From: Octopus sinensis
Lineage: Eukaryota
DNA length: 64,000 nucleotides
Assembly: GCF_006345805.1 (NCBI RefSeq)
Contig: NC_043000.1
Location: forward strand, 64,976,001-65,040,000
Reading direction: 5' to 3'
This document shows, one piece after another, positions 1-64,000 of this stretch. A program made the position numbers and the translations under genes. Positions within the stretch are counted from its first letter, which is position 1; each line of letters begins with the position of its first letter. Under the pieces are notes generated by a model that saw only the letters and a program-made list of their open reading frames with translations, did not search any database and was not told the DNA's origin.

Positions 1-653
1 GACCGAAACTGAAAGAAGCCTGTCGTATAAGTGTGTGTGTGTGTTTGACCCCCACAACCGCTTAACATCCTGTGTTGGTGTGTTTACATCCCCGTAACTT
101 ATCGGTTCAGCAACAGAAACAGATAGAATAAGTACAAGGCTTCAAAAAAAATACTGTGGTCGATTCATTCGACTAGAAAATTCTTCAAGGCGGTGCCTTA
201 GCATGGCCGCAGTCTAATGACTGAATCGAGTAAAAGATTAAAAGGTAAACAATTTTAGATCCCCAAGATCTGCAGATTGTAAAACCGTGAACATCTATTT
301 CGAACATTTGTAAAAAGCAAGAAAATTACTACTTGGACTATAACTCTAGGTTTATATTTGTGTTTATTGAGATTCTTGCTGTGTAACTAACTGTTTCAGC
401 GCCAAGCTTGAGAAACTTGTTTTTTCTTGTTGAACAGAAATGTCTCAGCATCAAGCTTGAGAAGTTTGGTGCTGAGCCAATTAGTTTCAACCCAAAAGAA
501 CATGACAGATTACAAAATAAATAGCTCCAGGGAAATATGTAAAACATTCCAGAAGTTTAGCTTGTAGTGTGTACATATTTACACGTGTAGATATACAAGA
601 CATATGTAAATGTTTACAGACATAAATATAAACATAGATTCACAAGGCAATGA

Positions 654-723
654 CATACATACATACATACATACATACATACATACATACATACATACAT
701 ACATACATACATACATACATACA

Positions 724-752
<29 letters not shown>
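654..752. repeat. (TACA)n microsatellite, representative of many arrays
   Basis: Others include (TATG)n at 11575-11665 and 18750-18830; (TA)n at 2485-2550, 3420-3490, 10035-10090 and 13235-13275; (GA)n at 3205-3245, 13275-13330 and 38190-38235; (CA)n at 28215-28300; (TAG)n at 52310-52365. Confidence 0.97.
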
Positions 753-757
<5 letters not shown>

Positions 758-1089
758 CATACGTGCATATATACATACATACATAAACACATACATATTC
801 AAGCCTGATCAATGGAACTTTAAAAATGTGTAGAACTTTCCAGAAGATAGCATTTGTGTATCTATGCGCATGTCCTGACATGCAAATACATGCATGACAA
901 TACGTACATAAAGCAAAACATATAAATCTGATCATGCACAAACTTCAAATATTGCACACATGCACACATACACACACAGATACAATGTTAATGTTGTTGA
1001 AGCTCCAATGAAGCCTTCGATCTAGGTTAGAAATTGACTCTTTTCTATTGGCAAGAAAATTTGAAATAAAACTGAACAGCATACATACA

Positions 1090-1860
1090 TACATAAGTTG
1101 TTCAAACCATATTAATTTCTCAGATTATGTACCTTGAAATTAGGTATCACACTTTGACCCATTGACTGGAGCAATAAAATTGTATTATTGGGGATATATT
1201 CTACTCCCACATTATTAGAAAGCTCATTTAAGTTCTCTGAGAGGCTTGGTGCGTTGTCTAAAACGAGCAGTGCTTCGTTGGAAATATGTTTGGTAATGTA
1301 CCTTTCAATAACAGGACAAGAAAAAAAAAACGTTTGTAAATCATTGTTTGAAAAGATTCTTTGACATACCTGCCTCCTTATTTAAGCGCCAAATTTGAGG
1401 TTGATTAAACTTTGAGTAAGCTTTGAAAGTCCTTGGATTTTGGGAGTGGCATTTTCTCCCAGTAGATGATTTTTGGAAGCTTTAAATCCTGGTGTTGACT
1501 TTTCTTTCCGAGAAATAAAAAGTTTTAACACGCGTGCATTTCCAGAAAAGTGCAGTTTCATTAATATTATATACTTGCTCTGGTGGGTATCCCCCTTTTA
1601 GCAGTCATTTCTTGCTCTACCCACACTCTCAGATGCTCAGGACAACTAGTATCAGTCTGCATTAGCACTGGCAGTTTCATCAGTCATTTTTATGTCGCGC
1701 AGCTTCAAACGCTTCCTTAAACCAGCTCCTAAAAGTTTTTCATTTGAAGTTTCACTTTCCTTTTTCGGTAAATCGCCTTGTTTTTTTTCCTCTCTCTTTG
1801 TATTGCCATAATATTTTACGTCATTGTAGATCGAGTCTGATCCTCTACATTGTTACCATG
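1090..1860 (-). mobile_element. Degenerate Tigger/pogo (DDE_1, CENP-B-like) transposase remnant
   Basis: Minus-strand fragments RKRLKLRDIKMTDETASANAD, GGYPPEQVYNINETALFWK, STPGFKASK and EALLVLDNAPS...PNNTILLLQSMGQSVI match the pogo/TIGD motifs DETALFWK, LDNAPxH and LQPMDQGVI. Stops and frameshifts are present. Confidence 0.85.
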
Positions 1861-2501
1861 CCTGATTGTATTTTTGTTGTTGGCAGCTGGTTATTCAAAA
1901 AATTGGTAGATAGGTTGTGGTGGTATTGGACGTGTTAGTTGCATTGGCATTAGCGTTTGTGGTGATGAGGGTGGGTAATGTTGATGGTAGCAGGTTTTCA
2001 TATTGTCTTGTTAATTGTATTGTTGTTACTGCTTAGCCTCAAGTCAATCTTCACTGACCTAAGATCAAAGGCATTTCATTCATGTTTTAAAATACACTAG
2101 AGTACCACAGTATCTCATGTCATTGTCCATTTATTTTAAATGAAGTTGCTTATCTTGTTGCAGTTCTTGTTGGTCGTTAAGCTGTTGGCAGGCTGGTAAT
2201 GGCAGTGGCTGTATTGGTTTAGACGCTGATGGTAGTGGCAGTGGTGAAGACTGATTTATAGCTGTTGAAATGTGTCACAAACATATTTTAACTAACTAAA
2301 GTGTATGTATGTATGTATGTATGTATGCATGCTTGTGTATGTGTGTGCGTATGTATGTTTGTATGTAGATATATAAATAAACACCCACCAACCTACATCC
2401 ATCCATCCATACATACGTATATACATACACTTAAGATACTCTTTGTGATCCAATAACGTATACAAAAGCACACACACACACATGTATGAATCTATATATA
2501 T

Positions 2502-2545
<44 letters not shown>

Positions 2546-2551
2546 ATATAA

Positions 2552-3204
2552 AATAACAAATTAATAAATAAAACATATGCATATATACATACATATATGT
2601 ACGTACCTACATCTACATGTATATATGCATGCATATATGGGTACAGGACACCAAAAAAAAAAAGACGTCGAACACAATGAGAAACGAAAACAAACACAAA
2701 ACCAAGGAAATGGACATTTTTCTTAAACAACGAAAAAATAGAGTACAGGACATACAACACAAGGAAAATTCCCCCACTTCAGTTGTCTCTGTTTCATCTA
2801 CTCCGCGTTTCGAAGGTAAAGGTGAGACACGACTTCGTTGAAACATTCCTTCCCGCAAAAGGCAAATTAAATAAAATTTGAGATTTTTTGCGGAAGGGTA
2901 AAAATGGTAACAAAAAGAGGACAGTAAAGACAGCACAAAATATAAACAGTAAAAGACAGGACAAGGAGACTAACAGTAACACAGACATTGAGGGCTGTTA
3001 AGCCAAACGAGAGAAAATATTACGAACGCTTTTTGAGAACGGCGAAGGAAAGACACAGGAAAGCCGTCTACACTCGAAGGAAGCGAGGTCAGAAAGACAG
3101 TAGTTTTCTCGTCGCTGGTCAGCGACGGGACAGAGGGGGAGGATTAAGAGAAAGGGAGAGAAAAAAGGGAATGGTTGTAGAGAAAACCAGAAAGAACGAA
3201 GAAT

Positions 3205-3248
<44 letters not shown>

Positions 3249-3406
3249 AGGTAGAAGAAAAGGAAACCAGAAAGAAAGAAGGCTGAGAAAGGGAGGGGGA
3301 CAGAACGGTTAAGAGTGCCCATCATTATTAATATTAAGAACAAACTTACTTACAAATGGATGCGTGCGTTCCGTCATATAATAACAAATTAATAAATAAA
3401 ACATAT
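2552..3406. mobile_element. Purine-rich unclassified insert between (TA)n tracts with a 27-bp direct repeat at both ends; possibly Penelope-terminal derived
   Basis: aataacaaattaataaataaaacatat occurs at 2552-2578 and 3380-3406; internal (GA)n tract; decayed hammerhead-like motif at 2791-2844. Confidence 0.4.
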
Positions 3407-3417
3407 ATATGTATGTT

Positions 3418-3497
<80 letters not shown>

Positions 3498-4271
3498 ATA
3501 TATGTGTGTATATATATATATGTGTGTGTGTGTGTATGCATATATATATATATATGTATATATATACATGCATGTATTGATTGTAGTTTTTCAAATTGTT
3601 TAGCATATTTTGATCTTAATTAAAACACCGGGAAGCTACCTTTTGGCTAAGAAGAAAATGTAGATTTTGAAGTGCTAAATATATTCGAGTTTCCGTAAGC
3701 ACGAAATTACAGACTGTATCCCCACCTTTGTAACTGTGTTTTGTCCTGTGTTTTGTCCCTTTATGTTTTAATTGATTTTTGTTAGCCCTTGTGGCCAATA
3801 AACGAATTAATTATTTACAATTTTCGTAAGTGCAAAATCTCGTACCCTGAGGCAGCCGTAACACAGGAAGTGCCTGTAAATAGATTACAGAGTGACCGGT
3901 AATAAAGTCACAGGAAAACAAGTCACAATTTTGGCCATTTTCGACCCTCTACACAGTTCCCTTGACTCCTGGTCCTTTGTTGGCTCAAAGTCAACACAGC
4001 ATCTGATCAATATAGCTTATACTTGGAATAAGTTTATTTTGTTGTGCACAAATGGTTGTATTAATCTTTTTCTAATCGCTCGGTAGTTGGTCAGACACCA
4101 CAACCAAACCATAGTAGTTTCACGTGATCAGTCTATTAAGCAGCTAATCAGCGTGAAGCCATTGCATGATTCAATCTTCCAGAATCTTCTTGTTTCTTGG
4201 TGCCTACGCTCTTTACAGAATTGAAAGGCGGCTGAGCGATATACACCTCCACTCTTGCCATAGACGGTCCC

Positions 4272-4331
4272 GGCAGACGACCCAAGAAGACAGCTAAGGC
4301 AGACGACCCAAGAAGACAGCTAAGGCAGACG
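4272..4331. repeat. 26-bp tandem repeat, 2.3 copies
   Basis: ggcagacgacccaagaagacagctaa twice exactly, plus ggcagacg. Confidence 0.95.
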
Positions 4332-5249
4332 TCTCACTCAGATAGATGACCAAGAACCTCTGTCGCCACGAAGATAGCACGTTTGTTTTCAGATATGTTG
4401 GGTAACCTGCATGATGCCGTACCAATAGCCTTCTGTAATCTCAGAGCGTTGAGAGCGGCCGACTCGTACACATGTCTCACCTCTTGCCTAGCAGAATGTT
4501 GCGGCAGCCGAGCGACATGTGTCTCCATTCTCGCCATCCGACGGTTCCGGACATTTGCACAGACAATTCCAGGTTCTTGGACAGACTGAACTAAACATTC
4601 ACACTATGATTCATAAGTTACTTCTTCGAACACGGCTCGGTTTTTCCTTTCTCCGAGTCTGTAATTATTGTCGTTGTTAACTGTAAAAATCCCAACGTAG
4701 TTTGTCACTCTGTACGTCGTTATGACTTCTTCAGTTAAATTGTTCATTTGTGTTGTTCAGTTACTTCTACACGCAGCCAAGAAACATTTATTCATGCATT
4801 AAGTCAACCAGCTACCATAGCAACATCGACGAAACACCATAAGACCACTCGTGACACTACAATAGGCCCAAGGCCAGCAATCTGAAGGGATGATTACATC
4901 GACCCCAGTACTCACTCAATTGGTACTTATTTTTCGACCCCCACAAGAATGAAAAGCAAAGACGGACAGAATGCCACTGAGCATTTCGTTTTTACCCGTT
5001 CGCTGCCTTCCAGCGACTGTGAATCGCTTTATAGTAGTAATAGTAGTAGTAGTAGCAGTAGCAGCAGCAGCAGATAGTTCAGAAATTTAGCACAAAAATT
5101 GCAATAACAAAGCCATAATACCAGCAGGATAAGTGGAAATTTGTGTAAGTTAAATAAATGTTTTAAAAATATTTACTACAACAATTTGTGTAGAAATTTA
5201 GTTGACTTAATGAATTTTTAAATCGACTGTTATTACTATTTCCATAAAC

Positions 5250-7100
5250 TTCATTAGCCAAAGCAATGAGTTCCATATTTCTATGACATGCTTGCTTACT
5301 AAAGTAATAAGAACACAAGATTCATACTTATAAGTGGATGCACCAATGCTGTAGTTGCATGTTCACAAATCTGGCAAAGAAATGTAGTTGGAAAAGGAAA
5401 CCTCGATTTTAAGTAACATTTTGTGACCGAACGTCTATTTACGATGCACTGTTTCCAATGAAGTCTGCCAATTTTTTCTAATCATTGCTTGTAAGTGAAA
5501 TTCTTGAAACTAAAAAGGCATTTCGAGAAATATTTTTGGAGTCTTTCAACTAAGTCTATCGTACAAATGAAATTTGGATTCAAGACAACAGAGTGAAAAG
5601 TAGGAAAAATATCATATAATGCATGTTTTATACATGCAACTATGGAATTCAATATTTCTATCCTCGAAGGCTTTGGATATATATATATATATATGACTGT
5701 ATCCTTTGATAACAATGTCAAATATACTTAATATATATTTAAGATAACAAGTTCTTTGCATCCTTCACGAAGGTAACGAAGTCCACTGAGAACGAAATGG
5801 TAATATATTTGTCGACAGAGACCTTCAAACCATAGTTTGTACACTAAAGTACAAGAGAGCTAAAGATATATTTAAACAATGCTACAGCTGAAATATTTTT
5901 CAGTTCATTTGTATTTTAATATAATCGTCATGAATATTTAAATTTACAGTTTATACTCGTTTTCTTTTACCAATATCATTATCCACTTATCTCCAATAAT
6001 TTGTCAGTTGGAGCGTCTCGCGCGTACGACTACGTTAAGATAATTAAATCCAGGCTGGTTAGTGATTCACAAATATGTGCATCACATGTAGCGTCAAGTT
6101 TTAAAGCAAAATATTTCGATCAAACATGTTTTATGATATAGGGTAATAATTTTTAATGTTTGACTGGGCACCCCTTTTATAAACAGGCATGACAACATAG
6201 TCATTCAAATATAAATTCTCTAAATAGATGCTAAAAAGTTTACTACGAGTGTCTAATGTGCACAGTTGGAATATTTTTAGCCTACAAGTATATTTCATTT
6301 TGAGAGTTTTTATAGCATGAAAAATAAAAGAATCATCGATGGATTTGTCATTCAAGATTTCATAATATTAGTATTGCAGGTATTGAATAATAAAAGACAT
6401 TTTGATTTCTGATCGTTATCCCAAATCATTTCATATGCATTACTGGATTTTATTGGTAGTCTATATTTAAACATATTTAAATATGTTACTCACGTAGCTG
6501 AAAAATTTCTTAAGAATCTTTAGATTTTAAAGTAGAAATTTCTTTTTCCAAAAGTTTATTGCTATAATTTTTCAAGCTTCGTTTGTTAGAGACAGATGGA
6601 TTAATTCAAACATTTTTTGAACATTATTTTTTTTTACCTTGCTGGTATTTCAAAAATTCTTTCGCTTATCTAGTTTCGAATATACTTATATATAAATGGT
6701 AAGATAAATCAAGACATTCATTAATAGTTATTCAGTCACGAAAAAAATTCCATTCTATACTAAATAAATATCGCCCTTTGACATTAAAATCAGCTTTACG
6801 AAAAATATACTTTTAGCAAATGGATAGCATTTGTAGTCATGAATTGAGAGAGTACCCAACGAAAGAATTCTTAATGTCACTACATTGAAACGGATTGACC
6901 ACAAAAAATTTATGTTTATTTTTGTCCAAATGTATCTACATTCATGGGTACTTTCGGATAAGAATGAAGTCAAAATAGTCAGTTGTAAAACTACTTGAGC
7001 TGAAAGGTACGGACTGATCAATTCCTTAAAGGTTAAAATTCTCCAATAATATCTTAAAGTTATGGCTTGAATTTTAAAGAAATGTTGTCTTAGTTTCTGT
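5250..7100 (-). mobile_element. Highly degenerate CR1/L2-type LINE (endonuclease and RT remnants)
   Basis: Minus-strand fragments in the correct order: LILMSKGDIYL (APE-like), VMPVYKRGAQSNIKNYYPIS (RT N-terminal PIYKKG..NYRPIS), NQPGF (QHGF), TIDLVERLQKYFSKCLFSFKNFTYKQ*LEKIG (C-terminal DIxLLERVQ...SYEERL). Confidence 0.7.
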
Positions 7101-7249
7101 TAAGGAAAATGGATCGCGACAAAATTAGTGCTCTATAATATTGCAGCAAGAGCACAGTTTCACTGCTGAAAAATTTATGTCTACCCACAGCAATTCGCCA
7201 GTGGGACTGGCAGGTGCACACCAAGTGTTGGAATTAATAAAAGTAGTGT

Positions 7250-7284
<35 letters not shown>

Positions 7285-10052
7285 CTTTGTTTACATTTGC
7301 TAGACAGCCTCACCAGAAATCTTTATCTGTCAGTCAACACAAAAGGTTGTGATAAAGAATCATGTGGAGTAAATAAATTTTCGGTAACGATTATAATGAT
7401 AATGGTAAAGATAATGATAATAATGGCAAACAAAAAATGAGATGAAGATACATAATAATAATTTAAAACTTTCGAAACAGATCTAGTATTGAAATAAATA
7501 CATTATTTTGAAATCGTCGAGATTTTTCTTAATATGTCGGAAGCTTTTATCTTTTAAGTTTCTATAAATGCTAGAATTATGATCAATATATATATTATGA
7601 TAAGAAAAAAAAAACGATATGGTCATGCACCAAAGTTTATTACTATCACTATGTTCCCCTCAAGCATTTGCAGCAGCATCACCCGTTGGTTTGATGTTAC
7701 TGACCCTAAATTTCACCTTCACGTTTGAGTAATTACATGTAACAGAGGTTTCGTTGTGTATTTTAAACCACCCGTTATTGCATTTCTATAACGCTTGGTG
7801 GTGCTTTCCTTTGCGTTGTACTTAAATGTTAGTGATGGAGCGTTCTACTGGCGCGACTCCTAGATCTAGTCAGGGTGTGCGAAGCAGTCAACACTGAACT
7901 GGTCGGTAAAGATGCTCTTCGTACTAGCCGATTTGACATTTTTGACGGGAATTTGAAAATTTCACTTTTGTGATAGCTTCCGACCATCCACAAAACGCCA
8001 TAGGTTTTGAATTTTACCCTGCTCCCCCTTCCCGACAAAATGGGCTTAGTAATTTTCGAGAGCTTCATTAATGACATTTATGTCATACTTTTCTCGCTGG
8101 AATGCGTCCGTCAACATCGTGTTTAACTTTTCGTTATCAAAAATTTCCAGACGTTATCAGTTTATCGAAAGAGTATGGTACAATGATTGCCCTCAGTATT
8201 TTCCAAGCTATGAAAAAAAATTTTAATTTGTAGAAACCGCAGATGGTTGGTTGAACATGTATCATTTTCGCCCCCAAATTAAAGTTTTCATAACCGAGTT
8301 GTTTTCGTCTTTTGGTCGAATGTAATCGGTTTTCAGTTTCTTAAAGTGTTCTCATTCAGTTTTCTCTGTAAATACATTTTTGTCTTTGAATCCATTATGA
8401 ACAAACATAAAATTTATTGAAAAATTCGAGCAAATAAAGTGATACCAAATCCTACAAGTCACTCATTCGATAGTTTTATCTCTGGCTTGTTTCTTACAGG
8501 CTTTAGCTTTCAAGATGTTTCAGCGATCTAAATTCGGTTTCGGCATATGTTTCTTGATGTTGTTTTCAAATAAATGTAGATCTAGATATTAATACATTTA
8601 GCCCAAATATATGATGCCATTGCTATGTGGTTAGTTGAAGGGAAAGGCGAAAAGGAAGAGAGGGAAGAGTGTCAGTGGCGAGAGCTAGGAGAAAGGGATC
8701 GATATGTTACATTCTTAAATAGTTACTTGAAGGAAGAGATAGAGATACAGAAATAGAAGGTGTTTGGCAAAGGAGAATGTGAATTGTTGAGAGGAGGGGA
8801 GAGAGAGAAGTAGAGATGTGTGTGTATGTTTACTGAAAGAAACGTGGGCGGGGAAAACACTCAAACTTGTCATGATGCGTCGATATATTTCAAATAGCAC
8901 GTCTGTGCAGTTACATAATTTTAAACGTCATCTAATAGAATATTAGAAGTTATTTGTTGTTGCAGGTTTAATGTTCAAACGTTTCTATATCCTTTACTCG
9001 TCAATGTATCTATCTATCTATCCCCATAGATAGCTACATGAACGGATAGAAGTTAGACGGATGAGTGACTTGATATAGTCATTGTTTTGTTTTGTTTCTT
9101 TTTGTTATTGTTGTTAGGTTTAAATATGTACCCGTATTGTCCGAGTAGACTGATAGAAAGAAAAATGGATAGCTAAATAGATAGGCGGATTGTATATGTA
9201 TAAGTATGGTCGGAGGTAAGTATATAAGACAGATCTACAGGTATATCAAAAGACATACAAGCAGATGGCTAGTTGAGCTAAAATGAAATGAAAAAAAAAA
9301 AAGAAAAGCAATGAAAATAATCTCGATCGGCAAATAATTTGGACTGAACCTTGTTGCTGATAAGAAGTGTGGAGGTGGTCGTCGTCGTGTTACTAAGAGC
9401 GATGGTGGTTGGAGAACTAAAAATATGTAATCTTTTGTTTTTTATTTTAATGTTCATATTGTTCATTACTTAACGCATGCACTTTAGTGCAATAATCATC
9501 TGATCTATAGAAACTTATAGATGAGGTAAGCTAACAAGAGGAAAAAATGATGGGGAGGTTTAGGGTACGGCGTAGACAGGAGCAAGATGGTTGAATTACT
9601 AGAACAAGCACGGGAGCATCCAAGCGTGTACGTTTAGGACAAATTTATAAAAATGCTTTAGACAGGCAAAGAATTGAACCTTTTTACTTTTAACTTTCGA
9701 CGTAAACTGCCTCAGATGTGTTTTTGTTTGATCTCCAGTGCATCATGAAATCAAAAATATTGAGAACCACTGAACTAAGGTGCATTATTCATTTATGTAC
9801 GTGTTAAAATAGTCTACGTATTTAATTTATTTGGAGATAAATATTGAAGAATTACACACACACACACACAAGAAAACAAATCACGTGTGTCTGTGTTTTT
9901 TAGTGTATCATTGTTATTTTAGTCCTAGGTCAACCCTCTTCAATCATTCCAATTGTCATATGTGTGTGTGTGTGTGTGTATGTGCGTATATATATATATT
10001 AGGGCGGCGAGCTGGCAGAATTGTTAGCCCCCTGTGGGCAATAAAGATATAG

Positions 10053-10106
<54 letters not shown>

Positions 10107-11810
10107 ATATAGTATGATTTGAGAGAAACTTGGTTGCTATTACTAGAGATTTCCCTAGAGGTTTCCTCACTGGGTCATGTGTTTGTACACAAACCTATGT
10201 AGGAAATTGGTAAAGTTTCTGTAAAGGAGCAGATAAAATTAGATACCAATTTCTTCTTCATTTGTTTATCGTGTTATTTTAATAGCAAATTTATCTTCCC
10301 TATCTTAACTCCAATAATAATGGCTGGCAGATAGCAATGAGAAGCTGTCAACTTATTACATTTGAATGACCTTAGCAAGCAGATTGGATGATGGTCAAGC
10401 CAAAAGAAAGAAAAATCAGCTGCTTAATGTGGTTGGGGAAAGGAAGCAAGTGTGTTGAATAATATATCAGGATGAGATGTTTGATGAGAGGAAATTGTTG
10501 AGGAAATGGGCACCAGCTTTGAGAAGTTGGGATAATGGTAAAATTATCAGAAATGGATTTACTGGAAAATACGTTTTCGACTTGAATTCACAATTTCCTT
10601 GCAATTTTTTTTCCTCAGGAAATATTTCTTACCAATCTTTATCTTACTTAGAAATAGTTTCCTTTCAGTGTTTTGGTTTCCTCTTATCATTGGCCTTTTT
10701 TCTCCATCAACCTTCCTTAAATTCTTGTATCATATATTTACTTATTTTTACCAACCACAGAATAGTTAGGTGCTAAGTTGATCATTAAAAAAAAAACAAC
10801 GCTGGGCATCAAGCTAAATACGACGAAAAGAGAGAATTTGTAATTTATCTTCATACCATCAATTCTATCTCAAAATCATGAGAGCAATTTCCTTGTATTA
10901 GGAAGGAAAAAGGAAACATAATCCAGATACTATGCGTGCTTGATTTTATAATTGTGTGAGTGTATACGTGTGTGTGTGCATGTGTGACTGTTGGTGTGTG
11001 AGCGTGTGTGTGTGTATTTATTGTCATCTGCATAGATTAACAAGCAATTCTCAACAAGTTTTATGGCACTCTTGAGTTGACCAGATGCCAAAATCTATAG
11101 TTTCTAAAGTACAGTTTGGAAGTGAAGAAGTTAGAAGAAGAAATTATGTTGGAGCAGCTGGAATCAAGGGTTCTTAAGTCATCTCTCTACCATCTTCTTT
11201 CCCTCGGTAATTATTTCAACTCTAGTAGGACACTCATTTTATTGACTTTCAGGAGAGCAAATACTATGTTGATTTGATCTAGCAGGATTTGATCTGCTGG
11301 GCAAGACTTTTCAGTTGGCTGACATGGAAGATTCGCACCTCAATATATTTGGATGCAGAGTGGGGAGGTTTCCATTTCTTTTTCTCTTCTTTCTTTTTTA
11401 ATAGGACTTGTTAGATATTAAACATTGCTCCTTCTCTCATTGGATCTCTGAACCCAGACTGAAGCCTTGAGTGAACCCCTGTTTTAGAGGTCCTTAAATA
11501 TTGTATTTAATGTTCAGATAGAGATCTGTGTGTATTCCAGTGTGTGAGTTTATGTATTGTGCGTGCATGCATGCATGTATGTATGTATGTATGTATGTAT
11601 GTATGTATGTATGTATGTATGTATGTATGTATGTATGTATGTATGTATGTATGTATGTATGTATGTGTATATATATGTGTGTATGTGTGTGTATAGAATT
11701 GCTGTGTATACATGTATGTGCCTCTGTCTTATAGTATACGTTTGTGTATGGGTTACAACATTGTTGGGTCAAAAATATAGGTAGCTGGACTATTATGTTT
11801 GCGTCAACAT

Positions 11811-12078
11811 ATGTATGTGTGTGTGTGATTTATTGTTTTTAATGTATGTGTGTGTGTGTGTGATTTATTGTTTTTAATGTATGTGTGTGTGTGTGTGATT
11901 TATTGTTTTTAATGTACGTGTGTGTGTGTGTGTGATTTATTGTTTTTAATGTATGTGTGTGTGTGTGTGATTTATTGTTTTTAATGTATGTGTGTGTGTG
12001 TGTGATTTATTGTTTTTAATGTATGTGTGTGTGTGTGTGATTTATTGTTTTAATGTATGCGTGTGTGTGTGTGTGTGC
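11811..12078. repeat. ~35-bp minisatellite built around (GT)n, 7 full units plus a partial unit
   Basis: Unit aatgtat(gt)n-gatttattgttttt; the gatttattgttt core is seen 7 times. Confidence 0.95.
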
Positions 12079-13231
12079 ATTGCATATAAAGAAGGTAAGT
12101 AGTGTTAATTCGTTTGTATGTGTGATTATTCGTATGCGCTTATGATTTATTGTGTTTGTGTGTTTGCGTTTTGCAAATAAAGGAAAATAGTGTGTGTGTG
12201 TGTATGTGTGTGTCTGAAATTAGGATTTAGTAACTGGCATACTCCATGACGTGGGTTCCAGTCGATGCCACAAACGGAACAGCTGGCTCATGAAACTAGC
12301 GTGTAAGTGGCTGAGCACTCCACAGACACAGATACCCTTAATGTAGTTCTCAAGGAAATTCAGAATGTAATAAAGCTGGCCCTTTGAAATACAGGTGTTA
12401 CTCATTTTCTCCAGCTGAGTGGACTAAAGCAACATGAAATATAGTGTCTTGCTCAAGGACACAACGCGCTGCCGAGAATCGAACTCACAACCTTACGCTC
12501 GTGAGCCGATTGTCCTAACCACTTAACCACGTGCCTTCAAAGGGGGTTTATTATGTCTGTTAATGTGTGAGATGAAAGTGAACAGCGGATGTATGGAAAA
12601 CGCTTGTTTTTTGTATGTGTATGTGTAGGGTTGGGGAATCAGGAGCCGACAAATTGATGGGTGTGTGTATACATCTGTGTTATTTGTGCTGAGTTTGTCC
12701 AAAAGGAAACTGGTATCACTTTATGTGGATATTTGTCTGTGAGTGTATATAATGTTCAAAGAGTTTTGTGCGTGAAATATTTCGCATATTAATGTATGTA
12801 TGTGTGTGAGTGAGTGCATGCATGTGTGCATGTGTGTACTGTATATCAGAGCAAGTAGTGTTTATTGTAAGACATGTGGTATTTATCATATAAATGTATG
12901 CATGTGTATGAGTGGTGTCTGTGTATGTTTGATGAAATAAAGAAAGTGTATAATGCTTTTGATTGAATTATATATATAAATTTGTTCAAACGATTTTTCC
13001 TTTGTAGACATGCTGTAATGTAAATTTCCATTTATTTCTATAATTAATAAAAAAAAAACCTAATCTGCATGAAAACTGTTTTTTGCCTTTACCTCATAAC
13101 AAAGAAATTTAAAAAAGAGGAACATTAATTTTGTTAATCGAGGTATTGATGTGGGTGCATGCATGTGAGTGTGTGTGTGTGTGTGCGCGTGCATGTGTGT
13201 GCCCATGTATGTATGTATGTATCAATCTATT

Positions 13232-13318
<87 letters not shown>

Positions 13319-13368
13319 AAGAGAGAGATACTTATATATATATATTTTTATGTATATATGCACACACA

Positions 13369-13459
<91 letters not shown>

Positions 13460-13608
13460 AAATAAATAATTGTATAAATATAATTATAATAAGGGCACTA
13501 ATGAGTGGCGTCACATGCTAGAAATAGACGCCAATGGCTCTAAGAACTACATAATTTAATCTTTTTTGTTCACTTCCTTCGCTTTCAGCCCGTGCCAATG
13601 TAGTAAAT

Positions 13609-13940
13609 GAAGGTAGGTTGGGGAAGATGTGCGAAGTGGAGGGGTCGGACTGGAGTCACCGGAAGGCTCGGAGCTTACCTTCCCCTCCTCCAAATGAGCC
13701 TACAACCTACGTGACCTGGTCCACAATTTCTTCCCTAACCCCACCTCCCAGCCCGGCTCGTTCCCGTGCTCCCGCCCACGCCGCTGTATTTGCCCACTTG
13801 TCCCTATCTCTCCAACACCACCATCCTCACAGGCACCCATCATTGTTCTTATCATATCACTGACTCCTTTACCCGCACTTCTAGCAACATCATTTACTGT
13901 ATCTCCTGCTCTTTCTGCTCTTCTCTGTGCATCGGTCAAA
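13609..13940 (+). mobile_element. Penelope-like element fragment (Zn-linker and start of GIY-YIG) with an inverted 5' segment
   Basis: 13674-13940 encodes DSFTRTSSNIIYCISCSFCSSLCIGQ and aligns to about 59360-59595. 13609-13673 is the reverse complement of about 59305-59368. Confidence 0.85.
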
Positions 13941-15405
13941 GGTGCTCTAGCCATGACCATCCTGTCTTTTGTATGTTTAGGTCTACCTCATACAGGAACC
14001 TTGTATAATTGCTTTCAAGTTTTGGCACAAGGCCAGCGATTTGAGGTGGCGAGGATAAGTTAACTAGATTGACCCCTGTGTTCAACTGGTATTTTTTTTA
14101 TTGACCCTCAAATGATGAAAGGCAAAGTCAATCTCGAAGGGATTTGAACTTAGAAAGTAAAGACGGACAATACGCCACTAAGCATTTTCCCCAGCATGCT
14201 AATGATTCTGCCAGCTCACCATCTTAAAGAATTAATTGTACAATTAACAAATGATTCTTTAGTTTGAAATATTTACCTTAACATCTTCGTATTGTGAGAG
14301 ATTCAAGAAGAACAAATACTTTATTCTAGGCTAAACTCTTCTAAATCCACTTCATGAAGATACTAGTCATCAGTGGAACCACAATTACTTAAGGATATTT
14401 TTATCATACTTGTTGCTATTGTTTAGCTCTAGATTATCCCTGACTGAGCAGACTTAATCCAAAGCATTCCAACTATGATCCTTCTGTTTATTATTTTTTT
14501 TTTAGACTATTTAGTAACTTAGACTCCATTATCTAATACAGTGCTCCACAAACAGTATACTTTCCCTATGCTTTTAGTTATATTTTAGGTCAGGTGTCCT
14601 GCTGAATTTTGAAAAGAATATAAGTGTGCTGCAAGTGAAAAAAGGTTGCAGAGCATTGATCTAATACATCCTTATTTCCTTTTCAACCAGGGTTCATACG
14701 ACCCTTGGGATCTATATAAGATTTTTTTGTTAAAGTTTACCTGCAATAAATTACTTATACTTCAACAATACACCAGATATTTTAAAATGTTTTTTATACA
14801 ATCCCTAATGATATTTAATTTTTTAAATATAATAGAACTTTCTAAACATCGAATGTTTATGAAGATCCACCTAAGTAAAATATGAATCAAAGAGGCCTAA
14901 ATTGGTCTATAAGTAAAAAATGGTTGAGAACCACTGTTTCAGACAGTAGAGTGTGATTTGAGACAAAATTGGCAGGTATTTGAAGCTTATTGAGTGACTG
15001 CTTAGAGGACTCTCTTGTTGGTTCATCTGTCATACTTGTTCTTTAGTGTCAGGTCATATCTGATAGAGACCTCTAATGTAAGTTACTTCAGCCAATAACT
15101 CTTCAGTCTTTTTTTGTTTTGTGCTGTGTATCTGATGTTCTTCCTTTTCTAAGAGAGGATAGGCTGATATTTGAGAAAAATTTCATTGCTTTTTCTCAAA
15201 GATCAAGACACCCTCATACTTAATGTATACTTGTAGATACAGATTTCTTTTCTCTCTCTCTTTCTAATCCTGTAATGCTCAGAAGAAAATGCTAAATCCA
15301 TAGTTAATTGAAGATCTCCTTGTGTAGGGGAGCAAAACTCATGAAGTTGATGTTTCTTTTTCAAATTAACTGATTAATTAATTTATCTATTTATATTTCA
15401 GCATC

Positions 15406-15508
15406 ATGAAACTGCTGTGGATTATTACATGTGTTCTGTCTGTCTCTTTTGGAGTGACAGATGTAGCTAAAGCCCAACAAGCAGACAAACCAGCAGCTGC
15501 ATTAAAAA
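15406..15508 (+). CDS. Coding exon 1: signal peptide ([23 protein letters not shown]...)
   Basis: Acceptor tttcag ends at 15401, ATG at 15406, basic-then-hydrophobic N-terminus, donor A|gtaagc at 15509. Phase 1 matches the next exon. The acceptor implies an upstream non-coding exon. Confidence 0.8.
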
Positions 15509-18500
15509 GTAAGCAGATTATCATGAAAATATTCTACAAAATATATTTTGATTAATCATGTTATATATTGAAACATTTGTGAATTGCTGTTGCATATAAT
15601 TTTCGTGTTTTCTTATTTATTTATTTATTTTTGCTTTTTAATGTTTCAAACTTGATCTAACTAAGCTTGATATTTTGAAATTTATAAAAAAGATATTCTA
15701 AGAATGTTAATCATTCAACTTAGGTTAATGGCTTAAAGCCTATTGTACTAGTTAAGTTGATTTGGAGTTCTTTGCTTGGAGCTTATTCAGCTTGTCATGT
15801 ATGTTAGTTATGAAAAATATATTTAAAATTTGTTCTACATGTCATGATTACTTAGAATTATTTAGAAATTATTTAGTTAGTCAAGTCTTCTGTTTCAAAA
15901 GAGTAATTTTAGCTTATGGGTATAGAATTTTAGGTTGTCTCAATGTCTGTAATTGGTATTCAAGTTTGTGAATGTGTGTGTGTGCATGTGGGTGTGTGTT
16001 GTGAATGTAGTGTGTTTGTGGTGATGCGTGGCTTTGTGGTTAGGGTGTTGGACTCATGATCATAAGATTGTGGTTTCGATTCCTGGACCAGGTAACATAT
16101 GTTCTAGAGCAAAACACTTCATTTCACATTGTTCGAGTTCACTCAGCTGGCAAAAATGAGTAATCCTGCAACAGAGCAGCATCCCATCCAGGTAGGGAAT
16201 ATATACGCCATGAAACCAGAAAACCAGCCCTTATGAGTCAGTATGACTTCAGAAGGTAACTTACTTTACCTTTATGTAGTGTGTTTATGCATGTGTGGCA
16301 CCTTGGGCAAGTGACTTTTACTATAATTACAGGTCAACAGTAGACTTACGAGTAGATTTGACTGATGGAAACTGAAAGAAGGCTGTTTTGTATGTACACG
16401 TGTGTGTGTAAAATACACATCTATGTGTGTTGGAGTGTGGGTGTATGGACGTTTGTTTCTCTCTGTTTTGGTATCGCTTTAAATGATTGTCACTGTCATA
16501 GAAGCAATATCATTGACTTTCACTATTCTGTGAGATCATGTCTGGCCTTAAAGAAAAAATTACCTTCTTTGGAAATAAGTGAGGTTTGGCAACAAGAAAG
16601 GCACCTGGCCATAGAAAATCTGCAACAATAAATTTTATCCAACTAATGCAAACATGGAAAAGTGGACATCAATATGATGATGATGATTTTCATGTTGGAA
16701 GTTGAATCTGTTGTCAGCTAATCACAATAAAGTATTGTATGATTTCAGTTGAGGACAACAGTTTCTTTTCAGAATATAAAGAATTCTGTTAAACCTTGTA
16801 TATGCTATTTCAATACTTTTACGCGATCAAAGATAGTGAGCTGGCAGAATTGTTAGCTCAGCAGCATTTTCTCTATCTTCACATTCTGAGTTGAAATTCC
16901 ACCTAGGTTGACTTCACCTTTTATCCTTTTGGGGCCCAGTTGAGTATTGGGCTAGTGCAATCAACTCCCCCGAAATTATTGGGCTTTTGTCAAAATTTGA
17001 AATAATATTTTTATGTGATCAGGCATTTTAGAACCTCTATTATCTGTTAGCTAGTTCCATTCAGTATTTTTTTTTTGTTAAAAGTGTGATTTTAATATAA
17101 ATGTTTCTAGTTAGTTTATATTGAACTTGGAAATTTTGATACGTATAATCTGTTGGAACAAAATTTCAAGTGAATAATTTTTTATTTGCATTTGATGTTA
17201 TCGGGTACTCTCACATGTTTAGCTGTGAAATGAAGTGGAGATAGACTAAAGGTAAATAGTTAAGCACCCTTGGTATTCCCAACCCAGCAGTCATTCTTTT
17301 AAATTATTACACTGCTCAGTGCTCATTCTCTAAAATTCTACATTCATCTCTAGTCATCTAAGATCTGGCAATAGCAGTTAGACTGTGTTTTGCTAATGAG
17401 GTCTAACAAGACCAAAGCATACCCTCAGTTTGCACTGTACTGACTATACTCTAACTCACTTCCTAGTGATCCTGTTTTTAATTAATTTTAATTATCTAAA
17501 ATTTCTTGCTCCACTACATTAAATATCTCCAGTCTTCACTTTACTGAAGGAAAATGGTTTAGTTGTTGCTAACATACAAATAAGATTCTTCACCAAGAGA
17601 AATAAGCAACTCATGTTCCTATTTTTCCACTTCAGATATGCATTGTCTCCATTTCACTGCATAGAAATATGTTTCAACTTTACATTACTTTTGGAGGTTA
17701 TATTATATTTTAGTGTATGGGTAGTTAGCCTTGTGTATTTTCTTCAACTAAAATTATTTTTTCATATCTGAAACATAATGGCCAGTTATAGAAAAAAAAT
17801 TAACTTAAAATGCATACTTTCTTTTATTTTGTAGGAAAAAGTTGTTCCAAATGGGTTTTTGATGAATGCAAAGTAAATGGGGGTGTCTGTGGATCTGGTA
17901 AAAAAATTGGCCGGAGAACAGGAAGTAATTGTGGTAAAAAAGAGAAAACATTCTCTTGCACAATACCTTGTGAAAGCAATGATATGGTGAATAATAAAAT
18001 GAACAAAGACAAGAAAAAACGAGCTGGAGGCAAAGGTAAGCTGATTCATACGTGTCTTTCTTTCTTTACAAGATTGTCATTCAATTCGTTTTCATCAGGA
18101 ATGACAAATGAGGTAGATCATTTTTTTACATTTTTTTCTTGCACTCAGTTACATGTGCATTTTCATATATGCTTTCTTTATATTTGCAAATAGCTATTAT
18201 GTCAGTCTTTCTGTAGTTTATAGTAGAATTAAATATGAAACTACAAATGTTATTTTTACATTTGATAATATTTGTCATAGCAGAAATTTCATAAACAGGT
18301 GCTACTTTCGCATGTTGTCTAACAAAGTAGCTGTATTCAACGCTGTAAAGTGACCTTTCATGTTATGAATTTATTACCTGTGCTTACCTTTTTTAACCCT
18401 CTAAGTGTCAGTAGTGAGCTTTTCTAGTCACACATTGATCACAGTTGCTAGAAAGTACTGAGAAAAGATGCAGTAGATTTGTTTGTAGCATTCCAAAATG

Positions 18501-18828
18501 ATATACGAAGCATGTCTCATTAAAGGATTCAAATTTTGATTTAGATTTTTATGATCAACTGTATGTCCTCAATAATAAATCATTATTTAATAATATTCAA
18601 CTTGTTATATCATCATGCAGTATAAAATTCTTGTAGTAGAGGTAGACTACATGCTAAAATGTATATGGCGAGTAGGCCATACACTAAGGTGACACGCATA
18701 AATGTTCTTATCAATAAATTCCTTATCATACATTGGTATGTATGTATGCATGCATGTATGTATGTATGTATGTATGTATGTATGTATGTATGTATGTATG
18801 TATGTATGTATGTATGTATGTATGTATG

Positions 18829-18875
<47 letters not shown>

Positions 18876-21800
18876 ATCAAAAGAGTTTGATTCAAATTCG
18901 TTGGTACTCTTGAGTTTCAAGCATGATGCTTGGCATTGCCAAATGTGTCCTTTGTTTTTAAGATTGTAGAGTGTGAATTGAAGAAATTTTTTTACTATTT
19001 CTAGTGGCTTGAGAACTGTATAGAAGGTCCCAGCATGACAAGGTTTCTATTTTATTGAACTTTGGAAACTGGAAAGGGATTTGAACAAAATTCCTATCAT
19101 CCCTTAAGGCAGAAACAAATTCTTTGGTTTAGTAAGATGTTCAATTCTTTCTGCCACTCTGCATTAAATAACAATGAATATCATGTGTTAAAGGATAGCA
19201 CTTGTCAAAAGTTGTTGTTGTTCTTTAGCCCAGCTCATTCCTATCCAACTTGATCTAGGATCACAAACATTCCTCTTGTGATCTTAGATATTCATTGTTG
19301 AATATGTCCTACCTTTTTTAAAGATTGTAGGATGTATTATCTGAAGGAATTTGGCTGTTATTTTGAGCAACCATGTAGAGACTCCTTTTTTGGATTCATT
19401 TCTTAAAAGGGTTTTAGGAAAAAGGCAGTAACAAGGATAATGAGCATATTGTTAGAAAAGTGGACTGTTACAATAGATTGTAATAGATGAGAATAAAAGT
19501 AGAGAGCGTAATGTTTTTAAGGTAATGAGTACCCTGCAGGTGGTATTGCAAATGAGATATATTGCTAGAAGTATATAATTCAAACAAGAAACGAAAAAAA
19601 AAAATGTAATTCAGTTAAATAATTCTAAATAAACTACAAACTAATAACGAATAAGTAAGAAGTAACTTGATAAATGAAATACAAAGACTGGAAAGGTAAG
19701 GAACATCTTATTTATCCAGCATAAAAGTGACCTCTATTGAAAAAGATACTGCCAAGAAGTTAATTGATGTTGAAACTATGCCACCAATATTACCTTGGAG
19801 ATAGTGAGGTTATGGAGGTAAGAAACGAAAGGTATGTAGGATTTTAGAATCCTATGAAAGAGACTCGACATAACATTAACTTAACAAATACTCTAATAAT
19901 TTTGGCATGTTTTATGAGCAGTGTTAAGAAATTTGTGGAGACAATCATTCATTTATACTTATTGAAACTATAACATAGTAAAAACATAGACTTACATTTG
20001 TAATGCACTAATTGATCAGTGCAAGAGATTAAGCTCAACTGGGAAATCAATAAAACTTGCAGTGAATTCATAATTTATTTGCATTAATTAAAGCAATATT
20101 TCATTAATATGTGTTAGGAGTATATTTAAAAAGAATATGTTTTCCAACTATTAGTGATTCATATAATTACATGCTGCATGTAAATGGTGATTTGTTCATT
20201 AGCCTCACTACTATTTTATAGTATTGTGAGAGTATAGCTCCTTGCTTCTCAAAATTGGCAGTATCACACTCTGGGAAGGATGAAAATCTTTATGTGGGTA
20301 CTGGGGACGAAGAAGGGTGGTGATAAATGCATCTGTACAGCTTTTTAGTCTTTGACTATTATTTTAATATTAACTTTAAAACAGTTTTAATTTAATATTA
20401 TGCTGAATTGTTTAGTTAGCCATAATCACAATAACAATGATAATCATCACCATCATCATCATCATCATCATCATTTAGCATCTGTTTATCATGCTAGCAT
20501 GGGTTAGACAGTTTGACTGGAACTAGTAAGCTGGAGAGCTGCACCAAACTCCAGTCTGTTTTGGCTTGGTTTCTACAGCTGGATGCCCTTCCTAACACTA
20601 ACTTCTCCATAGAGTATACATGGGTGCCTCTAATGTGTCACTGGTATGGGTGCCTTTTATGTGTCATCAGCAAGGGTACCTTTCATGTGTCACTGGCACA
20701 AGTGCCTTCTACATTTACTTGCACAGGTGCTTTTTATGAGTCAGTGGCATGAATGTCTTTTATATGCCACTAGCACAGATGCCTTTTGTGTGTCACCAAT
20801 ATTAACAATAACAGACTTTGAAATTTGAATAAATAAATAAATAAAACTGAAGAGCATCCAGTTATAGAAAATCTGCCTCAGTGAATTTCGTTCAACCCAT
20901 GCAATCATGGAAAAGTAGATATTAATACAATGAGAATATATGCTACATATGCTTGTAAATAATAAATGATATACAAAAGTATTGTTTTCGAAACATATTT
21001 TCAATTTTTATTCTTTATGCAAATCCCCTGGCAATATTGGTCTCAAACTTGATCACAAGGCCAGCCATTTCTTTGAAGCCGGTAAGTTGATTAAATTGAC
21101 CTCAGTGTTCAACTGGTACTTATTTTATCAACTCAGAAAGGAACAAAAGCGATGTTGACCCCAGCAGCATTTGAACTCTGACTGTAAAGTTGGAAAAAAT
21201 ACCACTAAGCATTTTCTCTACCAGTTTGCCATCCTAAACCATCTGGTAATATTAATGCTCAAATGATGGCAAGCTGGCAGGATTGTTACCACACTGGACA
21301 AAATGCTTAGTGAAATTATTTCCAACTCTATATTCTGAGTTCAAATGCTGCTGGAGTTGACTACACCTCTCCTCCTTTTGGGCTTGATAACATAAGTATC
21401 AGTTGAGCACTGGAGTCGATGTAATTGGCTTAATCACTTCAATGAAATTGCTATCCTTCTGTTAAAATATGAAACAAATATCTGTACTTGAAATAAGTTG
21501 GGGAACTAGTAGAATTGTTAGCATGCCAGACAAAATGCTTTGCGGCATTTTGTTTGTCTTTACGTTCTGATTTCAAATTTCAATGAGGTTGATTTTGAAT
21601 TTTATCCTTTCATGGTTGATAAAATAAGTTCCATTTGAGCACTGGGGTCAATGTAGCTGGCTCACTCCTTCCCTCAGAATTACTGGCCTGGTGCCAAAAT
21701 TTGAAACCAGTTTTAGTGCTTGGAATGTTTTGACACTCCATTGAAGAACATGTCTTATGTGCAAGTAATTGTTAACAGCAAGTAGTTGTTGGGAGAAATA

Positions 21801-24800
21801 CTTTGTGGTGTGTTTCATTTTGTTGAATTATAACGAGGAGTCATTGGAAAAATGGTAGTGAAAGAAAGTGGGTGGTTATTGAAAAAGTTTGAAAAACAAT
21901 GAATATAGTTAATCTGAAGATAGTGATTTAAAATTTTGCCACAAGGCCAGCAGTTTTGGGAGTGGGGGTAAGTTAATTACTTCTAGTGTTTAACTGGTAA
22001 TTATTTTATCAATCCCTAAAGGATGAAAGGCAAAGTTGACCTCAGTAGAATTTGAACTTAGAATGCAAAGACAGATGAAATGCCACTAAGCATTCTGTCT
22101 GGTATGCAAATGGCTCTGCCAACTCATCACTTAACAGCTAATCTGAAGATATAGCCAGGAGTTTAGCAAAGCATTATGAAAGACAGAATTTAATAAGATT
22201 TAGAATCTGAGACAGCTTATCTTCCAAGACATTATACTAGTAAAACAAAGCTGGTTATTTATTGTTTCATTTATTTTTCCTATGAGGGAGGAAATTATGT
22301 AAAAATTATATCCTGTCTTTTTCACTTATTTCCTTTTCACTGAAAAGTTATCATAGACATGTAACTCAAAAAGTTATATTGTTTGTATATTCAATGTTTA
22401 ATATTTCCAACTAGTTTCATAATCAGATAAGTCTTTTTCTCTGTTGTATACATTCAGTAAAGACTATTAGAGCAGGGGGATAATCAGAATAATTACTTAC
22501 AATATCCAAGTAAAAGAGGAGTGGAGAGAAAGAAGAAAAAGAAAAAGAGATAATGTTACTCATGATTTGGAAAATAGAAGGAAAACAATCTTAAATGTAC
22601 CCAATTTATATAGTTCAGACATTTTGAAATTGCTATAGAAAATCATCCTCTTGAATGCTTTATCAGTCATAAAATCACACAACTATTGAAATACATGTGA
22701 AATGCAAATGGCATAGAAATTATATTTCATGATTACCATATGAATGGTAATGGTTATATAATTTCAGACTTGAGATAACGGATAAATTTATTAGTGGTAG
22801 TAGGTCAGAGTATAGTAGCCTACATTTCATAACCACTAACTTATTAAATTTGATAATTATGGACAATACTGTATTTGCCATGATTTCATTGTCAATAAAT
22901 TAACTCTTGCAATAGACTGGCCTATTTATCACTGGGTCTGTGCAGGAGTATTTATTGGTTGTCTGTTACTGTGAAGGTCAGTTTTTATATTGTCCTTGCT
23001 TCAAAACTGTTTAAAATTCTGGATTATTTATCCTTGTGTTTAAATTCCTAATGTTGTTTTAAAGTAATTTGTTCTATTTCTATGGTGAATAATAATGGTG
23101 GTGGTGATGATGGCGGTGGCAGTGGTGGAGGCAGTTGGTGGTGGTGGTGCTGATAATGATGAGGATGATGATGTAATTATATCTGGTTATTCTCATAGGA
23201 TTGTTGATATCATATTGAAAATGCTCCTGAGCATAATGGCTGTTTTTAAATAATAATCTTGAAAAGTTTTGTAAAAGTTTTCAGTCTCATTGCTTTGTTG
23301 TCTGGAATTCATGGTGATGATTATGATGATGATGATGATGAAGGATCAATGTTTGAAAAGATATAAAGCAAAGGTGAAAAACTATGCTTTAATCAAAGTA
23401 GGCTCCATTTAATTCAGTACAAATGTAGTAAGACTATAGATTCCTGTCATGTAGAAATGAATGTGTTTATAGAATCTATAAACTCTTTGAAAGCTTCTGT
23501 GACACTGTCTGGTTTTGGAAATGTGTACTATTCAAGCAACTGTCTAGGTATTTGAAAAAATTAAAATCTTTTCGGTGAAAGACTGGAAAAATAAGATGTC
23601 TGAAGCAGAGCTTTGATTCCAAAATCCAACAATTTCTGAAGCATCATCCACAATAAATATATTTTCATATATTTTTTTTCATCATTATTTTCATGGATTC
23701 CCAAGACTCTCTGTCTCCATCCAATTCCATTATTATGAGTTTGAATTGGGAGCTTGAATCATACTGAATCTTTAATCAACTGATTACACATCCATGGATG
23801 TCACCCCCATTGATGCATTGCAGTTACTCCCTTTGAAAGAGCTTGATGATCCTGACAATTGATCTTCTAGGATTCCTCTGCTCAGCATCAATGTAAGAAG
23901 CACCATTGGTTCAGTTGAGCTCTTCTGCTACCTCTTCACAATCCACCTTGGCTTTGCTGTATCCCTGGCAGGGTGGTTGAATGCATGCTATACCTTGCCA
24001 AAGGGCAGCCCTTAATTATGCAGAGCACAGTCGTCACTGCATGAGGTATTTACAAATACCTGCATACCTAACAAAATACTTACATACCCAATCATTTCAA
24101 GTAGTATCGCAGTTGGTGAACAATAGTAGCTTTAGACTGGTTCAGTGCATTTCTGATGGCAAGTGACAAGGGAGTGTGTGTAACATGGATACAAAACAAG
24201 TATTTTAAGGAACTCTATTCATAAAGCACTAACTTCATTTTCACGTCAATGTTCATATCCTTCAGAAATGTAAATCAGTAAAAGACACACACATACATGT
24301 ATATGCACATGGCAGCCTTTCACTTAGTTTCAGTCAACAACATACTCCCCATCTATAGATTGTACACTGCTTGTTATGGGGAGAAATGGATGACTTGTTT
24401 GGGATTAATTCTGTAGACAAGGTTGTGGTAAGTCTAAGTCTAAGGTAGAAGACTCTTACCCAACGATGATGACAATGACGACGACGACAACAACAACAAC
24501 AACAACAACAACAGAACCCCTTAAACTGACAAATGCTAGTTTACATTTTTTCTACAATTTCCCACACATTTCCTTCACTGCTCAGAGATATGCGTTCTCA
24601 TGCTGACTCAGTGCTGGAACAGATTCTCCAACATACTGTAAAAAACAATGTCATCAAATATTTCCTAGTGTCTGCAGGCATATCAGTGACATTGGAGCCC
24701 AACAAACTGCACTATAGTGATGAAAAATACTTGGTGAGAAGGCCTGTTTACCATACACTTTGAGTATGGGGGTAAGGATGTAAATTTTACAAACATTTTC

Positions 24801-27800
24801 ACTGACAGTAACATTTCAAAGAATCTGATCCATCCATCAAGTGCTATGATGATGGCTGTGTTGGCATGTATACAGTACTACTAGACACATATCTCTTTGA
24901 ATCAGAGGTAATAAATTCAAATGCTGTCACTGGTAAATTGACAAGGGCTTTCATTTATTCTAAGGAAAAGCTAGTTGAAGTGAAGGTAAAGTGGCTGCTA
25001 TTTCATGTCTGTGGCAAGAAATTGGTCAAGCAATCATTCATAGCAATACTCTGTCAGTGTGCTATTGAATATATGTAATATATGTGGCATATTACATTTT
25101 TTAATATATGTAAATAAATTTAAAACATTTGCAATAACTGACCAAAATCTTAAAATATAGGTACCAAGACATGCAGTTCAAAACAGCATATCTTCTGCAG
25201 AAGTGGTCCTCTAAGTGCCAAGCTCCATTAAACGAAAATATTAGGGAAATTTTTTTACTTCTTTATTTTTTTATTTTGACAAAATAGAGCTTGCATTTAC
25301 ATAACTCTTCTTTTTTTACCATCACCATGGACAAATTGAAAAGATTAAAGCTATCATTATAAATTTATTAAACAAAGTGATTTGTCCACCTCTTTTTCAA
25401 TCCTAACAGTCCTTAGCTCTTTTTAATGAGAAACGCTGCATAAGTAACCATAATTTACTCAATATTCCAATTATAAATGATCAACATTAGAAAACTGAAA
25501 AGCTTTTCTGGGTAATACATGACTGAATACTCTATTTCCCTCTTACAACCAATCTCTGTTTAAAAAGGCCAAAGTGTCTCGTTTTTACTTTTACTCATTG
25601 GTATCTTAACCTTACATCTAATTTTTGCCTACATCTAACTAGTTTGAAGCATTAATAACAATATTGTACTGAAAATTTTCATATTTAACTCAGAAAGCAT
25701 ATGAATGAGCTAATAGATTTACTTGAAAATATTTATTGCTAAAGTTCAAAGTATTTTGATATAAATAAAAACCTTTATTCTTTTTCCTTCTTGTAAAATA
25801 CTGCTTTGTAAAAAATTGTTGTGCAAGCAGCTATTGATTTTTTTTATTTCAAAACATTCTAGATTATAGAAATATAGAAAATACAGAACTCTGCACACAT
25901 TTTGGCAGGCTTTTAGAATTTGAGTGAGTTTTGGAAAACATTGGCATGGTTTTCGAAATATTAGCATGTTTTGCAAAATTTTGGTGCAGAATCTACTTTA
26001 CATTAAATTTACTTCATTAATCAATTACTCTGTCTACTTAAAGGCAAAGCAAATAGCCATTTTTGTGTTTGAAATCAATTGAAGAAACTTTGCTAAGACA
26101 TAATTTAGAAGTAAATTTATATCTTCAATAGAAGCAATTATTTAATATAACAAAACAGCACATTTTTGTTCCAGACTAACATTTTAAGAAATGTACTGAT
26201 AATTCTCTCATATTTTCTGTAAATAACATTAATCTTTCATTCAATACTCATAAATATTTTTCTGGATGATTTTAATTGTTACACTATGTATTTAGCAACA
26301 ATTTTTTTTTATTATCTAGTTATTTCTCTACAAAGAAAAGAATTCTTTAATGATGTTTGGCAGTTGGTGAGGAGGGAGGAAAATGGATATAGTTTTCCCT
26401 TTTTAGGTCAAAGAACATAACACTTTCCACATGATGTGTTCTTATGTTATTATTCACAACAATTTATTTTTCTTTTATTGTGATATAACTTTTTTTGTTA
26501 ATAATTTTGAACATTATTAAACTTCAGAATTTATTACTCTTTCTGCAACTACTGTGGCAATAACTTTATTAATATTGATCACAATTAGATCAGAAAAATT
26601 TCTTTGTTTATTAAATGGTGCCATTGATCCAAGAACTTATGTGATGATTCATATTTAAGCAAAATATATGAAGTGCTTTTTATTTCATCCAAAAATATAA
26701 AAAAAATCTTGATTTACTTCAATAGGAAATATAGTCAACATAAGATTTTGTTTAAATTTTGTCTGAATTCTCTTCAATCTGGAATCTCCATTTCATTCTC
26801 AATAGTTCATATCTTTTTAAATACTTTATTGGCAAAATTATTAGAGGAGTATTTAGTAGTGGCCCTTTTACGCTATGAGTTCAAATAACACAGAGATCAA
26901 CTCTGTTCTTTCATCCTTTTAAGGTTGATAACATAAAGTACCTGTCGAGTATTGGGACAATTTGATATTTCAACAATGATCCTAGGTGTGAAAGATGGGA
27001 GTGGGGAAGTAAGGAAATTTTGAACTTACCTTATCTCTCTTTGGAGATTTTCCAATGAATATCTTTATTAGTTTCAAAATCTTCCTAAAATTTTTTAAAT
27101 AGTTCTCAGAGAAGTAACTATAACTATTCTATACCCTTCAATATCATATTAATTATTGCTATTCATTTACTTGTATCCAGTTTTCCATAATTCCAGTTTT
27201 AATAATGTATGCAAAATGATTTGGTTAGTGCTCTGTTTCTTGTTGATTGCTACACAGTATGGTCAATAATTTCTCAACATGATCAATATTGACCAAAATA
27301 ATGTTTAATATCTATTTATATTTGAGCTTTCAATTTCAAGTATTATGCTCACCAAAGTTTTGGAAAGCATTCTGAAACTAATGAAAATCTCTGTTTGAGA
27401 ATGGTTAAGAGTGTTCTTATTCTTCTAAACTTTGTAACCAAATTATCATAAAATCTGACAAATAACTTTATTGCTGAAACTTTTGAGTAACATGATTAAT
27501 TAACCTTTCGTGTAACACATATTTATATATAAATATGCTCACACACTCATTCACAGTAAATTAACAAGGTATAACTACTGTTGTCATTGCTTGTTCAAAT
27601 TTTGTTTATACATCACTGGTCTTTGTTGTGGTTAATCTAAATTATTAATTAATGATTTATCACTACTAATTTGACTTTTAATGATTGTTAGTATCAGTCA
27701 AGAGGTGATTAACGGCCATGCTGATATTTATAACAGAGCACAAATTAAAATTTTAAGTTGCAGTTGGAATCATCTTGAACAATAAACTTTCAAGAGCTGA

Positions 27801-28235
27801 ATGTTGAAAAAAAAGTCTTATTTTGGTCAATATTGGTCATTCTGAGAAATTATTGACCATGCCATCTAGCAATCAATAAGAGACAATTACTAACCAAACC
27901 AATTTATATGATCAAAATGAGGCAAAACTGGATACAAGTACAGGAATAGCAATAATTGAAATGAAATTGTCACTAGTGCCCTCTTAAATCTAGTGAACTT
28001 TTCATTGTTCAGTTGGTCTTCTCATTGAAATGAAAATGTCCAATGAGTTTATTGCTCATGGTGCAAAGAATATATCAACATAAGCTAGGGAATACATGGT
28101 CTCAGACTGAGTTCTCCAAAACATCTCTACTACACTTCATTGCCTACTATAATGCTCTATAAATAAAAACTGATGTATAAATTCTGTTTGTTACTATGTT
28201 GAATATTTTCCAAGTGACACACACACACATACACA

Positions 28236-28288
<53 letters not shown>

Positions 28289-31200
28289 ACACACATACAC
28301 ACACGAGTATAAGAATAGAAACATTATCTTGTTCTTCTATACATACTGTGATTATTAAAGAAAGTTCAAGAGGTGGAGAACCTCTACTCATGGGCAAAAT
28401 TTCACTCACATTAAAATTTGAAATGGTCTACCAATGAAATCTTTAAAATTCCATATGTAAGAATCAGTTTAATACTTTTATGACTTTATTTCTACTGACA
28501 TACACTATTTTTGGGAAATAAACAAGAGTTAAGACAGATTTAATGAAATAACTGTTTCATTATGAAGTTAGCATTTGTAACATAACTTGATGAAAAGTTG
28601 TTACATAAAATTATGATAGATGGTTTTTATATTAAATAGGAATAATTTAAAATGAGTGGTTTAGTATCACAACTAGAGGTGATCTTAGGTAGGTAGGCAG
28701 GTTGGTATTAAGTGTTATGCCTTAAGACCAAAACAGTAATTTAATATAAGCTATGCACTTATGAATTTGTAACATTAAAGATTCATTATTTTTCTCAGCA
28801 CAGATACACCCAAAGTTCTCAATTTGCTCTTTGTATGTAAAAGTTTCTCCACCCGTGTCTAAAGCATGAGGCATAAAATGATAATTTGTTCTGAGCCCAG
28901 CTATCAATTAAACATTTCTTTCAAAAATTCAAGTGATCTTCAGTGACTTCAAAACTAATTTAATAAATATTGATTTCCAATTCATCTTCTTATTTACTTA
29001 TTCAATTACAAATAATGATCCATTTCAATTATTTCAGCATTTGTCTTTTCATATTAAAGTGGGTCAGGTATCAAGTTACTTCACTGCAGTTGCATTTATT
29101 CTATAGTTACTCATCTACTAACACCACCTCAGAATATATACTGTGCTTCACTACATTCTCAAATCTATACATTCTGACTTTTGAAAGCAACATGTTACAG
29201 ATGTCTCTAATTTAAAGTGACCTTTCTATGTATATGTTATGTTTAAATCCTCTTAAGATTGGTACATCTGTAAGTTTTCACTTTTGAAGATCAAATACAT
29301 AACATTTACACTTCTTAATAATGTACCTTAATCTGCTTGATCAAGTCAAGCTAGAAAAATGTGCCACTCCCAGGACAGCTAACTGTAAAATTATTTACTC
29401 TAATAATATAATATTGGCCATGCTAGAATGGAAAAAAGAAAGTTTAGGAAAGAAAAAAATTCAGCAAAACTACTTTGCCATAAAATATATCATAATATCA
29501 ACTTAAATAGTGATTTCAAATTTTGGCACAAGGCCAGCAATTTTGGGGAGGGATTAAGTCAATTACATCAATACACGGAAAATGATAGAAATTACATATA
29601 GATAATTAGTTAAAAGAAATTTTAGTAAAAAATTTTTATCAGAACATGTACAAGCAATTCTGATTAATTTCATCAGTCTGTTAATTGCATGTTTTCAAAA
29701 TACCAAGCCATTTCTCAGAACCATGGTTCTCAGAACAACAGAATAAAAGCCAACCAAAATATTGTGGAAACATTATGCTCCACTCTCTTTAGTAACAAGA
29801 AGATAAAATAGAGCTTATATCCATATACTTCTTCCTTCTTTGTTATAGTATTGGACAAGTTTTAAAAGTTTAAACCATCTCAGTTTTATTAAATGTAGAA
29901 ATTTCTCCATCTCTTTTTTCATTTTTCCCAGCCTATTATCACGAGAGACACTGGTTTAGCATAGAATCTATGTGAATCTTTTTTATCTTTTAATCTTTTA
30001 CTTGTTTCAGTCATTTGACTGTGGCCATGCTGGAGCACTGCCTTAAGCCTAGTACTTATCATATTGGTCTCTTTTGCCAAACTGTTAAGTTATGGAGACG
30101 TAAACACACCAACGTCGGATGTCAAGCGATGTTGGCGGGGGGGAAGATGGATGACAAACACAGACACACAAACATATACACACATACATTTATACATATA
30201 TACGACAGGCTTCTTTACAGTTTTCGTCTACCAAATCCACTCCCAAGGCTTTGGTCAGCCTGAGGCTATAGTAGAAGACACTTGCCCAAGGTGCCACACA
30301 GTGGGTCTGAACTCGGAACCATGTGGTTGGTAAGCAAGCTACTTACCACACAGCCACTCCTGCGCCTGTATATACAATTAACTTTCAGTTAATCAACGTC
30401 ATTTACATTAGTAAATGATGCCAATCTCAGTTAATTATGAACGTTTGTTTTTGTTTTTGTTTTAGATTTTGAGTAAACATTTAGCCCAATGTATGCTAAA
30501 ATTGAACATATATTTGACTTAGGATGAATTAGGTGATTCTAGAAGCTTCTGTTTTGATGATGAATAAGAATGACAGAAGGCAGCGCCTTGTGTTTTACAA
30601 GTAACCAATGTTAAAAAATTAAATGTGTTCACATTACTCTTTTAATTGAATTTTATCTTATTTCTAATAGTGTAATAAAACTCTTCAATAGATAAGTTTT
30701 CATTGTAGATAAATATTACCAAACGATGTTTTTTAGTCAAAGGATGTTATCTTGTTGTTTTCATTATCAACTATTTCATTCTGTGATGGACCCAGTAAGT
30801 TTTTCTGCATCCTCTAAGTTGTTATCATTGAGTAATTCAAATTGTGTGAAAGTCTTTGTCAAGTTAAGAATGGGTAATTGAAAAATATCAAAAGCAACTG
30901 CAAAAACCTCATAGGGGATAAGTGAAACAATTGTCATACCAATAATATATCAAAGAAACAGCATGAACTGGGTGGAAGATAAGTAATTTATGTTTACATA
31001 AAATGTATTGTATATAAAATTTTATTTTTGCTTTCATCTGTATCTAGTATATGTGTGAAATATCACAATGCTTTACTACTGACAGCATATTGAAATCTTG
31101 TAATTTATCACCTATCTTGCAAATTCTGTTAATAGCATGAGATTTTCAATTACAGAAGTAATTAAGCAGAATCAACTCTATGTTTTTAAAGGAAAAGGTG

Positions 31201-33180
31201 TCATATATATTGATATTGTTACTGACATTTTATAGTGGTAAACTAAGTAGTTACTTAGTTCCAAGTTGGTTTTGATTGAGCAGACAGAACTATAATCAAA
31301 ACTGTTCCAATCTCGACCCTTCCTTAATTTTGTTTGGCCAGGACTAAAATTCTATCTCTCTCATTCCCTCTCACCTTCTCTCTTTCTTTAAGACAACAGC
31401 CTATTATTTGAGGGTGGTTTGGCTGCTATTTGTAACTGATCAAGCAGTTGCATAGATGCTATCTTCTGTAACTACAAAGTAAATAGTCACAAGATGTAAT
31501 CATGTGATATAATTGATTCTAATGACCTCCAGAATTACATAAGAATTTACTCAATTTTCTTTGATTAAGAGCAAACATATTATCATAATCATATGTACCC
31601 CTATGTTGAAGTAAGCTAACCTTATTGTTTTGGTCTGATTTTGTAAGTAGGCTTCCTGTTGTTAAAATCGAGTCAGCCCTAACTGAGCTGTGCTCCTACT
31701 ATGACCATCCTATCATTTTGTATATTTACATTGTCCAATGCATCTTTTCTACTTTTAAGATAATAGGGTATGATTAGAAGCAATGTATCCTTTTCAAATA
31801 GAGTGATGTGTAATTTAAGGAAGATTTGACTACTGCTTTTAGTAGGTCAAGCATCTACATAAAGCATCCCTTAGTGCTTTGTAGTTTTAATGTTACAATA
31901 CAAGGTGGCTCGCTGGCAGAAACGTTAGCATGCCAGGTGAAATGCTTAGCAGTATTTTGTGTCTTTACATTCTGAGTTCAAATTCTGCCGAGGTCGACTT
32001 TGCCTATCATCCTGTTGGGGTTGATAAATTAAGTACCAATTGCATACTGGAGGGGGGGGTCGATCTAATTGACTGCCCCCCCCCCAATATTTCACACCTT
32101 GTGCCTAGAGTAGAAAAGAATGTTACAATGCAAGTGATGTTTTGATGTTTTCAATTAAGATTTTTTCATCTAATTCTGATATCTTGCAATATATAATGTT
32201 GTACAATGTGTAAGAGTTACTTTTCTATTTCTTTTGTTACAGAATGTAAGTATATGAAAGGGACTTGGTCTGCTTGTGATCCCAACACCAGCACCAAAAA
32301 TATGACAATGATGTTGAAGAAAGGCGATCCAAAGAAATGCCCTGAAACTAGAATAAAATCTAAGGGTTGTAAACAAGGAAAGGGTAAGTTTTTAAATTCC
32401 CTGCCTAGTCTGTAAAATCTACAGCAAAAAAATTAATTAAAAAAAAATGTGATAACAGAAAATTCCATAACTGCTGCTGCATGCAATAACTTCACTTTAG
32501 TTGCATACACTTGTTGTATATTGCAACTGTGGTTATATATTGCTTCTTTTTATTATAATTTTGTCTGCATAGATGTATTTGTAATTGTACATTGTAGATG
32601 ATGGCTGTGTACATTTGTTGTACGCTATTATTGTAACTGCAAATGGACTTATATATCTACTAAGACAACAACAGCAGTCATTCTTAAATCCTTTACTCAT
32701 AAAAATTTTGTAACTTTCAATAAACGAACTTTTCTAACATGGGATTAATTGAATTAAACTTAAATATATGAAAGATTACCATCCTCTTCTTTAAATATAG
32801 TGAGAAAAATGGTGACTTAATTACAAAAGTATTTGGTCAGAACCCAAGAAACTTTGCTTTGCATCATCAATAAAGTAGTTTTGCTCTGTTGTATTCCCAC
32901 TGTATAACAGCATTGGCAAATGTTTCTCCATTTGCATCTGTTTTCTCATTTCTTCCTCCTGCATGCATGTGTGTGTGAGTGTGTGTGTGCATGAGTGTGA
33001 TGTGTATGTACAAATATATATGTATATATATATAAATGTGTTGCGTGTGTGTGTATGTATATATGTACGTGTGTATATATATATATTTATGCATAATAAT
33101 AATATTAGGGAGTATAATTCCAAACTTACAGGGAAAAATTCAATTTAGCATTAAATCAAATTTCGCAATATATATATTTA

Positions 33181-33230
<50 letters not shown>

Positions 33231-36200
33231 TATGTCTCTGAGTGTGTGTGTGTGTGTAACATGTGAGTATGTATCACTTATCAACGACAACCACAACCCT
33301 TTCGTTACTATATTTCTGACCAAAATACACCCCTCATGAGTTTCAATTAAATTCTAAAATAATCATGAATCTAGGCTTGTTTCATTAAATAACTGTAACT
33401 TTTTTACTTATCAACATATTAATGTGATATTTGGAACATAATTAAAGAAATGGTTCTTAATCGATTCTATTGCAAAACTTTTGTCTCAAAGTGACTTTAA
33501 TTACAGGTAAATCCAGGTAAATTGAGCAAAAGGTAAAAATATTAAAATTTTGTTTAAACATCACCATAGAAAATGAATCATCAGCTAGTATTCAAATGGG
33601 TATGCAACAAAATTTTGATAAAGAAGAATTGTGCACATCTCTATATCATCAGTTGAATTTAATGCACAACAGGTGTACCATAAAGGTGGAATAAACTGAA
33701 ATATTGGAATCCACCGTAAGTTTGACCGAACTAAAGAAATCGGTCAAAAAATAATATACGGCCCTGGTTATGGTATGGAAGTGATAAGTTCCAGACCACA
33801 TCGTTCCCTAGGCCATGCTGACTAACATTATTTACCCTGTATAAAAACTAAATCCACGCAGTACCCAGTATTTGCTTCACAAATTTTCCGAAATTTGAAC
33901 CCCCATTTTGTGTTTGTTTACGTTCTGCGTAAGTTTGTTTCCGCATTGATCGCTTCAAACAATAACTTCCAGACCACATCATACCCTAAGCCATGCTGAC
34001 TAACATTAGTTTCCATGTATAAAAACTAAATCCGCAACAGTACCCAGTATTTGTTTCACAAATTTTCCAAATTCGGAATCAATGATTGATAACATGAAAC
34101 TCCTATCTATTTTCAAAGTTGAAGAAAAATCGATGCCGAAAAAAATGAGGAAAAAATCTCCCGAAATTCAGGGAATTAAAATTACACGTCGATCTTTGTA
34201 CAAAACTGTAGATGAACTGTTTACGAAGCATAATCACGTGTTTTCACGAATGTACTAAAGAGATTTGCTCTGATATTCTCATTTAAATATGAATAGGTAA
34301 ATTCGGACGGGTTTGGGCGGTTTGGTCACATTAACCAAAGTTTTTTTCGGGCGGCTTTGGGCGGTTTGGTAACGAAAGGGTTAAGCAGGTGATCATTAGA
34401 AAACTAAGAACAAGGGTGACAGAACGCCTATGATATTCAGAAATCTTTCTACCTCACTTCTATCAGCCTCGACACAAATATGTTAGCATTGGTAAATTTT
34501 GAACATCATCTATCAAAATACCCAGCAATTAATTAAAAAGAAGAATTGGTTCTATTTTAAACATTCATATCTACAGTAATTAAGAAATATCATTAATGCT
34601 TGAAGACTCCAGAAACTCAATACTATCATTGTTTAGATGATGTCTCTTAATATGTCCTGTCTTCTATATAGTTGATGACTCAAAGGATTTTTATCTTCTT
34701 CTGTGTGCGTGTTATTTGCATGCTATTTTTGTGTTTTTATTTTGTGGTATGTGGATGGAAGCACTCCGTCGGTTACGACGACGAGGGTTCCGGTTGATCC
34801 GATCAACGGAACAGCCTGCTCATGAAATTAACGTGTAAGTGGCTGAGCACTCCACAGACACGTGTACCCTTAACGTAGTTCTCGGGGATATTCAGCGTGA
34901 CAAGGCCGGCCCTTTTGAAATACAGGTACAACAGAAACAGGAAGTAAGAGTGAGAGAAAGTTGTGGTGAAAGAGTACAGCAGGGATCACCACCATCCCTG
35001 CCGGAGCCTCGTGGAGCTTTTTAGGTGTTTTCGCTCAATAAACACTCACAACGCCCGGTCTGGGAATCGAAACTGCGATCCTACGACTGCGAGTCCGCTG
35101 CCCTAACCACTGGGCCATTGCGCCTCCACTTTGTGGTATGTACATGTGTATATGAATACATAAATGTTAATGATGTTAAGTTATGGAAGCATGCAAGGGC
35201 AGTTGTGGAACAATTGGCCTGTCTTGCAATGTTGATACTTTTTTAAGCCAATGGACAAGTTATCACATATAAATAAGTGTCTCCTAGACTATGTTACACC
35301 AAATATTTCATTCTAAAAATACTTCAGTATTTATCCTAATTAACAAAGATTCAAATCAAGTTTATTTGGTTCAGTCTCTAGTTGTGAGAGTAAATATGAT
35401 TGATCTTGTGATTAGTACAAGTATCAGATTATTATAAGGCAAACTCTTAAGGTGGCACGTTGGCAGAATCATTAGCACGCTGGGGAAAATGCTTAGCAGT
35501 ATTTTGTCTGTTGCTCTGTTCTGAGTTCAAATTCCACTGACATTGACTTTGCCTTTCATCCTTTCAGGGTCAATAAATTAAGTACCAGTTGCATACTGGG
35601 TTCAATCTAATTGACTTGCTCCCTCACCCCAAATTCCAGGCCTTGTGTCTATATTAGAAAGGATTATTAGATTAACTCTTACAAGTATTAGATTCCATCC
35701 CAAAAATTTGTAATTCTCATAGATATTAATACAGAATGTATTGAGTCATATAATAATTGAATTAGGAGTCTCATTTTATAGAAAAAAACCTTATATTATA
35801 AAATGTTAGTATATGCTATCAAATGCTATTGTTAATAAGATTGTCATTTTTTAGACTGTCAACATCATCTGTAAAGATGAAATCTTATTTTACATATTTT
35901 CATCTACACCAGGTTTTAATTGTTTTAATCTCTAATCATCATCAGTGCCTTATTCCTGGATATGTATATTGTATTAATGTACAAACAAACCTTGATTTTT
36001 AAAGCATGGGTAGTAATGGTTTTATCTGCTTGGCCACTGATGCATCTACTCCTGTAGTATGCATATACCCAGGAGTAAGAAACCTGATGACAATCAGAAA
36101 TCAAACTATTTATAAAGTAGCTTAAGATGTAAGTATTAAGAAATGTTTCAGCTCTAAAGATGAGGTCAAGAATCTGAAAAATTATAACTTTACCAAGTGT

Positions 36201-38186
36201 ATGCTATGTTTATAAACTAATGTAGAGGATACCATATCCTGGAGATATATCTGGATGATAAGCAAAACTATTGTAAGGAAGCATATTTTCTAGTGGTTTT
36301 GGAATTCATACAGTCAAAACTAAACTGATATACTGTAATCTTTTTGAATTGATCAAAATGTTTAATGGGTGTAGTTGTGTTGTTAATGTTTATGTGGCTG
36401 AATGTTTGTCAGGAGAAGCTGCTGGCTCATGGCCTTCAAGTTGACTCCTTGCACAAAGGTCACTGAGTGTTGAAGCACATCACGTTTTCTCCCTTTGGAG
36501 ATTGATAGCAAAAAAGGACATTAATGATACTGATATTGATTCAATAAAAGTCTGTGAACAAGTAATTTGTAAAAGAAAAATTGTAATTGTAAACGTTTGA
36601 AGGATTTGAAAAGACAATAAAAATATAAAAAAAAGACAAATCAGTATTACAAAATATATCATTTCATTTAACCTTTATAGAGAACTTATTGTTGCACTAT
36701 CTGATGATGGTTAATGATATATGTTTGAAACTGAATCTTCATCCTCTCATTGGCTACAATTTTAATGTAAAGGGGATGTTGTTTATTTCTGAGAAATCTT
36801 ACCATTCAGTTTGTGGTGAAACACAATTCCAAATGTTTAACCCTTTTGTTACTGTATTTCTGTTGAGATGTTCTGTGTTTCTTTCAATTACTTTAAATAT
36901 AACAAAGAATTTAGTAAAATAACTTAGTTATCATTCAGATTGTGTTAGGAACATAAATTGTGACTAAGGTTTGGTTGAAGATTTTTAATTCCAAACTTAT
37001 GAAAACAAAACATTTGTACTCAGAGCCAGAGCTGGTTTCAGCCGGGTTGGTAACGAAAGGGTTAAGTGAATGTTGTAAATAACTTTGTTCTATATGATGT
37101 CTGAGTGTGGCAAAGGGAATTATAATTTTACTGAGTGTATGCTATGTTTAGATAAAAGGAATAAATAAGATATAAGAAATCTGTACAGTACTAAGAGCTG
37201 GTGATGTCTATTTGGAAGATAATATAAACATAGAGTATTGATTTATTTCATACATTTCTAGATTAACAGTGAAATTTTAATCTGTTTAGGTTTTTACCCA
37301 CCACAATTACTCCTTTCTTGGTTTAGTATAATTGTTCTTTTTTTTTTTGGTTTGGTTTCTTTTCCCTTTCTCACAAATTTAGAGTTTATTCTTTTTTTCA
37401 AATCTTTGTTTAGCTTTTACTGTTAGTTTGTATGTAATGAAGTCAGAATATACATGAACTTTATTTTGGAGCTGTATTTATAATATATTATACTTTATAA
37501 TATGTCAAGTACCTCTTTTGAAAAGATGTAAAATAAAAAACAAACAAAACCCCTAAATGTGGATCATTTATTATAAAAATTTGTTAATAAGAAAATATAA
37601 TTACGTGTATGACAAAGAAGGTTTGTGTTTTAAAACTGACAAGATATTGACTTTATCTATTGAATATCCAACACCAATAGGGTTTTCTATACATTTCACA
37701 TGTGTATGTGTGTTTGTGGCGACTCATATTATATTCGGTTATACAGAATCGCTTGTATAATTTACAGCTTTTAAGCTTGAGGAGTTCTAAATGAATGCTT
37801 TATATTTTATTTATATGGCCATAATGTTTAGAATTTGTTTGTAGCATGTAAATATACCCGAGGCCCTTGGTCCCAATGTGATGCCCAGACAAATGAAAAA
37901 ACAAGGGTGTTAAAACTAAGGCGTGGAGACCCAAACAGATGTCAAAAGGAGAAGACATTAACAAAAACATGCAAATTAAGTAAGTTAGCAACATTTCAAA
38001 CCTTTGTTTTACAGAGTCAGTTTGTAGAGAGATGAACAGATTAACAGATTAAATCAAAATTAACCCACTGAATATGTTTAAATCATTTGTTTAATTGCTT
38101 GTCAACTGAATAAACTTATCTATATTTTATAAATGAATTATCTGCCAGAATTTTTCAGCATTAAGAGCTGGAATGTCTAAGGACCT

Positions 38187-38237
<51 letters not shown>

Positions 38238-38618
38238 TGTGTGTCTGGGTGTGTAAAATAATCTTACCGATGGATCTGTTTCTCTTTTCTATCTCAAACT
38301 GGTACTTATAATGTAAAATATTATTTAATCTACAATTTAGACTTCTAAAATATTTTCTGTCCTTGATAAGGAGTAAATTGAGAACCAGTTAGAAATACCT
38401 TTTTGTTTTAGCATGCCTTCTATTTAGAGTATCTCAAGACTGTTCAACTAAAAAGACTTAGGTAACGTAGTGATGTGTTCAGTAATGAATTTAGATTTGT
38501 CTCACTATATATAAAACATCTAGTTTGTCAAGCTCAATGGCCTTGAAAGGCCTGCAAAAGTCATTGGTACTGCCTCTTCTTGACCAAATATATATTTACA
38601 TATAATTTCATATATGTG

Positions 38619-38660
<42 letters not shown>

Positions 38661-41600
38661 CATCCGAATCATGTACATGTTTGAGCATATACATACATAT
38701 ATGCCACATGCATGCATGGATATATATATATACACATATATATGTGTGTGTATATGTGCATGTATGTATATGTATGTATATGCATATATATACACTGATA
38801 TAATATGAAAGCAGTCAAATTTTCTACAAGTGTAATTTACATTACTATTCTTAATTTATATGATATTAGTTATTATTAATTTATTTCTGTTATACTTACT
38901 AAAAGTGTCCAACTTTGTAACTGAATATTAGCAACCGCTCCCTCCAACCATGATAGTTTTATACATTAATATAATAATAATGCCAAAAAAATTGTTCATA
39001 TTTAATAAAATAGAGAATATGACCATGCAAAACATAAACTTTTAAACATTTTACAAAACTAATTCATTCCAACTTACCCCTTTTTGCCTTACCTTCTCCA
39101 GTTACTTTTTATCAGTTATGTCAGATATATGTTGGCAGTTTCTGAAAATGAGGGTTACACATCATCATCATCATCATCATTATTGTCGTCATTGTCATCA
39201 TCATCATCACCATCTTTATCTTCCTGCATCTCATCCTCCTCCTATTCATCATATAAGGGATAGTATTCTATATAAATTTTTTGGATAATCATCAGTAGAT
39301 GTTCCTTCTAACTAAACATGTGTACAATATATTACATGATATTTACCCAGTTCCAACATACAAAATAGGCAACATTAATACATTATACACTAAAAAAAAA
39401 CTATCCTTATTTCTATTTTCATGAGGATGTAAAGGAGAATATTTGGAGCAAGAGTTTAGTAGTTAAAGAATAGCTCTATAAATGCTTTATAGTATTTCCT
39501 TTGGTTCTCTGTTCTAGATTGTTCTGTGTTCAGTCTAAGGTAATGAATAAATAAATAAATAAATAAATAAATAAAATAAAATAAAATAAAGCCCTAGTAA
39601 GTATAGTTAAAAGAAATTATCATTTCAGTGATGGAATAATGATAAGGAGATGTGTTATTTGTGTTTCTGCTAAGTCATACAATTTGTACATACCAAATTA
39701 TTATTCATCAAGTAAAAAAATTGTTTTATTCATTAGCTTAAAGTTTACTCTAAAAATATAAGCAATTTGTTTTCTGACAGCTTTATAATGAATCTTGACT
39801 TCACAGCTAGTGGGGGGAAAAAAAATTACTAAAAATTTTTTTGTCAGTTATAATAGAAATTAATCTATGAATCGAGCTTGCTGCTGATATTTTTACAAAT
39901 AAATCATTTTGATGAAGTAATCTGTAAAAACTAAAACTTGAAATAAAAATCTCTATATTTATATTTTTTAGAAGCGATATAAACAATATACAGCATACTA
40001 TAAAAGTATTATTACCTTCAATATACTATAAAAGTATTATTTCCTTAAATATTTCTCTGATATTGTGTTGAAACAAAAGCAGATATAATCTTAGAATTTC
40101 TCAGATCACTGACTATAATTAGCCAATGCATATAACTAAAAAGTGATATTGTGCATTGTTATACGAGGTGTTCCATTATATATTTTTTTTCTAATCTAAC
40201 TTGTATGCATTTGAAAACTTATAGCAGAACATTAAATTTCTGTAATATTCCTATTCCAGTTGAAATTAATTATCCTTACTGATTTTAGAGTGTAAATATG
40301 AGAAGGGTGAGTGGTCTGCCTGTGACCCTGTCACTAATAAAAAGGTCCGTGTTCTAACTTTACGTCGAGGGGATCCAAATAGCTGTGAAAAGGAAAAGAC
40401 AATAAGCAAGTCCTGTCGCCGAAGTGAGTTAATATGATTTAACTTTTTTTAAAAAATTTTTTTCTTGAATTTATCAGCACTTGTTATTGTTGATGCCTGA
40501 GTTTCCTTGCATTGCTATAGTTTTTGTAAATTACTAAACCCTACACCTGTTTCTATTAGGTGGTTGACTGGCAGAGTTATTAGAGGGTTGGATGGAATGT
40601 ATTGTGATAATTGTTCTAACTCGCTGCACTCCTGAGTTCAAATCCTGCCAAGGTACTCTTGTCTTTCATCTTTACAAGGATTAATTGAAAAGAAGTACCA
40701 GCACAATGCTGGTGTAGCCTCCTCTCTCTCTGTCTTTCTCTCCAGCTATCAAACACTGGATGTTCTACTGGGTCCAGGGCAGGAGGGCTCAGAGAGTGAC
40801 CCTGTCTGCATGCAGCTATATGAACACGTAAACATTTTGCAAAAGCATGGCATTTGTTACTCAGTCTTTCTTGCTTGTGAGTGTGTTAGCTATAGCTTTT
40901 TTTTAAGCTTTTACACCTGTTTTATCATAGTTCAAATTAAGTTATTTGATCAAACTGAAATTTCTTTTATCTGTTTCCTTTTGTCAGTGGTTTTAAAGGA
41001 ATAAATCAAGATATTTCTTGGATTTATTGATAATAGTTGTTTTTATTAATAGATTAATCTTTCAGTGAAGATAACTTTTTTCATTCAATGTCATTTGAAA
41101 TAGTCCATTACTCATCTCAGCTAACAATGTAATATTTTGTCTTCATCAATAATATTTTCCTAACAATTCAGATTCTTAGTTGTAGTCATTGTCATGATTA
41201 TTATCATGATCATCATCACCATCCTCATCATCATCACCATCTTCATCATTGTTTTTATCATCGTGCATTTGATTTTCTTTGCTAGCATGCTGTTGTTGTG
41301 GTTGTTTAATCCCAGGTCAGCCTTGACAAAGTAGGCCTATGATCAAAGGCATTCTTTGCAAGACCATCTAGATTTAGCTGCTAGAAGTGGCAGCTAAATC
41401 ACATAGAGTTTCTTTTATTGGCTTGATGCTGGCATGGGCATTACATGTACACAATTCTAATACGTGATCTGATTATGTTTAACTCCACTTCAATACTATA
41501 TTTTTCATGAAATATACTGCCTTTCTTTCGATTAATTTTGAAAATAAAGAAGAATTTTGTCAGATAACTTTGTTGTTATTAAGCTGGTGTTTGGAGCATA

Positions 41601-44600
41601 AATTTGCATGAAATTTTGATGGAAGGTTTTAAATCATTTTAAAGAAAATGGTTTGTATTGTAGGACCAGTGGCAGTTTTAGATGGATTGTTATGGAAAGG
41701 GTTAAAGTTTTTAAACATTATTTGAGGCAAGTGTTGTATAGAAATGTTATTTAGAAACATCTGCTATTACAAGAATACCTCAACTTAGCATTTCAGTTGT
41801 TTCCAAATATCTAACTGCTAGAAGAGAAGCAAATTGTTAAATGAGATTATTCCTTAAATTTGCCAGTCATTTTGCCTTGCTGTGTGATTGGTTCAGCTCA
41901 TCAAAATTATAAAACAACCAATAATGAGAAACTAGCTAGAATATGCTACATTATTTTAAAAATTAAGTAGCTTTACAGCTATTCCCAAGGTGACTATTTT
42001 CATTACCTATGTTGTGTTGAAATACACCAGATTCAGCTAGAAATTTCCAAAATTAACCAGTCTGATTGGAAGGACGAATTGATTGATATGTTTCAAGATG
42101 AAAGAGAAATGGAGAGAAGGTGAATACAGTATGCATGCACCACATCAATATACAAACTAACTGAATGAGTGAATGAACAAACACTTAAATGCACATTATC
42201 AAAGTGTGTGTGGGTATTAAACATTTAAAATAATCATTATGAATGTTTAGTATTCATTTTGCATAATTAATAATTAAATTTTTATTTTTATGATTTTTAA
42301 AAAATATTATTAAAATGGGGTATCATTAAAAGGGAAGTTGTGTAGCAAAGTTTTGCAATATTTTGGATTGTATTCAGTTATTTGAAGCCAAATATCCAAA
42401 TGCAATAAATTAAGTTATGCTGGTTTAATACTGTTCTTCCATTACTGCTTGCAAACTGGCAGAGCCATTAGCACACTGGGTGAAATGCTTAGCGGTGTTT
42501 CACCCATTGCTACATTCAGAGTTCAAATTCCACCAAGGTTGACTTTGCCTTTCATCTTTTTGGGATTGATAAAGTAACAGTTAAACACTGGGGTTGATGT
42601 AATCGACTAATCCCCTGCCCCCAAATTTCAGGCTTTGTGCCTACAGAAGAAAGGATTATTTATTGTTTTAGTCATTTTCTGCATTTCCTTCCTTTGCTAC
42701 TTTATGTGATACTTTTTGTGTTATTATTTGTCACAATGTCTACATTACTCTTTCTTTGGCCAATCATTTTTATAACTATTATTGCATGTATTAACTATGG
42801 CTGAGTGCTTAAAATATTTGCTATGCATTTACAAGGCCCTGGGTTTGTTCCCACTGCATGGCATCTTGGACAAGTGTCTTTTATCATAGCCTCAAGTCAA
42901 CTCAAGCATTGTGTGTGAAATTGGAGAATCAGAAATTGTGTGCAAATCCATCACAAGGATTACACCTGTAATCTACAAGTTCAACCTTGTCACAGGTATC
43001 ATGCAGCCTCTACCTGAGAATTACATTAAGACACACTGATGTCTTACATGTTAATTTAACAAACAGGTAGCCCTGTTCATTGAACAGCTGAATACTTATT
43101 GTCAAAACTGATGGTAATACCTTTTATGTGTTTATGTTAAACGAGTAAAATGCCCTCCGTCCAATGGATGGTGCTGAGTTGTCAAACAATTAAACCAAAT
43201 TTTCTCAAAACAACTTGTCTGACTGTCCCATAGGCCTCCCCTTTGAGAAACACTGATTTAACCTAAATTTGAGACACCAGCAAAAGAAGAAATAAAGATA
43301 GACTTTTTTTTCTATTCCAATAAAAATGATTTTACAAATGCACGTTCCTACGGCTTTATCGATCGCATTCTCACCTGGAATCGATTTTTGTAATTTTTTT
43401 CAAGACACCCTGATACCCTCGGTATCTACATATCAAATTTGAGCGCAATCGGATGGAGAATGCCCAAGATCCTAGAAGACACACAGACAGACAGACAGAA
43501 CAGATTTTATATAATAGATAAGCATCATGACCTTTGCAGACCTTTCCAGACTTATAAGATTGATATGGCTGATGCCTAGCTTGAATATCTGCAAGTCAAT
43601 GCCCACGAGAAAAACACGGGTAGGGTACAAACTGTGGGGCTGAGCTGAATGCTTGCAACAAGTTAGGCACCAGTAAAGGTATCCCAGAACCAAATGACTG
43701 TGTTGAACTGGATAGAATATTGAGCCTCATCACCTCATGTGGGGCCTAAGAAGAGAAAACTCCTCCTCTTCCTAGGTCTCACATTGAAAAGAATTACTGT
43801 TTTTACTAGTTATTTAACTACTTGAATAGTAGCTGAATTGTGGTTGTATTGCTGTTCATGTTACATATGTTACTGCTTGTGTTTTATTATCTACAATATT
43901 ATTCTACTTTCCATGATGTTCGTGTGGCGGTGTATTATGCTTCAGACAGTCTTAACTATGGAATGAAACTGAAGACATAATTGTAATCCTTAACAGAATG
44001 AAATAGTGCTTTGGAGATCTATAAATTTATGCATGAAAATATGAATGTGAAAATTTATAAAAGTGGAATGTCCATGGTTTTTTATTCTAAAGGTTGTGGT
44101 TTTAATATTCATGTTACTTTATATGTTTTTTTGTATTACAGCTTTATACCTGTGTTACCATTGCCTCCTTTTTATGTTGTGTGACAATTTCTATTTCATG
44201 TTGTGTTACTATGTCTGCTTAGTTATATTACAGCTTCAATACGTGTGCTATTGCTTTTACTACATGTGTTACTGTATCATTTTACAGCTTCTCTTACATG
44301 TTGTTTCTATTCCTGTTTATTCACGATACATTTATCATATGTTGCATTACAACTTCTACTACATGTATTATTGTATCATTTTACAGCTTTTTTTGTATAG
44401 CTGTACTATTGTATGTATTGCATGTTATATTACTGTTTCTGTTTATTCATGTAACAGCCTTTATTACATGTTGCATTACAGCTTTAGCTACATTTTCTGT
44501 TATTGACTACTTACATTGTCTTATACTATAGTTTATGATATTTCCTAGATTGCTTCTTATAATATTCATGCTATTACCCATATTGTGTCTTATTGGTACT

Positions 44601-47600
44601 ACAGTTGTGTCATTGGAATTATAGCCTAATTGCTAAAGAAGCAGTGGGTTGTGTATCCATGGAGCAGTAACACCACATGGCATTTAACTGTCCAGACAAT
44701 ATGGTTATTAAGAAGCGCTCTGAACCAATAGAAGTCACTCCTGTACCACTGCTTTAAGCAGTATTGTTTCATCTTAGTCCTGATTAAATAGACATATGAT
44801 TACAAGCATTTTAGCTGTGACACCCATCTTTTGTTTATTGGGCCTATTGTATCTAGAACTACATTACAAAGAAAATAGATGCTATATGAAGGGATGCTGA
44901 AAAGTTCCTGGTTTTAGGGATATGGTGAAAGGCCTGGTTGGAAGCCCAATCTTCCAAGTTCTTTCACAGGCCTTAGAAAAACTGAAGGACCACTGCAATA
45001 AGTGTGTGAATCTGAGAGGGAAATATGTTGCATAAAATCATAATTAACTGATCCTCCTGTATTTTTTTTACCCAAAGCCAGGAATCTCTCAACATCCCCT
45101 TGTTTAATGACAAGCATTTTAGCTGTGACATTCCGGTTTTGTTTATAAGAGCTAGTGTATCTGGATCTACATTACAAAGAAAAAAATAGTGGATAAAAAA
45201 TAATGAGGTATGTGATAAAGTGAGATTTGGCTACTATTTCTACCTCATAGAGGTATGATGAATGTAGTGTTAACTGGTAGAGATAAGTTCCAAAAACTAG
45301 AAAATAGATCATGGGGAAGCCTATCCAGTGTACTTATTTAACCTTCTGGAAACACAACATGATGATGATGTATGAGATATTGTCCAATTAATCAATAAGT
45401 TATATATCATTACTTTTATTGATTCTAATCTATGATGTTATTCAGCTACAGTTTCTGTACATGAAAATTTAACCATGAAATTAAACTAAGATGATCTTTT
45501 TTATGCACAAAATTTATATTTCCTGTAAAATTGGCATTGGGAAGAGTACCCAGTCACAGAAACCATACCAAAGGAGACAATGGAGCATGATGCAGTCCTT
45601 AGATTCTTTGGATTCTATCAAATCATCCAACCATACCGTTATAGAACATTGACATTATATGATGATGATGATGATGCTTTTTATCATTAGTAAAATAATT
45701 TAGATTTGATAAAACTTTACTAATGTTGTTGAGCTATAACAAAATAAAATTATGGATAGATTATATCTTTGACTTCATTCCATAGTTGAAGTTTTTCTGT
45801 TCTTTATACATATAAAAATAAAAATAATAGATAACAACACTCAAAGTAGAACCGGTGGCAAGTGTATAACAAAGAATATAATATTTGATGATGTTCTCTC
45901 CAAAAATTACACCTTCAGTACAACCTGTATAATTTGACATCATCAGATAAATCAAATCCTTGAGAAAAAATACAATTTCAAATGAAATTATATATTTCAT
46001 GATTCTCTTAAACTTCCAGCCATCACATACTTTACAAAATAAGTATGGAAAATCTACAGATACTGCTTTACTTTTCCATGCCCTTGGTTGCTTGTCTTTG
46101 TACCTGAAGTGTTTCTACCATTATTGCAATAGCCTTAGCTCGTTGGAGCTAGCTAATTTCAGACTGTCTTTACTCAGGCCCACTCAATACAATTGTCTTT
46201 TATCACCTATAACTAGAGGTCGCCAAATTTTTTCGACCATTGGCCCTCTTTAGCCATTTGTCCTTCCGCATTGACCACCCTCCTCATTTAAAATATTTTA
46301 ATACCCTACCCTTCCATACCATATCTTAAATGCATACTGGATACTGAGGCTGGCAATTAAAATGTTAGCTAAAATATACATGTACGACAAATCTAGAAAT
46401 TCTATTGAAGATGACACACTTTTTACATTTAAAACTTCGTGTACATTATTAAAATTTCAATTTTTATGAAATTGTTTTCATGGTTAGAAAATGTGAAAAA
46501 TACATTATATTGCTGGAATATCTTTTATTGAAATTGACAACATCAATGTGAGGGATGAGCATTGCGCTGACTAAGTATTTGAAGCAGTTCATCTGGGTGA
46601 GCTTGTCTTTTGCACGCCAACCTCCATTCGACCTCTTGGCTATCATCGACCCCTGTAATTCCTCGCCGAACCCTAGGAAGTCACTCGGACCCCCTTTGGC
46701 GACCCTTGACATATACTCCCCTCCCCACTCTTCCAGCCCTGCATTGACAATTTCCTCCTTATCTTTATCTTATAGAATGAGGACCCTCTTCAATTCTGTC
46801 TGTCCTCATATTGTTCCTGCTTTGCATGGACTTGAAAATGTTCACGAACATCAGCCATACCAACAAACATCCAAGAAGCATCTGCTTTATTTTGACTAAA
46901 CCATTCCAAAAATTAAAACTGTTCCTCATGACACTTTGTTACAAATGTCATTATTGCAATTGTTTCTCATGTTAACGTTTGTTACATCTGTTGTCACTGG
47001 TGTTACTATGTGAACTATGTTTCACATTACTGTTCATGTTTATTTTGTTACTGATGTTTGTAAAAAAACTGTTACATTATCATCTGTGTTACATCTGTTA
47101 TTACTGGTGTTACTCCATCAACTGTGTGTTACTACAAGAGCTGTTACATTATTGTCTGTTTTGTCAGTGTTACTCCATAAACTATTTTTTCATGCTACTG
47201 TTTGTGTAACATCTGTTGTTGTTGGTGTTACATCTGTTGCTGTTAGTATAATTATTATAACTGCTTCTGTTATAGTTGTTATTACTGGTGTTACAAGTTG
47301 AAATGTTTCCCATATTAATGTTTATGTTACTTATGATGTTGTTGGTGTTACTCCCTGAACTCTCTTCTGATACTTTTATGTTACATCTGTTACTGCTGTT
47401 GTTACTTGCATACACTCATATTATTTTTTGCATTATATCTATGATAACAGGAACTATTCATTATACTGTTTGTGCTACACATAATGTTATCTATATCTTT
47501 TATTAAAATATTATTTCATGTTACTACTTGTACTACAATTGTTAACATTAGTGTTACTATTTCAACTGTTTTTACTTAACTGTTAGTGTTACATGTGTTG

Positions 47601-50600
47601 TTATTGATATTACTACACAAATGCTTTCTTTGTGTCTTATATCTGTTGCTACTGGTGTTACAACCTGAACAGTTTCATATGTGAATGTATGTGTTCATTT
47701 ACTGTTACTGTTCTTGATTCTGGGCTGTCCCCTTCCGAGGCTTGACGGTTTTGAATTGTTATCCTTGTTTCTGTAGCTTTACTTTTTCCTAGGTAGGAGT
47801 CTTGGACCTAGACAAACCCATTTTTGTCTCTGAGAAGAGGTGGTCCTTATTAGTCTGGCCTCTGTTTTTTGACCTGTTCAGCGAGAGAGGTTCTACGGGG
47901 TCTTGTACTCAGTTGAAAGAAACTTTGGGGTCATTGAGGCACAGAAGCCAGCATAATACAATGAGGAATGGATATTGTAATGCATATTACTTCTTTACCA
48001 ATGTTAAATCTTCTGTTGGTTCTTTAACTTCTTGGTGGAATCCACTACCAGCATTACATGCATTTCTAATTTCATATTGATATGATTGCTGCATATCACT
48101 GATTGAGTTACTAATTCTTATAATTGACTCTTACATAAATAGTCAGTATTCTGACATAGTTGGGAGAGATGTTATTATTATAACTAATTTGTTTGGGTGT
48201 AGAGCCAGGACCTTATAACAGCATTTTCTTTATAAGAGTTCAATCCAAAATGGATATAAAATGATGCTGATGATAAAGTTGATGTAAGTTGCATTGTAAA
48301 GGGTGGTAAGCCAGCAGAATTTCTAGTATACTGGGAACAATGCTTAGCAGTATTTCATCCCTCTGTATGTTCTTTGTTCAAATTTCACTGAGGTTGACTT
48401 TGCCTTTGATTCTTTTAGTTTTATTAAAATAAGTACCAATTGAACATTGGGACTGATGTAATTGACTTACCCACTCCCACAAACTTGCTGGTCTTGTCCC
48501 AAATTTTGAAATCAGTTTTACTCTAGAAAATGAGATACTTTTGTAAAGAATTCAACATGTAGGAAATTACTGAAGTTTTAAGAGTTCATGAAGTTCATTC
48601 AACATTTCATATTTAAATTACATCAATTACTGCTTCAGTGCAGTAACTGATATCCAGCCAGTGAACTGGGAGAATCATGAGAGTATTAGACAAAATGCTT
48701 CTAGCAATTTGAGTTCCAAAGCTACTAAGATTAACTTTACCTTCTTTCATCCTTCCAAGTTAAATACTTTAACCCTTTTGTTACCAACCCGGCCAAAACC
48801 GGCTCTGGCTCTGTAGTACGAATGTCTTGTTTTCATAAGTTTTTCATTAAAATATACCACCAAACCTTAGTTGCAATTTATGTTCCTAACACTAGCTTAA
48901 TGATAATTAAATTATTTTACTAAATTCTTTGTTATATTTAAAATAATTGAAAGAAACACAGAGCATCTCAAAATAAATACAGTAACGAAAGGGTTAAATA
49001 CCAGGCTAGTGCAGTTAGCTAGCAGAACTGTTAGCTCCTTGAACATGATGACTCCTTATGGCATTTATTCTAGCTCTTAACATTCTGAGTTCTAATGCTG
49101 CTGCGACCTACCTGGAAGGTGGACCTAATTCATCACCTGGGTTAACACTACTGCTTGCTACTTTGGGTGTCTTTCACTGCATTCATATTTTTGCAAGCAT
49201 TCAGGTCAGGCCTCTATTTTGAGGATGTCTTCATCCCTCACAACAGTTTTGAAAAATGTGATGAGTACCGCCCACCCTCATCACTGAACATAATTATCAT
49301 CAGCATAATGTCCACTTTTTCGTGCTTTTATGGATTGAACAGAGTTTATTGGGGCAAATTTTCTATGGCTTGATGTCCTTCCTATTGTCAACCTTCACCT
49401 GTTTCCAAGTGAGGTAATATTTTCCCATGGCCAGACATATTCTTACAGAATATTAGAAATGAATAACACTGTTTGTAAGACAGTGACACCCTTTAATGAC
49501 TAGCACATAATGTGAAGACAAAGAGACACATATATCTACCAGTTCCAAACAAGGTTTTGGTCAACCTGGGATTATTGCAGAAGACACTTGCTCAAGGTGC
49601 TATGCTGTAGTACTGAACGTGGCACCATGTGGTTGAGAAGCAAACTTCTTAACTACACAGCCATATCATTCAGGTGAGAAACAAGCAAGAATAAACCAAA
49701 AAGAAAAGAAAAGAAAAGAAAAGAGAAACATTAAAAACAGCAAAGTACAAAGTCATGGTATTTAATCCTCTGGATAAAAGGAAATAAGGATAAGTCACAG
49801 ACTTCAGACAATGATCCTTTGTTAAGACAAGAGAGGAAAAACTTTGAAGAAAAAAATGTTGATTCATGTAACATGTTGTTACATTTTTGAATCAACAGCA
49901 AATTTTTTTTCCTTCCTTATTTTTTTCTATCTTTTCTTTTTTGATGAAGGATCACTGTCTGAAATATTGCCTTATCTTGTTTTCTATTCATCCACAACAA
50001 TAAATATATTGGCTCTTGTTTATTAAAAAAAAAAGAAGTTTTTCCTTGTTCTTCAATTAAATATTAATTACTAAAATATATATAGCAATATTTCATAAAT
50101 GTGAGAATGTTTAACTCATGGAAGGTCCTTCCTAGTTTCATTATTGTTGTATTCATAGCATTAATTGTCCCAGTTTTAGGAGCAGTAAACTAAACATTCT
50201 CTGGTTTATCTATTTTACTTCTAGTGAGTAAAACTTCTATTATTAATTTATTTTCCTCTTGTTTGTAGATTGTAAATATAACAAAGGAGCATGGTCAAAA
50301 TGTGACCCAACTACAAAAACTAAAAGCCGAACACTAACTTTGAAGGCTCTGAGTGACAGCTCGTGTCCAGCCAGCAAGCCACAGACTAAGGACTGCAAGG
50401 GTAATGTGAATAACAAAGGTATGTTTTATCTCTGTTCACTTTTACAAGCATTGAGTGACATAAAGGTTTTCTTGTCTACTTTTATATCTCACTTTGAACT
50501 TTTTAATGAATTACATACGCCACCTCATTTTAGTTGACACAAAATTGTATTTCTAATATTTTAATAGGCTCAGGTTTGGCTATATGGCAAGAAGCTTGCT

Positions 50601-50764
50601 TCTCAACCATATGGTTCTGGGGTTCAGTCCCACTGTGTGGCACTTTGGGCAAGTGTCTTTTACTATAGCCTTGGGCCAACCAAAATCTTGTGAGTGGATT
50701 TGGTAGGCAGAAACTGAAAAAAATCTATTGTAAAGTTACATACGTACATACATTCATACATACA

Positions 50765-50799
<35 letters not shown>

Positions 50800-51345
50800 C
50801 AATAATAATAGTGATTGTTTCTTATTAGGAACAAAATGGTTAATAGGACTGCTACAGAAGTGCACAAGTAAATGAGACGAGTATAACAAACTTTGGTTGT
50901 AGAACAAACAACAAATTTAAGGTCATCCACCTAACATATCACTGGATGTGATATGTTAGGTGGATGACCTTAAATTTGTTGTTTGTTCTACAACCAAAGT
51001 CTGTTATACATACATACATATATATATATATATCTATACAATATGTTACATTACTCGGTAGTCAAGATAAAACTCTGAGTTTCAGATGCCGAAGTGGAAA
51101 TCCACAACACCATCTCTTCGGTTATCTGGCTATTTGAAAACGTTATGAAAAAATACGGTATTTTTTCATAACGTTTTCAAATAGCCAGATAACCGAAGAG
51201 ATGGTGTTGTGGATTTCCACTTCGGCATCTGAAACTCAGAGTTTTATCTTGACTACCGAGTAATGTAACATATTGTATAGATAAATTTCCTCTATTTACA
51301 TAATATTGAGGTCTCTTTCTTTCTTTTGTTATCTTACCGTTTTAT

Positions 51346-51381
<36 letters not shown>

Positions 51382-51388
51382 GTATGTA

Positions 51389-51427
<39 letters not shown>

Positions 51428-52326
51428 ATGTCTGTGTCTGTGTTTGTCTTCTACCGCTGCTTGACAACTGGTGTTGGTTTGTTTACATCCGGATAACTTA
51501 TCAGTTTGATGAAAAGAGACCAAAAGAATAAGTAACAAAATACAAGTACTGGTATCAATTCATTAGACTAAAAGTTCTTCAAGATGGTACCCCAGCATGG
51601 CTGCAGTCTAATGACTGAAACATAAAAGATACAAGATCCATTAAGTCTGTGGCAATAATTTATAATATGCTAAATCATTATTATATTGTATAAAAAAACT
51701 TACTGGAAATACTTATAATATGCATAGAGCATAGAAAACGGAAAAAGAAAATGAAAATCTATCTTTCAAATATTCCTTCTTTGCAATTCAGAAGGTTAAA
51801 TTTTATTACATTTTAACATTTTTAGTACATAATATTATGGGTAGATTCATTTTTGATGCCAGTCCCATTCTTGTAGACTGAATGTTTTTTGCCTCTGGCT
51901 GGAGATGGAAATTGAGTTGTGTTCTAAACTGAAACACATGGATTTGTTATTATGATACTTGCCTTATACCCTAAGGAGTTTTTCATCTTTCGTTTATATG
52001 CTAGTCTGATTTGATGTGCCAAAAGTTGATGATCTGAAGGGAACTAGTGTTTCTAGTGCCAATTGGCCATAACTATGTAAATAGAAATAACTCTGCTAAA
52101 GTGATGTAACAGTGATGAGTAATTTCTTTTTTTTATTTTGATTTTTCACTGAAATTCTAGGTTGCAAATATTCATATGGGGACTGGAGTGCTTGTAATAC
52201 AACAAGCAACATTCGTACCAAGACTATGACACTAGATAGTGGAGATCGTTCAATGTGTGAAGCAACTAAAACAGTGACAAAGTCTTGCAACAAGAAAGGC
52301 GGAAAAGGTAAGTAGTAGTAGTAGTA

Positions 52327-52372
<46 letters not shown>

Positions 52373-54771
52373 GGTGGTGATAGTTTATTCTTTTTCACTT
52401 ATTTTATTTGAAATATTTTCTCAGTCATGACTGATTGAGTGACACATGGCTGAAATGATCAGGAGCTGATCTTTTGTCACAGAAGTTATGAGTGAAACCA
52501 TTGTATCCAGTATTGAATTGGTTTGTTGCATTGAAAACAGGTCCTATTTTCATTTTGCAGTGATTAGCATTATGTGGAGTACCTTGGTATGCATGTTTCC
52601 TCTAATTTAGTGATGTGTGAATATTCTGAATGAATGATTTACCTTGAAAGCTGCTGTATGCAGCTGTATATAATAAATACTCTATATTCTGTTGCTCTTC
52701 CAATATAAACATTGGCACTCCGTCGGTTACAATGAGGATTCCAGTTGATCTGATCAATAGAACAGCCTGCTCATAAAATTAATGTACATATGGTTGAGCA
52801 CTCCACTGACACGTGTACCCTTAGTGTAGCTGTGAGGGAGATTCAGTGTGTCACAGAGTGTGACAAGGCTGGCCCTTTCAAATACAGGTGCTATTCATTT
52901 TTGCCAGCTGAGTGGACTGAAAAATCATGAAATAAAGTGTCTTACTCATGGATACAACACGTCACTGGGAATTGAACTCATGACCTTACAATTGTGAGCC
53001 AAATACCCTAACTATTAAACCACATGCATTCACAACGTAAACATTATTACCTGTATTTATTACCTTCAGTATATCTACGACTACAGTGTCCAATGTATCT
53101 TTCCCTTATTTAAGATGGTGAAGGTTTGATTGGAGGAGAATTTGGTCACTACTTCTGACAGATTGAGTAACTGTATAGAGGTTCCCACCTTCACTTGGAA
53201 AAGAAGAACAAGACTTGTAAATCTGCTATGCTTTCCTTTAGGTTGAAAGGTCATGTTAGCTAAGGATTAGCTAAAAGTGTGTTGAATGACTATGTTGAAG
53301 GCAACTTAATAATCTCATCTAAAAAGAAAGGATTGTTTATAAGAAAGAAATCAAAAATATATTTCTAGGCTTGAGAGGCACTGATGTCATTATGTTGTGC
53401 ATATATTAATAATTTGTGAAGGCTTAGTGATTAGGATATTTGGCTCACGATTGTAAGGTCATGAGTTCAATTCCTGGCAACACCTTGTGTCCTTGAGCAA
53501 GACACATTATTTCATGTTACTCCAGTTCACTCAGCTGGCAAAAATGAGTAGCACCTGTATTTCAAAGGGCCATCATTGTCACACTCTGTGTTATGCTGAA
53601 TCTCCCTGAGAACTACATTAAAGATACATGTGTCTGTGGAGTGCTTGGCCACATGCATGTTAATTTCACAAGCAGGCTGTTCTGCTCAGATCAACTGGAA
53701 CCCATATTGTCATTACCGACAGAGTGCCATATCAACAATTTACTTAAAAATTTAGCAATAGGAATAGTTACATAGAAGATAAGTGGACTGGAGTAACATG
53801 AAATAAAGTGTCTTGCTCAAGGACACAATATGTTGCTAGGAACTGAACACATGACCTTACAATCATGAGCCAAATACCCTAACCACTAAGCTATGCACCT
53901 TCACAAATTGTTGATACAAGCACAACATAAGGTTATTTCATATTGTATGTTATAATAATTGCAGGATAGATATTTTATTCTTTGAGCATTTTTAATGTAT
54001 GAAATGTATTTATGATTATGTTGAGATATTCTGTTACAGTGAACAGTTTAGAAAGCATGTAATCAAGTGTGTGAGGAAAGAATTTAGGGAAATGTTTTTT
54101 AGCTGCTTTTGAAAGGTAGTTTGAGAAGCAAAATTATTTAATAGTAGACTCAAATAGCATTATAGCCATAGTAAGTATGAAATGTTGACAAATCATTCAA
54201 CTGCATTCATTATTATAACAGTTTATTATTTTTTTATGTGATTATACCTATTATTAACATTTTCAGAATGGGATGGGAAACTCCTTGCTTTAGGCCAAAT
54301 TCCACTCGCATTTAATTTTGAAACCATTTACTCAAGAAGTCTCTAAAACTGTCATGAAAAAAAAAAAAAAAAAGAGAGAAGACTGAAAAAACTCCTGTTT
54401 AAGTATTATAAGCAAAACAGTTCATATAATTGCAAACACACTATTTTTCTCAGTTCAGTTATGTTAGCAATTCACCTCTTGCACTACAAAAGTTTCTCAT
54501 TCCTTAGATTGCAGTCTTCCAAAGACCTTGTTTAACATGGTATGATCTTATCTATAAAATAGTTCTTGTGAATAAAGAATTTTTGCACATAAAAATGAGT
54601 TTTTAATTAAACATTAATATTGTATGGATTTTGTATTTTTCAGAACGTTGCTTCTTTGGCGCATGGGGAGAATTTGGTCCATGCAGAAATGGAGTGAAAA
54701 TTAAGAAAAGAGTTGTGCAGTATGGTGACTCAGAATGTATGAAACGTGCTGTGAAGACATTAAGTTGTTAA
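15406..54771 (+). CDS. PTN/MDK-like: Spliced pleiotrophin/midkine (miple)-family gene, 8 coding exons, 1140 nt CDS, 379 aa: signal peptide + PTN/MK N-domain + 5 PTN/MK C-domains + terminal variant domain
   Basis: join(15406-15508,17835-18035,32243-32383,37845-37979,40289-40423,50269-50418,52161-52307,54644-54771) = 103+201+141+135+135+150+147+128 nt. All junctions are GT-AG, phase 1, and open through to TAA. Protein: [379 protein letters not shown]. Cys/Trp spacing matches the PTN/MK domains. Confidence 0.9.
17835..18035 (+). CDS. Coding exon 2: PTN/MK N-terminal domain (6 Cys) plus basic linker
   Basis: ttttgtag|...G|gtaagc. C-x2-W-x4-C-x6-CGxG-x5-RTG-x2-C-x4-KT-x2-C-x-IPC follows the vertebrate PTN/MDK N-domain pattern. 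Confidence 0.9.
20470..20945. mobile_element. SINE-like repeat with internal ~29-bp subrepeats and (CAT)n tail (RTE-tail type)
   Basis: ggatgcccttcctaac motif; about 6 copies of gtgccttttatgtgtcac..gca at 20620-20800; related pieces at 16580-16690 and 49290-49440. Confidence 0.5.
24530..25080 (+). mobile_element. Possible decayed restriction-like-endonuclease domain of a CRE/NeSL-type non-LTR retrotransposon
   Basis: [19 protein letters not shown]...VWG resembles the GxxxxxEPxxLxxxDGKRPDG..PW motif; many stops. Confidence 0.4.
27139..27969. mobile_element. Foldback/MITE-like element with ~165-bp diverged terminal inverted repeats
   Basis: About 27139-27306 is the reverse complement of about 27812-27969. 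Shared blocks include aattattgctattc..tacttgtatccagtttt, ttggttagt, ttgattgcta and atggtcaataatttctca..tga.caatattgaccaaaata. Confidence 0.75.
29985..30366 (-). mobile_element. Full-length tRNA-derived SINE (family with ...atgactgaaacaagtaaaag tail)
   Basis: Minus-strand A-box tggctgtgtgg and B-box gagttcagaccc. The same family occurs at 1-245 (3' half), 16290-16450, 49530-49660 and 50570-51635. Confidence 0.8.
31905..32120 (+). mobile_element. tRNA-derived SINE (ctggcagaa..gttagca..ctgagttcaaatt family), representative copy
   Basis: Approximate + copies at 16840, 21270, 21500, 35455, 40560, 42465 and 48300; approximate - copies at 4880, 14020, 21050, 21930 and 57750. Confidence 0.8.
32243..32383 (+). 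CDS. Coding exon 3: PTN/MK C-domain repeat 1 (KGD)
   Basis: gttacag|...G|gtaagt, 141 nt; CKY-x3-W-x2-CD...LKKGDP..C...C. Confidence 0.92.
33297..34380. mobile_element. 1084-bp non-autonomous piggyBac-type element with an internal ~110-bp direct repeat
   Basis: TIR CCCTTTCGTTAC...GTAACGAAAGGG; TTAA on the right, ACAA on the left; internal repeats at about 33786-33890 and 33963-34070. Confidence 0.8.
34760..35130 (-). mobile_element. tRNA-derived SINE (ggcactccgtcggttacgac family), representative copy
   Basis: Minus-strand head tggcccagtggttagggcag...gtttcgattccc. Related copies at 12236-12540 (-), 16015-16200 (+), 52715-53033 (-), 53415-53730 (+) and 53770-53900 (-). Confidence 0.8.
36841..37061 (+). 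mobile_element. 221-bp piggyBac-type MITE, copy A
   Basis: TTAA|CCCTTTTGTTAC ... GTAACGAAAGGG|TTAA. Confidence 0.88.
37845..37979 (+). CDS. Coding exon 4: PTN/MK C-domain repeat 2 (RGD)
   Basis: tttgtag|...A|gtaagt, 135 nt; [12 protein letters not shown]...LRRGDPNRC...C. Confidence 0.92.
40289..40423 (+). CDS. Coding exon 5: PTN/MK C-domain repeat 3 (RGD); not in the supplied ORF track
   Basis: attttag|...A|gtgagt, 135 nt; [12 protein letters not shown]...LRRGDPNSC...C. Confidence 0.92.
43137..43520 (+). mobile_element. Possible Helentron-associated (HINE/DINE-1-like) non-autonomous element
   Basis: caaatttgagcgcaatcggatg followed by (GACA)n and tttatataatagata is the layout typical of DINE-1-like elements; assignment by resemblance only. 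Confidence 0.4.
44080..44600. repeat. Degenerate low-complexity satellite (tgttac/ttacat-rich)
   Basis: Recurrent ttacagctt, tacatgt and tgttact; produces spurious Y/C/L-rich ORFs. Confidence 0.8.
44887..45103 (+). mobile_element. Mariner-derived MITE
   Basis: TA|TGAAGGGATGCTGAAAAGTTCCTGG ... CCAGGAATCTCTCAACATCCCCT imperfect TIRs. Internal [18 protein letters not shown] matches the mariner C-terminus KLxxRWxKCVxxxGxYVE. Confidence 0.75.
46214..46707. mobile_element. hAT-type MITE
   Basis: Termini TAGAGGTCGCCAAA / TTTGGCGACCCTTG; 8-bp TSD not convincingly preserved. Confidence 0.55.
46930..47720. repeat. Degenerate tgttacatctgtt satellite with higher-order periodicity
   Basis: An actggtgttac...tgaa...tgtttc block recurs at about 46997, 47284 and 47650. 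Confidence 0.75.
48773..48993 (-). mobile_element. 221-bp piggyBac-type MITE, copy B (inverted relative to A)
   Basis: TTAA|CCCTTTTGTTAC ... GTAACGAAAGGG|TTAA. Its reverse complement aligns end-to-end with 36841-37061. A degraded relative ends at about 41704. Confidence 0.88.
50269..50418 (+). CDS. Coding exon 6: PTN/MK C-domain repeat 4 (two possible in-frame donors)
   Basis: tttgtag| acceptor; donors G|gtaatg at 50401 and G|gtatgt at 50419; [12 protein letters not shown]...C...C. Confidence 0.9.
50881..51009. repeat. Inverted repeat: 62-bp arms, 5-nt loop, 1 mismatch
   Basis: 50881-50942 versus 50948-51009, loop tggat. Confidence 0.97.
51031..51283. repeat. Perfect 253-bp palindrome (126-bp arms, 1-nt centre at 51157)
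   Basis: Arms compared base by base with no mismatch found. Confidence 0.97.
52161..52307 (+). CDS. Coding exon 7: PTN/MK C-domain repeat 5
   Basis: attctag|...G|gtaagt, 147 nt; [12 protein letters not shown]...C...C. The ORF track shows only an antisense ORF here. Confidence 0.9.
54644..54771 (+). CDS. Coding exon 8: terminal divergent 4-Cys PTN/TSR-like domain and stop
   Basis: tttttcag| acceptor; [45 protein letters not shown], in frame with phase 1. Confidence 0.85.
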
Positions 54772-54891
54772 TTATTTTCAGAGGAAATAGGGTCTTCTGA
54801 AATTGCTTGATTTTTTTAAATGTATTTTCTTAAGTTTCTTTTTTTCCTCCCATTTGTGTATAAGTATAATTAACAAATTAACTTTAATCAA

Positions 54892-54897
54892 AATAAA
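54892..54897 (+). terminator. Candidate proximal polyadenylation signal AATAAA
   Basis: First AATAAA about 120 nt after the stop, followed by T-rich sequence. Others exist downstream (e.g. 55078), so usage is unknown. Confidence 0.4.
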
Positions 54898-57800
54898 GTA
54901 ATTTTATTACACTTCTTTGGCTATATAGACTTATAGAAATGTCTGTAATATTTGCCTCACCTATGTGTATCCTTTGTCTTTTGTTTGTTATAATATTAAA
55001 AGATAGTACACAGACCCTAAATGTGTTTTAGGACATAATTTCAATTACTGGGATACCGTATAATCTGAGTTTTTAAAAATAAATCTGTCTTATATTATTA
55101 TTTGATTTTATCAATTAAGAAAATAACATTTAAAGTTAACTGAAGATAAAATTGTGTGTAAAAGGAATTAATTAACTGGTTAAGTTGCCTTTAGAGATTA
55201 ATTGACAGCATTTCAGACAGAACAAAGTGTCTTTTCTGCCAATGGCACTGTTTAAGGAATCATGGAAATATGAATGACAGGTTTGGAAAGAAAATGAAAT
55301 CTAAAACGATTATGGAAAGAATTTGACATTGTTGTTGACAGTGGCCAGTGATAACATGTTTTGGTAAAATAGTCAAGAATATTCATTGTAAGATTTACCG
55401 TAGATATTTTTTAAAAAATGAGGGCTAGTTTGGATTTCTATAGCTCTCAATTTTCATTTGAGTTTATTTTTTGTTTATTGATGTATTAATCATCATATTA
55501 GAAAGACAAGCTGTATAATCTTTGTCTGGTAATAATGTTATGTTCAGTTATTCAGTATGCATTGGTGTTGATATATGAAGTTAATTCAAAGCTGTTATCA
55601 GTGAGAAGAGATGGTGACAATCAGCTACAGCTATTGGTATTTGTAATGAAAATAAATATTAATAATAATGATAATTATAATAGCAGTAAAGGTGCACTTC
55701 ATACAGGTAACGATAAATGTTGATGACAACCTCTACAAGGTGTCATAGTTATTAACCAAGCTTTTGATGGTTGCCACAAATGTAGACAATCACAGTTTGC
55801 AATCATTTTGATTCTAACACACATATATATATAACTATATATATATATGTGTGTGTGTGTGTTATAGATAGCTTTTGTCATCAACAGTTAACAAAATAAT
55901 CATAGGTAAGTTCAGTTACTGAGTTACTGATTAGTAAAACAGTACATCAGAACACTAACAGCTATAATTTGGAATGCTTATATATATATATGTATACGAT
56001 TGAGGAAGCTACAACTTTCAGACAATCTCAGCATAATCTGAATTCCTTCAATCAAGTGTAGGCTCATTTAAAAGAAATCTATTGCTATCAGCTTCAGTTA
56101 CAGGTTGCCATTCTCAGAAGTAACAACACATTCAGCAGTCATAGTAGTAACACTGAAATTCTCTTTTATTTCCCCATAAACCCAGTTTTACTTTTCATTT
56201 ATGTTAAAATCAAATTAAACATTGCTTTTTGTGTTTGTATATAAATCATACATATACACATATTTACACATAGCTACATTCATATATGTGTTTTTGTCAA
56301 TATAATCATAGCTATATTTATATATACATATATATATATATATTCACATGTACCTATACATATATATATCTTAGTGTGCATGTGTTTAATTTCAATCCAA
56401 ATGTAGACTTGTATCATTTTATTTCATTAATTCTGCCATCCTTTATAACGAAAATATCTGTGGTAAACTCATTCAACATAACATGAAGTAACATGAAATA
56501 AGGGGATAGTAACCTTGACTTTTAAAAATATGGTTGATCTGTCATATTATTTGGAATGTTTCAATTCTGATAGTCTCTTGGTTTTCTTCTGATATTCCTT
56601 TGGTTTCCATTCTACCCATTCAAATGTTTGAGAAGAAGAAAACCTCCATTGAGAGTCAAACTGGCTCAGAAAGAAAAGTATGAATTGTGTTGATTTGAAA
56701 GAAGAAACATTTTAAATGAAGACAAATTGCTTTGCTAATCTGCTGTAATCAGGAGTAACTTTGCAGCTTCCACTTATAACTTAGCAGCTCATCTATCACT
56801 GTAACAATTTTATTGCTTTTTTTTGATTTTCTTAATAAACAGTTTCCTAAAACTTTGTCTTGCTGCTATTCTTTTTTGAGCATTTCATTCTTGCTATAAT
56901 TAATTTAAATTTTGTACAATCAATATGCATAATAGGAAAGTGAAAAATCAACAATGTCTTTGGAAAAGAAAATATCAATAATTTTAAATTAAGGTATTCA
57001 GTTTCTTATAACTATGAAGATAAGATACATAGTAGCTCTCCTAAGAAACTCTTGCCATTGCTAAATGCATTCTATAATTACATGCATAGCAAACTGTAAG
57101 CAATTTTTAATGAGAGTTACAAAGAAAATGATGTTACTTGTTAGTGCTTTGTCCTATATCATTGAACCACTTGACATCAGAATCAACAGAGCAATGAAAA
57201 AAATAATCAATTTTCAAGGAAATTAGATTATGTAGCAACACAGTTTCCCATTCACTAACAAAATGTACACGCCTTTCCTCCAAAAATAAAAAATAAAAAA
57301 AAAACAACTTGCATTTGAATATAATGCACAATTCTGAAGATGATGTAGAGTGGAATCTACACCAAATCATAAACTAGCAACTGCATTGAATGACCTTATT
57401 TTGTAGTGCTCATATGAGTACAAATATCTGGGGATTTGTAGTGAAGTGAGATGGAAGAAATAAAATAAATCTAGTAATATAAAAATAAAAATAATCATAC
57501 TGTATAAATCCAAAATCAACATAGACATATATCTTGTATGCTTGCAGCAAAGTCTAGTTTCACCAACATTCGTTGATTCACCAGTAGAGATGCTAACACA
57601 GAAAGGAAGTTTCCACAGCAGATATTATTTATAAGAATAAAGTTTGGATAACTCTATATAGCAGCAATTTTGATAAAACTGGTAAAACTAATAAAACGTA
57701 TGAAGTATCTTTGATTATTCAAGCAAAACTTGTAATGAAATATTGGTTTCAAATTTTGGCACAGGCCAGCAAGTTCGAGGGAGGGGTAAGTCGATTACAT

Positions 57801-57974
57801 CAACCCCAGTCCTCAACTGGTATATATTTTGTTGACTTGAAAAGATGGAAGGTAAAGGTTTCCTTGGCAGCATTTGAACTCAGAAAATAGCGACAGACAA
57901 AACACTGCTATACTTTCAGCCTTCAATTAACCTAGCCCTCCTAATTTTCAAAAAAAAAAACCTCGTTTCTGTAG

Positions 57975-59795
57975 TCACATTTCGTTTCTCAGTTGCTGCT
58001 TGGATCACCACCTCATCCTTAAAGGTTTCTGCCTCCATTTCTACCCCACTCTCCACTCTGCTACAACCATCCTACCCACACTCCATACTACATTCTACCG
58101 CCTTATGAGCGCCACCATTCGTTCAAATCTCTCCAAAATACACACTATCGACCATCTTCTCCCTCTTGCTTTTTCCATCTTCTCCTCTCAGTCACCCTCC
58201 CATGCAAACACTACGTTATGTTACATAATTCATTTAAATCATCTCTTTCATTAATTTCTTGCTCACACCAAACAATGTAAACTCCACTCACTCCTCCATT
58301 CCATCACACCCGATGCCACTATCCCAACTCCACTACTCTCACCCTCCCTGATACGCTCACCAAACCCCTCACACACATACACCCACCACTCACTCCCAGC
58401 CTTCCGCCATCCCCACCACGCCTCCTACTTCTATCCCATCCACCCCTTCTCCACTTCAGTCTGTTGTTACCATTCCCCCAGATTTTCTTCTCTCTGAGGC
58501 GGAGCGCTCCCTCCTCTGTAGGGGTCTGCGCTTCATCTCCCTTCCTTCCATCCAGCAACGAATTTCGGACTCGTACCGATATCCACAGCGCCTTGTTAGG
58601 TTGTGCGCGCTTTTCCGCGACACTCCACCAATATCTAATGAGGAGGTGGTGTGGCGCGCGGACCTCTACAAGGCGGAAGCTTTCCGCCAACTTCAAGACA
58701 CCTCCTTTTACTACCCTCTGCTCTCTAACCCCACGTCCAGCAACCAACAGACTGTGTCCTCCACTATCCTACGTTGAGGCCCAAATACACCCAAGTTTCA
58801 CTGGTCTCACTCCCGAACTATACGGCCGTTATATTGACGACTGTATCGGTACGACCTCACTCTCCCGCGAACATCTAGACTCCTTCCCCTCTTTCGTCAA
58901 ATCTTTCCATCCTGCCCTTCACTTCTGCACTATCTCTGACACCTCTGTCTCCTTTCTTGACATTTCAGTCAGCAGTCATCACTCTACTCTCACCATTTCC
59001 ATCCACTGCAAACACACAGACTCACATTCATACCTTAACTTTTCCTCCTCCTACCCTAAACACACCAAGCTTTCCCTCCCCTGTTCCCAATTCCTCTGTC
59101 TAAGCAGACTCTGCAGTGACTACCATGACTTTGAGACTCAGTCTCAACTCATGGTTCGCCACTTCATCCTACGTGGATATCCCCTTACCACTATCCAGAG
59201 CACGTTCCATGGACAGTGCATCTGCTCTCTCCTCCGCACCCGCCCCGCCGTTCCCGTTTCCCCTCACCTACCGCCCCGCCACCCTACCTCTCCAACGCAC
59301 CACTCTTCGAGCCTTCCGGCGACCCCAGTCCGACCCTCCACTTCGCACATCTCCTCTAACAGACCCCTCCCCTCCTTCAAACGAGCCCACAACCTACGAG
59401 AACTCTTGGTCCACAGCTTCTTCCCTAACCCAACCGCCCACGCTGCCGCACTTGCCCTTACTTCTCCAACACCATCCTCCTCACTAGCACTCATCATCGA
59501 CCCTATCATATCACCAACTCCTTCACCTGCACTTCTTCCAATGTCATCTACTGCATCTCCTGCTCTCTCTGCCCTTCTCTATTCATCGGACAAACGAGAC
59601 GCCGCTTGGCTGACCGGTTCGTGGAACACCTCCGAGACATCCGACTCGGCAATGACACCCCTGTCTTGCGCCATTTCCGCTCTACTGGTCACTCTTTACA
59701 ACACCTGTCTGTGTCCGGATTATTCTTGCACAGGGGCCATTCGGACTCCAGTTTGCGCCGTGAACAAGGATTAATCTTCTCTCTTCGCGCAGAGA
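57975..59795 (+). mobile_element. Penelope-like retroelement (RT + GIY-YIG), internally deleted and frameshifted
   Basis: N-terminal SHISFLSCCLDHHLILKGF; VVWRADLYKAEAFRQLQDTSFY; RT YVEAQI...PELYGRYIDDCIG; SVSFLDI; thumb HTDSHSYLNFSSSYPKHTKLSLP; GIY-YIG SFTCTSSNVIYCISCSLCPSLFIGQTRRRLADRFVEHLRDIR...RREQGLIFSL. Confidence 0.93.
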
Positions 59796-60439
59796 GAAAG
59801 CACAAACAGAAAAACCGCTGTAAAGCAGCACAAAACAATCAGCACCCCTCAAACAAAACACCAACACAACACGAATACTACAAAAAGCATCTATGAGGGT
59901 GTAGGAGCGTTTGTATAGTTGTAGCTAGCATGTTCACAGTTTACCTTTAAGTACCCACATTTTAGACCATCACTGTTCTGCAAGCGTCACATGACCATGC
60001 TCGTTCGTGCTGATTGGATGCTTTAAGTCATCCACTCAGACCGCTCCATTTTGAGCCTACTCTTAGCTATTTAAAGATGCCTTTTCCTGCTATTTTCTTC
60101 AGTGGGGTGGGTCGTCATGATGGAGTTCGGATCTTTGGCATAGAGCAAGTTTTATTCCGCTATGCTTTCTCAGTGAGGAGAGAATTGTCAGAAGAGATTT
60201 TTGTCGCCATGCTATGTGTTTTTCCCGAGCACATCATCTTGAAGCTGCACGAGAAACTAATGTATTTTTATTAACAGAATTATTCATGTGTACCAGTCTG
60301 CTGTATCTTCTATTAGCGGAGAAATAAATGTGGCCGCCAACTTTAACTTGTGTTTTAGTATTTCTTGATGTCCTTTATCATGACCCGTTTGAAATGAGAA
60401 GATTATAATATTACCAGAACCTTAGCCACATTCACCTTT

Positions 60440-62420
60440 TCACATCGCTAAATAGTATTCGTCTTCCAATTTCACGTAAGAGCCTTGGCAGAAGATACTT
60501 GCTCAAAATGCTGCAAAGAGAAATCAGGGCCATATCAGAGTCAAATTAGTAAAATGAATCATCAAAGTCAATTCGACCAGAAAATACAACATTCTTTCCT
60601 CGGAGAAAAATTAGAGTCTGAGAAAACAAGTGTTGGTTAGCTTAGTGTAAGGAAGTCATAAAAATTTGCACAATGGTAACCCTTAGTTCTACTGATAAAG
60701 ATCATCTTTATCTTTATTTCGGTTACGCACTTGAATTATTTCAGAACATTATCAGGAAAACCAATCAGATCACAGAAACTATTTGTAAACAATAACAAAG
60801 GTTATCACTTTCTGAAAAGCTCAGATCGCTTATACTGAGAAAGCAGAAATAGTGGCACAAGACGCAAAGTTACACATTTTGCATGAATCAATTTTACCCG
60901 CATTTAGAAAGCTGTTTAAAAAATGTTAGAAATTAAGAGAGGACAAAAATTCCACTCTCAAATAATATCTTTCCTAAACGAGTTATGGATCTGTTAGATA
61001 AGAAAGATGTAAGGTGTCAGAATAAACTTCAGAATCTGCTTGCAAGCTAATGAATCAACAGACATTGGTAACAAAGCATAATTACATTTCTTTGCTTTAC
61101 TGATGGAGACCAAATTATAAAGCAGTTCTTTTTGACTACAAAAGAAAAAAAAATTGCCATACCCAATGAGAGGTTAAGGTGTCTTTCATAATATATTTGA
61201 CGACTTTGAAAAATGGAAGTCAAGCATCAGAATGATCAGAATTTGTTCTACTGGGACTCCATCCGCGTAAGCTCTATAAAAGGTTTGCATCACTCATAAA
61301 ACAGCATAAGCGTAGTGTTATGGAGATGCATTGTATTCTCCGAAGGGAGTTGCACATTTTAAAAACATTAGCAGATGAATGTAAAATATATTTTCGACGA
61401 AGTTGGAATGTTTATTTTCCATTGAAGAATTGCTTATTTGAACAAATTTGTTTCGATGTGGATTCATAGTAGAAGTGTAGTTTTACACACAAAAGTCATA
61501 TAACTGTTAAGAAGAAAGGTGTAAGAGATATAAACATGTTAACAGTGCCAACAGAAATATGGGCATACCTCACATTTTGGAAAAGCTGCATTCCTAAAAA
61601 TGTCGCCGTAACATAGAATGTAGTAACATGAAACCCATTTTCTCATTGACTTTCATGTCATAGACTGAGATGCTTTCCGACGGAAAAAAATTAAAAAAAC
61701 ATACAGTACAGGGTGTACATGCATTAAAACGTTAGAAAAATGCATTAAGAAATTAATAACAGGAATAGCTTAGTAGGGTAAATAATACTTGTCACAAAAT
61801 ATGTTCACTCTACGTCAGCAAAAAGTTGTAGTCTTCGGGTGCAAGAATGGAAATGAGAGACGGCAAGGGATGGAATAGTATTGTCGAAGGATGGACGAAT
61901 TGATGTACACAAAACAATGTGCGTCTAGGAGGCGGGGGTAGGTTGTTCCTAGTAAGAACGTTGAAAGTAATAAGAAAAATGATTGTAGGAGAAAACATGA
62001 GTCGAAAGAATCAAATTGGTAGGCTGTAAGAGCAAAAATGTACAGAGAATGGAGACAGAAAAATAAATGTCAAGATGTGTGGCCGGAAGTATTAAGTTGA
62101 TAAATCAAATATATATTATTTCTAAGAAAGAAAAAAAATACGCATATGAGCATATCGGGATTTTAGTTTGTAAAATTGTTAAAATTTGTTCCTGTGTCCA
62201 TAAGAGTGTAGTTACAAGTAGTACCCAAAATTATGAGAATATGCAAAATAAAGTTGAAAATATTCTCATTTCGCTTGATAAGCTGATTGCATTTCAGAAG
62301 GACATAGCGTTTGAAAAAACTAAAGCTAAAGATGGTAACTTCGAAATACTCGCAATAATGTCAAGATAATTAATAGAAATAATTCTTGTTAGGTAGTTGA
62401 AAAAATAGGAAGGCAATAAA
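60440..62420 (+). mobile_element. Degenerate hAT (Buster/Charlie, ZBED8/SCAND3-like) transposase remnant
   Basis: Fragments in order: KIPLSNNIFPKRV, LQANESTDIGNKA (LQLDESTD), ICSTGTPS (ICTDGAP), HCILRRE (HCxxHRE), NILISLDKLIAFQKDIAFEKTKAKDGNFEI (dimerisation-proximal region). Confidence 0.78.
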
Positions 62421-63539
62421 AACTTTTATTTTCCAAATTAATAATAGGCTATTAAAATAAGTTTCCGGACATCTATATTTAACATGTTCGTGTACACACA
62501 AATATAAAAAGACTTACGCTGCGGTAAATGCCTGGGAAGAAAATTTTTTTTGTAAAACTGCCGTTCATAAATTTGCTGACAAAACTTAACACACACCAGC
62601 AAATTTATTGTTTACTGTGTATATATAAGAGCGGTAGTTCTTAGTAGACTATGGACGATAGATTCCTTGTTGCTGATGAAACGTAACGACGCAGAAACAC
62701 GCGTCCTACAATCTGATGACGTAATTCACGGCTAACTCGGCGTGTTTTTACATACATTCTCTGTAAGGAGAATTTCTCTTCCTAGATACTTAACGTCGTG
62801 ATTGTCTTTCTATGTTTGAAGGTACACGGACATGTTAAAAATATAAATGCACACAACCTTATTTTAATCATGACTGCCTAGTGTGCCTTTAACTAATAGA
62901 ATTCTATAATGGGATTTGAAGCCTATTTATCAAAACTTTATTTGCTTAAAATTATCCGAAGGAAAAGAATTGGCTTCCATATCCAGCGATTGCAGATTTA
63001 AAATCAAGCCCGCATACATAACGGACATAATCGACACTGTCGGGTTGGTCAAATGGGTATTTACAGATTGGTATTAAGTTTAGCTGCGTGTTGTCCCACA
63101 ATAAGCCAACTCCGAACGTTGTTAAAATGTCATTAGTTTTTATCGAATATTATTATAGCAGAGTAGTGTGGTGTGTTAGAGACGAATGAAGTTTGCAATT
63201 CCATAACAAACAGATGGGATTAAATCACGTGAGAGGCGGGAATAATGTTCTGACCATCTTAGTTGAAGAATCTTTTTAACTCGGAGGTGAACTTCATCCA
63301 AGGAAAACTTGTCGATATTATAACGAACCTAGTGTGAGTATATCTTCTCTTGTACTTTCGGGGTACAAGAAAGCAATCACTAGCCGTTGCTTTAATAATC
63401 CAGAATTCTACCAGTCAGAAACAACAAGACGCAGACGTAAATAATATATATACTACTTTATTCTCTAATGTGGTAACAGTAACAATAAGTGGTTATCTGA
63501 TGTCCTTGGTTCTGGGCGCGCAAGGCTGAAAGTTAATCG

Positions 63540-64000
63540 ATTGTAATATTTACAATGTTCAGCCGCTAAAAACAGAACGGGTTAAAGATGGCGGCGAACA
63601 ATGGAGACGATGTTGGTCTGCAACAATTTGGTTAAAGGCCTTTTGGTAAGGTGCTGCTAGAATCAAGTCCAGACGGAGAGAAAATATTTCGTGACCGTCG
63701 CCTTCAGTCGCTGCTGTCTCAAGTCCCCGCTGACTGCTGCTAGTGGTCAAACGTTCTACGACCCCCTTGCCTTGGCTAACTACCACGTAGGCAAAAGGGT
63801 CGTGCTTCCGGTGGTTCGCGCATGCGCGAGAGGGCCCTTCCTTTCTGTGCCTTGGTGAAGGCACCAACACTCGCACGCGCGAAATAGAAAATGGACGGTG
63901 CGCGCGCGCGCACCGTTATAGGATCACTACAAGGCTCCCCTCCAGTGCGTACGCACGAAGGAAACTTATTGTAGTGACTGCAAAACTCAAGGTGGATACC
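63540..64000. promoter_or_regulatory. CpG-rich housekeeping/bidirectional-type promoter candidate
   Basis: YY1-like AAGATGGCGGC at 63585-63595; ETS-like CTTCCGG at 63805-63811; NRF1-like TCGCGCATGCGCGA at 63816-63829; ACTACA motifs near 63926 (+) and 63970 (-); splice donor G|gtaagg at 63646. Confidence 0.5.

Follow-up and report, generated by a model that had tools for sequence, protein, structure and literature searches.

A pleiotrophin/midkine-family gene with five tandem C-domains and a TSR-like terminal domain in Octopus sinensis

The window analysed here, a stretch of 64,000 nucleotides of O. sinensis contig NC_043000.1, contains a gene that could be rebuilt from the raw sequence as eight exons on the + strand, extending from position 15406 to 54771:

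Exon 1, 15406..15508, + strand: start codon and putative signal peptide (23 residues, then QQ); a phase-1 GT donor comes next.
Exon 2, 17835..18035, + strand: six-Cys PTN_MK_N domain and Lys-rich hinge.
Exon 3, 32243..32383, + strand: C-domain 1 (C1; PTN_MK_C, four Cys); present in all isoforms seen.
Exon 4, 37845..37979, + strand: C-domain 2 (C2); cassette, absent from RefSeq X2 and X4.
Exon 5, 40289..40423, + strand: C-domain 3 (C3); cassette, absent from RefSeq X3 and X4.
Exon 6, 50269..50418, + strand: C-domain 4 (C4).
Exon 7, 52161..52307, + strand: C-domain 5 (C5), the least basic C-domain; absent from O. vulgaris CAI9721582.1.
Exon 8, 54644..54771, + strand: terminal four-Cys TSR-like domain (T), ending in Cys; stop codon at 54769-54771.

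All introns of this model are of the GT-AG type and interrupt the reading frame in phase 1, and the length of all six internal exons is a multiple of three. As phase 1-1 cassettes the internal exons are symmetric, and any one of them can therefore be skipped without a change of frame. The spliced coding sequence of 1140 nt encodes a protein of 379 amino acids with 31 cysteines, 30 of which lie beyond the putative signal peptide in the layout N(6)-C(4)x5-T(4), and the mature protein has a pI of 9.8, with 86 Lys and Arg and 32 Asp and Glu residues. Residues 1-23 show, by inspection only, a hydrophobic core and, after it, an A-K-A site, and the AF2 model places a helix at residues 4-25. The rebuilt product thus agrees with the first-pass annotation of this DNA, which had described a very basic, secreted-looking protein of this length, cysteine number and domain order, with exons 14 kb apart; this distance is that of the second and longest intron (14.2 kb).

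An AG acceptor (15400-15401) stands directly 5' of the ATG of exon 1 and implies a further 5' exon, and a split Asn codon in an O. vulgaris model (P0019) is compatible with an acceptor at this position. The N-terminal extension of 23 amino acids in the O. vulgaris model was not found in the window, and either lies farther upstream or is an artefact of annotation, in which case it would leave the putative signal peptide buried. No C-type exons or pseudo-exons beyond the five known were detected in the window by tblastn (E<=10). The window gave no matches in scans for Rfam families and tRNAs, nor did the intronic ORFs and the large ORFs of a GC-rich block at 58-60 kb in Pfam.

The locus corresponds to LOC115210287, which is listed as an "uncharacterized protein" in RefSeq. 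When the window exons are translated without C2, without C3 or without both, the products are identical to its isoforms X2, X3 and X4, respectively; the numbering reaches X4, and X2-X4 were compared here, while X1 is implied. A protein of O. vulgaris (CAI9721580.1) contains all eight exons with a single mismatch. Every junction of the eight-exon model is present in at least one annotated isoform, and the annotated isoforms carry three, four or five C-domains, the five-C form of O. sinensis being based on our splice model together with the annotation of O. vulgaris and the X1 isoform that is implied. Among transcripts of relatives, an uninterrupted N-C4-T coding sequence of a relative with 53% identity was found in three independent sequencing-run assemblies, and another such assembly contains an N-C2-T form. 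Long introns (up to 14.2 kb) rich in repeats, and the lack of a match to the exact 379-aa sequence in a collection of 15 billion proteins, might suggest that the protein is an artefact of ORF fragments joined across separate genes or decayed pseudo-exons. Yet the splice sites are canonical and of one phase, there are no frame breaks, the RefSeq isoforms are exact subsets of the exons and the O. vulgaris model joins all eight. As the annotated isoforms join the exons, we reject this explanation, whose probability we regard as negligible, and the earlier reading of the exons as parts of one gene holds. The additional suggestion that such a gene is easy to under-annotate was not borne out, given the RefSeq isoforms up to X4 and the full eight-exon model in O. 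vulgaris. The gene and its relatives are already public with the PTN_MK_C domain marked, and little here would surprise a specialist. Our literature searches on this locus, on PTN_MK_C/PF01091 and on molluscan or octopus midkine and pleiotrophin returned no paper on these multi-domain proteins.

Membership in the PTN/MK family is carried by several lines of evidence. In the Pfam scan PTN_MK_C matched five stretches of the protein (179.7 bits versus a cutoff of 25.3, E=1.2e-53), far beyond chance. PTN_MK_N was not listed when the full-length protein was scanned, and exceeded its cutoff by a small margin (22.3 versus 20.4 bits) when the peptide of exon 2 was scanned alone. The N-domain aligned with the N-domain of human pleiotrophin (8voh_B, E=1e-6) with six out of six cysteines matched, and N together with C1 aligned contiguously with residues 3-111 of human pleiotrophin (2n6f, E=1.3e-10). 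In the AF2 model of isoform P0001 most blocks of ten residues have a pLDDT of about 80-93; the Lys-rich hinge is disordered and the domains form a string of beads with no fixed packing between them (pTM 0.26). Foldseek searches with this model returned pleiotrophin 2n6f and midkine 2luu/2lut as best matches (probability 1.00 each), followed by properdin TSRs. The rebuilt gene, Pfam, the alignment with human PTN and Foldseek support what had been proposed at first pass, i.e., one PTN/MK-family gene that encodes an N-domain, five C-domains and, at the end, a domain of variant type.

Like vertebrate PTN (PTN/HB-GAM) and MDK (PDB 2n6f, 2lut, 2luu), the octopus protein has a putative signal peptide, a six-Cys N-domain, then a hinge that is flexible and basic, and four-Cys C-domains with a CKY..W..C motif. 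It differs from them in having five C-domains in tandem instead of one, in a C-domain number that varies through exon skipping and in ending with the TSR-like domain T, whereas the vertebrate proteins end in a Lys-rich unstructured tail. Having five C-domains and, in place of a Lys-rich tail, a structured terminal domain, it departs from the strict vertebrate architecture (one N, one C and a Lys-rich tail) and is a member of the PTN/MK family, but not a strict orthologue of MDK or PTN. The basic positions aligned with those of PTN (a K-x-R strand, a KR pair and a Lys before the last Cys) are complete in C2 and C3, while C1 lacks the Arg, C4 one residue of the pair and C5 the whole pair. The K-x-R, KR and K-x-C positions are the presumed heparin contacts of the NMR literature on MK and PTN. 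Every domain carries a net charge between +5 and +12. C2 and C3 share 67% identity, which suggests a fairly recent exon duplication. Taken as a whole, the region very probably represents a single protein-coding gene, LOC115210287 itself or an allele that does not differ from it in coding sequence, for a putatively secreted and strongly cationic PTN/MK-family member that has one disulfide-knotted domain per exon and is a putative multivalent GAG binder.

The terminal domain, with the consensus ERCFFGPWGEF..C.NGV..K.R.V..GG.EC.RRAVKTKPC in relatives, had no Pfam match at E<=1 in the octopus protein. When the terminal domains of octopus and its relatives were aligned, 10 of 12 matched TSP1_spondin (best E=2.1e-6), with scores below the Pfam gathering thresholds (the one bit score compared, that of Priapulus, is well below, at 22.3 versus a cutoff of 41). 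The T domains of relatives also matched TSP_1 in Pfam, T matched the TSRs of F-spondin in the PDB, its best Foldseek matches were TSRs, and a profile of T matched large multi-TSR proteins. T shares with TSRs (Pfam TSP_1 and TSP1_spondin; F-spondin 1vex/1szl, semaphorin-5A 8ckk) the W..(F/W)..C start, a basic R/K strand and a layered fold of three strands, but it has four cysteines in place of the canonical six, no CSVTCG-type loop and sub-threshold Pfam scores. It is likewise related to PTN_MK_C (hhalign 91.5%, E=8.5e-7). We nevertheless rejected the possibility that T is simply a sixth C-domain, because TSR models are matched by more of its relatives than PTN_MK_C is. T is thus a conserved C-terminal cap, TSR-like with four cysteines and also related to the C-domain, and it probably works like a TSR and derives from one, though it is not a canonical member.

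These similarities raise the question of whether the protein might be a matrix-resident structural or adhesive protein of the TSR type (similar to F-spondin or properdin arrays) that would organise the extracellular matrix instead of signalling through receptors. The matches of the relatives' T domains to TSP1_spondin and TSP_1 and of T to F-spondin, the multi-TSR proteins found with the T profile and the loose bead string of the AF2 model would be in line with such a role. On the other hand, the N-domain and the five central domains are specifically of the PTN/MK type and not six-Cys TSRs, and at roughly 40 kDa the protein is small and contains no further matrix modules. We therefore consider a structural or adhesive matrix role unlikely.

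The same order of domains was found far beyond cephalopods. N-C4-T proteins occur in Lingula (LOC106165955) and Priapulus (LOC106820788), N-C3-T proteins in Saccoglossus ("Pleiotrophin-like 150") and Asterias (LOC117305338), and forms with additional N-domains in Glandiceps (N2-C3-T) and Amphiura (N3-C3-T). Models from gastropods and bivalves (Haliotis, Gigantopelta, Mya, Solemya and Potamilus) have a (C)n-T arrangement with 5-10 C-domains, the highest numbers being reached in Gigantopelta (10) and Potamilus (9). All of these share with octopus the domain order and the conserved terminal domain, and differ from it in copy number only (one to three N-domains or none, two to ten C-domains). Several of them are numbered X2 or X4, which indicates that more than one isoform is annotated. 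The N-domain, which had been called "vertebrate-type," is hence better described as bilaterian, since N-(C)n-T proteins are found in Lingula, Priapulus, hemichordates (Saccoglossus, Glandiceps) and echinoderms (Asterias, Amphiura).

The first-pass annotation had also regarded the gene as new in combining the vertebrate and the fly plan, and the corresponding evolutionary scenario would be an innovation of the octopus lineage in which the N-C plan of vertebrates was fused with the C-C plan of flies and the C-domain was then amplified. Among the N-containing forms seen, octopus does have the most C-domains (five versus two to four elsewhere), and the similarity of C2 and C3 would fit a recent gain. 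The scenario is largely refuted, however, by the N-(C)n-T proteins of the six genera named above, and by the higher C-domain numbers of Gigantopelta and Potamilus. In addition, counterparts of C1-C4 are already present in P0005, a cephalopod-like transcript; together with the N-(C)n-T proteins of other phyla, this leaves room for at most one octopus-specific extra C-domain. We find an origin within the octopus lineage highly improbable, and with N-(C)n-T or (C)5-10-T proteins across many invertebrates the claim of novelty falls by the condition that the first-pass annotation itself had named. The family is a known one, and within it the gene is an unexceptional member of an invertebrate branch that is uncharacterised. 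The N-(C)n-T plan, being common to molluscs, brachiopods, priapulids, hemichordates and echinoderms, is probably ancestral for bilaterians, judging from the sequences compared, and vertebrate PTN/MK (N-C plus basic tail) would then be a reduced form. Two C-only matches (P0015 and P0017), insect-like as judged from sequence alone, have neither an N-domain nor T and hint at a second reduction.

With respect to function, the protein can be pictured as small beta-sheet domains strung together flexibly, each of which could, by analogy with the C-domains of PTN/MK, offer a basic face to heparan or chondroitin sulfate. C-domains in tandem might, by the same analogy, bind with high avidity in a multivalent manner and could bridge GAG chains or cluster proteoglycan receptors, and the GAG-binding valency would be tuned by whether C2, C3 and C5 are spliced in or left out. 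Multivalent GAG binding and cross-linking of proteoglycan receptors are plausible and fit the conserved basic residues. To our knowledge, Miple1 and Miple2 of Drosophila are the only characterised invertebrate relatives. They resemble the octopus protein, itself putatively secreted, as members of the PTN/MK family with repeated PTN/MK motifs, while octopus has in addition a clear N-domain and the T cap, the Miples being compared here by description. Both Miples are secreted (PMC4224452) and bind heparin (PMC3267162, PMC4224452). A role as growth factor is nonetheless not assured, because miple mutants are viable and the Miples do not activate Alk (PMC4224452).

Host defence could be the main role instead, with the protein acting as a polycationic antimicrobial or opsonin-like factor and not as a growth or neurite factor. 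The high pI and the net positive charge of all domains would suit this role, as would the nearest folds outside PTN/MK, which are TSR arrays (properdin, TSRs of C8/C9), and bactericidal activity in vitro is reported for MDK, PTN and Drosophila Miple2 by Svensson et al. (2010), as cited in PMC4224452 (ref. 78 therein). Many basic proteins are antimicrobial in vitro, however, and such an activity is compatible with GAG binding, so that the roles need not exclude each other. Defence as the main role seems to us rather improbable, and multivalent GAG binding remains the preferred reading.

A broader picture, which we put forward tentatively and with slightly less than even confidence, is that the ancestral bilaterian PTN/MK protein was a modular N-(C)n-T array closed by a four-Cys TSR-like cap, undescribed so far, which connects canonical TSRs with PTN/MK C-domains, and that N-C alone was retained in vertebrates and C-repeats alone in insects. 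The number of GAG modules would be set in cephalopods, and probably in other phyla with several isoforms, by the skipping of symmetric one-domain exons, i.e., by a valency switch under the control of splicing. For octopus, an "uncharacterized" locus can now be named as a PTN/MK-family factor, and, if the idea of tuned valency is true, isoforms with three, four and five heparin-binding modules would differ in their avidity for proteoglycans. No Pfam model is dedicated to the conserved T domain, and a family could be defined for it. For the PTN/MK family at large, a picture centred on vertebrates and the fly is corrected: the two-domain protein of the textbooks looks like a reduced version of a longer one, built of modules, which most invertebrate phyla have kept.

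A six-frame motif scan of the window revealed five C..Y..G.W..C peptides, all on the forward strand. Reading the DNA around these motifs, an ATG and two open reading frames yielded a single gene, LOC115210287, of the pleiotrophin/midkine (PTN/MK) family, with canonical AG/GT at all exon boundaries:

15406-15508, +, exon 1: putative signal peptide, ATG at 15406
17835-18035, +, exon 2: six-Cys N-domain (N) and Lys-rich hinge, ORF at 17.8 kb
32243-32383, +, exon 3: four-Cys C-domain C1, motif at 32245
37845-37979, +, exon 4: C2, motif at 37847
40289-40423, +, exon 5: C3, motif at 40291
50269-50418, +, exon 6: C4, motif at 50271
52161-52307, +, exon 7: C5, motif at 52163
54644-54771, +, exon 8: four-Cys terminal domain (T), ORF at 54.6 kb

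Spliced together, the eight exons give 1140 nt encoding 379 aa, with 31 Cys, of which 30 lie in the mature part, a pI of 9.8 and 86 K+R versus 32 D+E, which reproduces exactly, at the coordinates given there, the very basic protein proposed in the first-pass annotation. All seven introns (2.3, 14.2, 5.5, 2.3, 9.8, 1.7 and 2.3 kb, in order) are in phase 1, and the six internal exons are all divisible by three and encode one Cys-knotted domain apiece. No extra domain copies or pseudo-exons were found in the window by tblastn with every domain as query.

That these exons are joined in one gene, as had been assumed, is borne out by public models. The RefSeq isoforms X2, X3 and X4 of LOC115210287, which carries the name “uncharacterized protein,” are exact translations of the window exons minus C2, C3 and C2+C3, respectively, with phase-1 joining giving the right split-codon residue at every new junction, and the O. 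vulgaris model CAI9721580.1 (402 aa) joins all eight, differing by one mismatch and a 23-aa N-terminal extension. C5 is skipped in O. vulgaris CAI9721582.1, and O. bimaculoides LOC106868732 lacks C2 in X2 and C3 in X3; each junction of the eight-exon model is present in some annotated isoform, and cassette exons vary the number of C-domains from 3 to 5. The exact 379-aa product was absent from the protein collection (exact look-up) and is presumably isoform X1. At the transcript level, an uninterrupted coding sequence for N, four C-domains and T (N-C4-T, Cn denoting n C-domains) of a cephalopod-like relative, 53% identical to the octopus protein, occurs in three independent sequencing-run assemblies (contigs of ~1.2 kb) and an N-C2-T form in another run, indicating that such exons are co-spliced and alternatively used. 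No upstream exon encoding the 23 in-frame extra residues of CAI9721580.1 was found in the window. Since this extension, if translated, would bury the signal peptide, a 5′-UTR exon with a chance upstream ATG is the more likely explanation. An AG acceptor lies 4 nt upstream of the start codon (15400-15405).

Both Pfam models proposed as a check scored above cutoff: PTN_MK_C in five stretches (179.7 bits versus a cutoff of 25.3, E = 1.2e-53) and PTN_MK_N when exon 2 was scanned alone (22.3 bits versus 20.4). In a comparison with PDB sequences, the stretch from N through the hinge to C1 (residues 26-148) gave one contiguous alignment to human pleiotrophin (2n6f 3-111, E = 1.3e-10), and the N-domain alone matches that of pleiotrophin (8voh_B, E = 1e-6) with 6/6 Cys aligned. 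In an AlphaFold2 model of the isoform N-C1-C2-C3-C4-T the domains are confident, while the low pTM (0.26) and the disordered N-C1 hinge indicate that the protein, as modelled, is a flexible string of beads without fixed interdomain packing. Its best Foldseek PDB matches were pleiotrophin and two zebrafish midkines (probability 1.00), followed by arrays of thrombospondin type-1 repeats (TSRs) of properdin.

The terminal domain is highly conserved between phyla; seven of its positions (C3, W8, C14, R23, G28, C32 and C42) do not vary. AlphaFold2 gives it a small fold of three strands and one short helix (pLDDT 94). Its top Foldseek matches were TSRs of C8/C9, semaphorin-5A (probability 0.95, TMq 0.67) and Unc5D, with weak E-values, as expected at 42 residues; against PDB sequences, the T profile best matched F-spondin TSRs (E = 0.04-0.16). 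When T domains were scanned singly, TSP1_spondin was hit by 10/12 (best 2.1e-6), TSP_1 by 9/12 and PTN_MK_C by 4/12, with no Pfam match for the octopus T; the only bit score at hand, that of the Priapulus T (22.3), is below the gathering cutoff of 41. T and C alignments were related by hhalign (probability 91.5%, E = 8.5e-7). Taken together, these sequence and model comparisons identify T as a TSR-like domain with four Cys that is related to the C-domain, so that “variant terminal domain” was a fair wording. This fits the homology of PTN/MK domains to TSRs, which PMC3267162 mentions as the established view, citing Kilpelainen et al. (2000). Five proteins of public assemblies that came up in the searches of representatives and homologues (P0034, P0036, P0037, P0040 and P0018) carry tandem four-Cys TSR-like repeats (CVVSEWSxWSxCxDGxQTRTRTV..GG..CP.L.E...C; T-profile E about 1e-20), and P0018 bears annotations for both TSP1_spondin and PTN_MK_C. 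Their sequences hint that, outside the animals sampled, TSRs grade into PTN/MK C-type domains.

The architecture had been regarded as a novelty, a claim that does not hold. Scoring of the retrieved proteins with purpose-built N, C and T HMMs, cross-checked by Pfam counts, recovered the same plan in Lophotrochozoa, Ecdysozoa and Ambulacraria:

Domain plans of T-containing proteins (names from source records)
Lingula anatina, brachiopod: N-C4-T
Priapulus caudatus, priapulid: N-C4-T
Saccoglossus kowalevskii (“Pleiotrophin-like 150”), hemichordate: N-C3-T
Glandiceps talaboti, hemichordate: N2-C3-T
Asterias rubens, sea star: N-C3-T
Amphiura filiformis, brittle star: N3-C3-T
Gigantopelta aegis, gastropod: C10-T
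Potamilus streckersoni, bivalve: C9-T
Mya arenaria, bivalve: C7-T
Haliotis rubra, gastropod: C6-T
Solemya velum, bivalve: C5-T

The octopus architecture is thus not unusual, and its plan, spanning these three groups, is probably ancestral. This goes beyond the presence in most lophotrochozoan orthologues that the first-pass annotation had named as removing the novelty. The T profile matched 361 proteins among 1.84 billion representatives, and some two dozen of the best 150, all short (roughly 150-580 aa), end in T. Isoform labels (X1, X2 or X4) on the Lingula, Haliotis, Mya, Glandiceps, Amphiura and Saccoglossus orthologues show that several isoforms are annotated there too. The cephalopod-like relative lacks a counterpart of C5, and identity between C2 and C3 is 67%; judging from these comparisons, one extra C-domain may be octopus-specific.

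The window as a whole is as expected for animal genomic DNA (~33% GC, AT-rich, without long ORFs). Microsatellites are dense, including (GTAT)34 at 18736-18871 and TA, CA, GA and CAT runs, and are the source of most long spurious ORFs. A dispersed SINE-like repeat of ~150 bp, with recurrent short ORFs of the “HSTDTCT...KAGPF” type, lies in introns and the upstream flank in four copies, 80-83% identical (12248-12396, ~34780-34927, 52715-52850 and, on the reverse strand, 53589-53727). A strongly C-skewed block of 51% GC (58300-59900, +) contains a 436-aa ORF (58464-59774), in which an RT-like “RYIDD” motif occurs, followed by an ORF with “FVEHLRDIR,” neither matched by Pfam; a further piece, with 81-93% identity, is found on the upstream side of the gene (13625-13940). 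The block probably derives from a decayed retroelement with no relation to the gene; by its motifs, this element may be Penelope-like. No other protein-coding gene was seen in the flanks among ORFs of at least 70 aa, although such an inspection has little power in a genome with spliced genes.

The secretory-type N-terminus is followed by seven small disulfide domains on short basic linkers, all positively charged (net +5 to +12 each). The K-x-R strand, KR pair and K before the last Cys, which we take from NMR work on MK and PTN to be heparin contacts, are complete in C2 and C3 and partial in C1, C4 and C5 compared with human PTN and zebrafish Mdka. The protein would most likely bind heparan or chondroitin sulfate in a multivalent fashion, with an avidity and a capacity for bridging that would scale with the number of C-domains as set by splicing. 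The Drosophila Miples are secreted and heparin-binding, are not Alk ligands, and flies mutant for them are viable, with lifespan reduced; Miple2, MDK and PTN are also mentioned there as bactericidal in vitro (PMC4224452). These data make a role in host defence a live rival, as is a TSR-like role in organising the matrix.

Our literature search yielded no publication dealing with this locus or with molluscan PTN/MK proteins that have multiple C-domains. The underlying gene models are publicly available with the Pfam domain marked, and UniProt names relatives pleiotrophin-like or PTN/MK C-terminal domain-containing. LOC115210287 is real and was read correctly in the first-pass annotation; within a known family, it is an ordinary member of an invertebrate branch that has yet to be characterised. 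Its remaining interest lies in the conserved T cap, for which there is no dedicated Pfam model, in the reading of vertebrate and fly forms as reductions, and in a valency that would be set by splicing.
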